From IMG/VR virus record IMGVR_UViG_3300033062_002592, positions 32,001-96,000 of that record: 64,000 bases of DNA. The stretch is one strand, 5' to 3'. The number at the start of each line of letters is the position of its first letter. The first letter of the stretch is position 1. Origin of the DNA: a virus (lineage: Duplodnaviria; Caudoviricetes). The notes beneath the pieces are model-generated. The model saw only the letters and a program-made list of their open reading frames with translations. It was not told the DNA's origin and did no database searches. Positions 1 through 64,000 of the stretch are shown here, piece after piece. The position numbers and the translations under genes are program-made.

Positions 1-111
1 GAATATTGGCACTTCTGGATTTTTGAAGTTATTTCACCTTTAGGTAAAACTGAGTTTGTAAAAGAATTAGATGGAGAGGACACATATCTCAATTTTATTA
101 AAGGAATGTAA
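1..111 (+). CDS. 3' end of an upstream hypothetical gene (partial)
   Basis: Frame 1 is open from the window edge (EYWHFWIFEVISPLGK...KGM) to TAA at 109-111, directly before the next ATG. Confidence 0.5.
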   Translation, partial: EYWHFWIFEVISPLGKTEFVKELDGEDTYLNFIKGM

Positions 112-113
112 AG

Positions 114-410
114 ATGATAAAAATGTCGAAAAGAATAAATATTAATGAATCTGCAAATGTAGAAATTTTAATTTCTAAAGCTCCAGATGATTCAGAAGAA
201 CGTAAAAAATGGGCTTATCAATTGATGCGAATACAGGTTGCCATGTGGGTCGATGGTATCAGCAAATGCAACCAATGCGGGCATATTTATACAACTGTTG
301 ATGATTTTTTAGAGAGGAATCCTAGGAGCGGTGGATTTGATAAAAACGATAAACTAATATTTGTTGATGATAAGTGTTTTGAAGAGTGGAGTAAAAATCA
401 TGAAGTTTAA
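114..410 (+). CDS. Hypothetical protein with CxxC motif
   Basis: 98-aa ORF with CNQC; tightly packed in the + strand operon. Confidence 0.65.
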   Translation: MIKMSKRININESANVEILISKAPDDSEERKKWAYQLMRIQVAMWVDGISKCNQCGHIYTTVDDFLERNPRSGGFDKNDKLIFVDDKCFEEWSKNHEV

Positions 411-1221
411 ATGTAAAATTTCCGACCTTCAAACAATTTGTCAACTCGTGTCACTGAAAGGTAAAAATATTCAAGGCAAAGATTATAGAGCCATTTTAGA
501 TTGCCTCGCAACTGTTGACCAAGGAAAATTAATAATTCAAGCAATGGATATTCAAGGAACCTTCGCAGTTAAATTAGAGTATCAACTTGATAAACTTTCT
601 CCAATTGAAGCAGGAACATTGCCAATTGGTGATATCGAACACTTCGAAGAATTTCTAGCAAGATTCGAAACATCTAATGATGTCACGGTTTCAATTGAAG
701 GCAACAAAATTGTTATTGAAAGAACTTTACCCCATAAAATTGCACGTATTCCCATGGCTGATATATCAACAATTACTTCAAAAGAAACGCCAGCCCTTAC
801 AAAGCTGCAATTTTCTCAATATGGATTTCCAACAGCCGGAAAAACCTCTTTAAATCTTTCTATAACTATAGATGCTGAATCAATCAAAAACATCTTCGAA
901 GATGGCAATGTTATCAAACAGAGAATTCTTCCTTGGAAAGTTGATAATAATCAACTGCGAGTTTCTATAGGTTCAGAGCAGTTTGGCGAGTTTGAAACCG
1001 AAGTTGCACTTGAAGACCTTCAAAGCGACCCTGAAAAGCCTGGCTTAAAGCATACTCAAGCAGCTTTCGGCAACGGTTTAGACAACATCTTTGCCAATCT
1101 ATCGGGTAAAGTGAAAATCTTCTTAGCTGATGAAGTTGAAAACGGCATCATGGTTGTGACTCAAGAAACTGATAAGTACAAATTCCTTGCCATGTTGGCA
1201 CCACATGCAACGAAGGAATAA
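400..1221 (+). CDS. pcn: DNA sliding clamp (PCNA-like)
   Basis: About 270 aa. N-terminal MKFKCKISDL...LIIQAMD and C-terminal FLAMLAP match PCNA hallmarks (LxAMD, YLAP). Likely ATG at 400. Confidence 0.75.
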   Translation: MKFKCKISDLQTICQLVSLKGKNIQGKDYRAILDCLATVDQGKLIIQAMDIQGTFAVKLEYQLDKLSPIEAGTLPIGDIEHFEEFLARFETSNDVTVSIEGNKIVIERTLPHKIARIPMADISTITSKETPALTKLQFSQYGFPTAGKTSLNLSITIDAESIKNIFEDGNVIKQRILPWKVDNNQLRVSIGSEQFGEFETEVALEDLQSDPEKPGLKHTQAAFGNGLDNIFANLSGKVKIFLADEVENGIMVVTQETDKYKFLAMLAPHATKE

Positions 1222-1274
1222 TTGTTGGGAATCTATCATACTGCGCTCGGTTCTAATTTTAGAGGAATATATAA

Positions 1275-2213
1275 ATGGTTCTTAAGTGCATAAGCTGTGG
1301 GCGTGAATTTCCTGAAGTATTTAATTACATCAGTTGCCCTCATTGTAGCACGGATGAAATTCATAATTGGTTGTATTCTACAAGCCTAAAAGTTTTTCCT
1401 TTCAAAGAATCTCCTCTGCAAAAAATAGACAAGACAAATGATTTGGGCAAAGAATTTTGGCTCAAGCGCGAAGATAAAAATCCTTTTGGAACTTTTAAAG
1501 ACCGCAAGTCAAATTACATCAAATGCAAATTCAGATCCATAGAGGCTGGACATGAATATGAGAAAATCCAGAAATTTGCTCTAGCCTCCAGTGGTAATAT
1601 GGCAATTTCTTTTGGTTCTATAAACTCTAGTCATCCTTGTTTTACACGCTTGTTTGTTTCTCCTCATATTAATTTAAAGAAATTACAAGCTTTACAAAAA
1701 TTGAATTACCGAGAAATCAATTTTACAGATAAAATATTGACAACTGATGAACTTACAAATGATGAATCCGATAGGTGGAACATCACGAATGGAATGGATC
1801 CCATAGGCGCTTCAGCCTACTATAGCCTTGGTTTAGAGTTAGAACCATATGATTTTGACAACATCATTGTGCCCTGCGGCTCAGGAGAATTGTATTCGGC
1901 TTTAGCAATTTATTTCCACATTCTACGAGGAAAAGATAGGCCATATATTTATCCTATAACAAGTAATCGCCCAGAAGCCGATGCCATAAGAACAAGTTTT
2001 GTTGCTTCAGAGCCTTTAATTTATAATCTTAATTCGTATGATTGGGGTGACACAAGTATAGATGGAGTGGAATCATATGATGATGCCGAAAGACTTAAAT
2101 ACTTTAGTGACTGCTATAATTGTGAATATTCATCTGCTGTAGTATTTGCAGCATTTGAAAAATTGGAATTGAAAGGCAAAACTTGCCTGATTGTAACAGG
2201 TGCCAAAAAATGA
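1275..2213 (+). CDS. PLP-dependent enzyme, fold type II (threonine synthase/cysteine synthase family) with N-terminal Zn ribbon
   Basis: KREDKNPFGTFKDR (Schiff-base Lys), ASSGN, VPCGSG, EYSSA and C-terminal IVTG; N-terminal CxxC...CxxC. Confidence 0.85.
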   Translation: MVLKCISCGREFPEVFNYISCPHCSTDEIHNWLYSTSLKVFPFKESPLQKIDKTNDLGKEFWLKREDKNPFGTFKDRKSNYIKCKFRSIEAGHEYEKIQKFALASSGNMAISFGSINSSHPCFTRLFVSPHINLKKLQALQKLNYREINFTDKILTTDELTNDESDRWNITNGMDPIGASAYYSLGLELEPYDFDNIIVPCGSGELYSALAIYFHILRGKDRPYIYPITSNRPEADAIRTSFVASEPLIYNLNSYDWGDTSIDGVESYDDAERLKYFSDCYNCEYSSAVVFAAFEKLELKGKTCLIVTGAKK

Positions 2214-2452
2214 AAGGCAAAAAACTATTTTCGGGATGGGTTGGCAATATTAAATCGTGGGCAACTTTCAGAGTAAATGAATCGAAACCAGTAATGATTT
2301 TTGTTTATTCAGATAGAATTGAACTTTGGGTTCAAACATTTGACGGAAAAAACCTCAAAACAGAAATGAAAAAATTTGACTACCGAGATTTAATCTTAAT
2401 GAACGATACTTTGAATAAAATTATGAGGCCCATAAATGAAAAAAACCATTAA
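2210..2452 (+). CDS. Hypothetical protein
   Basis: ATG at 2210 overlaps the previous stop (ATGA). Confidence 0.55.
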   Translation: MKGKKLFSGWVGNIKSWATFRVNESKPVMIFVYSDRIELWVQTFDGKNLKTEMKKFDYRDLILMNDTLNKIMRPINEKNH

Positions 2453-2537
2453 ATGTGATATATGCGGAGAAGAAATCCCCCTTAAAAATTTTGATAAACA
2501 TTATGAACTTTGTAAATGGTGGAGAAGCTCTGATTGA
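2436..2537 (+). CDS. 33-aa C2HC zinc-finger microprotein (not in ORF track)
   Basis: MKKTIKCDICGEEIPLKNFDKHYELCKWWRSSD; fills the gap, and its TGA overlaps the TTG start of the methyltransferase. Confidence 0.6.
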   Translation: MKKTIKCDICGEEIPLKNFDKHYELCKWWRSSD

Positions 2538-3475
2538 AAGATGATTATAAAACCTCAGTTCCCAAAGCGGAGCTTCAAGACTCTAAAGACACTAGAGAAA
2601 GACTTTTGGCGAAATGGGGTTTCGAACCCCTTAGCATGATGTGGATGAATAAAATCCATGAAAGAACGCTCGATGTTTTAGTCGAAGATACCTTAGCGCA
2701 AGGCAGTTATGAAACACATAATTACAACATCAGAGATGGTGCGCTTGCGCAAACTCCCACTATTTTAGTTGAAAGATTAATTAAATTCTACACAGAACCA
2801 GGCGACACTATTTTAAATCCAATGTGTGAACGGGCTCCGCATTTATTAATTGCCAATTATCTCAAAAGACATGCCATCGGTCAAGACATCTGCGAAAAAT
2901 TTATTCGTCACGATGTTGAAAAGGTTAAGAAAAGAATTTTGGCTGCCCAAAGTTTAAATCCTGATGACAATAAAATCTTGGTAGAAACTGAAAATCTTTT
3001 CATTTCAGCCTACAACGGTTTGCAATTTGCTCTTATAAAAGGTGATAGCCGTCATATAGATTTACCCAATAATTCAATAGACTTCATTATAACTTCGCCG
3101 CCTTATTGGAATCTTGGCATCTACGGAGATGAACCCGAGCAGGCTGGCTCAGGAACTATGGCGGGTAAAGGTGATACTCCAACTTTTGTAGAATTTCTTG
3201 CAGCCATGAAAGATATCTATGCAGAATGTTATAGAGTCTTGAAACCTGGAAAATACATGGCAGTTCAAGTAAATGATTTTCGCAAAGGTGGAAAATTCTA
3301 TAATTACCATTGTGCTACAATTAATACTCTTGAAGATGTTGGCTTCAATCTGCATGATATCATCATATATAACACATCTTTACATCCTTTGGCTGCAATT
3401 TTCACGAGTCAACTCGCGGAACGCCGAATTTTCGCAAAAAATCATGAATACAATATAACAGTAAGGAAAGATTAG
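2534..3475 (+). CDS. Amino (N4-C/N6-A) DNA methyltransferase-like protein with atypical SAM motif
   Basis: Motif IV TSPPY, ECYRVLKPGK and HEY are present. Motif I reads GDTILNPMCERAP instead of the usual DPFxGxG. Confidence 0.8.
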   Translation: MKDDYKTSVPKAELQDSKDTRERLLAKWGFEPLSMMWMNKIHERTLDVLVEDTLAQGSYETHNYNIRDGALAQTPTILVERLIKFYTEPGDTILNPMCERAPHLLIANYLKRHAIGQDICEKFIRHDVEKVKKRILAAQSLNPDDNKILVETENLFISAYNGLQFALIKGDSRHIDLPNNSIDFIITSPPYWNLGIYGDEPEQAGSGTMAGKGDTPTFVEFLAAMKDIYAECYRVLKPGKYMAVQVNDFRKGGKFYNYHCATINTLEDVGFNLHDIIIYNTSLHPLAAIFTSQLAERRIFAKNHEYNITVRKD

Positions 3476-3478
3476 TAT

Positions 3479-4102
3479 TTGCAATGTTTAGTTTGTGGTA
3501 ATAATTTTATTCCAACAAATCCTAATCATTTTCCTAAACAAATTTATTGTAGTAAAAAATGCCGCGTTAAATTACAGAATAAACGAACCCATAATAAACA
3601 TTTAAAACCAAAAACAACAAAATTTTGTTTGTTTTGTGGTAAAGAATTTATGCCATTATTATTTCATCAAACAGAACAAAAATTTTGTTGTTTAGAATGT
3701 GGTAGAAAGCATTGGAGATTAAATAATAAAGATAAATTTAAAATATACCAAAAACGTTTTAAAGAAAAGCATGGAAAGAGAATAAGAGCGATAAAAAGAA
3801 AAACAACTCTTGGTGCTTCTATAAATGGTAAAGTTGTTTATTATAAAAACGTTATAAAAAGAGATTTTCCTTTAGATAATTTATGTGAACTTTGTCACAC
3901 AAAACCTCCTAAAGGATATCATCATTGGAGAGATTCTGATATAGAAGAATCTCAAAGGGAAAGAAAAATTATAGCAGGATTGTGGCTTTGTAATCGTTGT
4001 CATACATTGGTTGAAGATTTTGAAAATGAATCTGTACAAAAAATTTTATTGATTTACCTTTGTAAAAAAGAATTAATCGATAAAAAATTGGGGTATATTT
4101 GA
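3479..4102 (+). CDS. Zn-finger HNH-like homing endonuclease
   Basis: Repeated CxxC...YCSxxC / FCCxxC DNA-binding fingers, then CELC...HHW...LCNRCH. Very basic, AT-rich, overlaps the polB start. Confidence 0.65.
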   Translation: MQCLVCGNNFIPTNPNHFPKQIYCSKKCRVKLQNKRTHNKHLKPKTTKFCLFCGKEFMPLLFHQTEQKFCCLECGRKHWRLNNKDKFKIYQKRFKEKHGKRIRAIKRKTTLGASINGKVVYYKNVIKRDFPLDNLCELCHTKPPKGYHHWRDSDIEESQRERKIIAGLWLCNRCHTLVEDFENESVQKILLIYLCKKELIDKKLGYI

Positions 4103-6432
4103 AACTCACGACTTTGGATTACATTGAAGTCAATAAAGAGCCAGTGCTTGCCCTGTTCGTTAGAAATGGTAAACAAAGAGAGATGCACATTGTTAAAGAC
4201 TTCAAGCCCTATTTTTATGTTCCATCCCTAGAGCTTGGAGAAGGTTTCCAGGCTATAGATGGTATGCTTGTTAAAAAAATCTATACAAAACTTCCTCAGG
4301 ACGTTGAACATGAAAGACGAGATTATGATAAACATTGGGAAGCTGATGTTCATTTTTCAACCCGATACCTCATTGATTGCGTGCCACATATTGAGAAATC
4401 CGAACTTCGAGTTCAATATACTGATATTGAAAAAGATCCAGCTTCAAATAGAATTATATCCATCAGTGTGTATGACAATTATCTTCAGAAATGCATAGCA
4501 TTTGCCTGGCGCGAAGATTTATCTGAATCACGCAAAGACACTGTATATACATTTCCTTCTGGATATAAATTTAACGCTAGTATTCACTTATATAATTCAA
4601 GAGTTAAAATGCTTCAAAATTACATTAACTTCGTTAAAGATACCGATCCTGATATATTAACTGGATGGTTCTTTGTAAAATACGATGCTAAAGAATTGAT
4701 TCAAGAAATCAATTCTGTTGGACTCAAAGCATCTGATTTGTCACCATTGCATCGGGCATATATTATCGGTGAAGAAGTTTCAAAGATTGAATCCAACATT
4801 GCCATAAAAGGCAGAGTTCTCTGGGATATGCTTCATGCATATTCGGCTTTGCAACCTGGCCGTTTGCCTGATTATAGTTTAGAATCTGTAGCACAAAAAG
4901 AATTAGGTGAAGGTAAACATGCACATAAGCCGTTTAGTGAGTTATGGAGTGACATCGAAGAACTTGTTAATTATAATTGCAAGGACGCTGTCTTGGTCTA
5001 TCGTATCGACCAGAAACGTCATCTATTGGAATATTTCGATACCCTTAGGAGATTCGTTGGTTGTGAGTGGAACTCTCTTTTTCATGAAACGCTTTTGTGG
5101 GATACGTATATCCTGCGCAAGCTTCATAATACATTGGTTCTTCCCTCAAAAAATAGAAGGAAGAGTGAACGTTTTAAGGGAGCTAGAGTTCTCCAACCCA
5201 TTTCTAAAGGTATCCATAGGAACATCATTTTAATAGACCTCAAAAGTCTATATCCGTCAATAATCATTACATTCAACATGAGTCCCGAAACACTTGTTAA
5301 AAATAACGATTATAACAATTGTTACAAATTACCCAACGGTATAGCATTTAAAAAAGGCAAAATTGGAATCGTTCCTGAAGTTCTCTTAGAGCTTATGAAA
5401 CTTAGAGTTGAATTTAAAACAGAGATGAAGAAATATCCTTTTGGAGTCAGCGAATATGAATCATTATATCAGCAGCAGGAAGCTATCAAAATTTTGTTAA
5501 ATGCATTATATGGAGCGTTAGCGTATGAAAATTTCAGACTTGTTACCCCTGAAATTGCATCTGCTATACCATATGTTGGACGACATGTTCTTGAATTCAT
5601 TGTTAAAGAAGTCCAAGACCTCGGGTTCAAAGTATTATATGGTGACACAGATTCTATATTTATATGTGCGAATTCAGATGTTCCTAAAGAAAGTGTAAGG
5701 CAAATGCTCAGCATTTGCGAACATTTAAATGCTTCCCTTCCAAAATTTGCCAAAGATTTCGGCAACGCTGATAATTGTACTATAAGAATTGAGCCCAAAA
5801 AAATCTACAAATCATTGATGATTAGTGAAAAGAAATCTGGTGAAGTTGCAACTGCCAAAAAGCGCTATGGAGGCATCATTATGTGGGCCAATAATGAATA
5901 TATTGATATGAATTCTGAAAAAGCTCTAGAAATCATGGGCTTTGAATCCAAGCGTAGTGACAGCAGTGCCTTCTCAAGAGAGCTTCAGAAAAAAGTCATA
6001 CGTATGCTTTTAGAGGGTAAGTCGAAGACAGACCTAAAGCTTTATATAGAGGGATGCATCAATAGTATTAGCGGCAAAGATATTGATTACGAATATGTGG
6101 GAATTCCGAAAGGTCTGTCTCAAAGCCTCGAAAGCTATAAGACAGACAACCCACATCGCCGCGCCGCTCTTTATTCAAACAAATATTTAGGGATGAAATT
6201 TGGTATTGCTGATAAACCCAAAATCTTGTATGTTCGTGCTACTGGTAAATACCCACGAACCGATGTTGTTGCATTTTCATCGAATGAGGATCTTCCATCA
6301 GATTTTAAAATGGATGTAGATACCATGATTGACAAATCCATACGAATGAAAATAGAGCATATTTTGGATGCAGCAAATCTTGACTTCAACGAAATATTGC
6401 ATCCTTCTTCAAAGTTGTCAGAATTCATTTAA
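4099..6432 (+). CDS. polB: Family B DNA polymerase
   Basis: Exonuclease motifs DIE and YNCKD; polymerase motifs DLKSLYPS, KILLNALYG, YGDTDS, KKRY; C-terminal PIP-like SKLSEFI. Confidence 0.97.
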   Translation: MKLTTLDYIEVNKEPVLALFVRNGKQREMHIVKDFKPYFYVPSLELGEGFQAIDGMLVKKIYTKLPQDVEHERRDYDKHWEADVHFSTRYLIDCVPHIEKSELRVQYTDIEKDPASNRIISISVYDNYLQKCIAFAWREDLSESRKDTVYTFPSGYKFNASIHLYNSRVKMLQNYINFVKDTDPDILTGWFFVKYDAKELIQEINSVGLKASDLSPLHRAYIIGEEVSKIESNIAIKGRVLWDMLHAYSALQPGRLPDYSLESVAQKELGEGKHAHKPFSELWSDIEELVNYNCKDAVLVYRIDQKRHLLEYFDTLRRFVGCEWNSLFHETLLWDTYILRKLHNTLVLPSKNRRKSERFKGARVLQPISKGIHRNIILIDLKSLYPSIIITFNMSPETLVKNNDYNNCYKLPNGIAFKKGKIGIVPEVLLELMKLRVEFKTEMKKYPFGVSEYESLYQQQEAIKILLNALYGALAYENFRLVTPEIASAIPYVGRHVLEFIVKEVQDLGFKVLYGDTDSIFICANSDVPKESVRQMLSICEHLNASLPKFAKDFGNADNCTIRIEPKKIYKSLMISEKKSGEVATAKKRYGGIIMWANNEYIDMNSEKALEIMGFESKRSDSSAFSRELQKKVIRMLLEGKSKTDLKLYIEGCINSISGKDIDYEYVGIPKGLSQSLESYKTDNPHRRAALYSNKYLGMKFGIADKPKILYVRATGKYPRTDVVAFSSNEDLPSDFKMDVDTMIDKSIRMKIEHILDAANLDFNEILHPSSKLSEFI

Positions 6433-6445
6433 ATGAGGTGATAAA

Positions 6446-7156
6446 ATGTTAAAAGGCGAAGAAAAGAATGAATGGACTAAAGATGAAATAAAAATTCTAC
6501 AAAAATATTATCCAGCCTTAGGCTCAAGAATGCAAGACTTTTTACCACAAAGAACCCCCTCTTCAATAGGTCATAAAGCATCAAGGTTAGGTCTTAGATT
6601 CCAAGACTTGGCTCAAGGTAAAGTTGGCTTTCTCGACATAGAATCCTCGGGTCTACAAGGAGACTTCGGATTCATGTATTCATGGTGTGTTAAAACCATG
6701 GGTGATTCTGAATTACATTATGGACTCATAACTGCTGATGAAATCAGATCCGGCGTTCTTGACAAACGTATAATTGAAGAACTTGTAGAAACTTTGAAAC
6801 AATATAAGAGAATCTATACATATTACGGATCCAGATTTGATGTGCCGTTTGCAAGAACACGAGCTTTGGCCCATGGATTAGAATTCGTTCCCTATGGACT
6901 TGTACAACATAAAGACATTTGGTTTTTAGCTCGAAGAGTTCTAAAATTACACCGAAACAGACTTGAAAATGTCTGTGACCTTCTAGGCATCAAAGGCAAG
7001 ACACATCTTGAACCCCATATTTGGGTCATGGCTAATACCGGAAACACAGAATCTTTGAAATATATATTAGAACATAATATGGCTGACGTTGAAATTCTTG
7101 AGAAAGTTTATAGGAAACTTCAAGAATATGAAGCAATAAGCAGAAGGTACATGTAA
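6446..7156 (+). CDS. DEDD/RNase H-like exonuclease (YprB-like) with N-terminal HTH/Myb-like domain
   Basis: FLDIES, YYGSRFD, HNMADV; N-terminal WTKDEIKIL...RTPSSIGHKASRLGL; GAGGTGA RBS upstream. Confidence 0.8.
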   Translation: MLKGEEKNEWTKDEIKILQKYYPALGSRMQDFLPQRTPSSIGHKASRLGLRFQDLAQGKVGFLDIESSGLQGDFGFMYSWCVKTMGDSELHYGLITADEIRSGVLDKRIIEELVETLKQYKRIYTYYGSRFDVPFARTRALAHGLEFVPYGLVQHKDIWFLARRVLKLHRNRLENVCDLLGIKGKTHLEPHIWVMANTGNTESLKYILEHNMADVEILEKVYRKLQEYEAISRRYM

Positions 7157-7381
7157 ATGGAACTAAAATGTGATTGGCGAGGATGCAAAAATCCCGCCTT
7201 TGCAGAGGTTGATTGGGATGCCAAAGATGGAAATTGGTATTGGAGCAATCTTTGCTTTCCGCATTTTTTTCTTGAAAGATATATTCGTAGAAGAGAGTTA
7301 GGATGGTGTCTTTCTCAAGTTTGGTATTCCCATTTTTGGAATTCAGTATGGCAGGTTATAGTAAAATATGTTCCTTTCTAA
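7157..7381 (+). CDS. Small Cys/Trp-rich protein
   Basis: CDWRGC...LCFPH zinc-binding pattern; abuts both neighbours. Confidence 0.6.
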   Translation: MELKCDWRGCKNPAFAEVDWDAKDGNWYWSNLCFPHFFLERYIRRRELGWCLSQVWYSHFWNSVWQVIVKYVPF

Positions 7382-8114
7382 ATCATCTTTAAATACTTGG
7401 CTACAATGTCCAGCCAAGTTTAAATATATATATATTGATAAGTGTAGACCAGAAACTTCTCCTCAAGCTCAACGCGGTATAGAAGTTCATGACTTTTGTA
7501 ACCACTTCTATGATAATATCAGCTTTAAAAATGGAGATGTCATTGTTGACCGAGACTTCCTAGAGCCTTATCTAGAAATGTGTATGGAAGAAACAAAAGA
7601 ACAAATCAATAATTTCATAGAATTTGAACAACAAAGATGGCGCATCTGTAGAAGCCTTTGTCCCAAAAATCCTAGAAAATTGTTTCTCCCGCTTTTAAGG
7701 GAAGAAAAATTTGTATCAGAAAAGCTGCAGCAAGTTACCATTGTTGATAGGATGGATCAGAGGCTCGATGGTAACTATACACTTGTAGAATACAAATCTG
7801 AAAGATTTCAAGAAAAAGAATGGAAGAAAACCGAGTTTCGCAGAGAAATGATGTTTGAAAAAATCACATGCGAAACTACGCCGGATTTCCAAGCCCGTTT
7901 CCCATATAATATCGTTGAATTCGTAGTTTACTTTCCCCGATCCAATGATGTGATGATGGAGAATTTCAATTACCGCACGGCTTCAGCTTTGAAGAAATCT
8001 ATAGAGCGAATGCGGATTGCCATCGAGAATTCGTATTATCCATGCAATGTGGAATATCATTGCAGATTTTGCGCGTTCAGCCTTGGACTATGTCCGATGG
8101 AGTTTGAAAAATAA
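7368..8114 (+). CDS. PD-(D/E)xK nuclease, Cas4/AddB-like
   Basis: LSKSSLNTWLQCP, RGIEVH, VDRMD...VEYK, and C-terminal HCRFCAFSLGLC Fe-S cysteines. Confidence 0.85.
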   Translation: MFLSKSSLNTWLQCPAKFKYIYIDKCRPETSPQAQRGIEVHDFCNHFYDNISFKNGDVIVDRDFLEPYLEMCMEETKEQINNFIEFEQQRWRICRSLCPKNPRKLFLPLLREEKFVSEKLQQVTIVDRMDQRLDGNYTLVEYKSERFQEKEWKKTEFRREMMFEKITCETTPDFQARFPYNIVEFVVYFPRSNDVMMENFNYRTASALKKSIERMRIAIENSYYPCNVEYHCRFCAFSLGLCPMEFEK

Positions 8115-8281
8115 TGGTTATTTGGTGTGAAAACAGAAATTGCGATTTCTGCGTTGATGATTATACACATTGTTGTTTAGAGGACGCAAATATTGATAAA
8201 TATGGAAAATGCGCAAAATTTAAAAGGAGGAATAAATATAAAAAAGACCAAAATGAAATGCGGCAATTGCGGCAGTATTGA
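8114..8281 (+). CDS. 55-aa Cys-rich microprotein (not in ORF track)
   Basis: MVIWCENRNCDFCVDDYTHCCLEDANIDKYGKCAKF...; TAATG coupling to the previous gene. Confidence 0.55.
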   Translation: MVIWCENRNCDFCVDDYTHCCLEDANIDKYGKCAKFKRRNKYKKDQNEMRQLRQY

Positions 8282-8414
8282 TGTTGTTGAAAGTCTCTAC
8301 GATAATCCTGATATAGATTGGGAATCATATGATGCAAAACCATTAAGTCCTAAAGAACGTGAATACACAATAACATGTAATGAATGCGGGCATGTAACCC
8401 ATTTCAGGAAATGA
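8253..8414 (+). CDS. Zn-ribbon microprotein
   Basis: CGNC...CNECGH. Start is ATG 8253, or ATA 8238 behind AGGAGG. Confidence 0.65.
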   Translation: MKCGNCGSIDVVESLYDNPDIDWESYDAKPLSPKEREYTITCNECGHVTHFRK

Positions 8415-8418
8415 TATT

Positions 8419-9420
8419 ATGTGGTTGGGTCCTTTTGCCGATTTTCCTCGTGAAATGGGATACCCGGCCCGTTCTGGAATAGTTTACTCCATGAAAGAGT
8501 TTCTTGAAAAAATCAATTTACATAATCAAAAGACCAATGTATTCACAACTCTCTACAGTTTTGATTCTATAAATTCGAATGGCAAACCAGATTATGATTC
8601 TACAAGGATTGAGCATATATTCTTTGACTTAGATAATGGTAATGCTAATGAAAACATATTCAAATTACACAATTACCTTTTAGATAAAGATTTATTTCAT
8701 ACAATATTTTTTAGTGGTGGTGGATTTCATTGTTACATTGCCTGTATATATCCAAACTTTTTGAAGAATAAAAAAGCTGCAATTTTCAATGCTGTCACAG
8801 ATATTTCTGACAAAAACGGATTTAAAATCGGTATAAATGAACATTCTGATATTGATGCGCATACTATTGGTAATATTGCTCAGCTTGTTAGAGTTCCAAA
8901 TACATTTAATTTAAAGCGCAAACTTTTCTGTATCCCAATTTTGGATGATGACCTCTTTGAAAATATGGAATACATTAAAGAAAAGGCAAAGAAGCAATCA
9001 AATTTATTTACAGTTTATGGGCATCATTATTTAGATTTAATGCCTTATGATAGAGAATCAGTTGAAAGATATAAGATACCTTCAATAGAAATGGGAGATT
9101 CCAGCAATGGCATTGAAAATATTGATGTCGAAAAATTTCATCCTTGTGTCAAAGCTCTTTTGACCAAAAGACTTATAAAGCACAGAGAGCGTTATATAGT
9201 TATCACGTATTGTAAAGAAATCGGGCTCCCTATAAAGGATACGATTTTATTGTTAAAAAAACATCTTGAACCTAGAGTATTGAATCATTGTGTGTTTGAA
9301 GAACATCAACCAATGTTCATTTACCGCCGAGCCGATTTGGGATTTCCAAGTTGTGAAAAACTTCGTCAAGAGGGATTATGTGTCGAAAAAGAAGGAAATA
9401 GATGTAATCTTCGAACTTGA
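8419..9420 (+). CDS. Archaeo-eukaryotic primase, PriS catalytic domain fused to PriL-like Fe-S C-terminal domain
   Basis: FFDLD, FSGGGFH and D...LVRVPNT; then PCV...HRER...C...PSCEKL...GLC as in the PriL C-terminal domain. Confidence 0.85.
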   Translation: MWLGPFADFPREMGYPARSGIVYSMKEFLEKINLHNQKTNVFTTLYSFDSINSNGKPDYDSTRIEHIFFDLDNGNANENIFKLHNYLLDKDLFHTIFFSGGGFHCYIACIYPNFLKNKKAAIFNAVTDISDKNGFKIGINEHSDIDAHTIGNIAQLVRVPNTFNLKRKLFCIPILDDDLFENMEYIKEKAKKQSNLFTVYGHHYLDLMPYDRESVERYKIPSIEMGDSSNGIENIDVEKFHPCVKALLTKRLIKHRERYIVITYCKEIGLPIKDTILLLKKHLEPRVLNHCVFEEHQPMFIYRRADLGFPSCEKLRQEGLCVEKEGNRCNLRT

Positions 9421-9541
9421 AAAGCTTCGAGCAAAAACCAATCGTCTTGAAAGATATTATCATAGTAATTTGAAATATATAAAAATCCTATTTGCAGAAA
9501 TAGATAAGTTGAAGAAAAATGGCAATTGTAGCACCGGATAA
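9380..9541 (+). CDS. Small coiled-coil hypothetical protein
   Basis: Probable GTG start at 9380; bridges primase and helicase. Confidence 0.45.
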   Translation: MSKKKEIDVIFELEKLRAKTNRLERYYHSNLKYIKILFAEIDKLKKNGNCSTG

Positions 9542-10796
9542 AAATTTCCTAGAGCAGTTTTCAACTTCCTTTGAAATGTTCAGCTATAATAATGACCTCT
9601 ATGGTAGGCTTTGCGCCCATGTGCTACTAGGCCAAATTCTCAAAAATGTTAAAATTTATTTCGGTCCAATTTTTGTAGATGCAAGAATTTCATTGTTTTT
9701 CATTCAGCCTAGCGGCACAGGCAAAAGCACACCTTGGGGATTTATAAAACAAGTTGGACAAAAATCGGGACTTCGCATGAATGACATTGATATTGCTACA
9801 GATGCCGCTCTTGTAGGAACTGAAGAAGCTGAAGAAGTTGTTGACCCCGAAACCAAAACAAAAACCATCGTTCACAACGTTATCAAAGGCAAGCTCGCTC
9901 AGGCTGATGTGTTACATTATGATGAAGGTCAAATGCTCATTAAACGTGGAACATACGCAGAAAATACATTGGCATTATTTCAAAAGGCCCTGAATCCCAT
10001 TGGCAGCGGACTTAATAATATTACGAAAAATTTGGCGCATCAGGATATTGAAATCGAACCAACTTGTAGTCTGATAATAACATCCCATGAAATAGAAAAT
10101 CTTTTAGACACGGTTTTGAATACAGGATTCTTCCAGAGAATCGTTTTGTATCCAAGATATGTTCCCATTCCTGAACGTAAAAGAAATGAATTTATTAGAT
10201 GTGACAGGTTTGGAAAAAGGTCTTTTATGCAAATAGATGTTGAAACTATGGCTGAAAAACTTTTAAGAACAGCACAAGCCAACGAAAAGTTTGAAGTTGT
10301 AGTTAATAAAGATGTTTATCCTGTGGCAAAGCAGGGAATTGACAATATATATAAATTAACGGATTCATCCCATGAACGTGTGCGCGACATTATGGCAACG
10401 TTTGCGCCAAGATATGATAATTTGATGTATATTTTTGCAATACATCATTGTTGTGCTGAATACAAAAAAGAAGTTGATATTAAAGATATCAAATATGGAA
10501 TTTGGATGACTTCAAAATTATTCAGTGAAGTTATGGCATGGGTTGAAGAAAATATTCATTTATCCAAATTATCATCGAAAGACCAAAGTTATCTCAATAG
10601 CGCCTTCCAAATTTATACCATGATGCAGAAAGATTCAAATGGATATGTATATCTGCAGGCGCTTATTGAAAATTGTAGTAACAGATGGAGAATTACAAAA
10701 CCTTCGGTGGCGAGAAAATTGGAAAGATTTGGTGGATATAATAAATTAAAAAGAATAAGACAAAATACGACAGATTTAGTAAAAATTGAATTATAA
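9519..10796 (+). CDS. MCM-like AAA+ replicative helicase (no N-terminal OB/Zn domain)
   Basis: Walker A PSGTGKS; GKLAQADVLHYDE resembles MCM GALVLADxGxxxIDE; Arg finger FFQR; sensor-2-like APR; C-terminal wHTH-like region. Confidence 0.7.
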   Translation: MAIVAPDKNFLEQFSTSFEMFSYNNDLYGRLCAHVLLGQILKNVKIYFGPIFVDARISLFFIQPSGTGKSTPWGFIKQVGQKSGLRMNDIDIATDAALVGTEEAEEVVDPETKTKTIVHNVIKGKLAQADVLHYDEGQMLIKRGTYAENTLALFQKALNPIGSGLNNITKNLAHQDIEIEPTCSLIITSHEIENLLDTVLNTGFFQRIVLYPRYVPIPERKRNEFIRCDRFGKRSFMQIDVETMAEKLLRTAQANEKFEVVVNKDVYPVAKQGIDNIYKLTDSSHERVRDIMATFAPRYDNLMYIFAIHHCCAEYKKEVDIKDIKYGIWMTSKLFSEVMAWVEENIHLSKLSSKDQSYLNSAFQIYTMMQKDSNGYVYLQALIENCSNRWRITKPSVARKLERFGGYNKLKRIRQNTTDLVKIEL

Positions 10797-10810
10797 ATTG
10801 AGGTGAAAAA

Positions 10811-12070
10811 ATGGAAAAAACAAAAATAATGCTGATGACTGATTCAAATACAAGAACTGGATTTGGCGGCGTTTCACATAATATAGCCATAGGCTTGGCT
10901 GAAAACAATTTCGATGTATCTTGGCTTGGCTGGGGTTTTCATGCTGACGGTCCAATGCCCCGCGCTAATTATATATTATTGCCATCTGGTCAAGCTCCCT
11001 TTGGTGAAGACATTCTACCATATTATCTTCAAGTTATAAAACCAGAAGTTTTCATGACTCAAGCCGACACAAGAATGGTAATGAATATTCCTCAAGCCCT
11101 AAAGCAAGTTCCTAATAAGCCAGCGTGGGTATTCTACGTAGTCATAGATGGTTCGACTTGGGATTATAAAGGCGAAAACAAGAAATGGCCCACAAACTGG
11201 CTCAATTGCATCAAGCAAGCCGACAAAGTTGTAACCATGACAAAGTTTGGTCAAGATATACTACAGGCGAATGGCGTAGAGTCTCAAGTGATTTATCACG
11301 GCGTAGAGACTTCTCGTTATACCCCAATATCAGAAGAAAATAAACGCAAGCTGAAAGCCTCGTCCGGCCTTCAAGAGGATCTATTCATCTTTGGTGGAGT
11401 CTTCAAAAACATGGCGCGCAAATGTCCAGAAAAATATCTTCAAGCGTTCAAAATTTTTTACGAAAGCTTAAACGAAGCACAGCAAAGCAAAGTTGCACTT
11501 CTTTTACACACAAATCCTGGACCTGGTCCCTCTGGAGAATTTGACCTAGTTGAACAATGTGTGGATTATGGATTAACGCCAGGAAAAAATGTAATCTTTA
11601 GTATGCAAAACGTTCCACCAGATTTAATGCAACTTGTTTATCAATCAATGGATGTCTATCTACACCTTGGTACAATGGAAGGCTTTGGACTGCCAATTAT
11701 AGAGGCAATGTCCTGCGGCATTCCCAGCATTGGTATCAACAGTTGTACGATGCCCGAATTAATTGGAGACTGCGGCATACTTTCAGAAGTTCCCCGCTAT
11801 AACAAGACTCATAAGATAAGCTTCGGCTCATACAATGGCGTTGAATGCGACATAGTTGATCCTTGGGATATTGCAAAAAAGATGCAGAAGCTCTATGAAA
11901 GTGAAGCCCTCAGAAAAGAACTTGGCTTTAAATCTACAGAACGCGCAGTAAAAACTTTTGATTGGTCAATAATCCGAAAGCAGTGGGTTGATTTAATGAA
12001 GTCATTGGTAATCACAGAAGATAAAATCCCTGAAGAGTGGCAAAAGCTTTATGCCGAGACAAAAGTCTAA
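10811..12070 (+). CDS. Glycosyltransferase, GT4 family
   Basis: TGFGGV, YHGV, EGFGLPIIEAMSCGIP, FDW. Confidence 0.92.
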   Translation: MEKTKIMLMTDSNTRTGFGGVSHNIAIGLAENNFDVSWLGWGFHADGPMPRANYILLPSGQAPFGEDILPYYLQVIKPEVFMTQADTRMVMNIPQALKQVPNKPAWVFYVVIDGSTWDYKGENKKWPTNWLNCIKQADKVVTMTKFGQDILQANGVESQVIYHGVETSRYTPISEENKRKLKASSGLQEDLFIFGGVFKNMARKCPEKYLQAFKIFYESLNEAQQSKVALLLHTNPGPGPSGEFDLVEQCVDYGLTPGKNVIFSMQNVPPDLMQLVYQSMDVYLHLGTMEGFGLPIIEAMSCGIPSIGINSCTMPELIGDCGILSEVPRYNKTHKISFGSYNGVECDIVDPWDIAKKMQKLYESEALRKELGFKSTERAVKTFDWSIIRKQWVDLMKSLVITEDKIPEEWQKLYAETKV

Positions 12071-12170
12071 ACCAAAAGTTTGCAAAGAAAAAAACTGCAA
12101 AAAATGCATGGAACATTTTCATGTTGAAATACTTTGGTATTGTCCTTATGGTAAAAGAAGGCAAGATTAA
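12051..12170 (+). CDS. 39-aa basic Cys-rich microprotein (not in ORF track)
   Basis: MPRQKSKPKVCKEKNCKKCMEHFHVEILWYCPYGKRRQD; its stop abuts the next ATG. Confidence 0.45.
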   Translation: MPRQKSKPKVCKEKNCKKCMEHFHVEILWYCPYGKRRQD

Positions 12171-12518
12171 ATGAAAAGCAAAAGTAGTGAATACCAACCC
12201 TTAGTATTACCAGATAAATTAGATGAATTATTTAAGATGCAAAGAGAATTCCAAGATGAACATGGATACTGGCCCGATTTACACCATGTTTGTGCCGCCG
12301 GTGCTGCAGAGTTTTTAGAACTTTGGGCAAAAAGCGGTGGCAAATGGTGGAAGAAACACAAAGTTGCACTTAAAGAAGAACAAGTAGAGGAACTCGTTGA
12401 TGTTCTCCATTTCTTTCTTTTGGCCTGTTTAAAACTTGAGATTACTCCCCTAGAACTGTTTGACGCTTATAAGGAAAAATTAAACGTCAATATTGAAAGA
12501 GCAAAAAACAATTATTAG
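12171..12518 (+). CDS. Dimeric all-alpha dUTPase / MazG-like NTP pyrophosphatase
   Basis: AEFLE...KWWKK...EELVDVLHF...YKEK...NIER...Y. Confidence 0.85.
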   Translation: MKSKSSEYQPLVLPDKLDELFKMQREFQDEHGYWPDLHHVCAAGAAEFLELWAKSGGKWWKKHKVALKEEQVEELVDVLHFFLLACLKLEITPLELFDAYKEKLNVNIERAKNNY

Positions 12519-12530
12519 GAGATTTTTATT

Positions 12531-14279
12531 ATGACAGAAGATTTTAAACTTATCGAAGAATATCTCGCAAATCACAATTGGAGAATAAGTGAAAACTCAA
12601 ATACAACTTACAGCTTCTCAGGATTAAAATCCTATTTAGATTCGCATATCTTGGCCGATTTTGCATTATCTAAATTGCCAGAAGAAATCCGTAAAGCCCA
12701 TAAAAATGGAGATTTCCACATTCACAATTTAGAATCTGGAAATCTTATCAGATATTGCAGCGGTAACTCGTTGCAAATGTTATTACTGAAGGGCTTGTGG
12801 ACTCCTTCTCTGATTTCTAAACCCGCAAAACATTTTAGCGCCGTTGTTGACCATGTGATGAATTATCTTTACATGATTCAAATGGAAACTGCGGGTGCTG
12901 TTGCATTTAATGATGTAGATACCTTGTTAGCACCGTTTATCAGACATGACAAACTTGATTTCAATCACGTAAAACAGGACATTCAAAGATTAATCTTTAA
13001 CTTGAATTTTACATTGCGCTCAGCCTCTCAAACGCCCTTCAGCAATGTTTCATTAAACTTCGGCGTTCCTAAATATCTTAAGAACAGCCCCGCCATAATA
13101 GGCGGCGAAGTTAAAGACAATCCATGTTACAGCGATTATGAAAAAGAGATTGAAATGTTTGATATAGCTTTCTCAGAGATTCTCATGGATCGCGATGGCA
13201 AAATGCGCCCCTTTACATTTCCCATTCCCACAATTAATCTTACTAAAGCCATAAATTGGGATTCTGAAGCCATTAGAATGATGCTCATAGAAGACATTAC
13301 ATTGGGATCATTTTATTTCATGAATTATATTGGCTCAGGCATTTCAGAAGAAACCGTTAGAGCCATGTGTTGCAGATTGAATATTGATACATCAGAATTG
13401 TCTTCTGCTGGTGGACTATGGAACATGGGTGATTCCACAGGCAGCCTCGGAGTTGTTACACTTAATCTCGCAAGAATTGGATATCTCTCAAAAACAGAGG
13501 ATGAAATTTATGAACGTCTTACAGCTTTGCTAAAGCTCGCTGTTGAAGAATTATTAATTAAAGAGCAGATGATACGCAAAGGTTATGAAGCGGGTCTTTC
13601 TCCCTTTTCAGAATACTATGATTTGAATCTAGACCATTACTTTAGAACAATTGGTATAGTAGGACTTAACGAGCTTTGCTTAAACTTTACAGGCAAAGGC
13701 TTGATAGATAATGCAGAGCTAGGCTACAAAATACTATCATTCTTGAGAGGTAAAATCAAAGAAATTCAGAAAGAAACTAAAAAGCTGTTTAATCTTGAAA
13801 TGACTCCAGCTGAAGGTAGTTCATACCGATTAGCCAAGAAAGACTTGGAGAAGTATGCTAACATTAAAACTTTGGGAACAAAGGAAGCACCATATTATAC
13901 ATCGTTGTTGATTCCACCATCTGAAGCCATGGACGTTTGGGAACGTTTGAAAATCGAAGAAAAGTTATTACCACTATTCTCAGGCGGAACAGTCTTCCGA
14001 GTTTTCGTTGGCGATGAAACAGATGATATTAACAGCGTAAAAAAATTGATTCAAACTATAGCTGCTTCGAAGATTCCATATTTTGACATTACAAGAACCT
14101 TTTCAGTCTGCGCAGGTGAAGGTAAGTTCTACAACGGAGAGGTTGAAATCTGCCCAAGCTGTGGTAAGCGAACTGAAGTATTTTCAAGAGTTGTGGGATA
14201 TTATCGACCAGTAAATAAATGGAATATTGGAAAGCAACAAGAATTTAAAGAAAGAAAATACGTTAAAATTGGCGGATGA
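12531..14279 (+). CDS. nrdD: Anaerobic (class III) ribonucleoside-triphosphate reductase
   Basis: ENSN, HIHNL, YC, PFTFPIPT, MCCRL finger loop, TPAEG, C-terminal Zn site and RVVGY glycyl-radical motif. Confidence 0.95.
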   Translation: MTEDFKLIEEYLANHNWRISENSNTTYSFSGLKSYLDSHILADFALSKLPEEIRKAHKNGDFHIHNLESGNLIRYCSGNSLQMLLLKGLWTPSLISKPAKHFSAVVDHVMNYLYMIQMETAGAVAFNDVDTLLAPFIRHDKLDFNHVKQDIQRLIFNLNFTLRSASQTPFSNVSLNFGVPKYLKNSPAIIGGEVKDNPCYSDYEKEIEMFDIAFSEILMDRDGKMRPFTFPIPTINLTKAINWDSEAIRMMLIEDITLGSFYFMNYIGSGISEETVRAMCCRLNIDTSELSSAGGLWNMGDSTGSLGVVTLNLARIGYLSKTEDEIYERLTALLKLAVEELLIKEQMIRKGYEAGLSPFSEYYDLNLDHYFRTIGIVGLNELCLNFTGKGLIDNAELGYKILSFLRGKIKEIQKETKKLFNLEMTPAEGSSYRLAKKDLEKYANIKTLGTKEAPYYTSLLIPPSEAMDVWERLKIEEKLLPLFSGGTVFRVFVGDETDDINSVKKLIQTIAASKIPYFDITRTFSVCAGEGKFYNGEVEICPSCGKRTEVFSRVVGYYRPVNKWNIGKQQEFKERKYVKIGG

Positions 14280-14280
14280 A

Positions 14281-14436
14281 ATGAACAAAGTTTTTTGCGA
14301 TTATTGCCATAATGAGATTCCTCCAGATAAAGTTTATGAAGTAATCTTGAGATATCCCGGAGAAATTTGTGGAACTTGGGACGCCTGTGAAAATTGCTTC
14401 AAAGTTATTGAATCAAAATTGGGATTGAAAAAATGA
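14281..14436 (+). CDS. Zn-finger microprotein
   Basis: CDYC...DACENC. Confidence 0.6.
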   Translation: MNKVFCDYCHNEIPPDKVYEVILRYPGEICGTWDACENCFKVIESKLGLKK

Positions 14437-14585
14437 AATGTCATTGCGGATCCGAGCTTAAAGCCGAAGATAGTAAAAGTGGAGAAATCTGGGTCTGCCC
14501 CAAATGTGAATGCAAATTCAGGTTTACTTTAGTAAAATGGCAGAACAAATGCTATGCAAAGTTTCACAAAGACCAAAATACTTAA
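14433..14585 (+). CDS. 50-aa Zn-ribbon microprotein (not in ORF track)
   Basis: MKCHCGSELK...WVCPKCECKF...; ATGA overlap with the previous stop. Confidence 0.6.
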   Translation: MKCHCGSELKAEDSKSGEIWVCPKCECKFRFTLVKWQNKCYAKFHKDQNT

Positions 14586-14590
14586 ATACT
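14572..14590 (+). promoter_or_regulatory. Putative archaeal BRE/TATA promoter for the glycan operon
   Basis: ACCAAAATACTTAAATA: purine-rich BRE-like element plus TTAAATA box about 30-40 nt upstream of the 14622 start. Confidence 0.45.
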
Positions 14591-14621
14591 TGTATTGCTT
14601 ATATGTATATGAGATGTTTTT

Positions 14622-14963
14622 TTGCTGATAGACAATACAAGAGTCCAAGTTATGCAATTTGAAAACCTTCGAGAATTTATTAAGCCAAGTTCAAGTTGCT
14701 ATGTTTTAAAGTATGAACTCGGCGATGAAGATGCTGTCTATTACACCATCGCTGATGGTTCAAACTTTGCATTATTGGCATTCTGTCTTGATAAAAATTT
14801 TAAAACGGAAAACGTCAAGATTGAAGGAGATAAGATTATAGAAGCTACAGGCCCCTCAGGAACCACAGTTGTTCTTGCAAATGTTATTAATGATACATTC
14901 TTAGAAGCCGTTCTTGATGAATATTTTGGGAAAAAACCTAGGAAAAAGAAAAATGAAAATTAA
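14622..14963 (+). CDS. Hypothetical protein
   Basis: 113-aa ORF, TTG start after GAGATG. Confidence 0.65.
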   Translation: MLIDNTRVQVMQFENLREFIKPSSSCYVLKYELGDEDAVYYTIADGSNFALLAFCLDKNFKTENVKIEGDKIIEATGPSGTTVVLANVINDTFLEAVLDEYFGKKPRKKKNEN

Positions 14964-15870
14964 AACTGTAGCACTTTGCGGCTCAAATATTGGTGATTAT
15001 CTTTTCGACATTGTGGCAGAGGGTATGGTTTATTTATTGGGCCGAAAAAACGTTTATATAAAAGATTTGTATATTGCGCCCAATGATCCAAACCAAGATT
15101 TACATGGTGGTTATTCATATACAAACGAATTTTTGCGAGAGCCAAATGAAATTTCTTCATTGTTTGACTGTGATGTTTTAATTAATAATTACGCTAGAGC
15201 GCCAGGAGATATAGGTGAACATAAAGAGGCACCGGAATTCAAAAAATCTGGAAAAACCGTTGTTATAATTGATGGCGGCGATTTTCCGAATATGTGGTAC
15301 CATATTCCCCATGATTTATATTTTAAAAAGGAATATTATATCAATCAAACTTATCCCAAAGATGTATTTAATTTGCCCTTTGCTGCAAAAATGTTTAAAT
15401 ATGATTTTCCCAACATAGAAAAAACAGGAGATATAAGTCTTTTTGGTAGTCTTGGTGCAAACCCTTTGCGTGGCCAACTTATGGAAGCATTTAAAAAGAC
15501 AAGTTTTAAATGTAATTTTGGTGGGCATTCTCTTCAATATATGAAATATCTTGAAGAAGTGCGCAGGCATTGGCTTTGTCTTTCAACTCCAAGCGCTAGT
15601 TGGGATACTTACAGATATTGGGAATTACCCTATTTTGCTTGCCCCATGTTATGTAGTCGCCCAATGATAAAAATAGATAATGATTTTGTTGATAAAGAAA
15701 GTTGTTTAAAATTTGACACTGCTGAAGAAGCGGTTAAAATTGCAGAAGAGTATCTTCCTCAAAAAGAAGTTTTGTTAAAAATTGGAGAAAAGGCAAGAGA
15801 AGTTTCCCTGAAATATAATTTGTCTATACATCGAGCGCAAAAAGTTTTGGATGAAGTTGAAAAATTATGA
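14953..15870 (+). CDS. Glycosyltransferase (GT-B, CgeB/Glyco_trans_1_2-like)
   Basis: IIDGGD, YFKKEY, R...Y..YL, WDTYRYWE...C and KIGEKARE C-terminal pattern. Confidence 0.75.
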   Translation: MKIKTVALCGSNIGDYLFDIVAEGMVYLLGRKNVYIKDLYIAPNDPNQDLHGGYSYTNEFLREPNEISSLFDCDVLINNYARAPGDIGEHKEAPEFKKSGKTVVIIDGGDFPNMWYHIPHDLYFKKEYYINQTYPKDVFNLPFAAKMFKYDFPNIEKTGDISLFGSLGANPLRGQLMEAFKKTSFKCNFGGHSLQYMKYLEEVRRHWLCLSTPSASWDTYRYWELPYFACPMLCSRPMIKIDNDFVDKESCLKFDTAEEAVKIAEEYLPQKEVLLKIGEKAREVSLKYNLSIHRAQKVLDEVEKL

Positions 15871-16433
15871 AGTGGCAAGATTTAACAAAAGAAGATTATG
15901 AAACAAGTTGGGGCGTTGCCAACTATTTAGATAAAATTGTTTTAGACGTTGGCGCAGATGTTGGAAGCACTGCATTATTTTTCATAGAAAGAGGAGCAAA
16001 AAACATTATTTGTGTGGATACAGATACTTCAGGATTAACAAAAAATGCTCAAGAGATTCCTCAAATAAGCAAAATTGTAAATGTTAATATCCAAGATAAA
16101 TATACAATGGAGCGAGTTCTTTTAGAAACGGCGGATATTGTAAAGATGGATATAGAAGGAGCTGAAATGTGGCTATTAGAAGTTGATCCACGAATATTGC
16201 AGCAACATAAAGAATATATTATTGAGATTCATGGTAGTTGTATTCATCATACTCCTGTTTGTGATCCACAATGTCTTTACACTTATATTAAAGATATGTT
16301 TTTGAAAAATAACTTTGAAATTTTGGATGATTTCATATTTTATTGGAATCCTGTTTATTGTTCAGAATATAAAGGAGAACGCAATAGTCCCGAAAATAAA
16401 GGATTACATATTGTTTACTGCAGGAGAAAATAA
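15867..16433 (+). CDS. FkbM-like SAM methyltransferase
   Basis: VLDVGADVG...VKMDIEGAE...IEIH. Confidence 0.8.
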   Translation: MKWQDLTKEDYETSWGVANYLDKIVLDVGADVGSTALFFIERGAKNIICVDTDTSGLTKNAQEIPQISKIVNVNIQDKYTMERVLLETADIVKMDIEGAEMWLLEVDPRILQQHKEYIIEIHGSCIHHTPVCDPQCLYTYIKDMFLKNNFEILDDFIFYWNPVYCSEYKGERNSPENKGLHIVYCRRK

Positions 16434-17366
16434 ATGAAGATTTTTATAACCGGAGGAACAGGGTTTATTGGAGAAAACCTTGTAAATAAACTGTTAGAAC
16501 GAAACCATGAAATATATGTATTATGTAGAAATGTTACAGACCGCAAAATTACACTTCCCCAAGGCACCAATATTGTTTATGGAGACCTTATTGATGGGCA
16601 TTTTCTAAAGAAATCCTTAAAGGAAATAAATCCCGATGTGGTAGTTCATCTTGCTTCAGTCTCTTCGGTCGCTTATGGGCATCAACATGCTCAAGAAAAT
16701 TTTGAAATTACATTTCTTGGAACAGTAAATATTCAAAAAGCCTGTGAAGGATTATCAAACTTGCAAAAATTTATTTTTGCGGGAACTTCTGAAGAATATG
16801 GCAATCAAACACAATTTCCAATAAAAGAAAATGCTCCTCTTTTTCCCAATCAACCATATGCCATAGCCAAAGTTGCTTCAGATTATTATCTTGATTATTG
16901 TAAAATAGCAAATGGTTTTCCATCAGTTATTCTACGCCCGTTCAATACATATGGTAGAACAAAGAATTTTACATTTGTAACTGAAAGCATTATATATCAA
17001 ATGCTTACAAAAGATAAGGTTATCTTGGGAAATCCCGATGCAACTAGAGATTTGCTCTATGTGGATGACCATGTTAATGGATATATCAAAGCAATTGAAA
17101 CAACAAAAGACCTTGAAAAATGCAGAGCCATAAACTTATGCACTGGAATCGGAACATCTATAAAAACTCTTGCTGAAAAAATTCAAAAAATTGCCGATTT
17201 TAAAGGCGAAATAATTTGGAATATAAAAATTCGCCCAACTGAAATTAATAAGCTCGTTGGAGATTGGGGTCCAGCCTTTGATTATTTAGAATGGCGCCCA
17301 CAAACCTCATTAGATGAGGGTTTAAGTTTAGCAACTTATAAGATAAAATCTTTGGTGGTGAAATAG
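16434..17366 (+). CDS. NDP-sugar 4,6-dehydratase/epimerase (extended SDR)
   Basis: GGTGFIG, HLAS, TSEEYG, PYAIAK, RPFNTYG, RDLLYVDD. Confidence 0.92.
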   Translation: MKIFITGGTGFIGENLVNKLLERNHEIYVLCRNVTDRKITLPQGTNIVYGDLIDGHFLKKSLKEINPDVVVHLASVSSVAYGHQHAQENFEITFLGTVNIQKACEGLSNLQKFIFAGTSEEYGNQTQFPIKENAPLFPNQPYAIAKVASDYYLDYCKIANGFPSVILRPFNTYGRTKNFTFVTESIIYQMLTKDKVILGNPDATRDLLYVDDHVNGYIKAIETTKDLEKCRAINLCTGIGTSIKTLAEKIQKIADFKGEIIWNIKIRPTEINKLVGDWGPAFDYLEWRPQTSLDEGLSLATYKIKSLVVK

Positions 17367-17954
17367 ATGAAGATAAGTAATGAAGAATGGGAAACTTTAA
17401 AAACCTTTTTTATGTTTCAAAAAGGTTTAAGTATGCAAGAAGATATATTGATACTATATAATTTTTCTAAAAACATGGGGTTTAACCATATTCTTGAACT
17501 TGGAATAGGAGTAGAGGCAAATGCAACAAAAGCTTTCGCCTTTGCTAAAGCACAGTTGCCAAGTACATCCTTTACAAGCGTTGATTTCAGCGAAGAAAAT
17601 ATTAAAATTTCCAGAAAAATTCTTGAAGATTTTCATCTTGATAAATATGTTGAATTAATACATTCAGATTCGGTGGAATTTCTAAAAAACGCTCCTAAAA
17701 ACTATTATGATTTAATATTTATAGATACAAGCCATTCATTTGAACATACTGTTGCAGAAATTGAGTTGTCAACAGAAAAATTCGATCCTGCTGGATACAT
17801 ATTTTTGCATGATACAAGACAAATAGGAGTAAAAAATGCCATAGATTATTTTGTGCAGAAAAATCCATTATTCATACACACAGAGTTTAATACTGTAGCT
17901 GGGTTGGGTTCCCTTGCAAAAAAATCTTATGAAAAACAATTGAAAGAAATTTAG
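17367..17954 (+). CDS. Class I SAM methyltransferase (Methyltransf_24-like)
   Basis: LELGIG, SVD, DSVEF, LIFIDTSHSFE, FLHDT. Confidence 0.8.
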   Translation: MKISNEEWETLKTFFMFQKGLSMQEDILILYNFSKNMGFNHILELGIGVEANATKAFAFAKAQLPSTSFTSVDFSEENIKISRKILEDFHLDKYVELIHSDSVEFLKNAPKNYYDLIFIDTSHSFEHTVAEIELSTEKFDPAGYIFLHDTRQIGVKNAIDYFVQKNPLFIHTEFNTVAGLGSLAKKSYEKQLKEI

Positions 17955-17976
17955 TCATTAAAATATACGTGATTAT

Positions 17977-18834
17977 ATGAATCAAAAAAAGATAGCTATT
18001 ATGGGCGCCAGGGGGCATGTTGCAACAAATATTTACTGGCAATTACGAGATAATAATGAAATTTACCAATTTTCTAGGGAACAAATTGAAGATCCTCAAG
18101 GAGGATATCTTGTTTATCCTTATTCAGATTTTTTCAACTATGATTATGATTTAATTATAAATTGTGTTGGCTTTGGAAATCCAGAGGAGATTGAAACCGC
18201 TGGAGTGCAGTTATTTCTTGTAACCGAAGAATATGATAATAAAGTCCTAAGTTATTTAAATGAACATCCAAACACAAGATATATTTTTATCAGTTCTGGT
18301 GCTGTTCATAATCAATTTTTTGTTGATGACCTTCAAAAAAAGAATTTTTATCAGATTTCAAAGATAAATGCCGAAGCAAAACACAGGTCTCTTCCAGCTT
18401 TAAATATAGTTGATATTAGATTGTATTCATTTTTTACTCGTTTTACAAATCTTGATTCCAAATTTTTTATGAGTGCTTTGATAAAGGCAATTTTAACTAA
18501 AACGGTATTTGTAACAAACGAGAGAGAAATGATTAGGGACTATATAAATCCAAAAGACCTTATTAATCTTATAGAGTTATCCCTTAAACCAAAACATTTA
18601 AATGAAGGATTTGATATATACAGTCTAAGTCCCATTTCAAAGTTTGAAATACTTCGGTATTTTCAAGATAAATGTAGATTAAAGGTAAAATTCGATAACA
18701 GATATAAAAGCTTTAGTTCTGTGGGTAAAGATATTTATGCTTCAACTTTTAAAAGGAAAGCAGCGATTCTCGGTTACAAACCAAAATATACATCTCTGAA
18801 AACCATAAAGGAAGAATCTGCATGTCTCCTATGA
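17977..18834 (+). CDS. NAD-dependent epimerase/reductase (SDR)
   Basis: IMGARGHVA, INCVG, ISSGAV, YQISK, RDYI. Confidence 0.8.
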   Translation: MNQKKIAIMGARGHVATNIYWQLRDNNEIYQFSREQIEDPQGGYLVYPYSDFFNYDYDLIINCVGFGNPEEIETAGVQLFLVTEEYDNKVLSYLNEHPNTRYIFISSGAVHNQFFVDDLQKKNFYQISKINAEAKHRSLPALNIVDIRLYSFFTRFTNLDSKFFMSALIKAILTKTVFVTNEREMIRDYINPKDLINLIELSLKPKHLNEGFDIYSLSPISKFEILRYFQDKCRLKVKFDNRYKSFSSVGKDIYASTFKRKAAILGYKPKYTSLKTIKEESACLL

Positions 18835-20612
18835 AAACTTCAGAATATATTGTAAAATATTTACATGAATATGGAATCGAATATATATTCATGATTCCGG
18901 GTGGCGGAGCCATGTTTCTCAACGATGCGGTTGGTTATGGACCCATAAAATACGTCTGTACACATGGCGAACAAGCTGCGACCATGGCTGCTAAAGCTTA
19001 CGCACAATACAGTGGCAAACTTGGAGTTGTCTGTGTAACAACAGGTTGCGGCGGCACAAATACAATAACTGGAGTTTTGGATGCATATCAAGATAACGCT
19101 CCAATTCTAATTATTTCAGGTAACAACAACCTTTGGGAAACAATCAAAGGCTCGGGTCTTAAACTAAAACAATTTGGTGGACAAGAAGCCGATATATTAT
19201 CAATTGTTGAACCCATCACAAAATATGCTAAAATGGTTGAAAAGCCAGAAGATATAAAATATGAATTACAAAAGGCAATTCATGTTGCAACCCATGGAAG
19301 TCCGGGACCCGTGTGGCTTGACATACCTATGAATATTCAATGTGCCCAAATTGATGAAACAAAACTTTCAGAGTTTGTACCATCCAGAGAAGTATTGAAA
19401 CCTATTAGTGAAGAAATTTCAAAAATGGTGATGATGTTTCAACAAGCTTCAAGACCTATAGTTTTGGTTGGACAAGGAGTTCGACTTGCTAAATCTATAT
19501 CCGAATTTAAAAAATTCATAGAAGAAAACAATCTTCCAGTAGTTGCCTCTAAGTTAGGAATTGACATTCTTGAATATGATAATCCATTATATATTGGTAA
19601 TATTGGAACTAAAGGTGACCGTGCAGGAAATTTTGCGATTCAAAATTCGGATTTAGTTTTAGTTTTAGGTTCAAGACTTGCAGTTAGTTCCACAAGCCAG
19701 AGGTTTAATTGGTTTGCCAGAGAAGCCAAAAAAATTGTAGTTGATATAAATTCTATTGAGCACCAAAAGAAAACTGTTAAAATAGATTTATTTATTGAAT
19801 GTGATTTGAAAAAATTTTTTGAAATGATGAATTATATTTGTTTAAAGACAGCAAAATCTTCTTGGGTTGAAATATGCCAACATTGGAAAGAAATCTTCAA
19901 AACATATTCACCAAGCTTTGCAGAAAGCGAAAAAATCAATCTGTATTACTTTGCAGAAATACTTTCTCAAAAACTGCGTCCAAACAATGCTATTGTAGGC
20001 GATGCAGGATCAAATATGTTTATTCCCGCCCAAGGAATTCATATTAGTGGTTCCCAAAGATTCATTTTTAGTGCGGCTCAAACGACCATGGGATTCACGC
20101 TTCCAGCTTGTGTGGGCGTCAGCTTAGCAAAAAATAAAGGAGAAGTCATAGGCATCTGCGGCGATGGCTCTTTCCAATTTAACATTCATGAATTGCAAAC
20201 AATAAAACATCATAATTTACCAGTTAAAATTTTTGTCTGGAATAATGGAGGGTATCTCACAATGAGAAATACTCAAATGAACTTTTTCAAAAGGCTTAAT
20301 GCTTGCACCCCAGAAACTGGCGTTTCATTTCCAGATACATCAAAGATAGCTAATGCCTATGATATAATGTATTTCAAGGCTGATAACAGTAAATCTCTTC
20401 CAAGAATTATAGATGATGTTTTAAATCATAAAGGACCAGTAATATGTGAAGTTATGTGTCTTTATAACCAACCAATTTTAACAGTGCTTGGAAAGCAAAA
20501 TCCAGATGGTTCGTTTACATCAAGACCGCTTGAAGATATGTATCCATTTTTAGATAGAAAAATATTCTTTAAGGAAATGATAATAAACCCGGTTGAAACT
20601 TCTTATGATTAA
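18822..20612 (+). CDS. Thiamine-diphosphate enzyme, acetolactate-synthase-like (YerE-like sugar carboligase by context)
   Basis: HGEQAA, TTGCGGTN, GPVWLDIP, GDGSFQFN...NNGGY ThDP motif; embedded in a sugar-nucleotide cluster. Confidence 0.9.
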   Translation: MSPMKTSEYIVKYLHEYGIEYIFMIPGGGAMFLNDAVGYGPIKYVCTHGEQAATMAAKAYAQYSGKLGVVCVTTGCGGTNTITGVLDAYQDNAPILIISGNNNLWETIKGSGLKLKQFGGQEADILSIVEPITKYAKMVEKPEDIKYELQKAIHVATHGSPGPVWLDIPMNIQCAQIDETKLSEFVPSREVLKPISEEISKMVMMFQQASRPIVLVGQGVRLAKSISEFKKFIEENNLPVVASKLGIDILEYDNPLYIGNIGTKGDRAGNFAIQNSDLVLVLGSRLAVSSTSQRFNWFAREAKKIVVDINSIEHQKKTVKIDLFIECDLKKFFEMMNYICLKTAKSSWVEICQHWKEIFKTYSPSFAESEKINLYYFAEILSQKLRPNNAIVGDAGSNMFIPAQGIHISGSQRFIFSAAQTTMGFTLPACVGVSLAKNKGEVIGICGDGSFQFNIHELQTIKHHNLPVKIFVWNNGGYLTMRNTQMNFFKRLNACTPETGVSFPDTSKIANAYDIMYFKADNSKSLPRIIDDVLNHKGPVICEVMCLYNQPILTVLGKQNPDGSFTSRPLEDMYPFLDRKIFFKEMIINPVETSYD

Positions 20613-21597
20613 TGCCCCACCTTTAGTTTTTTTCAAAATAAATCAAATTGATTATTCGCAATTAAATTCAAAAAAGGTCTCTATAGTCTTAGTAACTTTC
20701 AGAAAAACCCCCAAATATGAAATGCTCTATGAATCACTGTCACACCAAACAATCAAAAATTTTGAAGTTGTGTTAATAGAGGAACAATATGAATTGCATA
20801 AAGAACTTGTAAAAAATCTTTCTAAAAAATTCAATATTTCAACAACCCATGTTTATTGTGAGTCAACGGTACCCGAAAATGCAAAGGCTTTGAACGAAGG
20901 AATTGTCCACAGCACAGGCGATTATATTATGAATATCAACGACTGTATGTATTTTCCTTATAGGTGGCTTGAAAAACATTTGCTTGTTGCTTCAAAGGAT
21001 TTTCTAAGTTTGGGCGCTCGCTATTTTACATATTCAACAAATTTTCCAATCGAAAAATATTTATCGGGAATAATTGAAATTCCCAAAGAACAAGATAAAA
21101 ACATTTCAAAGTTTTTAGAAGAAAAAAGTGGAATAAAAGATTATTTGAACATCCATTTCGGTGAACATATAGTATCAAGTCCTCAAGATTATAGGCTTTT
21201 GGGGCTTCCAACAGATATATTCAAAGAAGATAATCTTATTTTAGAAGCATTGCCAGGATGGAATTATGGTGGAAACTCGATGGCTCCTACAGAAATGTTT
21301 CTTGAAATAAATGGGTTTGATGAAAGATTTGATAATGGTTATGGTTGGACAGATTGCGAAATTGGCATTAGAATGTATAATAAAGGACATAAAGCATTTA
21401 TTAATCTATCAAATTGGTCTCTTGAAATTCAAGATAAAGACCATGTTGATGTTATAGAATTAAAAGCAGATTTAAAGGATAAAAACAAATCTGATAATAA
21501 CTGGAAACTTTATGAGGAAGCTTGTGATAAAAAATTAACTTTTGTTAATCCAAACAAAAATTTGAGGGAAATAAAAGAAAAAAATAAGGGAAAGTAA
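20593..21597 (+). CDS. Glycosyltransferase, GT2 family
   Basis: VSIVLVT, QTIKNFEVVLI, ALNEGI, NINDC, NGFDERF..GYGWTDCE. Confidence 0.85.
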   Translation: MKLLMINAPPLVFFKINQIDYSQLNSKKVSIVLVTFRKTPKYEMLYESLSHQTIKNFEVVLIEEQYELHKELVKNLSKKFNISTTHVYCESTVPENAKALNEGIVHSTGDYIMNINDCMYFPYRWLEKHLLVASKDFLSLGARYFTYSTNFPIEKYLSGIIEIPKEQDKNISKFLEEKSGIKDYLNIHFGEHIVSSPQDYRLLGLPTDIFKEDNLILEALPGWNYGGNSMAPTEMFLEINGFDERFDNGYGWTDCEIGIRMYNKGHKAFINLSNWSLEIQDKDHVDVIELKADLKDKNKSDNNWKLYEEACDKKLTFVNPNKNLREIKEKNKGK

Positions 21598-21599
21598 AA

Positions 21600-22652
21600 A
21601 TGTCTTCCTTAGAAATTTATAAAAATAAAAAGGTGCTTATAACCGGCAACACTGGGTTTAAGGGTTCGTGGCTATCTTTATGGCTGCAGTCTCTTGGAGC
21701 AAATGTGTATGGATATTCTCTTCCTCCTCCAACAGAACCCAATATGTTTAATATTTTAAATTTAAGCACAAAAATTGATACACATTTTGATGATATAAAA
21801 GATTTTGCTTCCTTGCTTTATTTTTTCAAGATAATTGACCCAGAAATTGTTATTCATCTTGCCGCGCAACCAATTGTTAAAGAATCTTATATGAATCCTA
21901 AATTAACATTTGAGACAAATGTTATGGGAACAATTAACGTTCTTGAATCAATTAAAAGAACAGACGGTATTAAGGCTGCAATCATAATAACAACAGACAA
22001 AGTTTATGAAGATAAATATCCTTATATTTATAAAGAAACAGACAAATTGGGAGCAAATGATCCATATAGTTCAAGTAAAGCTTGTGCTGAAATCGTTACA
22101 GATTCTTATAGGCGTGCATTTTTTAAATCAAAAAATATACAAGTAGCCACTGCACGAGCTGGAAACATTCTTGGGGGAGGAGATTGGGCGGTAAGAATAA
22201 TTCCAGAAACAATTAAAAAATTGCAAAGAGGAGAAAAGGCAACAACATATATGCCAGAAGCTGTTAGACCATGGCAGTTTATTATGGATCCCCTTTATGG
22301 ATATTTATTACTTGGATCAAAATTGTTAGAAGGCCCAAAATATTCGGATGCATGGAATTTTGGTCCTCCAGAAACAAATTATCTTACGGTTGAAGAGTTG
22401 ATTAAAAAAATTATTCGTTATTGGGGTTCTGGAGACTACATTACAATTGATTCAGATAAAACAATGCCAGAGTCCGAGCTTTTAAAGCTGGATTGTGAAA
22501 AATCTAAAAAATTGCTAGGTTGGAAAGGAAAATATTCCATAGATGAGACTTTAGAAAAAACTGTTTTATGGTATAAGAATTATTATTCAGGAAAAACAAA
22601 TATGTATAAATACACATTAAGTCAAATAAAGGAGTACGATTCAATAAGATGA
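21600..22652 (+). CDS. rfbG: CDP-glucose 4,6-dehydratase
   Basis: ITGNTGFKGSWL, HLAAQPIV, TTDKVY, DPYSSSKAC, ARAGNILGGGDW, RPWQ, WNFGP. Confidence 0.93.
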   Translation: MSSLEIYKNKKVLITGNTGFKGSWLSLWLQSLGANVYGYSLPPPTEPNMFNILNLSTKIDTHFDDIKDFASLLYFFKIIDPEIVIHLAAQPIVKESYMNPKLTFETNVMGTINVLESIKRTDGIKAAIIITTDKVYEDKYPYIYKETDKLGANDPYSSSKACAEIVTDSYRRAFFKSKNIQVATARAGNILGGGDWAVRIIPETIKKLQRGEKATTYMPEAVRPWQFIMDPLYGYLLLGSKLLEGPKYSDAWNFGPPETNYLTVEELIKKIIRYWGSGDYITIDSDKTMPESELLKLDCEKSKKLLGWKGKYSIDETLEKTVLWYKNYYSGKTNMYKYTLSQIKEYDSIR

Positions 22653-23221
22653 GTGATGAATCAGATTCACTCTTTACATATAATCAAAATAATATTGAAA
22701 TAAATGCAATTGAATATATAGAGCATTATACAAGCGATTATAAAAAAGAAGGAAAAATTCTTTATGATACAATTTTAGAACTTAATGCTAAAATCATTGT
22801 AGATTTAGGGATTCGCGGTGGTTGTTCAACAAGAGTATGCCTCTTAGGAGCTAAAGAAACAAATGGAGAAGTTTATAGCTGCGATATAATTTTCCCAGAA
22901 AAATCACTTAAAGATTTTATAGAAAAGTATGGGTTAAAAAAATATTGGCATCTTCATATTGGTGATGATATAGAGTTTGCATCACAAATAGATAAAAAAA
23001 TAGATATTCTGCTTTTAGATTCGAATCATGAAACTCAGCATGTTATAGCACAATTAGTTTGTTATCCTGAAAAGGTTTCTCCATTAGGTAGAATATTTAT
23101 ACATGATTCAAAGTATCAAAGTGTAGAAGATGCCATTAACGCTTTTATGTTAAATAATAACAAATGGATTAAAATAGAGCATGACACAACTCTTGGTTAT
23201 GCTGAGTTTAGGAGAATATAA
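22649..23221 (+). CDS. Class I SAM methyltransferase (Methyltransf_24-like)
   Basis: VDLGIRGGCST, SCDI, LLLDSNH, FIHD; paralogue of 17367-17954. Confidence 0.8.
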   Translation: MSDESDSLFTYNQNNIEINAIEYIEHYTSDYKKEGKILYDTILELNAKIIVDLGIRGGCSTRVCLLGAKETNGEVYSCDIIFPEKSLKDFIEKYGLKKYWHLHIGDDIEFASQIDKKIDILLLDSNHETQHVIAQLVCYPEKVSPLGRIFIHDSKYQSVEDAINAFMLNNNKWIKIEHDTTLGYAEFRRI

Positions 23222-23225
23222 CTAA

Positions 23226-24362
23226 ATGAAAGTTGGAATGGTCAGTCCTTTTCGGGTTCAATGCGGCAACGCTCAGCACACAGAAAATCTTGTCATAGAA
23301 CTTGTAAAACAAGTTGATTCTTTTAAAATATTCGCAGAAAATGTTATTCCTCCTGAAACAGAAATTGGGCCAATAAATAAAAATATTCATATCGATTACG
23401 AAAGATGTTGGCAGCGTGGTCAAGGATTCGAAATTTTAGAAAGAAAAATCAAGGAATATTCACCAAATGTAATACATATACAATTTGTTGGTGGCTTATT
23501 CAATGAATTATCTTATGATCCAAATAGCGCATTTCAAAAAATTATTGAAAATTTGAGAAATGTTGGAATAAAAATTATTTTATACATGCATGATGTACCA
23601 GAATACTTCCCAGATGAAAAACAAATATATAATTGGTATAAAAATTTGCAAGCAATATTTTTTGTTGCAAATCCATCAACTAAAAATGGAATTAAAAAAT
23701 GGTTTCCAGAAGCTCAAGTATATATTATCCCTCTAGGAACTCCAAATGTAACTATTACCGACAAACTTTTAGCAAGACAAAAACTGGGTTTAAACGAAAA
23801 AGATTTTATATTGATGCAACCTGGATTTTATGGTAAAAACAAAGGCATGAAAGAAATCATTGATAATATTCAGCATATTCATATACCGAATTTTAAAATG
23901 GTTTTTGCGGGAACAATGCATCCTTTTTCAATGGATTTAGATAAGGTTTATATGAAAGAATGTATTAAATCTGCACTTAAAGTTAAAGATAGAGTAATTT
24001 TCGTAAATAAATTTTTAACAAAAGATGAAATAGATTTGTATTGTTCCGCTGCAGATTTCTTTATTTCCAACCAATCAATGATATTTGGCTATGCTGGTAC
24101 AGCAAGCGTTCATGGCTTATTGCCATTTGGTAAACCCCTAATATTGAGTACAAGCCCCAAATTATCTGCCTTTACAGATAATGTAGATTGTAAAAAATTT
24201 GCTCCAAATCATCTTGTAGAAACTATAATGGATCTTTATACAAAAACTGAAATTCAAAAACAACTTTCAAATGGTGCTCTTGAATTGGCTGAAAAAACAA
24301 GCTGTAAAAATGTTTCAAAACAATGTGTAGAAATCTATAATAAGGTGTGCAAAATAAAATGA
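23226..24362 (+). CDS. Glycosyltransferase, GT4-like
   Basis: QCGNAQHT, IHIQF, HDV, IPLG, QPGFYGKNKG. Confidence 0.85.
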   Translation: MKVGMVSPFRVQCGNAQHTENLVIELVKQVDSFKIFAENVIPPETEIGPINKNIHIDYERCWQRGQGFEILERKIKEYSPNVIHIQFVGGLFNELSYDPNSAFQKIIENLRNVGIKIILYMHDVPEYFPDEKQIYNWYKNLQAIFFVANPSTKNGIKKWFPEAQVYIIPLGTPNVTITDKLLARQKLGLNEKDFILMQPGFYGKNKGMKEIIDNIQHIHIPNFKMVFAGTMHPFSMDLDKVYMKECIKSALKVKDRVIFVNKFLTKDEIDLYCSAADFFISNQSMIFGYAGTASVHGLLPFGKPLILSTSPKLSAFTDNVDCKKFAPNHLVETIMDLYTKTEIQKQLSNGALELAEKTSCKNVSKQCVEIYNKVCKIK

Positions 24363-25168
24363 CAGAAGAAAAACTTTTAAACATAATCATAGTAAATCAT
24401 AATAATTGGAGATATTTGGCAGGTTGTTTAGCCTCAATTTTTCAAAATACAATTTCAAAAACTGAATATGAAATAATAGTTGTTGATAATGCTTCTACAG
24501 ACATATCCTTAAAGCTTTTGGAATATTTACATGAACAAGGAGAGCCAGTTAAAATCATTAAAAATACAGAAAATTTGAATTATGTACTAGGTAATAATAT
24601 TGGATTGAAAAATACAAATTCAAAATACATACTATTTTTAAATAATGATACAATTTTAGATAAAAATTGTCTTAAAGAAATGTTGAATGTATTTACATTA
24701 GAACCAAAGGCTGGAATGGTTGGAGCAATACAATATTCTCCTTCTGGAACTTTAGCGTGCCCACCTCTTGGTAAATTTAATAGGAATCCTGAAGATTGGA
24801 GTTCTGTTGGATTTGACCCATGTGACAATCCGGAAAAGCTTCCTAAACCATTTGTAGAAGTTGATAATACAAATACCGCGTGCGCAATGATTTCTAAAGA
24901 GGTTTTAAACAAAATAGGATATATGGATGAAGAATTTTGTCCATGTATGTATGAAGCTGAAGATTATATTATGCGAATAAAAGTTGCAGGATTTAAAATT
25001 TTGGTATGTACAACAGCAAAATTGGTTCATTATGTTGCTGCAACCACAAATATTACGCAAGATACGCAACGATATTATACCTATGTAGTATTGCCAAAAA
25101 ACCGAAAAGTTTTTATTAAGAAATGGGGAAAATATTTTGAGGAAGAAAAAAAATGTCAAAAATACTAA
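24359..25168 (+). CDS. Glycosyltransferase, GT2 family
   Basis: IIIVNHN, VVDNASTD, NNIG, FLNND, GYMDEEF..YEAEDY. Confidence 0.92.
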   Translation: MTEEKLLNIIIVNHNNWRYLAGCLASIFQNTISKTEYEIIVVDNASTDISLKLLEYLHEQGEPVKIIKNTENLNYVLGNNIGLKNTNSKYILFLNNDTILDKNCLKEMLNVFTLEPKAGMVGAIQYSPSGTLACPPLGKFNRNPEDWSSVGFDPCDNPEKLPKPFVEVDNTNTACAMISKEVLNKIGYMDEEFCPCMYEAEDYIMRIKVAGFKILVCTTAKLVHYVAATTNITQDTQRYYTYVVLPKNRKVFIKKWGKYFEEEKKCQKY

Positions 25169-25677
25169 ATCCTTTTGAAAACGTAGAAGCTCATTACAAT
25201 ACAAAACTTATTGGTGCATCATATGAAAATAAAATCATCTTGGACTTGGGTGCATCCAATGGAGACTCCGCAGAATATTTTCTAAATAATGGAGCAAAGT
25301 TTGTTATAGCAGTTGAAGGAAATTTCAATTTTCAAGGAAGAAATGTTTTTGCAGAATTGCTAGAAAACAGTAAATTATTTAATGGAAAAATAATTCCAAT
25401 TTTTATGTGGATAGATAATCCCAAACAAATAGAAAATTTAATTATTGCATATAAACCAGATATTGTGAAAAGCGATATTGAAGGAGCTGAAATACACCTG
25501 TTTAATATTCGAGATGAAGTTTGGCAGTTAGTACCAGAATATATTGTTGAAACTCATGAAGGTTATTTACATGACGATTCAAATAAAATTATGTATTTAA
25601 AGTGTGAAAAAAATAAATATAAAATTATGACTGATACGTGTATTGTTGCCCATGTTATATATACAAAAAGGGAGTGA
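25153..25677 (+). CDS. FkbM-like SAM methyltransferase
   Basis: LDLGASNGD...VKSDIEGAE...VETH; paralogue of 15867-16433. Confidence 0.78.
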   Translation: MSKILNPFENVEAHYNTKLIGASYENKIILDLGASNGDSAEYFLNNGAKFVIAVEGNFNFQGRNVFAELLENSKLFNGKIIPIFMWIDNPKQIENLIIAYKPDIVKSDIEGAEIHLFNIRDEVWQLVPEYIVETHEGYLHDDSNKIMYLKCEKNKYKIMTDTCIVAHVIYTKRE

Positions 25678-25683
25678 TAAAAA

Positions 25684-26079
25684 ATGAAAGAAAATCCAAA
25701 TGTAGAATGGATTAAAAGAAGAAAAGAACTTTTGGAAAATATCAAAGGATTTGGAATCAAAGGAGACAGAATTCAAATAACAACACAGTTAAGCTACATA
25801 CATAGTTCAATGTATGAATCTATGGTTGGCTGGCAAAATTGGATCAATGGATGGATTTCTATTGAACTTAATAAAAAAATTAATGTTGCAGATTCAAATG
25901 TGCTAATTCTTTCCGACATAGAACTAAAAGATTTACATGAAAAATTCAAAGATTTTGCTACGAAATTCATAGAACTTGACATAAAATTCACAGAAATTGT
26001 AACCAAAAAAATGAATAAGAAAAAACTCAAAGAGTTTCAACAAGGCCTCGATGATAATATGAAAAGGATGATTGTTTAA
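25684..26079 (+). CDS. DUF2153-like archaeal helical protein
   Basis: WIKRRKELLE...DRIQ...S..GW..W...FIELDIKFT pattern recalled from DUF2153. Confidence 0.55.
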   Translation: MKENPNVEWIKRRKELLENIKGFGIKGDRIQITTQLSYIHSSMYESMVGWQNWINGWISIELNKKINVADSNVLILSDIELKDLHEKFKDFATKFIELDIKFTEIVTKKMNKKKLKEFQQGLDDNMKRMIV

Positions 26080-27218
26080 TGAAAATAGCAATGGTAACCA
26101 CATGGCGCACAGCCTGTGGAGTTGCAAAATATACTGAAGAATTATGCAACGAGCTTTCCAAACTTTGTGAATTGAGGATTTTTGCAGAACATACCCAAAA
26201 AGAGCTTGAGCCAATAAACAAAGATGCAAACATTTTTTATAAACGATGCTATATTAGAGGAGGCTCTTATCAAGAAGAACTCGAAGAAATATTGGATTAT
26301 AAGCCAGACCTAGTTCATGTACAATTCGAATCATCTATGTATAGTGAATCTTATAACCCAAACAGTCTTCATCTTAAATTTTTGGATACATTACATATAA
26401 ATGGTATAAGAACCTGTATGACCTTTCACAATGTATTACCATTTCCAAATTTCGTAAACAATGAGGTGCAGCAAATTGCATTATGGTACAGTAGCTTGAA
26501 CAACAAAGTTATTGTTGGCAACGAAACCACTAAAAACGAATTTTTGAAATGGAATAAAAATATAGATATATCTGTAATACCTCTAGGTTCAACAATTTTT
26601 GATTCTATTACAAAAGAAGAAGCTCTTAAAAAACTGGGTCTTTCCAATAAAATTTACATAATACAGCCAGGATTCTATGGAGCCGACAAAGGAATGGTTC
26701 AACTTGTTAAATTGATGCCTGAATTGCTTCAGAAATTCCCAAATATTCATCTAGTTTTTGCTGGTGGACTTCATCCATTGGCTCCAGATGCTTGGAAAAT
26801 TCACACAAAAGAATGTCTCAAAGAAATCATCAAATTAAACCTAATCAAATATGTATATCCTTTAGGAAAGTTTCTTTCAGAAGATGAATTAAATGTTTGG
26901 CTAGGGTTATCTGACATAGTGATGCTAAATTACCACTGGGTTTCCGGTTTATATAGCGCATCAGCATCCGGCCATCGAGTCCTATGCACTAACAGACCCA
27001 TAATCATGAATTCTCAAGATGTGCGCCTTTCAGAGTTTCAGGATGGCATTCAATGCTGCAAAGCTGATGATGCCCATATGGTAGAAGCCATTTCGAAATG
27101 CTTATCTGATAAACTTTATGCTGATAAAATAGCTAAAGGCGCTATTGACTATGCCCACGAAACATCATTTGAATCTATAGCAAAAAAACATATGGAGATT
27201 TATGAAAAATGCAATTAG
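26079..27218 (+). CDS. Glycosyltransferase, GT4-like
   Basis: ACGVAKYT, VHVQFE, TFHNV, IPLG, QPGFYGADKG, SASASG. Confidence 0.85.
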   Translation: MKIAMVTTWRTACGVAKYTEELCNELSKLCELRIFAEHTQKELEPINKDANIFYKRCYIRGGSYQEELEEILDYKPDLVHVQFESSMYSESYNPNSLHLKFLDTLHINGIRTCMTFHNVLPFPNFVNNEVQQIALWYSSLNNKVIVGNETTKNEFLKWNKNIDISVIPLGSTIFDSITKEEALKKLGLSNKIYIIQPGFYGADKGMVQLVKLMPELLQKFPNIHLVFAGGLHPLAPDAWKIHTKECLKEIIKLNLIKYVYPLGKFLSEDELNVWLGLSDIVMLNYHWVSGLYSASASGHRVLCTNRPIIMNSQDVRLSEFQDGIQCCKADDAHMVEAISKCLSDKLYADKIAKGAIDYAHETSFESIAKKHMEIYEKCN

Positions 27219-28300
27219 GATTAGTTTCAACCTTCGGAGTTAAATGTGGCCTTTCAACCTATAGTACGTATCTCGGCAACGCTCTGCAAAATTCAAAAAT
27301 TTCTGTCACAGGATTATCAGAATTTCCTTTTCCAGATGAAAAAGCTATTACTCCGGATTTTCAACCCAAATTTCCATTCTTCAATTGTTGGAAAAGAACA
27401 GAGTTCTATGATAGATTAATCAAAGAAAGTCATAACTATGATATAATTCATATTCAACATCAGTTTGGATTGTTCAACAATACCTATGCTTGGATACAGC
27501 TTTTGCAAAAGATTAAAAAGCCCATTCTTACAATCCATGATATAGTTCCACCAAATGAGCAGCTTTCAACCTATTTCACAGAAACATTTCACCATGCTGA
27601 TAGGCTCATAGTACATACGAATACTTGCAAAAATATGCTTGAAAGTTGGAACTGTCCAAAAGATAAAATCGAATTGATTCCGCATGGCACAAAACTCATA
27701 GATGTTCCCACCAAAACTGAAGCTCGTAAGGAGCTTCAACTTCCAGAAAATGCAAAGATAATTTTATCATGGGGATTTATTTGGGAATCCAAAGGCTTGC
27801 TAGAGCTAACGAATATTCTTTCAGAAGTTAAAAAAACTTATCCAGAAGCAATTTTAATTCATGCCGGCGGCGTTCACCCTATATTGCAGAAATCGCAATA
27901 TGTTGCGAACATTTTAAAAGCCGCAATAAAATCTGGGCTTGGACCAAAAGATTTAATTATAACCCAGTGGGTTCCAGAAGATAAAGTGCCAACATGGTTC
28001 GGCGCTGCAGATGTAATTGTTTTGAACTATATGAGAGGCAGTGCCTCAGCCAGCGGTGCCGCGCACAGAGCTATGGCTGGTCATCGACCAATTATAAAAA
28101 CAGATGATCCATGTGTTGAAGATATTACAGGTTATACCGTTGCGCGTTTCGATATTAATGCTCTCTATAATGCGATATTGAAAGTTCTACAGGATGAAGT
28201 TTTGCAGAAAACTTTGGTTGAACAGGCAGAAAAAGCTTCCATAGAAACTTCGTGGCAAAACGTTGCTTTGAAGCACAAAAAGCTCTATGGAATGTTTTGA
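27209..28300 (+). CDS. Glycosyltransferase, GT4-like
   Basis: KCGLSTYS, IHIQH, TIHD, IPHG, WGFIWESKG, SASASGA, SWQNVA. Confidence 0.88.
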   Translation: MQLGLVSTFGVKCGLSTYSTYLGNALQNSKISVTGLSEFPFPDEKAITPDFQPKFPFFNCWKRTEFYDRLIKESHNYDIIHIQHQFGLFNNTYAWIQLLQKIKKPILTIHDIVPPNEQLSTYFTETFHHADRLIVHTNTCKNMLESWNCPKDKIELIPHGTKLIDVPTKTEARKELQLPENAKIILSWGFIWESKGLLELTNILSEVKKTYPEAILIHAGGVHPILQKSQYVANILKAAIKSGLGPKDLIITQWVPEDKVPTWFGAADVIVLNYMRGSASASGAAHRAMAGHRPIIKTDDPCVEDITGYTVARFDINALYNAILKVLQDEVLQKTLVEQAEKASIETSWQNVALKHKKLYGMF

Positions 28301-30102
28301 GGCATTCCAGGTATTCCCGGAAATAAACGTTTTCTAAGCCATTCCCAAAAGTTCCATTGATGTTGAGATGCCATAACTGGATAGTTTATTATTGGAATAA
28401 CATTTCCTAATTCAACTTTATTTGTAAAAGTACATATCGATGTATAACCTTGACTATCAAATTTATGTTCTAAATCTATAAGCGCCAAATTTGCAGGAGT
28501 AAATCCTTCTGAACCTATATTTATTAAATACATATTTCCGACTTGTAAACCTGGACTTCCTGTTACAGTTATGGTTGTTTGAATTATTGGATCTTTTTGT
28601 CTTATAATTAACGTATCTGCAATATTTTGGCAATATAGATTACTATTATATGTATTTGAATTTTCTATCTGCGGCCTAAATCCATATAAATTTTGACTTG
28701 TAATATTACTTCCAATTGCTTGAAATTTTGTTCCAATATAAAGTCCATCAAGAAATATGTTTGCCTGTCCAACAGCACCGCCATTCCAAGACCCACTTGT
28801 AAGAAATGTAATTGAATTTATATTAAACCAATCTGGATACCCTATTCTTTTCCAACGGTAGGATCCTGTTGTGGAGTCTTGACTTCCTATCTGACTAAAC
28901 CCTTCATATTCTGGCCCAAGAAATAAAGTATATTCTAAATATCCTGCATATCCCCCACCAATTCCCCACCATTTATAATGGTCTTCTATTCTTGATTCAA
29001 AATAATTGTTTGAATCAGTTTCAAGCCTAACATAACATTTTACTGGAGTTTCTAATGCCCACAAAGTTCCGTAATATACATGCAAAAAGTCTCCATTTGT
29101 AACGAACAAAGTTTTTGGTAATGTTTTAGTTGCGGTAAATACCACATTATCTCCATTTTGAAATCCTGGATTTCCAATGTAAAAATCAATAGAATAAGAT
29201 CCAGAAATTTTATTAATGTCATCATAAATACGTGTTGAGCCAGTGTCAATTCCACGTATGACATCTGTAACTCTTGAAGTCCAACTGCTTCCTGTGGTTT
29301 CACTTCCAGTTTCAGTCCAAATATCGTGGTCTTGGGGCCAATCACTACCAGTCCAACTTGGATCCCTCTGCCCAAAAGCATAAACTTGGTTTATAACATG
29401 TGATAATTCTCTATCTACCCTGTAATCTTTAATATTTGCACCAGTTGTGAAGACTTCTGCTCCAGCTACACTATCTCTTGGAAGCCAATGTAATTTTTTA
29501 TTAACATCAACATAAAAATCATAGGCTACAAAATCACTAATAGTTTTCATAATATTAAAAACTTTTTCATTTTCTACACTCGAAGGATATTCTGTAGCTG
29601 AAGCCACAATATATGCATCATCTGTACTTAGATTTCCTTTTGTAGAGCCAGTACAAAGATTTCTTAAACTTTTTACAATATTATCAGCAGCATCATCCTC
29701 AGGAAATAAATCATCATGATAATATCCACGACTTTGTAAGATTCTATCCATGCATTCTTTATAATCTCTACCTATAAAAGTTCTTAACCAACCATTTCTT
29801 GCAGAAAATTCGCTTCTTATTGTTTCAATTTTTCCCGCAAATTGGTTCGTGCTACCAGTGATATCATATCCATACCAAATTTTTACATCTTCAAAAACAT
29901 TAATATCTTTAAAAGCTCCGGGCACACCAAGTATAGCTGTTGTATCTGGTATTATAATTTCAAAAGATCCAATTGTGCTTGTTAAGCCCTGTTTTACACT
30001 TAATGAAGTCACATAATTTGTGGCGCCATAACCGAAAGCATATTTAAGAGTTGAGCCACTCCAAAATTCAACTCTGTAAACTGGAATTGCTGGAGCAGAC
30101 AT
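28285..30102 (-). CDS. Tail tip / baseplate hub-like protein
   Basis: Last gene of the tail module. FAGKIE..I.S...GRD, DFYVD.NKKLHW and S.NLYG hub-like motifs with an inserted beta domain. Confidence 0.65.
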   Translation of the reverse strand: MSAPAIPVYRVEFWSGSTLKYAFGYGATNYVTSLSVKQGLTSTIGSFEIIIPDTTAILGVPGAFKDINVFEDVKIWYGYDITGSTNQFAGKIETIRSEFSARNGWLRTFIGRDYKECMDRILQSRGYYHDDLFPEDDAADNIVKSLRNLCTGSTKGNLSTDDAYIVASATEYPSSVENEKVFNIMKTISDFVAYDFYVDVNKKLHWLPRDSVAGAEVFTTGANIKDYRVDRELSHVINQVYAFGQRDPSWTGSDWPQDHDIWTETGSETTGSSWTSRVTDVIRGIDTGSTRIYDDINKISGSYSIDFYIGNPGFQNGDNVVFTATKTLPKTLFVTNGDFLHVYYGTLWALETPVKCYVRLETDSNNYFESRIEDHYKWWGIGGGYAGYLEYTLFLGPEYEGFSQIGSQDSTTGSYRWKRIGYPDWFNINSITFLTSGSWNGGAVGQANIFLDGLYIGTKFQAIGSNITSQNLYGFRPQIENSNTYNSNLYCQNIADTLIIRQKDPIIQTTITVTGSPGLQVGNMYLINIGSEGFTPANLALIDLEHKFDSQGYTSICTFTNKVELGNVIPIINYPVMASQHQWNFWEWLRKRLFPGIPGMPQNIP

Positions 30103-30992
30103 TATATTACCTCAATTACATCTAAAGTGAAACTTCTTTCCTGAGGTCTTCCACCTCGGTCTTCAAAATCGATTTTTGAAAAGAATACATTTGTTATAGG
30201 TATTATATTATATCCTCTTTCATCAATATAATTTATTGAACCAGTTGTTCCAGGCAAAGCTCTAAGCCATGCTGAACCTGAATCATTATACGTATAACCC
30301 TTAATAGCGAAAACTCTGTTTTTTGTTCCCATACTTTGTATAACATCAAAGTTAGCCATTGGAATATCGTGTACTACCGTTCTTTGAATTTTTTGTTCCG
30401 TAATTTGATTGGCAATTCCAGATTTTAAGGGTGTACCAATAATTCTAAAGTTGAAGTTTTTATATGTTGGAATATATGCCAACCAACTGCCTCCTCCATC
30501 GGTTGAATAATATCCATCTTCTTGCCATGTTGCTCCACTATAAACACCCGGACTTACTCCCATCCAATATATACAATTAGATGTGTCTCCTGTACCTAAA
30601 ACTGGTCTTACAACAATATTATATGTAATGCCCGGTCTCAATATTATATTTGGAATCACTCTAATATCATACCAGCTCCCCGTGGTGTTTGAAGTTATAT
30701 CTGCCGAAGCAAACGCCCCGCTAGATATAACCAATCCTGAAGGAAAGCCAAGAGATGAATTATAGATACATGCCCATATTGAGGGTGGAACACCAACTTT
30801 AAAAAGCTTAAGTTGTATAGACCATATATTGATACTTTTTCCTAAACCAAAGTCTCCAAGAGCAAAGCTTTCAGAAAGCCAGTTTGTGCCAAAAATGCTT
30901 CCCGAAGCATTATAAGAATCCTCATAGTATTCAATTTTCTGAGGAAAATATGGAAAGAGTTCTCTTATGTTATTATAAATTTTGATTACCAT
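30102..30992 (-). CDS. Distal tail protein with inserted carbohydrate-binding-like domain
   Basis: Follows the tape measure; C-terminal HDIPMANFDVIQSMGTKNRVFAIKG is typical of Dit/tube-initiator proteins. Confidence 0.55.
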   Translation of the reverse strand: MVIKIYNNIRELFPYFPQKIEYYEDSYNASGSIFGTNWLSESFALGDFGLGKSINIWSIQLKLFKVGVPPSIWACIYNSSLGFPSGLVISSGAFASADITSNTTGSWYDIRVIPNIILRPGITYNIVVRPVLGTGDTSNCIYWMGVSPGVYSGATWQEDGYYSTDGGGSWLAYIPTYKNFNFRIIGTPLKSGIANQITEQKIQRTVVHDIPMANFDVIQSMGTKNRVFAIKGYTYNDSGSAWLRALPGTTGSINYIDERGYNIIPITNVFFSKIDFEDRGGRPQERSFTLDVIEVI

Positions 30993-32030
30993 TTATCTGC
31001 CGCCTCTTCTTCGAGCTTCCTGAGCCATTCTCCAAGCTACAGTATCCATCATGTTATCAATATCTACAGTTGATGAAACAGGTCCAGTATTCAAAGTAAT
31101 ATTTATATTATTTAAATTAGTTCCAGCAGGTGTTTGTATTATTGGTTCACTTTTTTGCGTATATACATTTACTCCCATTGGTGGAACAACTTCGTTTTTA
31201 TAGTTATACATATTTGCTATCATTGTTGATGTATTTGTAGTTGTATTTGAGGACGGAAAAACTTCATTTTTATAAATTGGGGGATTTCCCACTGTTAATG
31301 GACTGGGCATTTCTTTTTGCATAAACGTATTTGTGTTTGCCGTTGTAAAGTTATATATATTCATTCCTTCTGGTATAACAGTTTCACCTTTATGTACAAG
31401 CGCAAGGCCTGTTTTTGTAACAACTCCTCCTTTTTGTAGATATGCTATTGTTGATACTATTGGTGCATAAGTTGCCACAGCTCCTGCAACGCCTCCCGCA
31501 GCCGCAGCAGCAGTTTCAGCAGCAGTTGCAGCCCACGCAGCGGAAGCAACATGGGTATAAGAAGTCGCCAGTGCCTCATTTGATATAACCTTTTGAGCAT
31601 CTCCAATTAAACCAAGTTCTTGTGCTATCCTAAACAAATCTACAGCAGTTACAACAATCCTCATTGCAGCACCAACTCCATAAACTGTTGCTGTAACTAA
31701 TTTCAAAACTTCATTATGGTTGAAAAAATAATTATTAAGAACTGATAAGGCTCTGCCCATAAGCATGAAATCCCAGCTTGCGCTGCGAAGAGGAGCTATT
31801 CTTTCCTGTAAAGTTTCTGTATTTTCTCGATTAGCTCTCGAAAAATCCATCGTTGTTGTTGCAGTTATTTTTGTAGCGCCTTGTAAATCCGCCAATCCAC
31901 TTTTTGTTATTTCAATGCCAGAGGTGTCAGCATCCGATGTAACATTGATTCTTATCTCTATGGTATCTCCAGCTCCCCACCCACTTGTAAATGTTCCTCC
32001 TGCACCTCTAATATCCATTCTTGCCGCCAT
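30993..32030 (-). CDS. Short tail tape-measure protein
   Basis: Ala-rich helical/hydrophobic core and LQKGGVVTKTGLALVHKGETVIP motif; downstream of the tail chaperone. Confidence 0.75.
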   Translation of the reverse strand: MAARMDIRGAGGTFTSGWGAGDTIEIRINVTSDADTSGIEITKSGLADLQGATKITATTTMDFSRANRENTETLQERIAPLRSASWDFMLMGRALSVLNNYFFNHNEVLKLVTATVYGVGAAMRIVVTAVDLFRIAQELGLIGDAQKVISNEALATSYTHVASAAWAATAAETAAAAAGGVAGAVATYAPIVSTIAYLQKGGVVTKTGLALVHKGETVIPEGMNIYNFTTANTNTFMQKEMPSPLTVGNPPIYKNEVFPSSNTTTNTSTMIANMYNYKNEVVPPMGVNVYTQKSEPIIQTPAGTNLNNINITLNTGPVSSTVDIDNMMDTVAWRMAQEARRRGGR

Positions 32031-32031
32031 T

Positions 32032-32235
32032 TTATGTCATCCTCATTTTACTTTCCATTTGTTTCAATTTATCTCTTCTTTGAGTTTCCAACTCATTATC
32101 TATAATTATAAATTCTGAAATGGTTTTTGCATCTTCTTTTTCAAGCTGGCTCGGCAAACATTGAAATGCTTTGCACAAGTTGTACTTAACTATAATTGGA
32201 TTTAATGTTTTGTCGTAAGCCAGCTCAATTATAAA
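32032..32235 (-). CDS. -1 frameshift extension of the tail assembly chaperone (gpT-like)
   Basis: The -1 frame after slippery A-AAT-TTA reads FIIELAYDKTLNPIIVKYNLCKAFQCLPSQLEKEDAKTISEF...MRMT and ends just before the TMP ATG. Confidence 0.75.
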   Translation of the reverse strand, partial: FIIELAYDKTLNPIIVKYNLCKAFQCLPSQLEKEDAKTISEFIIIDNELETQRRDKLKQMESKMRMT

Positions 32236-32573
32236 TTTTGTGTTTCAATGTTTCTAACAAGATTTAATTCTGAAGATATTTGAAAGAGGCGTTCTCCAAG
32301 CTGTCCATCCATATTATGAATTTCCTCAATTGTAAATGGAATGAACTTTCCATCTTTTTCATAGAAAACAGTCTTCAAAAGCAATTGTTCATTAAAGTGC
32401 GTACTGTCATAGCTTACAGCTCCAGAAAAAGGATCCACATGGTTGCATTCTGCTGATACAGCATTTTTTTCTCCCCATGTCCATTTGCGAAAGCCAAAAC
32501 GTTGACCGCTGCCAGATGGAATCTCCGTAACGCCTAGTTCACCCTCTTTTTTCAATATATATGTTTCTTTCAT
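32229..32573 (-). CDS. Tail assembly chaperone (gpG-like)
   Basis: Between tube and tape measure; ends on a slippery heptamer; GGAGGT RBS. Confidence 0.75.
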   Translation of the reverse strand: MKETYILKKEGELGVTEIPSGSGQRFGFRKWTWGEKNAVSAECNHVDPFSGAVSYDSTHFNEQLLLKTVFYEKDGKFIPFTIEEIHNMDGQLGERLFQISSELNLVRNIETQNL

Positions 32574-32629
32574 TTAATCGACCTCCTCGGCCTATTTTAT
32601 ATTTTTACGAATTTAAAAAATTGGAAAAT

Positions 32630-33055
32630 TTAAGTGGTAGATGATACAACACTGCCAGTGCCTATGAAATCCCATGTTTCACTAAAGATAGTTGAGCCCG
32701 GTCTATATGATGGTGTAGCTTTGCTCAATTTTAGGCCGCTTATAGTTATATAAGGCAAACCAGCAGCAGAGCCGCTACGGTTGGGCCAAATCTGAATATC
32801 CATATAATCTAATGGATTTTCACCCTTTGCCATCCATGCCCACGGACCAGAGCCAGAATAGAATCTTTCTATAGTAACCGTTGTTTTGTAGCATCCTTCA
32901 AGAATTGCTGCAAGATATCTTGAGCCGCATTCTTCATGCTCTTTTATTCCTTGATCCAAATCGTAGGATACTCGTTGAATTCCGCTGAGTCTTATGTAAG
33001 CACCACTACCAGTTTTAATGAATGTATCTATCTGCCATCCTGCATATACTGGAAT
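32630..33055 (-). CDS. Tail tube (major tail) protein, probable ATT start
   Basis: Frame is open 32 codons upstream of the track's TTG, to ATT 9 nt after AGGAGG. IQRVSYD.DQG.KE..E.GSR...I.EG is a tube-like motif. Confidence 0.7.
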   Translation of the reverse strand: MPVYAGWQIDTFIKTGSGAYIRLSGIQRVSYDLDQGIKEHEECGSRYLAAILEGCYKTTVTIERFYSGSGPWAWMAKGENPLDYMDIQIWPNRSGSAAGLPYITISGLKLSKATPSYRPGSTIFSETWDFIGTGSVVSSTT

Positions 33056-33077
33056 ATTCTCAATCCTCCTTTATTTT

Positions 33078-33566
33078 TTATACTGTAACTCCTTTATTAT
33101 GTTTAACTATATAAGCGTGGCCACTTAGAATTAAGAGTGGCGGTCTTATACTTAAATTATCCATTCTTCGCCATCCTGTAAGATATAAAAATTTTTCAAT
33201 TTTATCATCGTCTTGTTTCAAAATGCTTCCGCTTCTAAGAATTCTTTCAGTTTCTCTGCGAAGTTGATATATTGCATTTTTAGCCCAACCCAAACTTGAA
33301 TTTGAATCCTGAGTTGGTCTAATATAGATTTCAAAACCCACAGATTCTAAATCTCTATAAGTCGGATCTAATCCGCAATCCAAAGGTGGTGATGAAACTT
33401 CACCGGCAGGAATTATAACAATCTGTGGGAATGTAATGTTTTCATTGTAAAGTCTTGTGCTAAAGTGTATTCCTGAACTGTTTATTGTTGCTGCCGCAGC
33501 CAAATCTCCCATCAGAGACCAATTGTTTTTAAGCAGAAGCATAGTTTCAATTATTGCATCAGTCAT
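33078..33566 (-). CDS. Tail terminator/completion-like protein (paralogue 2)
   Basis: Position upstream of the tube gene; FPQI, RP.QDS..SLGWAKNA.Y..RRE. Confidence 0.6.
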   Translation of the reverse strand: MTDAIIETMLLLKNNWSLMGDLAAAATINSSGIHFSTRLYNENITFPQIVIIPAGEVSSPPLDCGLDPTYRDLESVGFEIYIRPTQDSNSSLGWAKNAIYQLRRETERILRSGSILKQDDDKIEKFLYLTGWRRMDNLSIRPPLLILSGHAYIVKHNKGVTV

Positions 33567-33568
33567 TT

Positions 33569-34021
33569 CTAATCTTCTCTAAACATATTATGTCTCACTT
33601 CTATCAAACTTCTTAATATAATTGGGCGCGTTTTTATTTCATCTAAATTTCTTCGTTTAGTTATAAATATGAAATCAGAATGATTATTATCAATAAGTTC
33701 ACTATTATTCCTCAAAATTTTATAAATCTCTCTTCTGATTTTATATTCTGCGTTCTTGGCCCACCCCAAACTTTGACCAGAGTCCTGTTGTGGACGAACC
33801 CAAATATTGATATTAACTCCATCATCAATTTTATACCAAGGATGTATTCCGGCTGTCAACACGCTTTGCGGACCAGAAGAATGAGTTATAGTTATTTGGG
33901 GGAATGCAATATTGTCATCGTACCAACCTGTTGTAAAATTAACATCGTTTATTGTCAAACCCGATTCTGTGAGACTCCAATAATTTCGCAGAAGAGACAA
34001 TATATTTAATTGTATATCCAT
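33569..34021 (-). CDS. Tail terminator/completion-like protein (paralogue 1)
   Basis: True start is probably ATG 34021 (TAATG coupling); clear paralogue of 33078-33566. Confidence 0.6.
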   Translation of the reverse strand: MDIQLNILSLLRNYWSLTESGLTINDVNFTTGWYDDNIAFPQITITHSSGPQSVLTAGIHPWYKIDDGVNINIWVRPQQDSGQSLGWAKNAEYKIRREIYKILRNNSELIDNNHSDFIFITKRRNLDEIKTRPIILRSLIEVRHNMFRED

Positions 34022-34446
34022 TAATATGCACTTCCTGAACGAGGCACCAAGCGTCTCACAATAGCATATTTTGAAACTATGACATCTCCATTTAATCTCC
34101 AAACATGCCTTGATAATATCAAATATCTAATTCCTGAACCTGATGGAATAATGCATTGATCCCACTGCGCTAAATTAACATCGGGATTTACATAAACTCT
34201 TTCAAAATCGTCTTCGTAGAAACCTGCAGGTATAACAATATCTGTGGCGCTGATATGTTGTACTAAAGCTTTGAAGCTTCCAGTTGTCCATATTGTTTGA
34301 GAATCTCCATATCCATATGTTATCGCAGAACTGGTATCATAAGCGCTGCTGGTATCCACAGAACGTTGAAGCCATTGGAGCCATTCTCCATTCTGAGCTA
34401 TTAAATATTGGAATTTTTGTTTTGCATTATTCCAATTTAGATGCAT
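34021..34446 (-). CDS. Head closure (stopper) protein
   Basis: 141 aa; YG...W...F.A.V and D.CI...RY.I beta-barrel pattern; follows the adaptor. Confidence 0.6.
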   Translation of the reverse strand: MHLNWNNAKQKFQYLIAQNGEWLQWLQRSVDTSSAYDTSSAITYGYGDSQTIWTTGSFKALVQHISATDIVIPAGFYEDDFERVYVNPDVNLAQWDQCIIPSGSGIRYLILSRHVWRLNGDVIVSKYAIVRRLVPRSGSAY

Positions 34447-34457
34447 ATTTCATCACA

Positions 34458-34922
34458 TTAGAAATAGCTTGGAGCCGTGTCACTCCAAGTTGTTGTTGGA
34501 CCTTCGGCACTTACTTGTATAGGTTGAATAGCTCTAAGGTGTAACTGTGCGGATTCTTTGAATTGTTCTATGAGATTTCTATAAGTTGATAAAAGCTGAG
34601 GCTGTTGCACTGTAACACCAGCAGTCCAATTGAAACCGTCAACTATTACATCTCCACTTAAAAGTGTTATGAGTCTCATACAACTATAATCAAGTTCACA
34701 GGTTCTAACATGGTTTGAAGTTATAGGGTCTGTAGATTGCATTATTGATAAACCCAAAATTCCATATAAATAATAATTAGCCAAGTTTATTTGTGCAAGG
34801 ACACTTCCGCTGGAAATTCCTTGCCCCCAGAAATAATATTGATTATCTGAACCGCTGTAAGCACCATTTAATGCCAATCTTATATCTTCACAGGTTATAA
34901 CTGGATTTGTATCCGTACTCAT
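34458..34922 (-). CDS. Head-tail adaptor
   Basis: 154-aa helical protein, T.EDIR..L...I..AN.Y pattern; neck-module position. Confidence 0.6.
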   Translation of the reverse strand: MSTDTNPVITCEDIRLALNGAYSGSDNQYYFWGQGISSGSVLAQINLANYYLYGILGLSIMQSTDPITSNHVRTCELDYSCMRLITLLSGDVIVDGFNWTAGVTVQQPQLLSTYRNLIEQFKESAQLHLRAIQPIQVSAEGPTTTWSDTAPSYF

Positions 34923-34930
34923 TTCATCAC

Positions 34931-37900
34931 CTATTCATCTATATATGATTCTTCTCCTTCTTCATTAAAATCTGGTTGACCATCTTCCTTTGATAACCAT
35001 GGAGAATCGGGAGAGGTTGGTTTCAAAAAGCCCGAAGAGTCCCCCTCTTTCTGAGTCCATTTTGTATCACTTATACCTGGCTGAAGCCACACGTTCTCCG
35101 CAGAGCTTCTTCCAAGCCATGTTCTTCTTATAATAACTTGACCTTTTGCATTAACACTATATACATAGTCGCCGAAGCTTAAAAGCTGCATATATGGATA
35201 TACTTTTATAAGATAATCCTTTATTGATGTAAATGCGGGCGTTGTTTTTATATTTTTTTCAGAAAAGTCTATAAATCTTGATAAAACTGAGAAAACTTGG
35301 TCTGTATATCTTGTAAATCTTGGAACAACATCAAAATATTCATCAGTATTGTTTAAAAGTCTTGGCAAAACTTCAATTATAGAATCTCTATAATAAGCAG
35401 CTCCAACAAACATTCTTAAAAGTTGGTCATATCTTGCAGCATACCTTGGGCTTGTTTTTATAATTTCATCTTGATATCTTTCAAGTCTTGGAAGAACTTT
35501 TAAAACTTCCTCTTGTTGCGTCCAAAGCCTTGGAATTGTTTTAAAAACTGCATCTATAAATAATAGAAATGTGGGTTTAACTCTGATAAATTCATCCATT
35601 GCAGATTTAAATCTTGGTAAAGCCTTGAATATTTCATCATATTGAGTTATAATAACTGCGCCGGGAACACTTGCAAGTATTGTAAAAAGCTTATCGCCAT
35701 ATGACATCAATTTAGGAGTGAGCTTTATATTTTTATCATTGAATGATGTCATTCTGGGCAAAAGTCTTAGAAGTTCATCAATTTGAGTTAAAAATCTTGG
35801 ATTAATTCTAATTATTTCATCTTTATAAGATTGGAGTCTTATTAAAATTTTGTATATTTTATCTGAATGTGATAACATTCTCGGCATAAATTTAAGAAAT
35901 TCTTCTTTGTAATTTACAAATTTTGGAGTAGTTTTAAAGGTATTTTCTTTGAATGACATAAATTGTGCTTTAACATTAAACAAGTTATCTACATCTAACT
36001 TTAATTTTGGTAAAACTTTGATTATTTTATCAAAATTGGACATATTAAAACCAACAATCAATTTAATAAGAGTATCTTGATATAACATGAATTTTGGAGT
36101 AATTTTCAAATGTCTATCAAGGTAAATTCTTTGCATTATAAGAACTTTAAATACTTTATCAATATGTTCCATAAGTCTTGGATTGATTTTAATTATTTCA
36201 TCTCTGTGGGCTTGAAAACGAGATAAAATCTTATAGAGAGAATCATTATATGCTATAAATTTGGGCGTTATTTTAAATACAGAATCAAGTCTGGACAAAA
36301 ATAAAGGCATAATTTTAATAAGTTCATCTTTATGGAATTTCAATTGAGGCAAAACTTTAATTATACTATCAAAATTACTTACATTATAACCTACTATCAA
36401 TTTGTAAAGTCTTTCTCCATATGAAACAAACTTTGGAGTTAATTTCAAATGTGTATCAGAATATTGCATCATTCTTGGTAAAAATTTAAAAAGTTCATCT
36501 GTTTGTTGCATGAATTTTGGATTAACTTTGATTATTTTTTCTCTAAAACTTTGAAAACGCAATAAAATTTTATAGAGGGAATCTGCATAAACCAAGAATC
36601 TTGGTAAAGCCTGCAGATTTTTGTCATTAAATGCGGTAAACTTTGGATAAAATTTAATATATTTATCTGTCATATTTAAAAATCTGGGAGTAACCTTTAC
36701 ATTTTTGTCAAAATGCGCTAAAAGTCTGGGTAAAATCTTTATTATAGCATCTGCATGTGAAGTAAATTTGGGAATTATTTTAAAAATTTCATCAGAATAA
36801 GACTTAAATTGAGGTTTTACACGAATGATTTTATCAAGTTGCACTTGCAATCTTGGAAGCAAAATCAGGCATTTTTCTGCATATGATACGAATCTTGGAG
36901 TTAATCTAATGTTTGTATCAGAATATTGCATCATTCTTGCGAGAACTTTAAGCACCTGATCCACTTTTTGCATAAAAGCTGGATTAACCTTAATTATTTC
37001 TTCTTTAAACGATTGAAATCTCAACAAAACTTTGTAAAGTTCTTCAGCGTGTTGCATAAATCTTGGAAAAGTTTTCAGAAATTCTTCCTGAAAAGATAAG
37101 AATCGCGGATTTATTTTAATCTGTTTATCTCCATAAACCATAAATCTGGGCAAAATTTTGAGATTTTCATCCTTTTGAAATGATAGTCTCGGTAAAGTCT
37201 TCATAAACGTATCAGTATTTGTTGGAAACCTTGGCAACATTTTTAAAATATTGTCAAGTTGGCTTCTGTAAAGAACTAAAAGTCTATAATATTCATCTAA
37301 ACCATAATTTTGAAATCTTGGAGAAAATTTGAGTATTTCATCTTTATTGGAGCTTATCCTTGGCAAAGCTTTGACATAAACATTGTCAGCGAAACGTGGA
37401 AAAGTTGGAATAATTCTTATTAATGAACCATCAAAACTCAAAGTTATGGGTTCTGATAAATAAGTACGGTTTGCGGGCAAAGAACTAAGTCTTCCAGCAC
37501 CAGTAGGAATCCATAAATTATTAAATCCAATCTGCCAAACTCCATTTTCGCTAAAATTCCACGAACCACTGTTGGGACCATAAAGGAAGTTAATACTTCC
37601 CGTTTTAAGTAACGCAAGTTGAACAGTTCTATTAGGTATATTTATATTATACAAATCCGGATCCAAAATATGATATGGATATTCATAAGATAATTCTTCC
37701 ACTGTAACAGCTAATCTTGCAGTTATTGGAACAAGTCCCATAATAAATAACAAGGCGCAGCCCTGAGCTGTACTATCATTATCATAGGTGCTAGTGTCGC
37801 TGTAAGCTCTAAATAAATTCGTAGAAGAATTATATAACGTACTATCTTTTATTAAATGGCTCCAAGCTGGTGGGTCACCACTTGGGCCTGTACCAGCCAA

Positions 37901-40900
37901 TAATGTTTGGACATTTGATTGTCCCGTTGCTGTTAAAGTGTCGTAGGCGCCCATGATTGCTCCCCAACCCATAAGAGTATTTGTTAATCTAAATTGAGGA
38001 TTACTATAATGTTCATGAACACAAGAATATTTTTGTGTAGTAATATATGTCCATTGCAATGATTGCCATAAGTTTCTTAGGAATCTGCTCTCAATATCTT
38101 CAGCTAATCTATCATAATTTGTCATGCTGTAATTTTTGGTTCTAAGATAGGCAATTGTTTCTAAAAATCCACCAGCTTCAGTTTCTGCATAAATAGATCC
38201 TGATATATATCCATAATAATGAAGAGTTGTGCTTAAATATGAACTTGTATTCCAATAATAATTATTCAATACATCCCATATTTGTTGAGAATATGTTAAA
38301 CCTGAGTTCATTCCAAAATCATAGAATAATAAAAAGTTTCTAAGTGTTTGTCCTTGTTCATCGTAAAATCTTCGTGATGGTTCACTATAACTTGATGTTG
38401 GAGTATAATAATATAGAAATCCATTATTATTGTTTTGTGAACTTGTAAATGTGGAATAATAATTATTGAAAGCTGTGGTTAAATTCCATTTTGACGTTTG
38501 ATAATTATATAAATTTGACCAATAATATCCATAGAGAAGTTCTCCATCATAATTGCTAAAATATGAACCAGTATCTTGAATATAGGAAGAGGTTGGTAAC
38601 CCATTAACCATAACAGAGTTATCTAATGCTGATTGAATAACTGTTTGGTTTACAATTCCCAATTTTTTAGCTCGCGCATACCATCTTAAAATTTCTTGCC
38701 ATTCAGTTATGGCAGCTAAATCATTTGTAAATGTTGCTTTAGTTCTTTGATTAAGTACCATGGCTATATATTTTGTTGCCGTTGAACCAGTCCAATTTAT
38801 ACTGTTAGAAAGACTCGTTAGATAACCTATTAAATAAGAACTAAGAGGATATGTAAGTATTGCTACCTTAACATTATAAGGACTGGAAGTTTTTGTTGAA
38901 TATTCCAAATCAGTATATATATCATTGTAAAATTTGGGCATAACTGTAAGTCTATCGTTAGCAGTTAAAACTTGAGATGTTTCATCCTGCCAATCTACAA
39001 CCGTCTCCCAACTTCCAGTATTATTATATCTTCTATAATAAATATGATTTGCTAAAGGATATCCGGCCCAAAAAACAAATAAGTCTCCTGAGCCAGTAAC
39101 TGCACTGATGCATGGTGCCATAGTAGCCGCCGTGGTATATGATGCCTTAAAAGTTGCGATGCAACCTATATATTTAATGCTTCCAGTGGCAAGATATGTT
39201 CCAGAACTTCCAGAGGCATATCCTAAATTGATTTTTTCAAGATAAGCACTTGACATCATGGAATTATAGGATAATCCATCCAACAAGGTAAATCCTTTTG
39301 CAACACTTCCAGTAACTTGACTATTATCTCTATATATAGTAGTTGTTCCAACAAATAGTTCGCTGGGCTGGCCTATAGTAGGTGTAACTCCTGTACTTGT
39401 ACTTATATCGCTGCCGCTTGTTATTGCTGTTTGATCCAAAAATCCTGCAGTTAGTAATCCATTATATTCACAAACATTTACTACTGAACCAGAATTTGCA
39501 GCAGAAAAGTTGACAACAACATTTGATGTTCCGGCTGCGCCTGCAACTCCAGCCCAAATTTCAGACCTCATATATTCTGAAGGATAACTTCCACTTTTCT
39601 GTGGAGTCCATGTTACACCACTTTGAGTAATGCTTGTTACATTTGCTGTGCTGGCTCCAGAGCCTATTATTCCAACGGTGGCGATAAGCAAGTTTCCATT
39701 TTGTGGATTACTACTTAAAACAGTAGTATTGGTGCTGCCTGTTGATACTCCTCTTGCATATTGAATTCTTGTAGGAGTATTTTCAACAGTTTGCACCACA
39801 AATTCGCTGCCAGTGCTCCAATAACCATTACTATAAGTTCTTGTATCATATTCTATATTATTTGGAGAATTCAAAAGAAATACAAGATGCATATCATCAT
39901 TTATTGCTGTGGCACTAAAATATCCAGATGTCTTTAAAACTCCCATTGAACCCGTTTCTTCATTATTTACAGTTGAACCAGAAAACAGTCTTCCTTTTAT
40001 CGTTTCAGAACTCTTACCATAGACCACATACATTTTTCCATTTGTTAAAGGCACAATTTCTGATGCGTCATAATTTATACTGGTAAGTGTAAAGGGAAAA
40101 GTTGCTGCTGTTGTCCATGTTCCATCATTTGCACTGCTTTTTGTTAAATACGTTGATATTGTTGCACCAATTGATTCCTGATATCCATAACTTATATATG
40201 GATAACTTCCGGTATCTACAGCAACGCTTGGATAATATACATATTCTACAAAAATTCCAGGATTATTTGTACAATTATAAACAGTTTGTTCAGCGCTCCA
40301 ATCTATACTTCCTGTACTTGTTGGAGTACCGCGAGCATACATTAAATCTCCGCCCGCTGTTTCTGGAGCATACGCATAATGCACATATGTGCCATCAAAA
40401 TGAATATCAAATTTTCTTCCAGATGAACATGCTCTTATAGCGCTGGAAGTTCCCCATGTAACACCCGCAGAACTTGTGGAGTAAACCATGTTTGTGCCAT
40501 CGCTGAAAAAGTGCCACAGTAAGCTTTGCGCGTAGAAACTTTTTCTTTGAGATGGATACGATGTCGCAGAATTAGATGAGCCAGAACCAATGGTAACTGA
40601 TGTTGGAGGAGTTATTCCTGCCTGAACTTTAAATGAAGCGTCTGTATATTCTAAAAGTTTAGGTAAAGTTTTTAAAGATTTGTCAGATTGAAGTATAACT
40701 CGTGGTAAAATTTTCAGAGATATATCATTTGAACTTTTAAAAAGTGGAGAAACTTTTAAAGTATTATCTTGAGAACCTGTATATTTTGGAAAATTAGCAT
40801 TACATGTTATTGTTTGATGAACATAATTCACTAATCTTGGTAAAGTTTTAACCGACTTATCTGAATAAACTAAAAGTCTGGGAAGAATTTTAAAATTACT

Positions 40901-41614
40901 ATCATTAGAGCTTGTTGTGTATGTTACTGCTGGAGCTCCAGTTCCATATAAAGTTGCAATGGCGCCAACCCAGTGTAAAGAATTTGCACCAGCTCCACTT
41001 ACCCAAGAAAATGCTGTTCCTGTAGCACCTGTTATACATTCTACATAAGCGTTGGCTGTAGCATTATTTACTACACCATCTAATAGTGTGAACCCATGAA
41101 GTATTGTTCCTGAGCCAGTAGCAGAATAGCCACCATAACAACCAACTGAACCAACCCATAATTCGCTTCCTGAAGTAGTGGTTGCTGTTGTACCTGTGCT
41201 TCCGCTTTTTGCCATTACTGTTGCATCGGTATACGAACCAGATTGGTCTATAAGTACACTATAGCTGCCAGTTACTATTCCACTATATTCACATATATCA
41301 AATACAAATTCATTTAAAGTTTTGGTGCCGCCAAGTTTTATATTTCCAGTTGCTGATGGACTTGCACCTGTTGCAATTCCTACCCATACTTCTGTGGAGC
41401 CGTCATATGCTGCTGCCCATATTTGTACGCCCGCTGATTGTCTAGCCCAATATACACCACTTTGATAAATAGCAGAACCAGTTCGAGTGGTTCCAGTTGA
41501 ATTGCTTCTTATAGTCATTGTGCCTATAAGCACATTGCCAGTTGTGGGAGCAGCACCCATGGTAAAACTAGAAGTTGCAGTTGCTCTAGCATTTCCCTGA
41601 ACGCGAATTACCAA
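34931..41614 (-). CDS. Giant (2227 aa) virion fibre/adhesin with beta domains, a possible glycosidase-like domain and a 15-aa repeat stalk
   Basis: Two related GN.LI...GV.W...E.W.G beta domains, an aromatic-rich central domain, and a long D-x-x-x-K-x-x-P-R-F repeat array. Confidence 0.8.
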   Translation of the reverse strand: MVIRVQGNARATATSSFTMGAAPTTGNVLIGTMTIRSNSTGTTRTGSAIYQSGVYWARQSAGVQIWAAAYDGSTEVWVGIATGASPSATGNIKLGGTKTLNEFVFDICEYSGIVTGSYSVLIDQSGSYTDATVMAKSGSTGTTATTTSGSELWVGSVGCYGGYSATGSGTILHGFTLLDGVVNNATANAYVECITGATGTAFSWVSGAGANSLHWVGAIATLYGTGAPAVTYTTSSNDSNFKILPRLLVYSDKSVKTLPRLVNYVHQTITCNANFPKYTGSQDNTLKVSPLFKSSNDISLKILPRVILQSDKSLKTLPKLLEYTDASFKVQAGITPPTSVTIGSGSSNSATSYPSQRKSFYAQSLLWHFFSDGTNMVYSTSSAGVTWGTSSAIRACSSGRKFDIHFDGTYVHYAYAPETAGGDLMYARGTPTSTGSIDWSAEQTVYNCTNNPGIFVEYVYYPSVAVDTGSYPYISYGYQESIGATISTYLTKSSANDGTWTTAATFPFTLTSINYDASEIVPLTNGKMYVVYGKSSETIKGRLFSGSTVNNEETGSMGVLKTSGYFSATAINDDMHLVFLLNSPNNIEYDTRTYSNGYWSTGSEFVVQTVENTPTRIQYARGVSTGSTNTTVLSSNPQNGNLLIATVGIIGSGASTANVTSITQSGVTWTPQKSGSYPSEYMRSEIWAGVAGAAGTSNVVVNFSAANSGSVVNVCEYNGLLTAGFLDQTAITSGSDISTSTGVTPTIGQPSELFVGTTTIYRDNSQVTGSVAKGFTLLDGLSYNSMMSSAYLEKINLGYASGSSGTYLATGSIKYIGCIATFKASYTTAATMAPCISAVTGSGDLFVFWAGYPLANHIYYRRYNNTGSWETVVDWQDETSQVLTANDRLTVMPKFYNDIYTDLEYSTKTSSPYNVKVAILTYPLSSYLIGYLTSLSNSINWTGSTATKYIAMVLNQRTKATFTNDLAAITEWQEILRWYARAKKLGIVNQTVIQSALDNSVMVNGLPTSSYIQDTGSYFSNYDGELLYGYYWSNLYNYQTSKWNLTTAFNNYYSTFTSSQNNNNGFLYYYTPTSSYSEPSRRFYDEQGQTLRNFLLFYDFGMNSGLTYSQQIWDVLNNYYWNTSSYLSTTLHYYGYISGSIYAETEAGGFLETIAYLRTKNYSMTNYDRLAEDIESRFLRNLWQSLQWTYITTQKYSCVHEHYSNPQFRLTNTLMGWGAIMGAYDTLTATGQSNVQTLLAGTGPSGDPPAWSHLIKDSTLYNSSTNLFRAYSDTSTYDNDSTAQGCALLFIMGLVPITARLAVTVEELSYEYPYHILDPDLYNINIPNRTVQLALLKTGSINFLYGPNSGSWNFSENGVWQIGFNNLWIPTGAGRLSSLPANRTYLSEPITLSFDGSLIRIIPTFPRFADNVYVKALPRISSNKDEILKFSPRFQNYGLDEYYRLLVLYRSQLDNILKMLPRFPTNTDTFMKTLPRLSFQKDENLKILPRFMVYGDKQIKINPRFLSFQEEFLKTFPRFMQHAEELYKVLLRFQSFKEEIIKVNPAFMQKVDQVLKVLARMMQYSDTNIRLTPRFVSYAEKCLILLPRLQVQLDKIIRVKPQFKSYSDEIFKIIPKFTSHADAIIKILPRLLAHFDKNVKVTPRFLNMTDKYIKFYPKFTAFNDKNLQALPRFLVYADSLYKILLRFQSFREKIIKVNPKFMQQTDELFKFLPRMMQYSDTHLKLTPKFVSYGERLYKLIVGYNVSNFDSIIKVLPQLKFHKDELIKIMPLFLSRLDSVFKITPKFIAYNDSLYKILSRFQAHRDEIIKINPRLMEHIDKVFKVLIMQRIYLDRHLKITPKFMLYQDTLIKLIVGFNMSNFDKIIKVLPKLKLDVDNLFNVKAQFMSFKENTFKTTPKFVNYKEEFLKFMPRMLSHSDKIYKILIRLQSYKDEIIRINPRFLTQIDELLRLLPRMTSFNDKNIKLTPKLMSYGDKLFTILASVPGAVIITQYDEIFKALPRFKSAMDEFIRVKPTFLLFIDAVFKTIPRLWTQQEEVLKVLPRLERYQDEIIKTSPRYAARYDQLLRMFVGAAYYRDSIIEVLPRLLNNTDEYFDVVPRFTRYTDQVFSVLSRFIDFSEKNIKTTPAFTSIKDYLIKVYPYMQLLSFGDYVYSVNAKGQVIIRRTWLGRSSAENVWLQPGISDTKWTQKEGDSSGFLKPTSPDSPWLSKEDGQPDFNEEGEESYIDE
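35150..37440 (-). repeat. Degenerate 45-nt (15-aa) coding tandem repeat, about 50 units
   Basis: Examples: DEILKFSPRFQNYG, DNILKMLPRFPTNT, DTFMKTLPRLSFQK. A further ~6 units lie at about 40620-40905. Confidence 0.85.
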
Positions 41615-41633
41615 TATATATCATACCTATATT

Positions 41634-42110
41634 TTAAATTTTTATAGTCCAACTTATAGTTTTCTGCAAATCCAAAATCGTTAATTCACAATAAAAAGTT
41701 CTTCTCGAAGTATTGTAAATTACTTGGCTTTTAAAATTTCCCTGTGTAACTTTCCAGCCAAATTCATAGGAACCAATTGAAAATCCAGCATAATCGTTTG
41801 TTTTAGCGTGCGCAGATACAAATTCTGTAAAGGCATCCTTATAATGTATGAGACCTTCACCATATTTTAAATCAAGGCCTGAAAGGGGAAAAACATAGTA
41901 TAATCCATCTATGTTGAACACTCCAGTATGACAATCAAAAAACAAATCGGAATCTGCGGAGACCAGATGAAACTTTCTCAGTCTAAACTTTTCTATTTCT
42001 TTGAACAGGTGCTCTTTCCCAGAGTCATCCCATTCTCTCAAAATGGTGCCGTCATTATATTCGGCAACCCAAATTACATCCTGTTGATAAAGTGGAGAAT
42101 AGCTCGCCAT
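41634..42110 (-). CDS. Hypothetical virion-module protein
   Basis: WVAEYNDGT.L.E...F.EI and Y.FGW pattern; GGAGGTGA RBS. Confidence 0.7.
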   Translation of the reverse strand: MASYSPLYQQDVIWVAEYNDGTILREWDDSGKEHLFKEIEKFRLRKFHLVSADSDLFFDCHTGVFNIDGLYYVFPLSGLDLKYGEGLIHYKDAFTEFVSAHAKTNDYAGFSIGSYEFGWKVTQGNFKSQVIYNTSRRTFYCELTILDLQKTISWTIKI

Positions 42111-42167
42111 TGTATTGGTTCACCTCCGAATAATATTGTATTATTGAAGAACCCAAAAAAGATGGGA

Positions 42168-42785
42168 TTATGTGTATTTGTAGCGTAAGCAGAATGATCC
42201 GGTTTTTGGTCCCTGAGGTGTCGTACTTAAGATGCTTAGATATGATGCAATCAGCCATGCGCTGCCGCTTCTTCCACCCGTTTGTGAACCCGAAAGTATA
42301 TAGAATGCTCCCGGCGTAAAAAGTCTGCGCCCCGTAGCTGCTGAACCACTAACAATATTTATATATGGCATTGAAAGTGAACCGCTGGCTCCTCTGCTAC
42401 CAGAAATACCTATGTCAGTCATAAAGTACCAACTGCTACTAGCCCAAACTGAACCCGTCAAAGATCCAGATTGTAGATCCCAATCTCTATTGGCAGTAGT
42501 TTCTGCGGCATGGTCTGCAGAACCTGATGCGTGATGTCCAAATCCTAAGCATACTCCGTCTCCCTGAGCCTGCCCACTTGATGATAATAGTGCATCTGAA
42601 ACGTTAGCGCTGCCGGAATAATTATTGACAACCCAGAAATAAATTGTGCTTCCTGAACTTCCAGTATCTATAGTTCCAAAATCAAAAACTGCACTCATTG
42701 CTCCCCATGAACTCGTAATCCAAACTACACTAGAATCAGTTGCATTTCCAGAACTTGTATAAAATGAAATTATTGGTGCTACCAT
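42168..42785 (-). CDS. Putative virion structural protein, [S/T]GS-rich
   Basis: DFGTIDTG...FWVVNN and C-terminal F.LRY.YT; 12 [S/T]GS motifs. Confidence 0.7.
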   Translation of the reverse strand: MVAPIISFYTSSGNATDSSVVWITSSWGAMSAVFDFGTIDTGSSGSTIYFWVVNNYSGSANVSDALLSSSGQAQGDGVCLGFGHHASGSADHAAETTANRDWDLQSGSLTGSVWASSSWYFMTDIGISGSRGASGSLSMPYINIVSGSAATGRRLFTPGAFYILSGSQTGGRSGSAWLIASYLSILSTTPQGPKTGSFCLRYKYT

Positions 42786-42828
42786 TTTTTTTCCTCCATT
42801 TTTTTAATTTTTATTTTTTATAAATTTA

Positions 42829-43377
42829 TTATTCTTCATACCAAAATGCTTCAAAGGCAACATTAGCGTATGATGCACCACTATATGCAAGTAAATATGT
42901 TTGTGTTGCATCTATCAACATTTCATTTTGCCTAGATTCTGAACTTCCAAATTTGAGAATTCCGAAGGCTGGGCAAGAACTGATATATATAAGAGAACCT
43001 GTTCCTGCATTAGTGGATCCAGTAACAATTCCTCTTTGAAAGAGTATAGAACCCGTTGGTGCTGTCCTATTTAAGTTCAAAGGAATTAAAATTGTTGCTG
43101 CGTGTGAACCTGTAAGTACACTTCCCGTTCCTTCAATTAAAAATACCGTTACTGGATTGGCAATATCACCATTGATAATTTTAAAACTTAAATGGTATTT
43201 TGTTGTTGATTTTTGTCCTCTTATAAGTGTATATACCATAATATTGGCGCCGGTATTAATTAAACTTGAAATATAATAACCATTACCTTTTCTAATTTCA
43301 TCAAGAGATTTCTCTATGCCAATCTTTTCTGCCTTGCCAGTTGAATAAACATCTGAATGAACCGTTGAAGTTGACAT
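42829..43377 (-). CDS. Putative virion structural protein
   Basis: Beta-rich, N.NR and C-terminal WYEE; follows the MCP. Confidence 0.65.
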   Translation of the reverse strand: MSTSTVHSDVYSTGKAEKIGIEKSLDEIRKGNGYYISSLINTGANIMVYTLIRGQKSTTKYHLSFKIINGDIANPVTVFLIEGTGSVLTGSHAATILIPLNLNRTAPTGSILFQRGIVTGSTNAGTGSLIYISSCPAFGILKFGSSESRQNEMLIDATQTYLLAYSGASYANVAFEAFWYEE

Positions 43378-43400
43378 TATTTCATCCCGTTAATTTTAAA

Positions 43401-43421
43401 TGGTGGGAATTTCACCCACCA
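43401..43421 (-). terminator. Stem-loop downstream of the major capsid gene
   Basis: TGGTGGG-N7-CCCACCA inverted repeat 20 nt after the MCP stop. Confidence 0.45.
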
Positions 43422-43440
43422 AAGTTCAAAATCATTGAAT

Positions 43441-44370
43441 TTAGCTTACGTTTATGCCAGCAATTGCACATATAGTATTACCTACTAGAACAACTGGAGC
43501 ATAACGTGCAGTTATGTACACACCAACCGAGTCCCTCTCTTCAAGTGCTTTGATTCCTGTAGTTATTGGTCTACGTTCCACAAACATTCCCATTGGACTG
43601 TATTGACCCAATATGTTTGTAGTTCTTCCTCTTGAAAGCACATAAGCGCTACCTGTGGGACAGTTTATTGATGCATAAGCATCAAGACCCAATATATCTC
43701 CGAACTTACCCGGCACAGCCATCAAGCCTTCCTGCAGAATGGGTTCACCATAATGCATCAGCGATGTGAAGTGTGGAAGCTTCTCGATATGAGTCTTAGC
43801 CAATGGGTGCACCAATAGAGTATCTGGCATATAGTTGTACTGTTCTATCTGAGCCTTAGCGTTTATAATGTCGTATGTGCCTATGCCAGGTCCGCCAGAA
43901 CCCGATATGACGAATTCTGTGCCGTCAAAAGCCAAGCTTTTGCCTGATGCAGTGACTGAACTTCCTGTGCCTGCGCCGATTGCAGAAATGCAATCTTTAT
44001 CAATCTTGTTAGCAAATCTCAAAGCGCTACGCACAAGCTGGTCTTGCTGAATAGGTATCAATGAATCTTCAATCATTTCTTTCGTGATTATGAATCCGTG
44101 CGCAATCTTGTAAGGAACTACGTTCACGGACGTATAAGTTGTAACATCAAGCGGAATCTCGACACCTTCAGCAACTTTCTGTACAACAGCAGCCGCACTA
44201 CCCGACTGTTTCGGGAATGTAATGCTGTTAGATGCTGTTAGAGAATATTGCTGGAAAAACTGTCGTGCAACCATGTTTGGCATAGCAATTTGAACCACTT
44301 GCTGGTGTAATGCGGGATAAAGTAAACCCGCAGTAGTAACTGGTGATAGTATTTCTCTCTGTAAAGACAT
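43441..44370 (-). CDS. Major capsid protein (HK97 fold)
   Basis: VAEGVEIP, K.AHGFIITKEMIEDS, FANKID, PDTLLVHP, G.ILGL; downstream of protease and cement genes. Confidence 0.92.
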   Translation of the reverse strand: MSLQREILSPVTTAGLLYPALHQQVVQIAMPNMVARQFFQQYSLTASNSITFPKQSGSAAAVVQKVAEGVEIPLDVTTYTSVNVVPYKIAHGFIITKEMIEDSLIPIQQDQLVRSALRFANKIDKDCISAIGAGTGSSVTASGKSLAFDGTEFVISGSGGPGIGTYDIINAKAQIEQYNYMPDTLLVHPLAKTHIEKLPHFTSLMHYGEPILQEGLMAVPGKFGDILGLDAYASINCPTGSAYVLSRGRTTNILGQYSPMGMFVERRPITTGIKALEERDSVGVYITARYAPVVLVGNTICAIAGINVS

Positions 44371-44451
44371 CTTTCTTTTCCTCCTGTAATTTTAATTATT
44401 TCATTATTAATACGTATTTGGGCATAAAGCCCACTTAAAAAACTGGGAAAT

Positions 44452-44898
44452 TTACTTTATTGTACTTATAAAGGCCACAACGCCCGTTCCAGAACCACTA
44501 ACAACTCTACCTATTGGATAACATGCTATACTTGATATAGCGGCGTTTGCATTTGCCCAACTATTGCTACAAACGTTTCCTGCTCCAGATAAGAACAATA
44601 AGTCTCCTGGATTGGAAGTTTGAGTTGACACAACCTTTGTTAGGTTTTTAGCCATTCCCCAAACAAGCACTGGGCATGTATCTCCATCAGATACGGTTGA
44701 AAGTGCAAGTCCTGCGACAGGAACTGCAGAACCGGACAATGTTCCAGATAATGGCTGAAATACATCTGTACTGTTATCTCCAGAAACAAATTGAACTATT
44801 TTGCCCGCGGTAATACTACCAGATGCTCTGAATGTTACTGCAAGACATGGAGTTGTAGCTATATAATCTTTTGTTCCTTCCGTAAACATGAATGCCAT
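44452..44898 (-). CDS. Capsid cement/decoration protein
   Basis: TFRASGSITAG..V, VAGLAL..V.DGD...V...G, GD.L, IGRV beta-tulip pattern; between scaffold and MCP. Confidence 0.7.
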   Translation of the reverse strand: MAFMFTEGTKDYIATTPCLAVTFRASGSITAGKIVQFVSGDNSTDVFQPLSGTLSGSAVPVAGLALSTVSDGDTCPVLVWGMAKNLTKVVSTQTSNPGDLLFLSGAGNVCSNSWANANAAISSIACYPIGRVVSGSGTGVVAFISTIK

Positions 44899-44914
44899 TT
44901 TCCATCATTCCTCC

Positions 44915-46123
44915 TTAATAGGATTCGAGAATGTTATGCTTCTGTGCGAAAGCTTTGACTTCTTGGAACCATTTAGGAACATCCTGTGCAGTGATTTCAA
45001 CTGGAGTTTCATTGGCATCTTCGACTCTTGCTCCACCAATTTCTTTCTTGATAGGCTTTTTATCATCTTCCTCTGGTTCTTCACCATTCGGAGGCTGGTC
45101 GTGTTTCACATCTTTAGGAATTCCGCCTTTAGCGGGAACATTAGTGAAAGTTGCTTTATCCTGCTTCACTGGAGCTGGAGCTACCTCTTTTTTAGCTTCC
45201 TCTGGTTTGCAACCCTCTTCTTTCTTTGCTTCATCCTTAACCTTTACTTTAAAGGCTTCCTCAAGTTTAATTCCTAAAGCAGCGATGGCTTGTTCAAGCT
45301 TTGTGAAAGCGGCTTCCTCTTTCTTAGCTTCATCGTCCTTTTTCTTAGCTTCGTCTTTCTTTCTCTCATCCTCATCTTTCTTTTTAGCCTCATCTTCGTA
45401 TTTCTTAAGTCTCTCTTCGAGTTTTGCAATCTGTTCCCCAAGCAAAACTACTGCGTCTGTGCCTGCTGGTTTAAGTGTAGTGGCTTCGATTTCTGTTTTA
45501 GTTGACATTTCTCTTTCCTCCATTTTTTTATTTTCTACTGAAAGTCTAGCCTCAGCTTCTTTCGAAGCCTCCGGCGTGACTGATTTCTCAGCTAATGCTG
45601 AGGTAATACCAGCGATAAACGATACTGGTTGAAAATCGCTGGAACTGTAAGCGGGATCTGTTACTATAGAAGCTTCCCGCAATTTAATATTTTTAATAAC
45701 ATCATGTGCATTTTTACATCTGCACATTTTAAAAGGTTTCGTTTGTTTACCACAAATTGAGCAAAATGCATCTGCTGTTGCGCCAATACTAATATGTCTC
45801 AACCTGCCCTTTAAGACAGCTCTTTGTATATATGGATCATCAACTTCAGCTTTGAATAAAACTCTTTTGTTTGGAACATCATGTACACCCTCTGTTAAAC
45901 CACCAATAACATCTCTGGCTGATTTAGAGTGGTCTAATCTAAGCGTGGCTCCTTTAACTTGTTCTGCTATCTTTGATAATTCCTTTTCATCAATTGCAAA
46001 ATTATTAGCACATACTGTGGTATTTACAAGTTCACCTGAAATAAGAAGGCTTTTATCTTCTCCTTCCTTTCCTGCAAACTCGACTATAGATGCGTCCCAT
46101 GTTAAATTTAAATTATTATCCAT
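44915..46123 (-). CDS. Prohead protease fused to scaffold
   Basis: LRLDH, SIG, EASIVTDPAY protease motifs followed by a KKDDEA-rich coiled coil. Confidence 0.88.
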   Translation of the reverse strand: MDNNLNLTWDASIVEFAGKEGEDKSLLISGELVNTTVCANNFAIDEKELSKIAEQVKGATLRLDHSKSARDVIGGLTEGVHDVPNKRVLFKAEVDDPYIQRAVLKGRLRHISIGATADAFCSICGKQTKPFKMCRCKNAHDVIKNIKLREASIVTDPAYSSSDFQPVSFIAGITSALAEKSVTPEASKEAEARLSVENKKMEEREMSTKTEIEATTLKPAGTDAVVLLGEQIAKLEERLKKYEDEAKKKDEDERKKDEAKKKDDEAKKEEAAFTKLEQAIAALGIKLEEAFKVKVKDEAKKEEGCKPEEAKKEVAPAPVKQDKATFTNVPAKGGIPKDVKHDQPPNGEEPEEDDKKPIKKEIGGARVEDANETPVEITAQDVPKWFQEVKAFAQKHNILESY

Positions 46124-46126
46124 ATT

Positions 46127-46381
46127 TCATCCCTTATTATGTGTTTTAAACCAAGATTTTGCTTTTTCCTTAGTCCATCCTTTAGATTTAGAAAAAAGGT
46201 AACTTTGTGTTCTCATGCCCGCTTTGCAGCGTCCTCCAACGTATTTTCCCTTAGGACATCCAACAACAGCTTTGATTCCTTTTCCTTCATCAATAGTAAT
46301 CGTTCTGAAAGAATTGGGATCAAAACTAGATTTATTTCCATGTCCTGACCTTATTGTTTCAGGATTTTCATCCCAAGGCAT
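46127..46381 (-). CDS. Small basic head-module protein
   Basis: MPW.E....IRSGH...F...SFRTI...GIKAVVG...QSYLF.K..WT.EKAK.W; immediately upstream of the protease. Confidence 0.7.
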   Translation of the reverse strand: MPWDENPETIRSGHGNKSSFDPNSFRTITIDEGKGIKAVVGCPKGKYVGGRCKAGMRTQSYLFSKSKGWTKEKAKSWFKTHNKG

Positions 46382-46395
46382 AATTAGTCACACTT

Positions 46396-46656
46396 CTACC
46401 ACGCTTGTGAAACATATGATCCGCTAACGCTGTAAATTGAATGTTTGCTTCCACTTGTTATGCATAGATAAAGTATAGGTGCTCCAGTTGTTCCCATAGT
46501 AGTGGGTGAACCAGTCACTAATACTATGTCTCCAGGACTCATAGAACTGGATGGAATTGAACCAAATTGTTTAGTAAAGCAAAATATTTGTGCGTCAACC
46601 TCAGGATATTCATTCATTGGGTAAACCCTGTTTGGAACTGATGCCAAAATCTTCAT
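46396..46656 (-). CDS. Small putative virion protein
   Basis: 86 aa, AGGAGG RBS, 3 [S/T]GS motifs. Confidence 0.6.
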   Translation of the reverse strand: MKILASVPNRVYPMNEYPEVDAQIFCFTKQFGSIPSSSMSPGDIVLVTGSPTTMGTTGAPILYLCITSGSKHSIYSVSGSYVSQAW

Positions 46657-46685
46657 CCTCCTTTATCTTATATACCATGACCTAA

Positions 46686-47423
46686 TTATTCTATCTGTCC
46701 CAACAGCTTTTCTAAGCTGGTAAAGGGACTTGATGAAACTCCTCCTGCGAGAAGTTTCAAATTATTTACTTTTCCCTTAAAAAGCATGAATTTATACGCA
46801 TCGGCTTTCTCAATCAGTGAAATGTCCCCATTTTCTTCAATCCATTCACGCATCTGTGATTCTGATAAAACAAGAGTTTCTGGAGTCTTAACCAAGACGT
46901 TTATAGTGCCATCTGCGCCTGTAACAATCGATATCTTTTCCCAATCATCCTTCAGGAATGTAGCAACATCCCAATCTGAGAATTCATCGCTGATAGGATG
47001 CGCATGTATGGATCCAATGATTTTCTCATCTTTACGATATTCCTTAGTTTTCTTAAAAGTCACGGACATGTCTTCGCCAATTTCCATCATGTCCATGCGG
47101 ATGCCCTCTGGAGTCTTGACAAGAAGTGCGCCGAACTCTTTCTTTGTTTCGTGTGTGAATCTATAAATTTTCTGTATCTGATCCTCAAGAACTTCATTTA
47201 ATAACAATTTTGATGAAAGATACCATCTTTTACCGCAATCATCGCAAGCAAAACCAAATACAACCTCTGATTTCCGAACAATTTGAGCTTGAAGTCTGCT
47301 TCTCAAGTTTCCACCGCAGCGTGGGCATTGATAATGTTTTGCATGGGGTCGAAGTCTTCCACCTGCAAGAGCGGGATACAAAAGTGCTGGAGTCGTTACT
47401 GGTGATAGAATTTCTGTACTCAT
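46686..47423 (-). CDS. JAB/MPN (JAMM) metalloprotease with Zn ribbon and an N-terminal copy of the MCP N-terminus
   Basis: KEFGALL...IHAHP.....SDWD JAMM motif; CPRC...CDDC; EILSPVTT..LLYPAL shared with the MCP. Confidence 0.8.
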   Translation of the reverse strand: MSTEILSPVTTPALLYPALAGGRLRPHAKHYQCPRCGGNLRSRLQAQIVRKSEVVFGFACDDCGKRWYLSSKLLLNEVLEDQIQKIYRFTHETKKEFGALLVKTPEGIRMDMMEIGEDMSVTFKKTKEYRKDEKIIGSIHAHPISDEFSDWDVATFLKDDWEKISIVTGADGTINVLVKTPETLVLSESQMREWIEENGDISLIEKADAYKFMLFKGKVNNLKLLAGGVSSSPFTSLEKLLGQIE

Positions 47424-47575
47424 TTTTTTTCCTTCTTTTGAATCTCTATTTTTTGAAACTCAGGATCATGATATGCTCCGCAGGCTCCACCCGAGACATG
47501 GTCTGTCCACTGGTCTAATGCTTTCTGTAGTTCTTGCTGAACTTTCTCTCCCATTTCCTTAGGAACTTTTGACAT
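47420..47575 (-). CDS. Small hypothetical protein
   Basis: Likely ATG at 47575 after AGGAGA; its stop overlaps the JAB ATG. Confidence 0.55.
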   Translation of the reverse strand: MSKVPKEMGEKVQQELQKALDQWTDHVSGGACGAYHDPEFQKIEIQKKEKK

Positions 47576-47587
47576 AAAATCTCTCCT

Positions 47588-47620
47588 AAATTGATAAGCA
47601 AAAAAATTGCTTATCAATTT
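47588..47620. repeat. Perfect 14-bp inverted repeat (terminator or operator)
   Basis: AAATTGATAAGCAA-AAAAA-TTGCTTATCAATTT, directly after the stop at 47621. Confidence 0.7.
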
Positions 47621-48535
47621 TTAACTTGAACCAGTTGAAGAACCTGTCACACTTTTATACCAATATAGGTAATCGCATAGACATGAGCCGCTTGCATTTT
47701 TTCCATTGAATCCAAAAGCAATACCTCTTATAGTAAAGTAAAATGGATTAGGAATAATAGTTGATCCACTAAATAGATTATTATCTAATACATAATCAAA
47801 AGAATTCCAACCCTCGGTGTGTATGTCTGTTTTAGCAATTTTAAATCTTGCATATGTACTATTACTGCCGGTATCAAAACAATATTCAAAGCCTGTACCT
47901 AAAGGACCGCTTCCAGTTGAAACAAGTATTTTAAGTTCAAGCCATTTAAATCCAGAAATTCCATTGATGCTAAAAGTTGGAGTAGGTGGATACATATAAG
48001 CATAAACTGATATATCATATTTTGTGCCAGCTGCATAATCAAAATACCAATTTAATCTTATATCATTTGATTCTCCCTTCCCAAAAGCTGTGTAAGGCAT
48101 ATGATAAGGGCTAGAACAACCCGAAAGAGGATCATAACCTTGAAACACTAAACTTTGACCTTCACCCGAAAGCGTACTTCCAGACATATAAATGCCTTTA
48201 GTAGATACAGAACCACTAGCAATCCATGAACCAGTCCAATAACAATCAGTAGCCGAACCAGATGTCCGCCTCATATTCCAAGCCCAAATGGTACCTTGAT
48301 AAAAAAGTTCTGGATCTTTATGAGGCAAATGCCAATCTGTAGCTAAAAGATATTGTGCTCCCGCCGTGCGTAAATCAAAAATATCGATTGCTCCACCATC
48401 TGCATCCAGGTCTGCATAAACATTGTAAGTTGCATCTCCTGCCGATGAACCAAATGCATCAGCAACTATCTTTAAATCTATCATATTTACTTTTCCATTG
48501 AAATCAGCATCACCAATTAAATAATGATTTCCCAT
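47621..48535 (-). CDS. Dockerin-domain virion protein
   Basis: True start is likely ATG 48535. GDADFNGKVNMIDL...AFGS...YN.YADLDADGGAIDIFDL gives two Ca-binding loops, followed by a beta domain with 10 [S/T]GS. Confidence 0.75.
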   Translation of the reverse strand: MGNHYLIGDADFNGKVNMIDLKIVADAFGSSAGDATYNVYADLDADGGAIDIFDLRTAGAQYLLATDWHLPHKDPELFYQGTIWAWNMRRTSGSATDCYWTGSWIASGSVSTKGIYMSGSTLSGEGQSLVFQGYDPLSGCSSPYHMPYTAFGKGESNDIRLNWYFDYAAGTKYDISVYAYMYPPTPTFSINGISGFKWLELKILVSTGSGPLGTGFEYCFDTGSNSTYARFKIAKTDIHTEGWNSFDYVLDNNLFSGSTIIPNPFYFTIRGIAFGFNGKNASGSCLCDYLYWYKSVTGSSTGSS

Positions 48536-48536
48536 T

Positions 48537-49280
48537 TTATGCCACCTTCTTATTTGTGTATTGTAATCTAATATTGTGAATATACAAGCTTTCACTTGCA
48601 GCTCCGCTTGCATAGATACTTATAGGTGAATCCATTGTAACAACATTACTTTCGTTAAAATTGGTCCAACTTCCCGAAAAAAGTCCTCCTGCGGTACCAT
48701 TCCATGCACATCTAGCCACCAATAAAGCATCGATTGTTTGAACTATTACCGATTTAGAACTTGCAGCGCTTCCAGATCCATATACTAAAAGTCTAAAACT
48801 TCCAACATCGAAATTAATAAAATCAATTTTGGTTGTGTGTTCTGGTAAAAATGCTCCATAAGTCGTAGCAAGAGTTAAAGTTTGTTGTGTAGGAGAAGAA
48901 AAAAGATTAATTTCTCCCCAAACTCCTTTAATACCATTAACGGTGGTTATACTACCAGAGTAATCAATAGCAAAAATATCTGCAGCAGGTGAATCTGTGT
49001 AATTTAAAATACTGAAAGCGTTGGTAGATCCATATCTTCGCCAGATGATATCTTTGTTTCCTCCACCTAAATTGCTTGCGCTTCTTGCAAAATACACAGA
49101 GTTTGAATTGGGTGAAGAAAGCATTGGATTTGTAGAACCATAAGCCAATAATGGATTAATTAGATAAATACCACTTCCGCTACTAGCCTTTAAAGTAGTT
49201 GTACCTAGAGTTTCCACATTTACATCTCTGAATTTGTCCAATGGATGCGTTGCCATTTTTGGAATTTCATACATTGTCAT
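48537..49280 (-). CDS. Putative virion fibre/decoration protein
   Basis: Beta-rich, Ser/Gly-rich; in the head module. Confidence 0.6.
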   Translation of the reverse strand: MTMYEIPKMATHPLDKFRDVNVETLGTTTLKASSGSGIYLINPLLAYGSTNPMLSSPNSNSVYFARSASNLGGGNKDIIWRRYGSTNAFSILNYTDSPAADIFAIDYSGSITTVNGIKGVWGEINLFSSPTQQTLTLATTYGAFLPEHTTKIDFINFDVGSFRLLVYGSGSAASSKSVIVQTIDALLVARCAWNGTAGGLFSGSWTNFNESNVVTMDSPISIYASGAASESLYIHNIRLQYTNKKVA

Positions 49281-49322
49281 TTTTCTTTCACTCCCTTTTT
49301 ATTATTATAATTACTTTAATTA

Positions 49323-49712
49323 TTATTCTCCTTTAATCCATATATTATAATGCATACGAATCCTAGGAACTAAATCGAGCATGATTGCATCAACCGCAGG
49401 CCACATAAAAGGCTGAGCCTCCTGCTTTGAAGTTCCATACTCAACATAAGCCGCATAAGGCTCTCCCCGAGTATTCGTGGCATCAGCAACTAGAGCGTAA
49501 GTTGGAAAATCTCCTTCCCAACGGATACTAGCTTGAAGATTTCCAGTATCAATAGGACAAAGTCCTTTCGCCATAATTTCCATCTCACTCATTCCCCATT
49601 CCATATCGTCAATAACTTGCGGAGGAACCTCATTCATTCTGCCAATTAAATTTTCCAATTTTGCAAATGCATCTGCACTGTAAACTTCAATTTTAACATC
49701 AATATAAGACAT
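49323..49712 (-). CDS. HK97 gp10-like neck/tail completion protein
   Basis: AKGLCPIDTGNLQASI...YAAYVEYGT...AQPFMWPA. Confidence 0.88.
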   Translation of the reverse strand: MSYIDVKIEVYSADAFAKLENLIGRMNEVPPQVIDDMEWGMSEMEIMAKGLCPIDTGNLQASIRWEGDFPTYALVADATNTRGEPYAAYVEYGTSKQEAQPFMWPAVDAIMLDLVPRIRMHYNIWIKGE

Positions 49713-49718
49713 TTTTAA

Positions 49719-50009
49719 TCAACCTTGTTCCATTTTCTTGAGTCTATAATAATAATCATTCAGTTCATTTAAATGAACAAGCGCAATTTTACCAGTCATT
49801 ATTGGATTATTAAATGTAATATTTGTTTTCGGATATTTTAAACCATGCTCAAGCTCTACATCAAGACCCATTCGAAATTGTTTAATATCAAACTTTGAAG
49901 TTTTCCAATCAATTCCTATGGCTTCACCAATAAGCAATGCTTCATATTCCGTGAAATTCCTTCGGTTTCTGCGAGTATCCATTGTTTCATAATATGCCAT
50001 TTTTATCAC
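49719..50009 (-). CDS. DUF5661-like protein
   Basis: QFRMGLDVELEHG...TGKIALVHLNE..DYY.RL.KME. Confidence 0.75.
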   Translation of the reverse strand: MIKMAYYETMDTRRNRRNFTEYEALLIGEAIGIDWKTSKFDIKQFRMGLDVELEHGLKYPKTNITFNNPIMTGKIALVHLNELNDYYYRLKKMEQG

Positions 50010-50248
50010 ATCTTAGGAATAAGGAAACAACCGCAATTCGGATGCGCATTGATGATTCCCTCAACATCTTTCAGTTCTACTTCAACCCCATCCATGGATT
50101 TGCAAATTTCGCAATTTTCATCAGCTTCTGGAGTTACCCAAACATATTTCACATAGTTCGAACTCTTATAGACATTGCGAATCCCTAGGTGAAACGCTGA
50201 CAATAATGAATTTATAGAGAGCATTTCAATTCTGTTTTCAATTTTCAT
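50006..50248 (-). CDS. Phage minor head protein (Mu gpF/SPP1 gp7) C-terminal fragment
   Basis: WVT..D..CEIC..MDG...HPNCGC. Confidence 0.7.
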   Translation of the reverse strand: MKIENRIEMLSINSLLSAFHLGIRNVYKSSNYVKYVWVTPEADENCEICKSMDGVEVELKDVEGIINAHPNCGCFLIPKM

Positions 50249-50441
50249 CTTTTTTATACCTTAAATCGTACAACATTACATCGATGCGGGCGATGATAAT
50301 TGCTGCAGCCAAAGCATCGGTTTTTCTTTTATGTGCTTCAGATTTCAACATTAATTTTAATTCGTAAAGTTCATCTGCACTTACATTTAAATTAGCAAGT
50401 TTATCTAATAATTCAACTTTACGTTTATTATCTTTATTCAT
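50238..50441 (-). CDS. Small helical protein, paralogue of the C-terminus of 50438-50929
   Basis: LLDKL...EL..LK...ARIDV.L shared with the neighbour. Confidence 0.6.
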   Translation of the reverse strand: MNKDNKRKVELLDKLANLNVSADELYELKLMLKSEAHKRKTDALAAAIIIARIDVMLYDLRYKKDEN

Positions 50442-50929
50442 TTCATCTTCAAACCCTTATAATCTTGTAACAATACATCTATCCTAGCCAATATAAATGA
50501 AGCCCAGAAAATTTCTTCTTCTCTTTTATTATTTTTTGTATCCTTAATCCTACAATTTAATTCTTCTTTCAATTTTTCCATTTCAGTAGGTGTAATAGTT
50601 TTTGCCTCAAGTTTTTCAAGAAGATGGTCTGTTTTAAATTCTTTCGGATGATGAAGGGCCTTCACAGCGTTGCTAGTCATGGCATTCCAAAACAGTTCCA
50701 TTTTTGTTTCTAAACAAACCAATCTATCTGTATTAACTGATACTTTATCTTCTAAACATTTAAGTCTTTCACAATCTGCTTTACTATCTACCCGAGTTTG
50801 TTCAAGGCTGGAAATCCTTTCTTTAATGTCTGCGCCTTCTTTAAATCTGGCCCAAAGAAAAGTCAAAATTGCAACAATTAAAGAACCAATTGAAGCAAAA
50901 AAAGGAAGATTTGAGGCGTCAAAACTCAT
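50438..50929 (-). CDS. Membrane-anchored coiled-coil protein (possible lysis/holin-like)
   Basis: N-terminal hydrophobic helix FFASIGSLIVAILTFLW, then ERISSLE/ERLKCLE/DRLVCLE repeats. Confidence 0.55.
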   Translation of the reverse strand: MSFDASNLPFFASIGSLIVAILTFLWARFKEGADIKERISSLEQTRVDSKADCERLKCLEDKVSVNTDRLVCLETKMELFWNAMTSNAVKALHHPKEFKTDHLLEKLEAKTITPTEMEKLKEELNCRIKDTKNNKREEEIFWASFILARIDVLLQDYKGLKMK

Positions 50930-52926
50930 TATTCCAACTCTCCATTTTCTTTCATTTTAACCATTTCGTCCAATATTTTATCGAAACTTTTAATAGTTTC
51001 GGTCTTCAACTCTGAAAGAGGTTCCAAGTCTTCCTGTTTTAATGATAAATCATCTTCATTTCCCAGTGCCGTGTTTGCATTCATGCGCCCCATCAGATAA
51101 CTTGAAACAATGTTTTCATTGATAAGTTCCTTGGCGGCGTCACGGGCTTCTCTCTTAACATCCTTGACCAATTTAGCATCATCTTTCAAGTCAAACTTTG
51201 TCTTTTGAGTCAAACCAAGCATTTTTTCCCTGAAATTCTCTTCCAATTTCAATAATTGAATCTTTTTAGTTTTCAAATCTTCCAATTTCATGTGACTCTC
51301 CGGAGGTTTTTTTGATTGCTGTCTAACTCTATTCTGCTCAGGAGCTTTAATAGCACCACCAGGTTTGGGTGGAAAGCCCGAAGGCTGAGTTCCCGGCTCT
51401 TTTGATATTAATTCATCATATTTTTTATCCTGCATAGACCTAAAACCCATTTCTTCTCTGCATTCGTTTACACTTACAGCACCAGCCTGCATCATTTGTA
51501 TTAATCTTTGGCTACGCATGTTTTTGTCTTCTTCAATAATTGGTTTCCAAACTATATGAGCATTTTCAGTTTTATCTCCAAACTTCATTTTAATAAGAGG
51601 CTCGAATATATATTTCTCGATTGGATCTGCAATGAATTCTTGCAGAACTTGCAGTCTTGTAACAAAATCGTGAAGTACAACTTCGGCGATACCTCTTGAT
51701 GTGCGATACGTATAACCCATCATAATTGGTGGAACACCGAGTGATTGATATCTACGAAGCAATAGAAAATCTACCCACCATTCTAATCTTAATTCTGAAG
51801 CCATTGTTTTGAATTCTTCCATAGATACATCACCTTTGGTGAATATCATTGTAGCCGCACTGCGCGTTTTCAAGGCATTCATTAAATCTCCCATTTGACC
51901 CGTGCTATAAGGCTTCTCTGGAGTTCCACCTTTAACAATCAATGGTGGCACTGCTCTGCTGTGAATCCATGTTGCAGCGTCATTTTCAAACTGCATAAGC
52001 AATTCATTATTCTTTATAATTGGCATCAGCACGCTGTTGCCATATGCGGATTCATATCCCCATGATGCAGGACGATATCTGCAATGAATGCATGATTCAT
52101 TGTCTATCAGAACGGGTGGAAATGCCATCCATTGTATATAACCATACTGATTACCATATGAATCTCTTCGAACACGCATGTATAATGGATCCAAATCTTT
52201 TAGAGCAACAATTGTTTTTGCATCGGGTGCTCTACCCATCCTATCGGCGACAAAGTTTTTCTTTGTTCCATTATCTTCAATTATTGCTGGTTTCACCTTA
52301 TTTAATGGAATATTCAAACTATTCAAATCATCCTTTGAATAATTTTCGCCTTTATATTCATACATTGGCATTGTAGTTTTAACGGTTTTATCCCATTGAA
52401 TCTCTGTGTAACTATTACCATAAACGAGACAATCTGTAGCCATAACAAGCATATGCTGCATTAAATCCAATCTTTGAATCATGTCATTCAGATAATCTAT
52501 AACTTCTTCACTTTCATGGCTGATAGTAAACCCCTTTCCAACTGCCAAATTTACCTGCATTTGCACAGCTTGCTGAATATCAGGTTGTGACCTGTACATT
52601 TTGCGGTATTTCGGCAAATCCGAGATTGGGTTAACACCGTAAACTTTAGTGTAAACATCTGCATAAGGACTCTGAACAAGACCAAACCCAGAACCTTCGG
52701 GTAAACCTCGGGATCCGTAGCCTAGTCCTCTTAAAAGATATAATGCAGGCTGTTCAGTCCACTGCGGCGGCACATCAAAGTCGAATTCTTCGGCAATTTC
52801 TTTAGGCAAAACTCTTGCTTTCAGCTCTCCAAGAGTCAGCATCGCTGTTTGCATTGCAGCATCGTATCTGGCTCTTGCCATTGGCCGCCACATTGGCGGT
52901 CTTTTTATTTCATTTTCTTTGCTCAT
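50929..52926 (-). CDS. Portal protein with C-terminal extension
   Basis: LVYGNSY, LDP, YGNSVL, LGVPPIMMG, SVNECREEMG. Confidence 0.88.
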   Translation of the reverse strand: MSKENEIKRPPMWRPMARARYDAAMQTAMLTLGELKARVLPKEIAEEFDFDVPPQWTEQPALYLLRGLGYGSRGLPEGSGFGLVQSPYADVYTKVYGVNPISDLPKYRKMYRSQPDIQQAVQMQVNLAVGKGFTISHESEEVIDYLNDMIQRLDLMQHMLVMATDCLVYGNSYTEIQWDKTVKTTMPMYEYKGENYSKDDLNSLNIPLNKVKPAIIEDNGTKKNFVADRMGRAPDAKTIVALKDLDPLYMRVRRDSYGNQYGYIQWMAFPPVLIDNESCIHCRYRPASWGYESAYGNSVLMPIIKNNELLMQFENDAATWIHSRAVPPLIVKGGTPEKPYSTGQMGDLMNALKTRSAATMIFTKGDVSMEEFKTMASELRLEWWVDFLLLRRYQSLGVPPIMMGYTYRTSRGIAEVVLHDFVTRLQVLQEFIADPIEKYIFEPLIKMKFGDKTENAHIVWKPIIEEDKNMRSQRLIQMMQAGAVSVNECREEMGFRSMQDKKYDELISKEPGTQPSGFPPKPGGAIKAPEQNRVRQQSKKPPESHMKLEDLKTKKIQLLKLEENFREKMLGLTQKTKFDLKDDAKLVKDVKREARDAAKELINENIVSSYLMGRMNANTALGNEDDLSLKQEDLEPLSELKTETIKSFDKILDEMVKMKENGELE

Positions 52927-52935
52927 TTAAATCAC

Positions 52936-53805
52936 TCACGTTATATATAATTCTGCATCTGCAATCCAACACGTAGGTGAACCTGTTAATCTGCCCTGTG
53001 CCCAGAAAATAATTCCAGTAGGAACTGTAGGAGTTCCATTAGAACTACTTACATAAGCAGGAACAATGAAATCTAAAGTTCTTTGCTGCCAAATTCCACC
53101 ATTGGCATCCTGAACATATGCATATTCATAGTGGCCACCGCTGAAGTAGTTATACCAAAATGCTGTTGCTGGAAGTAAAGCTCCACTGTAAAAATCTATA
53201 CCTATACGAGCACCACATTCAGGATAACCTGGCCATGAAGAATCAGTTTGGACTTTCATCCAAGCTTTACCAACAACATGCTTTCCTGGAGTAACAGCAA
53301 AATTTATTGTATTAACTTCTCTTTCAGTATTACTATCAGCTGGTGTATGTGTTTCAATGCGCATACTTGGATTTCCAACGGTTCGAACAGTATTGTAATC
53401 TAAGAAAGTGATTTGTGGGTCAACTCCATGAGCAAAATAACCATATTGCCAGTAAACTTCCCATCCATTGTTGTATGTTAAATTCATGTTTGCGGGAATT
53501 AAAGCCAAGTTAACCGCGGATGCAACTCCTCCCCATATTACATTTCCATAAAAAGTTAATGTGCCCTTATATATTTGCCATATAAAAACATTAGCACCAG
53601 TAGAAATGCTTACGTCCCATTGAAGTTCTTTTAGATAAATTGATCCTCCAGTGTTTGTAAGGACATTGTTAGTGCTTTGTAAAATAGTAGTTAAAACTGA
53701 GCCAGAAAAATCTATCTTTCCAGTTAACCCGTTTTTTGCATAGTATTTACTGTCTGATCCCGACCAAATTAAATATGAAAATGGAATATCACATTTCATA
53801 CTCAT
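52936..53805 (-). CDS. Spike/fibre protein with carbohydrate-binding-like C-terminal domain
   Basis: Starts with the YYAKNG.TG.I.FSGS module shared with the three neighbouring spikes. Confidence 0.65.
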   Translation of the reverse strand: MSMKCDIPFSYLIWSGSDSKYYAKNGLTGKIDFSGSVLTTILQSTNNVLTNTGGSIYLKELQWDVSISTGANVFIWQIYKGTLTFYGNVIWGGVASAVNLALIPANMNLTYNNGWEVYWQYGYFAHGVDPQITFLDYNTVRTVGNPSMRIETHTPADSNTEREVNTINFAVTPGKHVVGKAWMKVQTDSSWPGYPECGARIGIDFYSGALLPATAFWYNYFSGGHYEYAYVQDANGGIWQQRTLDFIVPAYVSSSNGTPTVPTGIIFWAQGRLTGSPTCWIADAELYIT

Positions 53806-53818
53806 ATTTCATCAACTA

Positions 53819-56041
53819 TTAAAGCGCAGCCTTCCAAAATACTCCTGCAGCTCCACCCGCTGTATGATAGACTGTGATATTTGTGGCGTTTACAGTATAA
53901 CTGAATTGTAATGGATTACTGCCTGAAGCATTTAATGAAACCCATCTTGGAGTCTGAGGCAAATTATGAGCAATAGTGCCACCATTGGCGACTGATGCAT
54001 AGCCTGTGCTTTCCCAACCTTGTAAAGAACTGTGGCTGCCGCTTAAGCGAAACAGAGTCCCTGAAGCAGCTCCACTGGCATAATTTATTACATAAGTATT
54101 ATAATCGGATATAGGAGAAATTGCATACTCATTTATTGCATAATTTGATTTGGCAGGAGTTCTATCATCTATGATTTGCTTCGCACTTATGTTGCAATAT
54201 TGAGATTGGTAGAGTTTCACTCCCGAAGAATCATAAAGTCCGCTTGTCGCACAATTATATGTTCTTATATTATCTATTGTGCAATAATTACAATTTTCAA
54301 CATTAACTCCGTCATACCAAGAGTTTTCTGCGTAAATTGAACCAACATGAACATTTTTTGCTCTATAAATGTATAATCCAGCTGATCCACTTATATTTTT
54401 AGCATATATTGAATCTATATTAATATGATGTATATTATCTTGGGTAGCAGCACTAATATTGACTCCTCTACCATTTGAACCAGTTATATAATCTGATACA
54501 ACGCTTCCTATTGAAACTGCATATACCGATCCCGAATTTACAACATTGCTGTCAATGCTTAAGCCACCTGCAACCGCATTATAAGTAATGATTTGACCTA
54601 TAGAAACATGATGTGTTGAACCATAATCGCCAGCTATTCTTACCCCATAACCGCCGCTGCCAGATGTTATAACACTGTTTGCTGTAATGTAGGAGCCTGT
54701 TGCATTATAATAAGGTCCTCCAGTTCCACTTCCAGTCCAAGTCCATATTTCAAGCGTTGCTGCACCAACATCGCTTTGAGATATTTTTTCTGTATATAAT
54801 CTGTCTATAAATACATAATTAGATCCTTCAAGAGATACTAGAGCGTTGCCAATATCATAGCCTTCGGCATATCCTATATTAACATATTTACAGCAGTCGA
54901 GAAGGAATCCTGCCCCGTAACATTTGTTAGAACCTAGGCCAGTTGCTTTAAAGTTAGGAACTGTAATGTAATTACTGCCAGTAATCCAAAACGCTGTAAT
55001 CCAAGCATTTCCAGGAGGACTTTGAGTAGGACTTTGGTTTGCAATATTGGCATCGAATATTGAATTTATACAATTTATATAAATATAATTTTTACTAAAC
55101 GCAGTAAACATGCTTAATCCATTGCCGCTGCCAGAACCATTTAAAATCTTCCAAGTTGCATTTTCAAAAATCAATCCAATATTGTTATAAGGTATGTTGA
55201 CAGTGTTTCCAGCAGTAAATATTCCATCTTTAATAACAACAGTGCCACCATTTGGCATCGTGCCTAATACGTAAGTTAAAAGCGTAGAAGCGCTTGCGCT
55301 TGAAGTTATCACACCAGTGTGACCGTTTTGAGCAGTATAACCGTTAGAACCGCTGTAAAGCACATATGATGCTGGCATCTCTCCCGAACCAGTGTTTGCA
55401 GTTAAATAATAAGTCACATAACCATAGTCATTTGTGCCAGTTATTGTCATGTTTGTTCCGGCATGAAGATTTATCGCAGATCCAGTATATGGCGAACCTT
55501 CATTTGTGTAACCTTTCATAGGTATGTAACTTGCAGTAATCGAACTTCCTGAAATATTTCCAATTATTATAATATTACTACCGCTGATTGTTGTTGCATT
55601 AATTGTACTTCCAGATATTCTTGAGCTTCCAGTAATTGTTGTTGCAACAATGTTTGCGGGATTGAATGTTCCCACTGAAAGTGTACTTGCTGCAACAGTG
55701 CTTCCACTTATAGTTCCGCTGCCTGTCAAGTTTGTAACATAAACATTTGTAATTACAGCAGTGCTTCCAGTCAAGTTTGCAGCTATTATGCTACTTCCCG
55801 AATAAATCGCATTATCATAATCAATATATGATTGTATGACTCCAGTTGTATATCCTTCAAATCTATTTAATGTGTCATCAAAAACTGTCCCACTTAAAGA
55901 ACCCGTAATTGAGTTTTTAACAGTATTATAAACAAGTCCGCTAATAAGAACCTTTCCAGATGATCCAGATTTTCCATAATAATAACTGTCTGTACCCAAA
56001 TAAATTATCCAATCTGAATTAAGATATTGAGTTGTTGACAT
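53819..56041 (-). CDS. Beta-helix (pectate-lyase-like) spike protein
   Basis: GGTVVIKDGIF, FDAN.ANQ, Asn/Ile-rich parallel beta-helix repeats; C-terminal IAH.L...P module. Confidence 0.8.
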   Translation of the reverse strand: MSTTQYLNSDWIIYLGTDSYYYGKSGSSGKVLISGLVYNTVKNSITGSLSGTVFDDTLNRFEGYTTGVIQSYIDYDNAIYSGSSIIAANLTGSTAVITNVYVTNLTGSGTISGSTVAASTLSVGTFNPANIVATTITGSSRISGSTINATTISGSNIIIIGNISGSSITASYIPMKGYTNEGSPYTGSAINLHAGTNMTITGTNDYGYVTYYLTANTGSGEMPASYVLYSGSNGYTAQNGHTGVITSSASASTLLTYVLGTMPNGGTVVIKDGIFTAGNTVNIPYNNIGLIFENATWKILNGSGSGNGLSMFTAFSKNYIYINCINSIFDANIANQSPTQSPPGNAWITAFWITGSNYITVPNFKATGLGSNKCYGAGFLLDCCKYVNIGYAEGYDIGNALVSLEGSNYVFIDRLYTEKISQSDVGAATLEIWTWTGSGTGGPYYNATGSYITANSVITSGSGGYGVRIAGDYGSTHHVSIGQIITYNAVAGGLSIDSNVVNSGSVYAVSIGSVVSDYITGSNGRGVNISAATQDNIHHINIDSIYAKNISGSAGLYIYRAKNVHVGSIYAENSWYDGVNVENCNYCTIDNIRTYNCATSGLYDSSGVKLYQSQYCNISAKQIIDDRTPAKSNYAINEYAISPISDYNTYVINYASGAASGTLFRLSGSHSSLQGWESTGYASVANGGTIAHNLPQTPRWVSLNASGSNPLQFSYTVNATNITVYHTAGGAAGVFWKAAL

Positions 56042-56044
56042 TTA

Positions 56045-58060
56045 TTAAACCTCCGCTCTCCAAAATACTCCCAACGAACCACCTACAGTATGATACACAG
56101 TAATGTTCGTTGCATCTGCTGTATAGCTAAAGTAAGCTGGAATGCTTCCACTCGCAGTTAATGAAATTGTTTTAGGTATTGCAACGCAGCCATGAGCTAT
56201 AGTTCCACCATTTGATATAGAATTATATCCATAATTATCAGTAATATATCCTCTGTTATGTTTTATCATGTTATTGGTACCAACTAAATTCATCACTGTT
56301 CCATTATTTTGGAATATATTATCGTTTATAGTCCAATAGTCAGCAAGATTATTTTGAGTAATACCGTAAGTATTTGAAACAAATATATTTCCTATACAAT
56401 TTACATACATTGAGCCAGTTCCTGTATCCCAACCCGAAAGTCCCACCGTGCTTCCTGAGAAATAGTTATTATTTACTATTGTGTAATTGGCACCATCAGT
56501 AATACCTATTCCAGTGGCATTGTTTAATATTTTGTTTGAATTCAAGTCATTGTTGGACCCACTTCGTAAAAATATTCCTATATTTGAACCTGAAACAATA
56601 TTTCCTTCTACTACCCATTGTTTTCCATAAATCTGTATTCCATAGTATAGAGTATTATATATAATATTATTTGTAAGTAAAACATTGTCAGCATGAAAAT
56701 CTGCTAAATCTCCAATTCCACAAGCCTGAGTTCCAATTGGATTTAAAATTTTGTTATTTGAACAAATGCAATGGTCTGACCTTACTGAAATTCCATAACA
56801 ATCATTATTTACTCTGCCATATTTTTCAATTGTACAATTTGAAATTGTTACATGGGGTGAACCTGAACTTAGATAAACTCCATGCTGAGCAGAGCCACTC
56901 ATATAACATTTATCAATTAAAATGTCTTTAGTTGAACCATATCCGTATGAAGATACGCCAATATAAATGCATCCTTTTGTAATAGTTGAACCACACGATG
57001 TAAAATTACAACTTATCACTTGTGTTCTTTTATTCAAATAAGATAAAACAAGACCAAAATCATATGTATTTGTAATATTAACATCCTGAACTAATGCATC
57101 AGTAGCTCCTGCAAGATATATTCCAGCCGGAATACCAGAAGCTTGTCCACTTGCATTTCCATCTATAAATCCACCTTTTATAGTTATATATGGATCATTA
57201 GATCCTAGATTTGGATTCATAATTACAGGAGCATTTAAGCCCGAATCGGCAACAATTTTTCCATCAATTTCCATAAGTGTATAACTCGGAATTAAAATTG
57301 ATCCTGTTACAATAAAGTTGCCTTTAAGAAAAGCTTTCTCTTGCCAAGTACGACCTGATGTTAAACTATTCAATGCAGCATTAATAACATATGTTGCGCT
57401 GCTACCGCTATAAATTATGCTTCCTGAAGTGCTTTCTGCAAAATATGGACCACCATTGGCTGAACTACTATAAATTATAATATTTGAAGGAAGTTGATTA
57501 TAAAGTACATCCATTGATATGGGCACAGCAGAGCTTGAAATTGTAAGAATCTGTCCAGTTTGACTTACTGTAGTACCACCACTACCTGTGAAATCGACAT
57601 CTCCGAAAAGATTTGTGCTACCGAGAACAGAGTTGCTGTGGACACCAACGTGAACGTGGTCGTCATGGCTTGGAGTGTCTCCACTTCCAGAATACGCCGT
57701 TGATCCAATGTCTTGAGGATTGTTATTACTTAAACTTGGTGAGCCATGAGTGTGGTCGCCTTTGCTATAGTAAGTTGACATTCCAACGTTAGAACTTAAT
57801 CCATAAGTTGTTTCTTCAGTCATTGGACCTGCATATGGACTTGCTGCAGTTAAACCATCAATTTTAATATTTTTACCAGTTTGAGTAAGAGTTATAGCAC
57901 TACCCTGTTCTAATGTAATATCACCAACTACAGCAGCGCTGCCGCTTTTAGCAACTGAAGTCACAAGACTTCCTTGGTAGGCCGCGCCTGATATATTCAT
58001 ACTACCACTTATGTACGGCGCAGATACTAAAGCTGGTGTAAATTTACTCCACGATGACAT
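56045..58060 (-). CDS. Beta-helix (pectate-lyase-like) spike protein
   Basis: DHTH/DHVH fibre motifs, IDGN...Q, repeated I.NN.I strands; shared C-terminal module. Confidence 0.8.
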   Translation of the reverse strand: MSSWSKFTPALVSAPYISGSMNISGAAYQGSLVTSVAKSGSAAVVGDITLEQGSAITLTQTGKNIKIDGLTAASPYAGPMTEETTYGLSSNVGMSTYYSKGDHTHGSPSLSNNNPQDIGSTAYSGSGDTPSHDDHVHVGVHSNSVLGSTNLFGDVDFTGSGGTTVSQTGQILTISSSAVPISMDVLYNQLPSNIIIYSSSANGGPYFAESTSGSIIYSGSSATYVINAALNSLTSGRTWQEKAFLKGNFIVTGSILIPSYTLMEIDGKIVADSGLNAPVIMNPNLGSNDPYITIKGGFIDGNASGQASGIPAGIYLAGATDALVQDVNITNTYDFGLVLSYLNKRTQVISCNFTSCGSTITKGCIYIGVSSYGYGSTKDILIDKCYMSGSAQHGVYLSSGSPHVTISNCTIEKYGRVNNDCYGISVRSDHCICSNNKILNPIGTQACGIGDLADFHADNVLLTNNIIYNTLYYGIQIYGKQWVVEGNIVSGSNIGIFLRSGSNNDLNSNKILNNATGIGITDGANYTIVNNNYFSGSTVGLSGWDTGTGSMYVNCIGNIFVSNTYGITQNNLADYWTINDNIFQNNGTVMNLVGTNNMIKHNRGYITDNYGYNSISNGGTIAHGCVAIPKTISLTASGSIPAYFSYTADATNITVYHTVGGSLGVFWRAEV

Positions 58061-58066
58061 ATTTCA

Positions 58067-60745
58067 TTAAACCTCCGCCTTCCACATACATATTAAATCA
58101 CTTGCGAGTGTAACTGGGATGTTAATCTGGAAAGTTGCACTGCCAGTGTTACTGACCCACCATCGGGTGTCAGCCATTGGATTTACATTAACATAATTTG
58201 GTACTGCTGCAAGACCATGTGTAATAGCACTGCTGGTTTGACCTGCTGTTATGGTTGTTGTCCCAGAATTTTCTGTTTTATATCCAATATTATTAAAAAT
58301 TTTGTTTGTAGCAGCAGCAGTTGATGTATTTGTTATTTGAGCTGTGATATTACCATAAACTTGAACACCTGTTACCAAAGCTGAATCTGTACCACCCCAA
58401 ATTCGTATTCCTCTTGTTTGTGTAGCAACTCCAGTATCATAATATAATCCGCCTATAATACTAATTTTTGATCCTGTCCATAAACTAACACCATCTTGAA
58501 TACCACTTCCAGTTCTACCATTATTTTCTGCTACACAATTTACAAGTGTTTGTGTTGTGGCAAGACTATTTTCACATAACCACCCAGCTTGTTTATTATC
58601 TTGAGCTTCGCAATCTGTATATCTAACACCCGTAGCCTGTCCTATATAAAAACCGGAATATGTACCACCACCTATTCCGCAACCAAACGCTTTACATCCT
58701 ATATAATGTCCATCACTATTAAATACATTAAATCCATTATATATAGCAGCTTCAGCAATACATCCAATAATAATATCATCACTTCCACCCAAACTGAAAG
58801 AATGTTGTCCTGAAGCATTAACATGAATTCTTGAAAGCAAAGATGCTCTTGTATCTCCACTAATATGTATTCCATCAGTTAGTGGTTCATTTATATCTAT
58901 ATCTTCTATTACATGCATACTATCATAAGCTACATAAGGAGTATTAATATAAATAGCATAGCTTGTTCCACTTTGGTTGGATTTGTTTCCATAAATTTGG
59001 AAATTGTTTAATTTGCATTGTATTACTCCAGAACCAGTTATATTAATCACATTACAATTAGAATTATTTAATAGATATATTTCGCTTCCGATACCTTCTC
59101 CACATAAGTGTATTTTTGAACCAGAAATAGATAATGTAGCATTTGTGTAATAAATTCCATTTTTGAGAAATGCTAATCCACCATTAGATACTAATTTACT
59201 CAAAGCAGTTTGTATAGCAATTGTTGCGCTTGAACCACTGTAAGCCACCTGTCCTGTACTTCCGCTTGTAGTATAGTAAAGACCATCTGATCCACTATAA
59301 ACTATGAAAGAAGCTGGAGTTACAATTGTTGTTGAAGGTAATCCTGAATAAGTTGTTGCTGTAAGAGTTGTAAATATAGCACTGTTACCTATATAAGTGC
59401 TACCAGAAATTGTACTACCAGTTATGTAAGATGAATTTATATTTGTAATTGCAGCATTTGAACCTGAAAATAGGCTACCTGTGATATTTGTAGCTGTTAA
59501 AGTCGTTACAAAAGCATTGCTGCCACGAAGTGTGCTTCCGCTTACAGTTCCGCTACCGCTCAAATTCGTAACATACGCATTGGTTATTACGGCAGTTGAG
59601 CCGCTGAAAGTGCTTCCAGAAATCATGCTTCCCGAAACGTTTGTCGCATAAATATTTGTTAGACCAGACAATGCCGATGATAATGCAGTTTGTATTACCT
59701 GTCCAGATTGTGTAACCACTATGTTTGGTGGACTACCAGTTAGATATATTCTGCTGTAAAGTGCCGATGAACCTGAATTTGCTAAACTCAGAACTCCTCT
59801 GTGATAATGGTCTCCATGACTTCCAGATGTTGAAGTTCCAGCTGCCGAAGAACCAGAAACGTCTGTTGGAACCAATTCATATAAACCTGGAGTGCCGTGA
59901 ACATGGTCTGCTCTTGCAAGCATTGTGTTGTCGTCCCCAACAAGAGCCGTTTGACCATAAACATATGAAGATGATACATAATTTGCAAAACTTCCACCGC
60001 CTCCACCACTTCCAGTTGACTGTAATGATAGATTAATTCTATCATTTGCACCGTCATCTGTCATTTGAATTATCATGCCACCGGCATTTGTAATATTCAC
60101 AATCCTTCGAGCAAATGTGGTGGCGCTGCCAGTTTGAATATGCATTGCAGGACCATAATAATCAGCGCCTGTAATGTATCCTGTTACAACTAATCCTGCG
60201 CCAGTTATATATGAAACTGCAGAACCAGTTACAACAAGCTGAGGAATTGTGAGACTGTAATTTGAGAAATCTGTTATTTGACTTTTAGAAATAGTTCCTA
60301 ACAATGAACTGCCGCTGATGCTTCCAGTCACAATCAAGCTGCCGCTTATGCTTGAAGTTCCCGAACCAGTTATGCTTAAAGCATTGTTGATATCTATAAT
60401 TTGATTTTTATAAATTGAAACTGCATCAGTGCTTCCAGAAGTATGTGTGGGACCATGAGAAGCTGGGCTGTGAGTTCTAACAGTCGTTAAATTTAATCCC
60501 GAGAAATAATCTGTATCAACAGCATGGTCAACAACTTTGCTGCCGCTGGTAGCATAATCGGATTTAAGCATGTCACCTAAACCTGTTGCGCTGATTCCTT
60601 GATAGTTGGAACCACTTATAGTTCCGATAACAGTTAAAGTGCCTGTTACAGTTGCACTTCCAGAACTTGAAGAACCTGTTACAACTTTTAAATTTCTACA
60701 TCTAATCTCTCTGTAGGCATCGAGAGTTCCTCTATTATATGGCAT
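58067..60745 (-). CDS. Beta-helix (pectate-lyase-like) spike/fibre protein
   Basis: ARADHVH fibre motif, [S/T]GS-rich stalk, GG..FLKNG.Y, IYGNK.NQ, C-terminal ITHGL...P. Confidence 0.8.
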   Translation of the reverse strand: MPYNRGTLDAYREIRCRNLKVVTGSSSSGSATVTGTLTVIGTISGSNYQGISATGLGDMLKSDYATSGSKVVDHAVDTDYFSGLNLTTVRTHSPASHGPTHTSGSTDAVSIYKNQIIDINNALSITGSGTSSISGSLIVTGSISGSSLLGTISKSQITDFSNYSLTIPQLVVTGSAVSYITGAGLVVTGYITGADYYGPAMHIQTGSATTFARRIVNITNAGGMIIQMTDDGANDRINLSLQSTGSGGGGGSFANYVSSSYVYGQTALVGDDNTMLARADHVHGTPGLYELVPTDVSGSSAAGTSTSGSHGDHYHRGVLSLANSGSSALYSRIYLTGSPPNIVVTQSGQVIQTALSSALSGLTNIYATNVSGSMISGSTFSGSTAVITNAYVTNLSGSGTVSGSTLRGSNAFVTTLTATNITGSLFSGSNAAITNINSSYITGSTISGSTYIGNSAIFTTLTATTYSGLPSTTIVTPASFIVYSGSDGLYYTTSGSTGQVAYSGSSATIAIQTALSKLVSNGGLAFLKNGIYYTNATLSISGSKIHLCGEGIGSEIYLLNNSNCNVINITGSGVIQCKLNNFQIYGNKSNQSGTSYAIYINTPYVAYDSMHVIEDIDINEPLTDGIHISGDTRASLLSRIHVNASGQHSFSLGGSDDIIIGCIAEAAIYNGFNVFNSDGHYIGCKAFGCGIGGGTYSGFYIGQATGVRYTDCEAQDNKQAGWLCENSLATTQTLVNCVAENNGRTGSGIQDGVSLWTGSKISIIGGLYYDTGVATQTRGIRIWGGTDSALVTGVQVYGNITAQITNTSTAAATNKIFNNIGYKTENSGTTTITAGQTSSAITHGLAAVPNYVNVNPMADTRWWVSNTGSATFQINIPVTLASDLICMWKAEV

Positions 60746-60747
60746 TT

Positions 60748-61359
60748 TTAAAAACCAACCCTAAATTTTCCTATTTTAATTTCAAATTTCCGCTCCTGCG
60801 GAATTTTTTCAATTTGAATAAATTTTTCAACTTTTGGAATTTCCTTTTTTAAAAGCATAACTTGAAAACAATCTGAACCAAAAAAGACTTTTTCATTATA
60901 TTTAACTACAACATCCAATGTTGACACCAATTTATTATAATCATGAATCCATGTATTCTGTTTACAGTTACCAACACTTGTGCGGCTTAAATGCGATCCT
61001 ATGTATTCCACCAGCAATATATATTTACTTGAAACGCTGTAGAGTTCATACATGATATCTTTGGCTTTTTCAGGTGGACTATGTGCAAGCACTCCCGATG
61101 AATATACCAATTCAAATTTATTATCTTTATATGGTATTGACGTAGCATCTGCAACTTTAAATGTTCCATCAACATATGTTTTAGCAAAGTTGATTTTATC
61201 TTCATCGCTGTCGATACCATAAAGAGGCGCAAGCCCTTGAAGATACCAAAGCTCTCGCCCGTAGTTGCATCCCGCTTCAAAGATATTTTTAGGATGAAGT
61301 TCTTTAGCAAATTCAATAATGATTGTTGTTTCAGGTGATTTCTCTAAATTATAATTCAT
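60748..61359 (-). CDS. Class I SAM methyltransferase
   Basis: FEAGCNYG, GID, DA..IP.KDN.FELV.S.GVL.H, WIHDY. Confidence 0.85.
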   Translation of the reverse strand: MNYNLEKSPETTIIIEFAKELHPKNIFEAGCNYGRELWYLQGLAPLYGIDSDEDKINFAKTYVDGTFKVADATSIPYKDNKFELVYSSGVLAHSPPEKAKDIMYELYSVSSKYILLVEYIGSHLSRTSVGNCKQNTWIHDYNKLVSTLDVVVKYNEKVFFGSDCFQVMLLKKEIPKVEKFIQIEKIPQERKFEIKIGKFRVGF

Positions 61360-61362
61360 TTA

Positions 61363-61512
61363 TCAACGCTCATTTGAATAACAAGGACTTTTCAATAAAC
61401 AATCACAGCACCACGTAACATAAGTCGCTCCGGGATATGGTATAACCTTTGTCGAATATTTTGTATCATATGTTTCTATAGAAGTCCTTCCGCATCTTTG
61501 GCATGTAACCAT
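61363..61512 (-). CDS. 49-aa Zn-finger microprotein (not in ORF track)
   Basis: MVTCQRCGR...WCCDCLL...; GGAGG RBS upstream. Confidence 0.6.
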   Translation of the reverse strand: MVTCQRCGRTSIETYDTKYSTKVIPYPGATYVTWCCDCLLKSPCYSNER

Positions 61513-61534
61513 TTTTCATCATCCTCCATAATTT

Positions 61535-61894
61535 TTAATATCCTGGCCCATATTGTCCAGGAATATCTTCATCAACATCAAGCGGAGTTGTTTTTGTAGT
61601 TTTCACAATTGCAAAATCCGCTAAATTTCCACTATTATCATAATACCTGATGAAATTCATACATATTGGACACGGTGCCAAATACCAATATGAATCTGTT
61701 GGATTAAATGCTAACACTGTATCCACAGGACCATGACAATGTGGGCATCCTCCATCGCTTTTTCTAATTGGAACTCCATAAGTTTTTGAAGCTTGAATTC
61801 CATCCACGAATAATATTGCAGGAAGCTCCCCTGAACCCGTTAAATGCGCCATATTTGTCACCAAAACTTGACCAATTACTTTTTGGGGCCCCAT
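61535..61894 (-). CDS. Zn-ribbon hypothetical protein
   Basis: CPHC...CPIC. Confidence 0.6.
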   Translation of the reverse strand: MGPQKVIGQVLVTNMAHLTGSGELPAILFVDGIQASKTYGVPIRKSDGGCPHCHGPVDTVLAFNPTDSYWYLAPCPICMNFIRYYDNSGNLADFAIVKTTKTTPLDVDEDIPGQYGPGY

Positions 61895-62082
61895 CTCTGC
61901 GAAACCGGATTAAAATACCTATCATAGCGGCATTTCATGCATCTTGCACGCACAATTCCCTGATTTTCAAGATATGTAAACGTGTATTCATCCGAACCGC
62001 ATATACATCTGGGCGGAGCTGGAACTAAGAATTTTATAGAACCATTAGGATATTTCTGCGGTCTTCCCGGTTTACCTTGCAT
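61876..62082 (-). CDS. Basic Zn-ribbon protein
   Basis: Likely ATG at 62082; KPGRPQK (AT-hook-like), CICG...CMKC. Confidence 0.55.
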   Translation of the reverse strand: MQGKPGRPQKYPNGSIKFLVPAPPRCICGSDEYTFTYLENQGIVRARCMKCRYDRYFNPVSQRWGPKK

Positions 62083-62221
62083 AAATTTCGTCATCCAACC
62101 AAATAAAATTCTCAAGCACAAGTCCACATTTTTTGCAGACAAGTTCTCCAATATGCGTATCAATATATATCGAACTGCCGCTGCTGTCCCAACACATATT
62201 GCATTGAATGCTAAAATCCAC
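62072..62221 (-). CDS. Stand-alone TFB/TFIIB-type zinc-ribbon microprotein (49 aa, not in ORF track)
   Basis: MDFSIQCNMCWDSSGSSIYIDTHIGELVCKKCGLVLENFIWLDDEIYAR; GE.VC..CGLV.E is the TFB Zn-ribbon signature. Confidence 0.7.
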   Translation of the reverse strand: MDFSIQCNMCWDSSGSSIYIDTHIGELVCKKCGLVLENFIWLDDEIYAR

Positions 62222-62226
62222 GTTGT

Positions 62227-63666
62227 CTACCATGTTACCACGCTCATTTCAATCTCCTGTTTTTGTTTATCACTTGCAAGTTTATCTAAAGTTGGGTCAG
62301 AAACCTGAACTATCATAGGATCAAATTCAAACGTAAATTCTTTATAAACTGCAAGCGCAAGCGCCCAGACCATATCATCCATCCCAGCCTCTTCTTTCCC
62401 ACTGTAGCGCGTGTGCAAACCCATTTTAGTTGAAGTTCTCTGAATGCCATGCAGTTGCAGCTCAAGTTTCTCAGCTATAGAGCCCATATCCTTATGGGGC
62501 AAGCCCACTTTAGTTCTCTGCATGAGCATTCTTAATCTAATGATGATATTCTCCTTTACTGTGGAAGTGAGGTCAAACCCCTGAATAACATAGCTTCCAC
62601 AGTATTTTTCATTGCTTAAGATATCCTGCATGGTTTGACCTCCTGGTCCACTGGCGTCTATTTTCACAGCAATTGGATTAAATTCAAGATAAAGCATTCT
62701 GATAATATCAGCCTGCTCATCATAGTTTACTCCCGCCATTTCTTCAATATATAATGTTTTAAAAGTTTCAGGAGCCGTTTCTTCAACTACATAAACTATT
62801 GTTTCGGACGTAGTTTTACCAAAATCAATTCCAAAATAAATCGGATTCTTCGTTTTATATCCGCTTGATATAAATTCTTTGATTTTTTGATTATTCCATA
62901 TCAATTCATAAGGAAAGAATGATAATGATTCATCAATGAATTCGGCGCAGTATTCTTGTTTAAAATCAATATCCGTCATTCCTTCTCTGAGGAACTTTTC
63001 CTGATTAGCTAGACGCGGACATTGCCAATAAATAATTTCATGATAACTCCATGTTGTGTCGAATTTTTGGCCCAACCCTCTGTAAACAACCTGTAGAGGT
63101 TCCGTAATTTCGTAATATCGTCCACGCTTCCCCTTTGGAGTGCTGTTTAACGTAATGTGGCCGCCAATTATCTGGAAGTCTCGCACAACAATCCACAATT
63201 CTCTATCATTGGCAACATGCGCGTACTCATCAACATAAACATCCGTTTCTGGACCTCTCATTCCGAAGCCTCGAATGTTTCCAGGCTCGCTCGATGGCAA
63301 TGACATAATACGTGCGCCATTCGGTAGCGTAGCGGCCTGACGGTTGTGTTCTTTTAAATGCGGCTGTAAAGTTAATGGAAACGTGGCAAGCATATCATAC
63401 CATTTTCCAAGAAGTTCTTCGGCAATGCGCTGTCCCGTAGATACCAATATAATTTGTCGACCGGGATTTGTAAACGATTTATAGATTGCTTCGCCGGCAA
63501 TGGTTGTGCTGATTCCAGTTTTCTTTGATTTGTTGATTGCTCTGTTTCTTGAAGTATCCCGAATGAGATGCTTCTGGTAAGGATCCATAATCCATGGAAT
63601 CATTCCATCGGGAGATTCAAGTTTAATGAAGGATTCTACAAAATTGACGGGATCCAATAAAGTCAA
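62227..63666 (-). CDS. terL: Terminase large subunit
   Basis: KSKKTGIST Walker A, VYVDE Walker B, STPKG, FKQEY, GIDFG and DDMVWALALA nuclease motifs. Confidence 0.95.
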   Translation of the reverse strand: MTLLDPVNFVESFIKLESPDGMIPWIMDPYQKHLIRDTSRNRAINKSKKTGISTTIAGEAIYKSFTNPGRQIILVSTGQRIAEELLGKWYDMLATFPLTLQPHLKEHNRQAATLPNGARIMSLPSSEPGNIRGFGMRGPETDVYVDEYAHVANDRELWIVVRDFQIIGGHITLNSTPKGKRGRYYEITEPLQVVYRGLGQKFDTTWSYHEIIYWQCPRLANQEKFLREGMTDIDFKQEYCAEFIDESLSFFPYELIWNNQKIKEFISSGYKTKNPIYFGIDFGKTTSETIVYVVEETAPETFKTLYIEEMAGVNYDEQADIIRMLYLEFNPIAVKIDASGPGGQTMQDILSNEKYCGSYVIQGFDLTSTVKENIIIRLRMLMQRTKVGLPHKDMGSIAEKLELQLHGIQRTSTKMGLHTRYSGKEEAGMDDMVWALALAVYKEFTFEFDPMIVQVSDPTLDKLASDKQKQEIEMSVVTW

Positions 63667-63689
63667 TAAGAGATCCTTATCTAATGCTT

Positions 63690-64000
63690 CTATAAAGCAA
63701 TCCCTCCTTGGTCAAGCATGAAGCTTTCATTTGAACCAAGATTTATAGAGTAAAACATTGCTGCAAGAAGTCCCGTTGTTTTTGAAAATACTTGGAATAA
63801 TTGTTCCGTATAATTTATATAAATACTTAATTTGGGTGTTATTGTTATAAATTGATCCGAATATTTCATCAGCTTTGGCATGGATTTTATTACTAAATCT
63901 TTGTTTACCAGCATTCTTGGTAAAACATCTATGAATTTTTCAAAAGTTGCTGTAAACTGCGGCAAAAATCTGATTGTTTCATCTTTAAGATTTGAAAACC
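63690..64000 (-). CDS. 3' end of a second 15-aa-repeat protein (partial)
   Basis: Frame is open to the window edge (FSNLKDETIRFLPQF...); same D..IK..P.L repeat as the 2227-aa protein. Confidence 0.7.
   Translation of the reverse strand, partial: FSNLKDETIRFLPQFTATFEKFIDVLPRMLVNKDLVIKSMPKLMKYSDQFITITPKLSIYINYTEQLFQVFSKTTGLLAAMFYSINLGSNESFMLDQGGIAL

What the first reader, a model, noticed from the sequence alone, without database searches (positions are those of the whole stretch)
10811..28300. Large virus-borne glycan assembly line
Seen: seven glycosyltransferases (GT4-like 10811, 23226, 26079, 27209; GT2 20593, 24359; CgeB-like 14953), three SDR sugar enzymes, a ThDP enzyme and four methyltransferases. 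All but the first GT lie in one tightly coupled run at 14953-28300. No flippase, polymerase, oligosaccharyltransferase or multi-TM protein is present. Inference: this is not a lipid-linked surface-polysaccharide locus but a soluble, stepwise pathway decorating protein (virion) or DNA inside the cell. Roughly a fifth of the window is devoted to it.
Basis: partly seen in the sequence, partly recalled or inferred. Interest (0 to 1): 0.8.

Follow-up and report, generated by a model that had tools for sequence, protein, structure and literature searches.

The report
Virus-encoded glycan factory for virion coating
An uncultured 106-kb tailed virus, probably of archaea, devotes about 14% of its genome to making unusual sugars and attaching them with seven soluble transferases, most likely onto its own outer particle proteins at a Ser/Thr-Gly-Ser tag, though no sugar has been measured.

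Summary
Seven glycosyltransferases, three SDR sugar enzymes, a ThDP enzyme and four methyltransferases lie where stated, and none has a membrane segment. The record is a 106-kb tailed-virus genome. At least six independent assemblies of relatives keep the layout NrdD, glycan island, one conserved GT4, then convergent virion genes, so a chimeric assembly is excluded.

New here:
- The ThDP enzyme is YerE-like. With a bona fide CDP-glucose 4,6-dehydratase and a YerF-like reductase it predicts a CDP-linked 4-C-branched 6-deoxyhexose.
- The island is hypervariable among relatives around a conserved core (three GT4, one GT2, one SDR).
- The strictly ordered tripeptide [S/T]-G-S occurs 197 times against about 30 expected. 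It is found only in virion-module proteins, and in all seven viruses that carry the conserved GT4 family.

The virus has no initiating phosphoglycosyltransferase, no STT3 and no hydroxymethylase. The best reading is cytoplasmic O-glycosylation of the virion surface, as in chloroviruses and mycobacteriophages. This is inferred, not shown, and host-envelope remodelling remains possible.

The scan has already noted the same [S/T]GS tag on other, unrelated phage DNA (AI notes, unchecked). I rate this a new variant of a known kind, interest 0.62.

The parts
10811..12070 (+). GT4 glycosyltransferase with a canonical EX7E motif. It is an outlier at the end of the replication module.
   Evidence: Glycos_transf_1 50.4 bits. 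phrog_2170 over its full length, 100 bits. EGFGLPIIE at residue 290. 62% identical in G001. Homologues sit in the head module of Synechococcus phage S-CBS4 and in a small sugar cassette of Tetrasphaera phage TJE1.
14622..14963 (+). Small conserved ORF of unknown function at the head of the island.
   Evidence: No family hit. 50% identical ORF at the same position in G001.
14953..15870 (+). CgeB-like glycosyltransferase (Glyco_trans_1_2). Not found in the relatives examined.
   Evidence: PF13524 29.9 bits against a cut-off of 25. No homologue in G001 or L106-L111. ATG at 14953; the ORF is open from 14914.
15867..16433 (+). FkbM-family SAM methyltransferase.
   Evidence: TIGR01444 37.8 bits against a cut-off of 37.7. 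VLDVGADVG motif.
16434..17366 (+). Extended-SDR NDP-sugar epimerase, dehydratase or reductase. Part of the conserved core.
   Evidence: GDP_Man_Dehyd and Epimerase 175-188 bits. GGTGFIG and YAIAK motifs. Best PDB matches are UDP-glucose 4-epimerase and GDP-6-deoxy-4-hexulose reductase. 41-63% identical in five of six relatives.
17367..17954 (+). Methyltransf_24 SAM methyltransferase.
   Evidence: PF13578 50.3 bits.
17977..18834 (+). Divergent SDR, a YerF-like candidate side-chain ketoreductase.
   Evidence: Epimerase 28.2 bits. GARGHVA and YQISK motifs. Overlaps the ThDP gene by 13 nt. Homologues lie within 2 kb of the YerE-like gene in 6 cellular loci and next to it in G001 and L106.
18822..20612 (+). 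YerE-like ThDP-dependent sugar C-branching enzyme.
   Evidence: Three TPP domains. GDG-X25-NN motif. Best PDB match is 8rph JanthE, a YerE-like enzyme, at 380 bits against 240 for acetolactate synthase. In cells it is linked with CDP-hexose genes.
20593..21597 (+). GT2 glycosyltransferase with a Glyco_transf_7C segment.
   Evidence: PF00535 32.9 bits and PF02709 28.2 bits. 53-55% identical in G001 and L106.
21600..22652 (+). CDP-glucose 4,6-dehydratase.
   Evidence: TIGR02622 429.6 bits against a cut-off of 278.45. GNTGFKG and YSSSK motifs.
22649..23221 (+). Methyltransf_24 / CmcI-like sugar O-methyltransferase.
   Evidence: PF13578 49.4 bits; PF04989 at E 2.5e-4.
23226..24362 (+). GT4 glycosyltransferase, part of the conserved core.
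   Evidence: PF00534 33 bits. 25-49% identical in all six relatives.
24359..25168 (+). GT2 glycosyltransferase, part of the conserved core.
   Evidence: PF00535 94.8 bits. 29-43% identical in all six relatives. PDB matches are TarS and chondroitin-synthase type GT-A enzymes.
25153..25677 (+). FkbM-like methyltransferase, paralogue of 15867.
   Evidence: TIGR01444 33 bits, below cut-off. 34% identical to 15867, E 4e-18. ILDLGASNG motif.
25684..26079 (+). Small conserved protein of unknown role, with a weak DUF2153 match.
   Evidence: PF09921 at E 2.4e-4, below cut-off. 51-57% identical in G001 and L106. The atlas search gave nothing usable.
26079..27218 (+). GT4 glycosyltransferase, part of the conserved core.
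   Evidence: PF13439 36.4 bits. 29-46% identical in all six relatives.
27209..28300 (+). Clade-specific anchor GT4 that always ends the island next to the virion genes. Candidate peptide-directed or core transferase.
   Evidence: PF13439, PF13692 and PF00534. 55 homologues at 40-76% identity, then a drop to 25%; all are on contigs of 106 kb or less. Same position in G001 and L106-L111. AF2 model pLDDT 93.6 with a GT-B fold. The usual EX7E site is replaced by an invariant RGSASASGAAH.
28285..60745 (-). Virion module whose outer proteins carry the [S/T]-G-S tag, the candidate acceptors. It includes the MCP at 43441-44370, a 205-aa protein with 12 tags at 42168-42785, a giant 2227-aa protein and spike-like proteins.
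   Evidence: 197 tags against about 30 expected genome-wide, all in this module and its continuation at 65659-70040. There are none in the portal, TerL, 44915-46123 or the tape-measure-like 30993-32030. SGS and TGS are the top two tripeptides in an unbiased scan. Permutation control.

Best explanation
The stretch is a virus-encoded, wholly soluble glycosylation kit in three layers.

1. Sugar making. A CDP-glucose 4,6-dehydratase makes CDP-4-keto-6-deoxyglucose. The YerE-like ThDP enzyme adds a two-carbon acyl branch from pyruvate at C-4, and the adjacent YerF-like SDR reduces it. No 3-dehydrase (E1/E3) is present, so the predicted product is a CDP-4-C-(1-hydroxyethyl)-6-deoxyhexose rather than 3,6-dideoxy yersiniose. 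A second SDR makes or epimerises another NDP-sugar.

2. Assembly. A conserved core of three GT4 enzymes and one GT2, plus three accessory GTs, builds the glycan stepwise in the cytoplasm.

3. Tailoring. Four SAM methyltransferases O-methylate it.

The most likely acceptor is Ser/Thr in the ordered tripeptide [S/T]-G-S on outward-facing virion proteins. These proteins fold and assemble in the cytoplasm, where a membrane OST cannot reach them. The clade-specific GT4 at 27209-28300 is the best candidate for the sequon-recognising or core enzyme. The rest of the island varies between relatives like an O-antigen locus, which would give each virus a different outer glycan.

Shown: gene identities, solubility, conservation and variability of the island, and the enrichment, order-specificity and distribution of the tag. 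Inferred: the sugar structure, the acceptor, and which GT starts the chain.
For: Gene identities and catalytic motifs.

Sugar pathway:
- The YerE-like assignment rests on JanthE (8rph) at 380 bits against 240 for acetolactate synthase, identified as YerE-like in PMC12188165. YerE chemistry is from PMC9306805.
- In 80 cellular loci the YerE-like gene lies near a CDP-glucose dehydratase (45 loci), a Glc-1-P cytidylyltransferase (44) and a DegT/E1-type gene (43).
- The sister virus G001 has a true cytidylyltransferase (TIGR02623, 304.8 bits against a cut-off of 300.25) next to its ThDP, YerF-like and dehydratase genes.

Solubility and missing membrane machinery:
- No TM segment in any cluster protein.
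- No PGT or STT3 in the genome.

The tag:
- 197 observed against about 30 expected, with per-protein z of 4-16 in the strongly tagged proteins. It occurs only in virion-module proteins and is absent from the enzymes, TerL, portal and the internal tape-measure-like protein.
- SGS (109 against 12.8) and TGS (80 against 10.3) are the two most enriched tripeptides.
- Composition-matched permutations are flat: SGT 15, TSG 16, STG 15, GTS 7. Other xGS tripeptides are at or below expectation, most of them depleted.
- About half the sites are conserved between orthologues that are only 35-50% identical.
- The same excess appears in all seven viruses with the GT4_27209 family: G000 and G001, then L106 51/4.7, L107 31/5.0, L108 12/2.7, L110 13/1.3 and L111 38/4.0.
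- Distant MCP relatives lack both the GT4 family and a comparable excess; the largest there is about twofold.
- NxS/T is not enriched.

Precedent:
- Homologues of GT4_10811 sit inside the head module of phage S-CBS4.
- Virion glycosylation by virus-encoded enzymes is known in mycobacteriophages (Freeman 2023, cited in PMC10568470).
- A smaller GT, dehydratase and methyltransferase locus has been noted in an Asgard virus (PMC13700489).
Against: - No chemistry exists. The virus is uncultured and no glycan has been measured on any of these proteins.
- The link between tag and GT4 rests on one clade, so it may be a single evolutionary event rather than repeated co-occurrence.
- The GT4_27209 fold is generic. 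Its nearest structures include enzymes acting on small soluble acceptors and enzymes acting on lipid-linked acceptors.
- No cluster enzyme matches a known peptide O-glycosyltransferase family specifically.
- This virus lacks a clear cytidylyltransferase. It has only a generic 224-aa NTP_transferase about 25 kb upstream of the island, 43 bits to TIGR02623.
- Soluble GTs are also normal in lipid-linked pathways that borrow a host initiating enzyme, flippase and OST.
- A Gly-containing tripeptide could mark loops for a reason other than glycosylation.
Confidence: 0.58

Rival explanations
1. Host-envelope conversion. The soluble viral GTs and sugar enzymes extend or alter the host's own lipid-linked oligosaccharide. 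They would use the host's initiating transferase, flippase and OST or polymerase, so that the S-layer or surface glycan changes during infection (receptor masking, superinfection exclusion). The virion tag would then be unrelated.
For: - GT4 and GT2 enzymes of O-antigen, capsule and archaeal Agl pathways are typically soluble or peripheral, and weak NCBIfam matches go to such enzymes (EpsD, HpsN/O/P, AglG, Agl16, PglH/PglI).
- Structural neighbours include PglA, PimA and WaaG.
- YerE-like genes in cells sit in surface-polysaccharide-type loci.
- One relative, L110, keeps a 145-aa fragment matching a Wzx-type flippase C-terminus, which suggests a cellular polysaccharide-locus origin.
- Island hypervariability fits any exposed glycan.
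Against: - No initiating PGT, flippase, polymerase or OST in the virus.
- The most conserved GT is virus-specific, with no cellular homologue above 25% identity and no homologue on a contig longer than a viral genome. That is unexpected for an enzyme that must recognise a host lipid-linked intermediate.
- This reading leaves the strong, clade-wide [S/T]GS signal on virion proteins unexplained.
Confidence: 0.2
2. The cassette and the tag are both real but unconnected. [S/T]GS would be a structural loop signature or the site of another modification (phosphorylation, cross-linking, or a target of the virus's Ubl/JAB system). The glycan kit would make a free, secreted or small-molecule-linked glycan.
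For: - There is no direct link between any GT and the motif.
- The top structural neighbours of the anchor GT4 (sucrose-phosphate synthase, MshA, BshA) act on small soluble acceptors.
- The virus also encodes ThiF/E1 and JAB proteins.
- The tag-GT4 association comes from one clade.
Against: - The tag is order-specific, and other xGS tripeptides are at or below expectation, most of them depleted. A generic loop preference does not predict this.
- It is absent from internal virion proteins and from all enzymes.
- Distant relatives with similar virion folds lack a comparable excess.
- Ubl conjugation targets Lys, not Ser or Thr (established knowledge).
Confidence: 0.15
3. DNA glycosylation. The GTs decorate hypermodified bases in viral DNA to evade restriction, as T4 glucosylates hydroxymethylcytosine.
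For: - GT4_10811 lies among replication and nucleotide-metabolism genes: helicase, a dUTPase_2-like protein and NrdD.
- T4 alpha- and beta-glucosyltransferases also have a GT-B fold (established knowledge).
Against: - No ThyA-family hydroxymethylase and no ThyX in the genome.
- Known DNA glycosylation uses one to three GTs with common UDP-sugars, not seven GTs with branched and methylated sugars.
- The main island abuts the virion genes in every relative.
Confidence: 0.03

Closest known systems
Chlorovirus PBCV-1 capsid glycosylation (virus-encoded soluble GTs and methyltransferase domains such as A064R and A111/114R; PMC7826918, PMC5408694, PMC9614988)
   Same: - Virus-encoded, cytoplasmic and independent of the host's membrane glycosylation machinery.
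- A conserved core glycan with variable outer decoration, including O-methylated deoxy sugars.
- A non-canonical attachment context.
   Different: - The PBCV-1 glycans are N-linked and sit on one capsid protein of a eukaryotic giant virus.
- Here the candidate site is Ser/Thr in [S/T]GS on many head and tail proteins of a 106-kb tailed virus.
- The enzymes are unrelated beyond the GT-A and GT-B folds. A chlorovirus NY2A GT, 3oy2, is a rank-4 structural neighbour at 15% identity.
Mycobacteriophage virion O-glycosylation (Che8, Corndog, Myrna; Freeman et al. 2023, cited in PMC10568470), and small head-module GT cassettes such as that of Synechococcus phage S-CBS4
   Same: - Tailed viruses whose own soluble GTs modify capsid and tail proteins in the cytoplasm.
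- GT plus methyltransferase gene sets lie next to structural genes.
   Different: - Those cassettes have 2-4 genes and rely on host nucleotide sugars.
- This one has 17 genes, its own CDP-sugar branch pathway and four methyltransferases.
- It has a discrete tripeptide tag dispersed over the outer proteins, a candidate sequon with no reported counterpart that I know of for those phages.
Yersiniose A pathway of Yersinia pseudotuberculosis (DdhA-D, YerE, YerF) and YerE-like enzymes ErwE and JanthE (PMC9306805, PMC12188165)
   Same: - CDP-glucose 4,6-dehydratase, a ThDP carboligase closest to JanthE, and an adjacent reductase.
- The sister virus adds the cytidylyltransferase.
   Different: - No E1/E3 3-deoxygenation genes in this virus, so the acceptor is probably the 6-deoxy rather than the 3,6-dideoxy keto-sugar.
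- The pathway sits in a virus, not in an O-antigen locus.
Archaeal-virus GT modules, for example Asgard virus GuangzhiV1 (three GTs, GDP-mannose 4,6-dehydratase, one methyltransferase; PMC13700489)
   Same: A sugar-nucleotide enzyme, GT and methyltransferase module in a head-tailed virus of probable archaeal host, already interpreted as modifying virion or host proteins.
   Different: - About three times as many genes.
- A ThDP branching enzyme.
- A clade-wide conserved anchor GT.
- A candidate sequon.

Membership tests
YerE-like ThDP-dependent sugar C-branching enzymes | Three-domain ThDP enzyme with a GDG-X(24-27)-NN cofactor motif and the catalytic Glu | tested here: met
   TPP_enzyme_N, M and C domains. 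GDGSFQ...VWNN at residue 447 and THGEQ at about residue 48.
YerE-like ThDP-dependent sugar C-branching enzymes | Closer to characterised YerE-like enzymes than to acetolactate synthases | tested here: met
   8rph (JanthE) 379.7 bits against the best acetolactate synthase at 240.1. All acetolactate synthase NCBIfam models score far below their cut-offs. JanthE is described as YerE-like in PMC12188165.
YerE-like ThDP-dependent sugar C-branching enzymes | Gene neighbourhood of the CDP-hexose pathway (cytidylyltransferase, 4,6-dehydratase, E1/E3, YerF reductase) | tested here: inconclusive
   The dehydratase and a YerF-like SDR are present. A true cytidylyltransferase occurs only in sister virus G001. 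No DegT/E1 in this genome.
YerE-like ThDP-dependent sugar C-branching enzymes | Carboligation of pyruvate onto a CDP-4-keto-deoxyhexose | not testable with these tools
   Needs an enzyme assay.
CDP-glucose 4,6-dehydratase (TIGR02622) | Score above the equivalog cut-off, with the NAD-binding and YxxxK motifs | tested here: met
   429.6 bits against 278.45. GNTGFKG and YSSSK.
Virus-encoded virion protein glycosylation (chlorovirus / mycobacteriophage type) | Virus-encoded GTs that are soluble and conserved across the virus clade | tested here: met
   No TM segments. Core GTs are present in all seven related viruses.
Virus-encoded virion protein glycosylation (chlorovirus / mycobacteriophage type) | Acceptor features on virion proteins that co-occur with the GTs | tested here: met
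   [S/T]GS excess in the virion proteins of all seven GT4-bearing viruses. Five distant relatives that lack the GT4 family show no comparable excess. This is one clade, so not independent replicates.
Virus-encoded virion protein glycosylation (chlorovirus / mycobacteriophage type) | Glycan chemically demonstrated on virion proteins | not testable with these tools
   Uncultured virus; needs mass spectrometry.
Lipid-linked surface polysaccharide or N-glycan locus (Wzx/Wzy or AglB type) | Initiating phosphoglycosyltransferase (Bac_transf or WecA/AglH family) | tested here: not met
   No PF02397 or PF00953 match in the genome, with positive controls.
Lipid-linked surface polysaccharide or N-glycan locus (Wzx/Wzy or AglB type) | Flippase, polymerase or STT3/AglB oligosaccharyltransferase (multi-TM proteins) | tested here: not met
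   No ORF with more than three hydrophobic segments. No STT3. Host-supplied machinery cannot be excluded.
Phage DNA glycosylation (T4 type) | Pyrimidine hydroxymethylase that provides the acceptor base | tested here: not met
   No Thymidylat_synt or Thy1 match in the genome.

The most novel reading that the evidence does not exclude
A clade of about 100-kb tailed viruses, probably archaeal, runs a sequon-directed cytoplasmic protein O-glycosylation system. An atypical virus-only GT4 (EX7E replaced by an invariant RGSASASGAAH) would recognise [S/T]-G-S on outward-facing virion proteins. A hypervariable island would then build a strain-specific outer glycan, in effect a virion 'O-antigen', that includes a 4-C-branched 6-deoxyhexose made by a virus-borne YerE-like enzyme. 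If the host is archaeal, this would also give the first defined enzyme and sequon for O-glycosylation in the archaeal world.
Probability: 0.35. Interest if true: 0.82.

Novelty: new variant of a known kind. Interest (0 to 1): 0.62.

Why it matters
Viruses that glycosylate their own particles without host membrane machinery are known from a few giant viruses and mycobacteriophages. How widespread and how elaborate this is in tailed viruses is an open question.

What this case offers:
- A compact 106-kb virus spends about 14% of its genome on the task.
- It carries a rare ThDP sugar-branching enzyme.
- It varies the kit between relatives like a bacterial O-antigen locus, which points to strong selection on the virion's sugar coat (receptor binding, protection from host or environmental proteases, escape from defence or grazing).
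- The ordered [S/T]GS tag gives a concrete, testable sequon and a named candidate transferase.

The system can be checked by co-expression and mass spectrometry without culturing the virus. If it holds, it could supply new tools for site-directed cytoplasmic protein glycosylation and for making branched deoxy sugars.

Tried and rejected
- Close-relative scan of IMG/VR with the ThDP enzyme found nothing. Alignment-based scans with the two best-conserved GT4s found only G001. The wider family appeared only in the 5.8-billion-protein search.
- Host inference failed by several routes. The NCBI MAG contig L111 is not held. Cluster members carry no organism names. There are no tRNAs in the window. 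YerE-like homologues are scattered over many bacterial phyla and a few DPANN archaea at 52% identity or less, so they give no donor or host signal.
- What remains on the host is indirect. The best isolate matches of PolB and TerL are haloarchaeal tailed viruses, and the genome has RFC-like, PriL-like and MCM/DUF3987-like replication proteins.
- The MCP has no match among isolated phages.
- The structure model and Foldseek search of the anchor GT4 gave only generic GT4 neighbours. SdgB, a protein O-GlcNAc transferase, is at rank 43. This does not discriminate protein from lipid or small-molecule acceptors.
- PDB sequence searches of the two GT2s, the anchor GT4 and the YerF-like SDR were uninformative.
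- The atlas search of the DUF2153-like protein gave nothing usable.
- The N- versus C-domain conservation of the anchor GT4 (22 against 45 near-invariant residues, at least 95% conserved) was not decisive for acceptor type.
- The contig ends are not a clean 141-nt repeat. 117 nt match and are followed by an extra 24-nt repeat unit, so completeness is likely but not proven (CheckV 78%).
- Chimeric assembly was considered because the island GC is 32.1% against 37.5% elsewhere. It was rejected on synteny in six or more independent assemblies.
- The Freeman 2023 paper itself is not held.
- No complex prediction was run: enzyme-substrate pairs are a poor use of that test.

Full report
**What is there**

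The window is bases 32001-96000 of a single 106,319-bp IMG/VR virus record. It is a tailed virus with these markers:
- large terminase (62227-63666, minus strand)
- portal (50929-52926)
- HK97-type major capsid protein (43441-44370)
- family-B DNA polymerase (4099-6432)
- a PriL-like protein, a DUF3987/MCM-like helicase, and NrdD

The contig ends share 117 nt followed by 24-nt repeat units. The genome is therefore probably near-complete, although CheckV says 78%.

- four GT4-type GTs, two GT2s and one CgeB-like GT
- three SDRs
- one ThDP enzyme
- four methyltransferases, one supported mainly by paralogy

Genes from 14914 to 28300 are spaced by -20 to +22 nt. No cluster protein has a hydrophobic segment, and no ORF in the genome has more than three. 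The genome has no Bac_transf or WecA-type initiating transferase and no STT3.

**Not a chimera**

The sister virus G001 (IMGVR_UViG_3300035208_002851, MCP 89% identical) has the island at the same place. Five further contigs from other samples were reached through the terminal GT4. They show the same order: NrdD, island, that GT4, then convergent virion genes. The island's lower GC (32.1% against 37.5%) is therefore a property of the island, as in cellular glycan loci, and not an assembly artefact.

**The sugar pathway**

- ORF 21600-22652 is a CDP-glucose 4,6-dehydratase (TIGR02622, 429.6 bits against a cut-off of 278).
- The best solved relative of the ThDP enzyme is JanthE (8rph) at 380 bits, against 240 for true acetolactate synthase. 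JanthE is a YerE-like enzyme (PMC12188165).
- YerE adds an acetyl branch from pyruvate to a CDP-4-keto-deoxyhexose, and YerF then reduces it (PMC9306805).
- In 80 cellular loci holding the closest homologues (52% identity or less, many bacterial phyla and a few DPANN archaea), the gene lies near a CDP-glucose dehydratase in 45, a Glc-1-P cytidylyltransferase in 44 and a DegT/E1-type gene in 43. Homologues of the divergent SDR 17977-18834 lie within 2 kb in six.
- G001 carries a bona fide cytidylyltransferase next to its ThDP, SDR and dehydratase genes.
- This virus has no DegT/E1 gene. It has only a generic nucleotidyltransferase about 25 kb upstream of the island.

I therefore infer a CDP-4-C-(1-hydroxyethyl)-6-deoxyhexose that keeps its 3-OH. 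This step is inference.

**A variable island around a conserved core**

Across G001 and L106-L111 the conserved genes are:
- the terminal GT4 (45-64% identity)
- GT4 26079, GT4 23226 and GT2 24347
- in five of six, SDR 16434

The ThDP, YerF-like and dehydratase set, B12-radical-SAM and TylC3-like C-methyltransferases, DegT aminotransferases, FkbM methyltransferases and the CgeB-like GT all come and go. Homing-endonuclease-like genes are scattered among them.

The terminal GT4 family has 55 members at 40-76% identity, then nothing above 25%. None is on a contig longer than a viral genome. Its usual EX7E site is replaced by an invariant RGSASASGAAH. Its AF2 model (pLDDT 93.6) is a generic GT-B fold.

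**The acceptor question**

- Genome-wide there are 197 tags against about 30 expected from per-protein shuffles.
- All lie in virion-module proteins. The strongly tagged proteins have z of 4-16.
- There are none in the enzymes, terminase, portal, the 402-aa protein at 44915-46123, or the Ser/Thr-rich tape-measure-like protein at 30993-32030.
- In an unbiased scan SGS and TGS are the two most enriched tripeptides.
- Permutations of the same residues are flat (TGS 80 against SGT 15, TSG 16, STG 15, GTS 7). Other xGS tripeptides are at or below expectation, most of them depleted.
- The tag is isolated rather than part of Ser-Gly repeats. About half its positions are conserved between orthologues that are only 35-50% identical.
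- All seven viruses with the GT4 family show the excess on the virion side and none on the cassette side.
- Five distant MCP relatives lack the GT4 family and show at most a twofold excess, although they carry other GTs.
- NxS/T is not enriched.

Tailed virions assemble in the cytoplasm. If they are glycosylated, it must be by soluble enzymes acting directly on protein (established topology of OSTs).

**Rivals**

- Host-envelope conversion through host lipid-linked machinery cannot be excluded, because such pathways also use soluble GTs. It does not explain the tag or the virus-only anchor GT4.
- DNA glycosylation lacks a hydroxymethylase and is far over-provisioned by this cassette.
- The tag could serve another purpose unrelated to the cassette.

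**Host**

The host is unknown. The best isolate matches of PolB and TerL are haloarchaeal tailed viruses. The genome also has RFC-like, PriL-like, ThiF and JAB genes. This points to an anaerobic archaeon but does not prove it.

**Comparison and verdict**

Virus-encoded virion glycosylation is known in chloroviruses (PMC7826918, PMC5408694) and mycobacteriophages (Freeman 2023, via PMC10568470). Small GT modules have been noted in archaeal viruses (PMC13700489) and in phage head modules.

New here are the scale, the YerE-like branch pathway in a virus, the O-antigen-like variability around a conserved virus-only GT4, and a sharply defined candidate sequon.

Other agents of this scan have reported the same [S/T]GS tag on unrelated aquatic phages. 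Those notes are unchecked and I did not test them. They suggest the tag may be widespread.

Verdict: new variant of a known kind, interest 0.62.

Noticed in passing
window 28285-60745 (virion proteins): A second set of enriched tripeptides occurs in virion-region proteins: LPR 20 against 1.4 expected, PRF 16 against 0.8, PRL 14 against 1.4, PKF 13 against 1.2. This suggests a repeated L-P-[RK]-[FL] motif of unknown meaning.
   Followed up: no
window 27209-28300 and family P0001-P0055: The anchor GT4 family lacks the canonical GT4 EX7E glutamates. The site reads NYMRGSASASGAAHRA and is invariant in 46 sequences, so donor binding or catalysis may be atypical.
   Followed up: partly
G001:30501-32256 (L017): In the sister virus the YerE-like gene is split into two overlapping ORFs of 181 and 408 aa. 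This is either a frameshift or an assembly error.
   Followed up: no
G001:34109-34747; L106:19162-19929; L107:7224-7757; L111:16612-17334: Vsr-like and NUMOD3/DUF559-type homing-endonuclease genes are inserted within or beside the glycan islands and virion genes of relatives. They are a possible driver of cassette shuffling.
   Followed up: no
window 12531-14279 against G001:24616-26508: The NrdD proteins of the two sister viruses are only about 28% identical, although they occupy the same position. G001 has an adjacent NrdG activase and this virus has none there. This looks like a non-orthologous replacement.
   Followed up: no
L110:2739-3176: A relative's island holds a 145-aa ORF matching only the C-terminal part of a Wzx-type flippase (Polysacc_synt_C). 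It is probably a relic of capture from a cellular polysaccharide locus.
   Followed up: no
L107:3208-3882 and 1509-2762: Another relative carries a thymidylate-synthase-family gene and a TylC3-like NDP-hexose C-methyltransferase (Methyltransf_13/14) between NrdD and its GTs.
   Followed up: no
G000:1-141 and 106178-106319 (outside the window): The contig ends share 117 nt and contain 24-nt tandem units (TTTGCCTTGCCTTTGCCTAACCAA) that differ by one copy. This is a likely terminal repeat or circular overlap that IMG/VR scored as 'linear'.
   Followed up: partly
G000:14683-16696 (L112:2683-4696, outside the window): Pfam confirms a ThiF/E1-like protein (100 bits) and gives a weak Prok-JAB match upstream of the window. 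An RFC-like clamp loader lies at L112:14529-15503.
   Followed up: partly
L004-L012 (distant MCP relatives, including a complete 42.9-kb genome, G004): Viruses whose MCP is only 24-29% identical also carry 2-6 GT genes each. Multi-GT cassettes therefore seem common in this wider virus group even without the [S/T]GS tag.
   Followed up: partly

Follow-up and report, generated by a model that had tools for sequence, protein, structure and literature searches.

We analyzed a 64,000-nt window (positions 32,001 to 96,000) of the record IMGVR_UViG_3300033062_002592, which represents an uncultured tailed virus of 106 kb (Duplodnaviria; Caudoviricetes). The virus possesses an HK97-type tailed-virus gene set that includes an HK97-fold major capsid protein (MCP), a portal and a large terminase. 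The virion proteins are encoded on the minus arm, and the opposite, plus arm carries a sugar cluster (Table 1). The tripeptide [ST]GS is about nine times as frequent as expected by chance in the outer particle proteins of the virus and of its close relatives, whereas the inner proteins and enzymes are not enriched.

Table 1. Genes of the window considered in this work, with the number of [ST]GS motifs in virion and packaging proteins
Position	Strand	Product	[ST]GS motifs	Remarks
10811..12070	+	separate GT4 amid replication genes		61% identity in G001
14914..26079	+	sugar-nucleotide/glycan cluster		GTs at 14914, 20593, 23226, 24347
15867, 17367, 22649	+	methyltransferases of the sugar cluster
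16434, 17977, 21600	+	SDRs of the sugar cluster
18822	+	ThDP enzyme of the sugar cluster
26079..27218	+	paralogous GT-B		conserved across the clade
27209..28300	+	atypical soluble GT-B (GT4-like)		Pfam; closes the sugar cluster, converges on the tail genes
28285..30102	-	605-aa product of the last tail gene, hub by position	11
30102..30992	-	296-aa tail protein	4
30993..32030	-	345-aa tape-measure-like protein	0
32229..34922	-	six small head-tail and tail genes	1, 3, 1, 0, 3, 2
34931..41614	-	2227-aa protein	27
42168..42785	-	205-aa protein, family not assigned	12	S or T precedes every GS
42829..43377	-	182-aa protein	5
43441..44370	-	MCP, HK97 fold	4	residues 56, 135, 156, 239; Pfam Phage_capsid
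44452..44898	-	cement/decoration-like protein	3	weak Pfam Phage_cement_2 match
44915..46123	-	402-aa scaffold/protease-like protein	0	weak PHROG head maturation protease match
46396..46656	-	86-aa protein	3
46686..47423	-	JAB/Zn-ribbon protein	0
47621..49280	-	330-aa protein and overlapping 247-aa ORF	10, 4
50929..52926	-	portal protein	0
52936..60745	-	four large fiber/spike-type proteins (289, 740, 671, 892 aa)	3, 23, 14, 33
62227..63666	-	large terminase	0

Motif-bearing and motif-free proteins

The minus-arm proteins contain 167 [ST]GS sites versus about 19 to 31 expected from shuffles (z about 27), and further motif-rich genes are located outside the window, elsewhere on the record. The plus arm has two sites, in NrdD (12531) and in the ThDP enzyme, versus 3.1 expected. 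The per-protein counts of the initial annotation were reproduced for the genes at 42168 (12), 28285 (11), 47621 (10) and 42829 (5), for the MCP and 30102 (4 each) and for 44452, 34021 and 46396 (3 each), and the high counts reported for the 740-aa, 892-aa and 2227-aa proteins also stood. A claimed count of four in the tail tube was not recovered, the genes in the tube position (33078 and 33569) carrying one and zero motifs; the names hub, distal tail, stopper and tube reflect gene position alone, with no PHROGs or Pfam match. Additional carriers, beyond those listed earlier, are the 671-aa beta-helix protein (14 motifs) and the product of 48537 (4 motifs).

The proposed division between motif-bearing outer proteins and motif-free internal or non-virion proteins was confirmed for the portal, the terminase, the scaffold/protease-like protein, the JAB protein and the tape-measure-like protein, as was the near absence of the motif from the plus arm. 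Orthologs of these five proteins in the motif-bearing relatives likewise have zero motifs. The scaffold/protease-like protein is motif-free across all relatives, and the portal orthologs contain no motif in G001, L017 and G005 and one in L013.

Within the 2227-aa protein all motifs fall in residues 1-1349, and the motif-free C-terminal 880 residues consist of 14-residue LPR[F/L] repeats. Right-handed beta-helix domains were identified in two of the four large fiber/spike-type proteins, including the 671-aa one, and the N-terminus of the 330-aa protein gives a weak dockerin-like match under the Pfam cut-off. The motif sites are often preceded by hydrophobic strand-like runs.

The MCP (309 residues) was modeled from a deep alignment (pLDDT 85), a shallow-alignment model being discarded (pLDDT 44), and its best fold match is the capsid protein of HFTV1. 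All four motif sites are internal, and in the model they map to loops or strand edges, beside indel-prone alignment columns. These loop sites are conserved among the 54 clade members described below, with the site at 135/136 shifting by one residue; the outgroup MCPs have AGT or similar tripeptides at the equivalent loops.

Specificity and phylogenetic distribution of the motif

In an unbiased scan of the minus-arm proteins, SGS (95 observed versus 10.2 expected, z 25) and TGS (72 versus 8.9, z 19.6) are the two highest-ranked tripeptides. Whole-protein shuffles, from which these values derive, predict 19 [ST]GS sites in total, and shuffles within blocks of 8, 12 or 20 residues predict 25 to 31, with z about 27. 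All three positions are strictly specified: only S (95) or T (72) is enriched before GS, only G between S/T and S, and only S after [ST]G, SG followed by any other residue being at background. The permuted tripeptides are at background as well (SSG 17, GSS 19, TSG 16, GTS 6, STG 15, SGT 12), AGS has no occurrence versus 5.9 expected, and neither [ST]GT, NGS nor DGS exceeds expectation. No enrichment of D or E was detected from -6 to +8 around the motif, nor of D at -1. In Syn9, a cultured cyanophage included as a control, [ST]GS is at baseline over the first 50 kb.

The [S/T]GS excess is a real and very strong feature of the virion proteins. An artifactual origin, be it from composition, DNA repeats, low-complexity segments or erroneous ORF calls, has a negligible probability: the motif-bearing proteins are richer in Ser, Thr and Gly than the others, but a 5- to 9-fold excess survives the whole-protein and local shuffles and the ordered permutations, and the sites recur, conserved, in relatives that were assembled independently. 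The motif is coded by many synonymous codons, sits in unrelated folds with unspecific flanks, and its 167 sites comprise 80 different 9-mers, thus it is not a DNA repeat. The earlier view that the motif is selected at the protein level held up, and its enrichment over composition and permuted tripeptides proved to have a wide margin. Codon diversity, together with the shuffles and permutations, shows that the excess is due neither to composition or low complexity nor to DNA repeats, and beta-helix periodicity was ruled out by the spacings between motifs, which are short and irregular.

Each of the 54 MCP homologs with at least 54% identity contains two to four motifs, and the 95 homologs with at most 49% identity contain 0.25-0.48 on average. 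At the genome level, the z score is 13-29 in relatives with 54-89% MCP identity and below 3.2 in those at or under 49%. The 54 motif-bearing MCPs form a single clade (support 99) with a motif-free sister clade, and the same folds lack the motif in this sister clade (nearest contig L013, 14.6 kb; contigs P0099 and P0097, 3-4 kb) and in about 20 other relatives. As judged from this distribution, the excess is a derived trait with a single origin in one virus clade.

Individual sites turn over within the clade: at 35-45% identity about half of them are retained, and gains occur elsewhere. The orthologs of the 28285 protein (26-37% identity) carry 12-18 motifs, of which just 3-6 are at common positions, and the orthologs of the cement-like protein carry 3-5 motifs, 1-3 of them at positions in common.

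Sugar cluster and interpretation of the motif

Seven proteins match the GT1, GT2 or GT4 families of Pfam. In line with the initial annotation, which had put the glycosylation genes on the opposite arm, the sugar-nucleotide and glycosyltransferase cluster located there is large and soluble: no TM segments were found in the 27209 protein or in the other glycosyltransferase and cluster proteins scanned. Lipid-carrier, flippase and oligosaccharyltransferase families are also missing among the scanned cluster proteins. Such a cluster could serve another target, for example DNA or a free glycan.

In G000, G001, L038, L040 and L041 a member of the 27209 family is the final transferase gene of the sugar cluster, which is variable and adjoins virion genes rich in [ST]GS. 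The orthologs of 27209 in the last four genomes (63%, 45%, 46% and 50% identity, respectively) keep a constant position, and the orthogroup is discrete: about 57 proteins have at least 40% identity, and the next ones, after a gap, have 30% or less. The 26079 family, to which it is related with an hhalign probability of 100 at 26% identity, is present together with it in the same five genomes. Of the genes in the 14914..26079 cluster, conservation extends to L038 only for 24347 (GT2) and 16434 (SDR). A profile search of viral contigs with the GT alignment recovered G001 only. Among deposited phages, 27209 and 26079 matched only one huge uncultured phage (23-24% identity) and 24347 matched only generic GT2 enzymes, and a search with 20593 gave no match.

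The C-terminal domain of canonical retaining GT4 glycosyltransferases contains an E-x7-E motif. When the viral GT-B family is aligned with the solved enzyme 6kih, its sequence RGSASASGAAHRALA is opposite EPFGLVAIEAMA and it lacks both glutamates, thus its chemistry may differ from that of ordinary GT4 enzymes. The 27209 GT-B is the best candidate for the motif-reading enzyme. The GT-B orthogroup shares the clade range of the motif; since both are confined to one clade, their co-occurrence counts as a single evolutionary event and could reflect shared ancestry alone. The expectation that relatives without glycosyltransferases would lack the motif agrees with G005, the nearest motif-free relative of usable length, where no GT1 or GT2 family genes occur in 47 kb of a genome that is about half complete, but the motif-free distant relatives G002, G003 and G006 carry GT1-family genes.

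The occurrence of the outer-protein excess together with a virus-specific pair of sugar transferases suggests that the motif is probably an attachment signal for a virus-made sugar coat. We estimate a probability of roughly one half that the virus encodes a cytoplasmic system for protein O-glycosylation with [S/T]-G-S as its acceptor sequon, and we regard the sequon itself as credible. We infer the following course for this modification, including its priming enzyme, acceptor residue, sugars and coat function. The soluble virus-specific GT-B (27209-28300), possibly with its paralog (26079-27218), would recognize exposed [S/T]-G-S turns on virion proteins and attach the first sugar to a hydroxyl group, with the invariant Ser at the third position as its most likely carrier. 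The glycan would next be elongated by other soluble transferases, which would use deoxy, branched and methylated sugars supplied by the neighboring SDR, ThDP and methyltransferase genes. The outcome would be a glycan coat over the capsid, decoration, tail and fiber surfaces, and internal or non-particle proteins would be under no selection for the motif. More tentatively, it can be speculated that [S/T]-G-S serves generally as a short sequon for O-glycosylation of virus particles, which unrelated tailed-virus lineages adopted independently or which spread among them anciently. Its readers would be soluble transferases that are different or highly divergent, among them GT-Bs without E-x7-E.

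The strict three-position specificity indicates recognition by a macromolecule and does not imply the identity of the latter. The motif could be read by something other than a glycosyltransferase, either for another modification (phospho-type, acyl, or ester-linked small proteins via ubiquitin-like E1/E2/JAB) or for the binding of a factor involved in decoration or assembly. The JAB protein, which all motif-bearing relatives encode in their virion module and which was not found in the motif-free fragments L013 and G005, fits such a reader, as does the lack of the canonical E-x7-E residues in the GT-B family. We nevertheless consider it unlikely: no kinase or other modifying enzyme was found among the proteins scanned, which cover part of the record, ubiquitin-like conjugation normally takes place on Lys, and the GT-B pair is the only enzyme family found that both shares the range of the motif and adjoins the virion genes.

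It is similarly improbable that the tripeptide stays unmodified, as a small hydrophilic turn selected for surface solubility, low stickiness or flexibility, with the sugar cluster having another purpose. The sites occupy loops and strand ends and often follow the hydrophobic runs mentioned above, their short irregular spacings are those expected from hairpins, and x-G-x turns such as AGT already occupy the same MCP positions in outgroups. However, turns would tolerate [ST]GT, NGS, DGS and AGS, none of which exceeds expectation, and the sister clade and about 20 other relatives manage the same folds without the motif; the Syn9 control is at baseline too. The sudden virion-wide gain in one clade is better explained by the arrival of a reader than by changed folding rules.

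Two observations hint at an archaeal host: weak archaeal-flavored Pfam matches and a capsid whose best fold match is that of the archaeal virus HFTV1. The protein neighbors of PolB are mixed viral and bacterial, and a profile search of genome contigs with the MCP alignment gave no match. To our knowledge, very few sequons have been defined for protein O-glycosylation, and none for a virus-encoded cytoplasmic system is described in the literature searched. The HFTV1 paper reports no virion glycosylation, and the Bathyarchaeia virus paper mentions glycosylation only as N-X-S/T in a spindle virus.

The present case is unusually clean, with 167 sites, a strict pattern, a single origin and a matching enzyme family. 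If the O-glycosylation sequon is real, glycosylated virion surfaces could be predicted solely from sequence via a three-residue code, the motif would reveal the exposed faces of the particle, and the large sugar clusters beside tail genes in uncultured viruses would be explained. A minimal tag with its enzyme would also become available for cytoplasmic attachment of sugars to proteins. As a general sequon, it would amount to a programmable viral glycan shield, in which the sugar chemistry varies and the attachment code is fixed. The 86-aa protein is a convenient small test substrate.

Comparison with known glycosylation systems

Proteoglycan xylosylation, offered as an analogy in the initial annotation, shares with the proposed system a Ser adjacent to Gly as the acceptor. 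In proteoglycans the acceptor Ser precedes Gly and acidic residues are located nearby, whereas here the invariant Ser follows Gly and the flanks have no acidic enrichment; no such enzyme family is present among the GTs, and the analogy fails. The general O-glycosylation of Bacteroidetes uses the sequon D-[ST]-[AILVMT] and takes place outside the cytoplasm, in contrast to [ST]GS, which has no D at -1, and to the viral GTs, which have no TM segments. The autotransporter heptosyltransferases (TibC/Aah) are GT9-type enzymes, a family to which none of the cluster proteins gave a Pfam match.

In Gram-positive bacteria, GtfA/GtfB carry out cytoplasmic O-glycosylation of Ser in serine-rich-repeat adhesins. 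A GT-B (GT4) enzyme acts there in complex with a paralogous partner of the GT-B type, the one being catalytic and the other binding the substrate, and further soluble transferases extend the glycan stepwise. The viral clade similarly conserves two paralogous GT-B proteins together. However, both keep the same conserved residues, thus neither looks like a degenerate partner, and PDB searches gave no sequence match of the viral GT-Bs to GtfA/GtfB. The substrates also differ, the viral motifs being dispersed in non-repetitive sequence rather than in Ser-rich repeats.

The capsid of chlorovirus PBCV-1 is glycosylated by virus-encoded cytoplasmic enzymes, with the glycans N-linked to Asn. Common to both systems would be soluble virus-encoded machinery and a non-canonical acceptor site, and the methyltransferases of the cluster suggest methylated sugars as in PBCV-1. 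The motif described here contains no Asn and would be O-linked, and the two viruses differ in realm and capsid fold.

Mycobacteriophage virions are reportedly glycosylated by phage-encoded glycosyltransferases, the sugars being said to occupy C-terminal extensions of capsid and tail-tube subunits, with no short sequon defined. This system resembles the one proposed here in that a tailed virus has its own soluble transferases, with capsid and tail as the presumed targets and modification in the cytoplasm before release. Unlike in the mycobacteriophages, the candidate acceptor here is a strict tripeptide found across loops of some twenty different proteins, its sites are internal, as in the MCP, and the accompanying sugar cluster is much larger.

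Size, specificity and distribution of the [ST]GS excess

A recount of the tripeptide Ser/Thr-Gly-Ser ([ST]GS) agreed almost exactly with the per-protein counts of the initial annotation, whose names for tail parts were based solely on gene position. The - arm is the structural module of a tailed virus (terminase, portal, HK97-type capsid protein, cement-like and tape-measure-like proteins, and large beta-helix proteins), and its pooled proteins contain 167 sites versus ~19 expected from shuffles. In an unbiased scan of all tripeptides, SGS (95 observed, 10.2 expected) and TGS (72 and 8.9, respectively) were the two most enriched. Shuffling in 8-, 12- or 20-residue blocks to preserve local composition still gave only 25-31 expected sites (z ~27). 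The [ST]GS enrichment is a real and very strong feature. Its position specificity is strict: only S or T is enriched preceding GS, only S is enriched following [ST]G, and Gly alone is enriched between two hydroxyl residues, the middle residue being strictly Gly. The same residues in permuted order occur at background level, and AGS is absent. The flanks carry little information, with a mild I/V preference at -1. Across the 167 sites there are 80 different 9-mers, thus the signal is at the protein level and not in the DNA.

All 167 sites fall in 20 proteins (8026 aa). The other 15 - arm proteins (3412 aa) contain none versus 1.5 expected, and the + arm (9017 aa) contains two versus 3.1 expected; therefore, the non-bearing proteins are at baseline rather than depleted. 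The zero-site set includes the portal, the terminase, the scaffold/protease-like protein, the JAB protein and the tape-measure-like protein, and the orthologues of these five in motif-bearing relatives also have no sites. The 2227-aa protein shows an internal contrast: its 27 sites all fall within residues 1-1349, and the C-terminal 880 residues, composed of 14-residue repeats, lack the motif. The spacing of [ST]GS is irregular, so it does not form a solenoid ladder. The tandem repeat (approximately D-x-x-[FL]-K-x-L-P-R-[FL]-x-x-x-x) is present in 20 copies at product residues 244-317, 892 and 1460-2110, spaced by 14 residues or multiples of 14, and two more copies are found in a small ORF upstream of the terminase. 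Additional [ST]GS-rich genes are located upstream of the terminase beyond the window end, thus the motif-bearing set reaches past the coordinates initially assigned to it. The structural arm also encodes a class-I SAM methyltransferase, for which no homologue was detectable in the motif-bearing relative G001.

Features of the virus record and its relatives (window coordinates unless a record is named)
Feature	Coordinates	Strand	Remarks
PALP-type PLP-dependent enzyme	1275-2213	+	cysteine-synthase/threonine-synthase fold; amid replication genes; 46% identity in G001
Glycosyltransferase	10811 (start)	+	outside the sugar-gene run
Sugar-gene run	14914-28300	+	also 3 SDR epimerase/dehydratases, 1 ThDP enzyme, 3 methyltransferases
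Glycosyltransferases	14914, 20593, 23226, 24347, 26079, 27209 (starts)	+	within the run
2227-aa protein	34931-41614	-	14-residue repeats
Major capsid protein (MCP)	43441-44370	-	four [ST]GS sites
JAB/Zn-ribbon protein	46686-47423	-	in head-gene block
Class-I SAM methyltransferase	60748-61359	-	between 892-aa fibre-type gene and terminase block
Small ORF	63690-63965	-	two 14-residue repeat copies
[ST]GS-rich genes	97659-102612 of the record under study (G000)	-	279 aa, 5 motifs; 198 aa, 9; 129 aa, 3; 356 aa, 4
B12-binding and SPASM-domain radical-SAM genes	209-2705 (L015); 2005-3336 (L041)		clade relatives; beside sugar/virion genes

Capsid placement and origin in one clade

The MCP model, obtained with a 99-sequence alignment (pLDDT 85, pTM 0.81), matches HK97-fold capsids, the best match being the archaeal virus HFTV1. 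In this model, site 56 lies just past the first strand of the E-loop hairpin, site 135 directly past the spine helix, site 156 in a small hairpin, and site 239 in an A-domain loop. All four adjoin indel-prone alignment columns. The E-loop of HK97 capsids is on the exterior.

Relatives at 89%, 75%, 62% and 54% MCP identity have the same [ST]GS excess (z 13 to 29), whereas those at 49%, 40% and roughly 25% (~20 relatives) have none (z < 3.2). The change is stepwise among MCP homologues: 54 of 54 at ≥54% identity carry 2-4 motifs, and the 95 at ≤49% have mean counts of 0.25-0.48. In the MCP tree, the 54 motif-bearing homologues form one clade (support 99), the sister group of which is a five-member motif-free clade (support 98). 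The excess is a derived character of a single clade. The one cultured cyanophage scanned, Syn9 (first 50 kb), is at baseline.

Three of the four MCP sites vary hardly at all among clade members, and the fourth is either TGS at 135 or SGS at 136, thus the motif is retained while its register shifts. For other proteins, orthologues at 35-45% identity have roughly half of their sites in common, far above the expectation for three random residues, and new sites arise elsewhere, so that motif density is maintained. In several relatives (MCP homologues P0060, P0066, P0069, P0075, P0078, P0085-P0093), the capsid gene carries endonuclease-type domains (PF04480, PF18741, PF03852, and LAGLIDADG PF00961/PF14528) as fusions or interruptions, which suggests inteins or mobile introns within the capsid gene in this virus group.

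The sugar cluster and its GT-B pair

The window covers bases 32001-96000 of the 106,319-base IMG/VR record (completeness estimate 78%). Its + arm (1-28300) combines the sugar-gene run with replication and nucleotide genes (family-B DNA polymerase, PD-(D/E)XK nuclease, DNA methylase, dUTPase, NrdD); the PALP-type enzyme may belong to a DNA or metabolite modification pathway. A scan for hydrophobic stretches detected no transmembrane segments in the cluster glycosyltransferase (GT), SDR and unannotated proteins that it covered. Most cluster genes vary among clade members, with gain or loss of aminotransferase, nucleotidyltransferase, B12-radical-SAM, C-methyltransferase and ThDP genes. The retained core consists of the GT-B gene 27209, its paralogue 26079, a GT2 resembling 24347, and an SDR resembling 16434. 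The record under study has a ThDP enzyme instead of the radical-SAM genes of L015 and L041, and sugar chemistry seems to vary widely among close relatives.

The 27209 family forms a discrete orthogroup of ~57 proteins at ≥40% identity, followed by a gap down to ≤30%. In all five viruses examined (G000, G001, L038, L040, L041), the transferase genes of the cluster end with the family member, which in L040 is followed by a methyltransferase gene. In these viruses it adjoins [ST]GS-rich virion genes transcribed toward the cluster, the adjoining gene being the large last tail gene in G000, G001, L038 and L041. The 27209 and 26079 families are clear paralogues, and both have a conserved S-A-S-A-S...H-R segment in place of the usual GT4 E-x7-E residues, which makes them atypical GT-Bs. 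At this position the pair has an invariant R-G-S-x-S-A-S-G-A-x-H-R (or Y-S-A-S-A-S-A-H-R), along with many invariant His residues, and it looks like an undescribed GT-B subfamily. No close relatives of the cluster transferases were found among deposited phages. The 47 kb of the motif-free relative G005, only around half of a complete genome, contained no GT1 or GT2 family genes; motif-free relatives at greater distance encode GTs of other kinds.

Candidate reader of the motif

The best reading, to which we assign about even odds, is that [ST]GS is an O-glycosylation sequon read by the clade-specific atypical GT-B, as the initial annotation had proposed in more general terms. Full-text literature searches found no description of a sequon of this type. 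The motif and the GT-B family share one clade, so their association counts as a single event rather than a repeated correlation, and the sugar cluster could have a different target. One main rival is a reader of another, non-sugar kind. It is a possible alternative because the JAB protein likewise tracks the motif-bearing clade: it is kept in every motif-bearing relative (40-67% identity) and did not turn up in the corresponding region of L013 or G005, both motif-free. The other main rival is that [ST]GS is an unmodified surface turn; homologous MCP loops in outgroups often read AGT or similar, thus pre-existing Gly turns were converted to [ST]GS.

The nearest outgroup of the 27209 family lies within an ordinary cellular Wzy/flippase polysaccharide locus. 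A fixed attachment code and a fixed transferase, together with variable sugar genes, would be the pattern expected of a priming enzyme with variable elongation.

Follow-up and report, generated by a model that had tools for sequence, protein, structure and literature searches.

The window, by which we mean the whole stretch of 64,000 nucleotides that was analysed, comprises bases 32001-96000 of a linear virus record of 106,319 bp that is estimated to be 78% complete. It contains a head module in which every gene of the region lies on the minus strand, with the tail genes following the capsid gene in module order (Table 1). Within this module, a 245-aa gene encodes a JAMM enzyme composed of a short N-terminal peptide, a Zn ribbon, a predicted JAMM/MPN+ domain and, after this domain, a conserved C-terminal SLExLL tail (residues 236-245). 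The ATG of the enzyme gene is the first start codon of its open frame and overlaps the stop codon of the upstream 65-aa ORF (ATGA). In P0031, P0032 and P0040, three relatives of the enzyme, the 65-aa ORF is fused in frame to the enzyme, and in two others (P0042 and P0043) its equivalent is inserted inside the Zn ribbon.

The record also encodes an ERCC4 nuclease elsewhere and an RFC small subunit, of which the best solved relatives are those of Pyrococcus (E 7e-54) and Archaeoglobus (E 1e-49), as compared with ~1e-14 for bacterial clamp loaders. Since the RFC small subunit is closest to archaeal proteins and is accompanied by the ERCC4 nuclease, the virus has archaeal-type replication genes. 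A search of one genome per GTDB species found no provirus with a relative of the enzyme, and neither the capsid protein nor the enzyme had a tblastn match among GenBank phages (INPHARED). The viruses that carry the enzyme with its capsid-like peptide form a small, uncultured clade of archaeal-type tailed viruses of ~100 kb.

Table 1 Features of the head module and of the JAMM enzyme gene, in window coordinates unless stated otherwise.
Feature	Position	Strand	Basis or remark
Large terminase	62227-63666	-	
Four large fibre/spike-like genes		-	After the terminase in the head-module listing, before the portal
Portal protein, 665 aa	50929..52926	-	Start of the enzyme-bearing head module; PHROG portal E 1.4e-25; Pfam Phage_portal, Portal_Mu
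Small genes between portal and dockerin-like gene		-	
Dockerin-like protein	47621-48613	-	
65-aa ORF	47420..47617	-	ATGA overlap with the enzyme gene (translational coupling)
JAMM enzyme gene, 245 aa	46686..47423	-	ORF; 38 close homologues; AF2 model; MPN fold
Enzyme N-terminal peptide, residues 1-19	47367..47423	-	Copy of the capsid N-arm tip
Zn ribbon, residues 33-63, four-Cys	47235..47327	-	C33, C36, C60 and C63 conserved
JAMM/MPN+ domain, residues ~72-226	46746..47210	-	Fold matches
E96, general-base candidate	47136-47138	-	Invariant, 38 sequences
Metal-site motif H140-x-H142-x6-S149-x2-D152	46968..47006	-	Invariant, 38 sequences
Two small ORFs between enzyme gene and 402-aa gene		-	
Putative protease-scaffold fusion, 402 aa	44915..46123	-	Motif conservation; weak PHROG match
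Cement/decoration-like protein, 148 aa, between protease-scaffold and capsid gene	44452..44898	-	Pfam Phage_cement_2 E 4.5e-4, under the curated cut-off
HK97-fold major capsid protein, 309 aa	43441..44370	-	Pfam; PHROG; 91 homologues
Capsid protein residues 1-21	44308..44370	-	N-arm tip, original of the shared peptide
72-aa ThiS/ubiquitin-like (beta-grasp) candidate, 413-aa protein, second canonical JAMM, ThiF/E1-like enzyme	Record bases 13143-16696		Outside the window

Sequence profiles found no solved JAMM, so that fold comparison was needed to identify the enzyme. The profile of the enzyme family produced weak Zn-finger matches only, and no JAMM, when compared with PDB sequences; Prok-JAB (PF14464) reached 14.1 bits, which is below the gathering cut-off of 25, and a few homologues carry PF14464 in precomputed tables. 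A search of the ESM Atlas returned best scores of 0.76-0.80, below the meaningful level. The best 50 VIA-align entries for the AF2 model of the enzyme (pLDDT 78.7) are all JAMM/MPN, with PfJAMM1 5ld9 at the top (Z 8.7, rmsd 3.0, 113 residues aligned, enzyme residues 75-239) and AMSH/Sst2, AfJAMM, Rpn11, a bacterial Ubl-deubiquitinase and Cap3 as the next matches. Foldseek against JAB1/MPN entries gave probabilities of 0.9-1.0 with E-values of only ~2e-3. An earlier note on this DNA had read the protein as a JAMM protease with a Zn ribbon and an E...HxH-x6-S-x2-D motif; the alignment of 38 homologues confirms both elements, and the 50/50 fold matches together with a full JAMM-type metal site agree with the MPN fold that this identification implies. 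Throughout the enzyme family, HxH and Ser are six residues apart, as against seven in the JAMM consensus. In P0040 and P0045, inteins are inserted inside the HxH motif, as read from the sequences, and intein or Hint domains are present in P0064, P0071 and P0093; intein insertion is typical of sites that a virus cannot afford to lose. The Zn ribbon has weak Pfam matches (TFIIS type, E 0.004) and is absent from the distant relatives P0056 and P0059, and distant relatives match the enzyme in the JAMM domain only. Recognised by its modelled fold and by its motif, the enzyme is a very divergent JAMM/MPN+ protein, and its domain looks catalytically competent.

The capsid protein matches PF05065 (Phage_capsid; 38.6 bits against a cut-off of 24.2, E 1.1e-09, residues 17-300), PF25209 (Phage_capsid_4; 30.5 bits against a cut-off of 27) and PHROG 1650 major head protein (E 1.2e-16). 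Its sole solved relative by sequence is the HK97 gp5-like capsid protein of PDB 8qpq, with an alignment that starts at residue 24. Given that the Pfam capsid domain starts at residue 17 and the 8qpq alignment at residue 24, the peptide discussed here represents the tip of the N-arm, for which the AF2 model suggests, at low confidence, short helices at residues 10-17 and 19-28. The N-terminal stretch is the best conserved part of the capsid protein: across 51 capsid proteins (to 39% identity), residues 1-38 are mostly nearly invariant with no break after the peptide, and P10, Y18 and P19 do not vary at all. A related N-arm, again with YPAL as its core, is present in a sister capsid clade (33-38% identity). 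Within 10 kb of the capsid gene, no other ORF carries a copy of the sister-clade N-arm, and the best match of a sister-clade N-arm variant to another protein had an E-value of 0.016, with none located at an N-terminus. In three complete sister-clade genomes the JAMM gene is remote from the head module and encodes a protein with several Zn ribbons, whose N-terminus is not capsid-like. Since the sister clade possesses the N-arm and an untagged JAMM, the motif is an ancestral feature of the capsid family and a secondary one of the enzyme.

The N-terminus of the enzyme is a copy of the tip of this arm. The peptide common to the two proteins, which the earlier note had pointed out, is confirmed by BLASTP, with 14/16 identities between enzyme residues 4-19 and capsid residues 6-21 (E 1e-05 as a single comparison) and a core of EILSPVTT, two variable residues and LLYPAL. 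A codon-by-codon comparison likewise verified that the codons differ synonymously at seven of the 14 identical residues. The two stretches in the window share 34/48 nucleotides, with pS 0.64 and pN 0.15; with synonymous sites near saturation and the amino acids kept, the proposal that the peptide is conserved, and is not a fresh DNA duplication, stands. Purifying selection is also evident among the enzyme homologues, in which 76% of synonymous sites and 24% of non-synonymous sites of the peptide codons differ (pS 0.76 versus pN 0.24), indicating that selection keeps the amino acids of the peptide. The AF2 model predicts residues 1-20 of the enzyme to be disordered (pLDDT below 50), as expected for a linear motif.

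The match is specific to these two proteins. Six-frame scans of the window and of the entire 106-kb record detected the peptide in no third place, and neither did a profile search with filters off, a record-wide regular expression or reciprocal short BLAST. When the N-terminal 32-mer of the capsid protein was compared with the 567 six-frame ORFs of the window, the enzyme was the sole match (E 2.4e-9; next 0.6). In 7 distinct virus loci, the capsid 32-mer of each locus matched its own enzyme only (E 2e-9 to 2e-3) and the next-best match was 0.2 or worse. Conversely, when all six-frame ORFs of the window and 15 related loci were searched, unfiltered, with a profile of enzyme N-termini, it retrieved enzymes and capsid proteins only, the capsid matches having E-values of 1e-8 to 1e-2 and the next best an E-value above 0.1. 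The core motif occurs within the first 30 residues of 15 of the 694 ORFs from nine loci, 14 of which are enzyme or capsid genes. In the window, the whole record and the related loci, the tag is limited to one non-capsid protein per genome; the mimics of the capsid N-terminus that had been anticipated on cargo proteins of related viruses are found on the enzyme, and on no other ORF.

The enzyme family is small: a word-indexed search yielded 38 proteins, and 58 of 1.8 billion cluster representatives belong to it. Full-length enzymes keep the N-terminal peptide to ~43% identity, with Y16 and P17 nearly invariant across 38 sequences, and it is also kept in P0056 and P0059 (the latter at ~32% identity), the distant enzymes that lack the Zn ribbon. 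Retention of the peptide by homologues, on which the reading of the earlier note depended, is therefore seen down to ~32% identity for the enzyme, with 39% as the corresponding figure for the capsid protein. The peptide is retained while the parts downstream of it vary, including presence or absence of the Zn ribbon, an N-terminal fusion and an inserted domain. In P0032 it lies internally, behind a fused 45-residue domain that is a copy of the upstream 65-aa ORF, so that the peptide need not form a free N-terminus. In locus L004, the enzyme peptide has decayed over its first half, and in loci L097 and L099 relatives of the enzyme are found in head modules without the peptide, so that the peptide is not required for the role of the enzyme in those modules. 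The enzyme N-terminus of L097 had no significant match to its own capsid N-arm. In the same locus, a 71-aa neighbour with a 6/7 match to the capsid N-arm (E 0.14) is no more than a lead. The peptide tracks the cognate capsid protein weakly: in L013, the deepest lineage, pairing the enzyme peptide with the capsid peptide of the same virus gives the highest score (70 versus 44-60); overall, the statistic is weak, with 192 of 5040 permutations reaching the observed summed score, the lineages not being independent and L013 contributing most of the signal.

The position of the gene links the enzyme to the head. In every relative with enough flanking DNA, the enzyme gene lies between the portal gene and the protease-scaffold/maturation genes, and the same position is found in distant relatives without the peptide. 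In L097, the enzyme gene is directly upstream of genes for a protease-scaffold, a cement protein and a capsid protein that retains the N-arm motif, and in L099 it directly follows a gene with a weak Peptidase_S78 match. In P0051, one gene of 1097 aa on a 13.9-kb contig encodes a portal domain (Pfam E 1.2e-25), a linker of ~550 low-complexity residues and, at the C-terminal end of the portal, a JAMM domain with 44% identity to the enzyme (E 4e-37). The C-terminus of the portal points into the capsid interior in known portal structures; this fusion and the inward portal C-termini suggest that the JAMM domain of the P0051 lineage is tethered at or inside the head. The association with the head that the earlier note had proposed is thus supported indirectly, by the gene order between portal and protease-scaffold and by the JAMM domain on the portal end in P0051. 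When the two sequences were read side by side, P0052 resembled the stretch leading into the JAMM domain of P0051 and looked stand-alone.

Downstream of the enzyme gene, the 402-aa protein consists of an N-terminal protease-like domain with a Zn-ribbon insert, a charged coiled-coil acidic/basic scaffold and a C-terminal helix. Across 30 homologues, D64-H65, S112, C121, C124, C134 and C136 are invariant and a C-terminal amphipathic helix (W-F-K-E-I-K-A-F-A) is conserved. It has no Pfam match and a weak match to PHROG 18299 head maturation protease (E 0.005). On the basis of motif conservation and this PHROG match, we regard it as a putative protease-scaffold fusion with a P2 gpO-like architecture. 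The shared peptide motif does not recur in this protein, and no cut-site consensus is derivable. In several phages, the capsid N-arm binds the scaffold in the prohead state and later swings out to pair with the E-loop of a neighbouring subunit, forming in the mature state an intermolecular sheet in which the arms reach the exterior (PMC11922011). In the procapsid of P2/P4, residues 1-14 of gpN are helical, and these helices cluster on the inside where capsomers meet; gpO removes the first 31 residues of gpN and is believed to act on the portal as well (PMC7552001). In 80alpha, a single host protease, Prp, processes the N-termini of both the capsid protein and the scaffolding protein (PMC5744158).

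What we infer about the binding partner, the packaging, the cleavage and the role of the enzyme takes the form of a model that we hold at a probability of roughly one half: the first ~20 residues of the enzyme, by copying the tip of the capsid N-arm, would act as a head-incorporation signal that loads the enzyme into the head through the scaffold, the protease and/or neighbouring capsid subunits. The N-arm faces inward in the HK97-type procapsid and touches the scaffold and/or neighbouring capsid subunits; the enzyme would replace a capsid N-arm in those contacts, so that a few copies of it would be co-assembled inside the head, probably to be clipped later at the capsid protein's own cut site. 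Candidate substrates would be ubiquitin-like conjugates of the host, those of the virus itself, or a head protein. Known capsid-targeting tags usually mark several cargoes. The presence of one tagged protein per genome, the decay in L004, the internal peptide of P0032 and the weak co-variation weaken all readings of the peptide as a tag.

The main alternative, to which we would assign rather low odds, is that the peptide is a substrate of the enzyme. The JAMM enzyme would then trim the capsid N-arm as a second peptidase of head maturation, and its own N-terminus, whether a pro-peptide removed by self-cleavage or a pseudo-substrate, would hold it inactive until assembly. JAMM enzymes are peptidases, the metal site is intact and invariant, and the inteins in HxH mark an indispensable site. 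The linkage to maturation genes persists even without the peptide, next to the Peptidase_S78-like gene of L099 and the protease-scaffold of L097, and a portal-tethered copy such as that of P0051 would face inward N-arms. A small Ala/Gly directly precedes the YPAL core in many capsid peptides, and in some enzymes the core is directly followed by Gly-Gly. However, the virus already possesses a putative dedicated protease-scaffold fusion, and the JAMM enzymes that have been characterised hold on to a folded ubiquitin-like domain and cleave behind its Gly-Gly tail, a mode of recognition that fits poorly with a short, predicted-disordered peptide in which Gly-Gly is not conserved. Moreover, the low-confidence N-terminus of the enzyme (pLDDT below 50) is docked nowhere with confidence by the AF2 model, and in the sister clade, whose viruses have an N-arm of this kind, the JAMM gene and the head module are far apart.

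Somewhat less probable still is that the mimic binds the enzyme to the lattice once assembled, and not to the scaffold, filling empty N-arm sites, for example at the portal vertex, and displaying the enzyme on or at the shell. Mature N-arms pair with the E-loop of a neighbour and reach the exterior (PMC11922011), the portal fusion puts the JAMM domain at the portal vertex, and the capsid peptide is conserved beyond what a disposable pro-peptide might need, its conservation continuing unbroken to residue ~38. The inward-pointing C-terminus of the portal nevertheless fits an internal location better. That the peptide has no shared function, being the remnant of an old 5'-end duplication or recombination or a feature that serves the translation of two late genes with high expression, seems highly improbable: both genes begin with Met-Ser behind purine-rich ribosome-binding sites, and L004 has a partly decayed peptide while distant relatives have none, but this reading is already disfavoured by the near-saturated synonymous sites with retained amino acids, by the survival of the peptide through deep divergence in both families (including L013 at ~32% enzyme identity), by its retention in P0032 although internal, and by its presence on no other ORF.

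Returning to loading by N-arm mimicry, the gene content of the virus suggests what a head-borne enzyme might act on. Elsewhere in the record (Table 1), a candidate ubiquitin-like gene lies with a second JAMM gene and a gene for an E1-like enzyme (ThiF; E 1.5e-28). The ubiquitin-like and E1-like genes are kept in a close relative, and both are missing from the three complete sister-clade genomes. As ubiquitin-like chemistry is part of the virus's own repertoire, the head-module enzyme could act on the virus's ubiquitin-like conjugates. The tail of the viral ubiquitin-like protein ends in STTGA and resembles the TT-Ala/Gly part of the peptide, in a stretch too short for a test. Bacterial Bil systems put ubiquitin-like modifications on phage tail proteins, and bacterial defences have reportedly been found, in a recent study, to conjugate ubiquitin-like proteins to phage structural proteins. 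It is conceivable, if doubtful, that the virus loads a deubiquitinase-type enzyme into its head by N-arm mimicry (or, in a relative, by a portal tether), and that this enzyme, delivered into the cell together with the DNA or working on the particle, removes ubiquitin-like modifications. The modifications stripped in that case could derive from host antiviral conjugation, as in the counter-defence role suggested by the earlier note, which is speculative here, or from the virus's own ubiquitin-like/E1-like pair.

Known systems resemble this arrangement in part. (i) Tags for internal head proteins. The T4 capsid targeting sequence (CTS) is present on the internal proteins IPI-III and Alt and is removed by the prohead protease gp21. 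As here, it is a short N-terminal peptide on a non-structural protein; the T4 tag directs its cargo, which can be an enzyme, into the procapsid and is then clipped. In T4, however, the tag is a dedicated sequence with several cargoes and is not copied from the capsid protein, whereas here there is one cargo and the tag copies the tip of the capsid N-arm; moreover, the putative protease here is HK97 gp4/P2 gpO-like, and the virus is of archaeal type. (ii) Peptides that dock an enzyme in a shell. Encapsulin cargo-loading peptides are short terminal peptides that dock an enzyme inside an HK97-fold shell, in a pocket of the shell protein. Unlike the peptide described here, they do not imitate the N-terminus of the shell protein, and neither a scaffold nor a protease is involved. 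(iii) Shared N-terminal processing. The capsid and scaffold N-termini of 80alpha are said to share a motif that imitates ribosomal protein L27. The likeness to 80alpha lies in two different head proteins being N-terminally processed by one protease; there, the protease is host-encoded and the second protein is the scaffold, whereas here the protease candidate is viral and the second protein would be the JAMM enzyme (PMC5744158). The P2 gpO/gpN/gpQ system has a protease-scaffold fusion that the 402-aa protein of this virus resembles in architecture and His/Ser motif pattern only. In P2, the N-terminal ~30 residues of the capsid protein are removed and more than one head protein is processed, and the account describes no enzyme cargo with a copy of the gpN N-terminus (PMC7552001). 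(iv) JAMM isopeptidases. Compared with archaeal PfJAMM1 (5ld9/5lda), AfJAMM (1oi0), Rpn11, AMSH and the bacterial defence deubiquitinases 8tyx and Cap3 (9ild), the modelled enzyme has the same fold (Z 7.5-8.7 over ~113-142 residues) and the common Glu, His-x-His, Ser, Asp metal-site pattern. It differs from the solved JAMMs in having no significant sequence match to them, one residue fewer between HxH and Ser, an extra Zn ribbon, a capsid-like N-terminus and a conserved C-terminal tail, and its gene lies in a head module rather than next to E1/E2/Ubl genes.

The literature on Bathyarchaeia viruses, Asgard viruses and HFTV1 contained nothing on head-module JAMM genes or on cleavage of the capsid N-terminus. 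No report of a JAMM protease as a capsid maturation enzyme was found in the literature searched, and we know of none; if the enzyme were to cut the peptide, it would represent such a case. What sets the present case apart is that the tag copies the capsid's own N-arm, is carried by a single enzyme of the JAMM family and belongs to an uncultured group of archaeal-type viruses. If the peptide is a loading signal, cargo would be directed to an HK97-type shell in a third manner, besides T4 leaders and encapsulin pocket peptides, namely by bearing a copy of the arm with which the shell protein itself assembles. The peptide would also provide a 20-residue candidate tag for protein loading into the capsids of a virus group without a cultured member, and would point to ubiquitin-like chemistry in or on the particles of archaeal-type viruses. 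Should the head-loaded deubiquitinase prove true, capsid self-mimicry would emerge as a principle of cargo loading, and the enzyme would be the first virion-borne JAMM of an archaeal-type virus.

The 65-aa ORF forms an in-frame N-terminal extension of the enzyme in three related proteins (P0031, P0032 and P0040), and since the P0032 junction lacks a Met, the peptide is internal there. In two others (P0042 and P0043), a segment similar to this ORF sits between the halves of the Zn ribbon. Together, the fusions and Zn-ribbon insertions suggest that the 65-aa protein and the enzyme function jointly. Gene fusion also involves the portal: P0051 comprises a portal protein, a low-complexity linker of ~550 residues and a JAMM domain like that of the enzyme (44% identity). 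Compared by eye, P0052 looks like a stand-alone counterpart of its C-terminal part. In the related locus L002, the 84-aa protein is joined to the N-terminus of the protease and the scaffold is encoded by a separate gene; on this arrangement, the maturation genes of the virus group are modular.

Features of the window, of related loci (L handles; L101 is a stretch of the same record outside the window) and of related proteins (P handles)
Feature	Location	Strand	Remarks
65-aa ORF	47420-47617	-	coupled to enzyme gene
Enzyme C-terminal motif S/T-L-E-x-L-L	46686-46715	-	also C-termini of relatives
86-aa Ser/Gly/Thr-rich protein	46396-46656	-	just downstream of enzyme gene
84-aa protein	46127-46381	-	N-terminus MPW-x-ENPE-x-IRSGHG
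84-aa protein/protease fusion	L002 2143-3165		
Portal::JAMM fusion gene, P0051	L100 4939-8232		1097 aa, single gene
71-aa head-module ORF	L097 1770-1985		AIAYPLL close to N-terminus
Interrupted capsid genes	L002 4461-6344; L011 10737-11843; P0154, P0160, P0163, P0172, P0177-P0185		
Portal gene with intein	L005 4050-7127		
Ubiquitin-like module	record bases 13143-16696 (L101 1143-4696)	+	four genes; outside window
RFC small subunit	L101 14529-15503		archaeal-type replication/repair
ERCC4-type nuclease	L101 12571-12999		archaeal-type replication/repair

At the other end of the enzyme, the S/T-L-E-x-L-L motif is conserved throughout the family, even in those members that lack the N-terminal peptide. 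Longer relatives continue with G-x-K and then a basic tail, and in the subclade of the window the enzyme terminates right before the G-x-K part. The motif could represent a second interaction or processing site.

The 86-aa protein has an N-terminus (MASVPNRVYPL) that is kept in relatives; it gave no match to the enzyme N-terminus profile, and its likeness to the capsid peptide is only faint. In L097, a distant relative whose enzyme is without the peptide, the AIAYPLL of the 71-aa ORF resembles the AIAYPAL of the capsid N-arm (short-BLAST E 0.14), a weak lead that the tag is perhaps borne by other proteins in other lineages.

Capsid genes of relatives are frequently interrupted near the conserved N-arm coding region by inserts with homing-endonuclease-type domains (DUF559/Vsr-like, MTES_1575 and LAGLIDADG), which look like introns or inteins aimed at the stretch of the gene that is most highly conserved. 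An 11-residue insert also parts the two halves of the peptide in L002. The sequences of two enzyme homologues, P0040 and P0045, contain endonuclease-bearing inteins exactly within the HxH metal-binding motif; intein or Hint domains in the enzyme relatives P0064, P0071 and P0093 are Pfam matches only. Inteins also occur in portal genes of relatives.

The ubiquitin-like module encodes a ThiS/beta-grasp candidate of 72 aa whose C-terminus reads STTGA, a ThiF/E1-like enzyme (224 aa, E 1.5e-28), a canonical JAMM protein (379 aa, motif HSH-x7-S-x2-D) and a 413-aa protein of unknown function. Neither the ubiquitin-like nor the E1-like gene is present in three complete sister-clade genomes; both are kept in a close relative, with an identical ubiquitin-like tail. 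This module is the virus's own. The nearest proteins to the RFC small subunit are from Pyrococcus and Archaeoglobus, and this subunit and the ERCC4-type nuclease are archaeal-type replication and repair genes.
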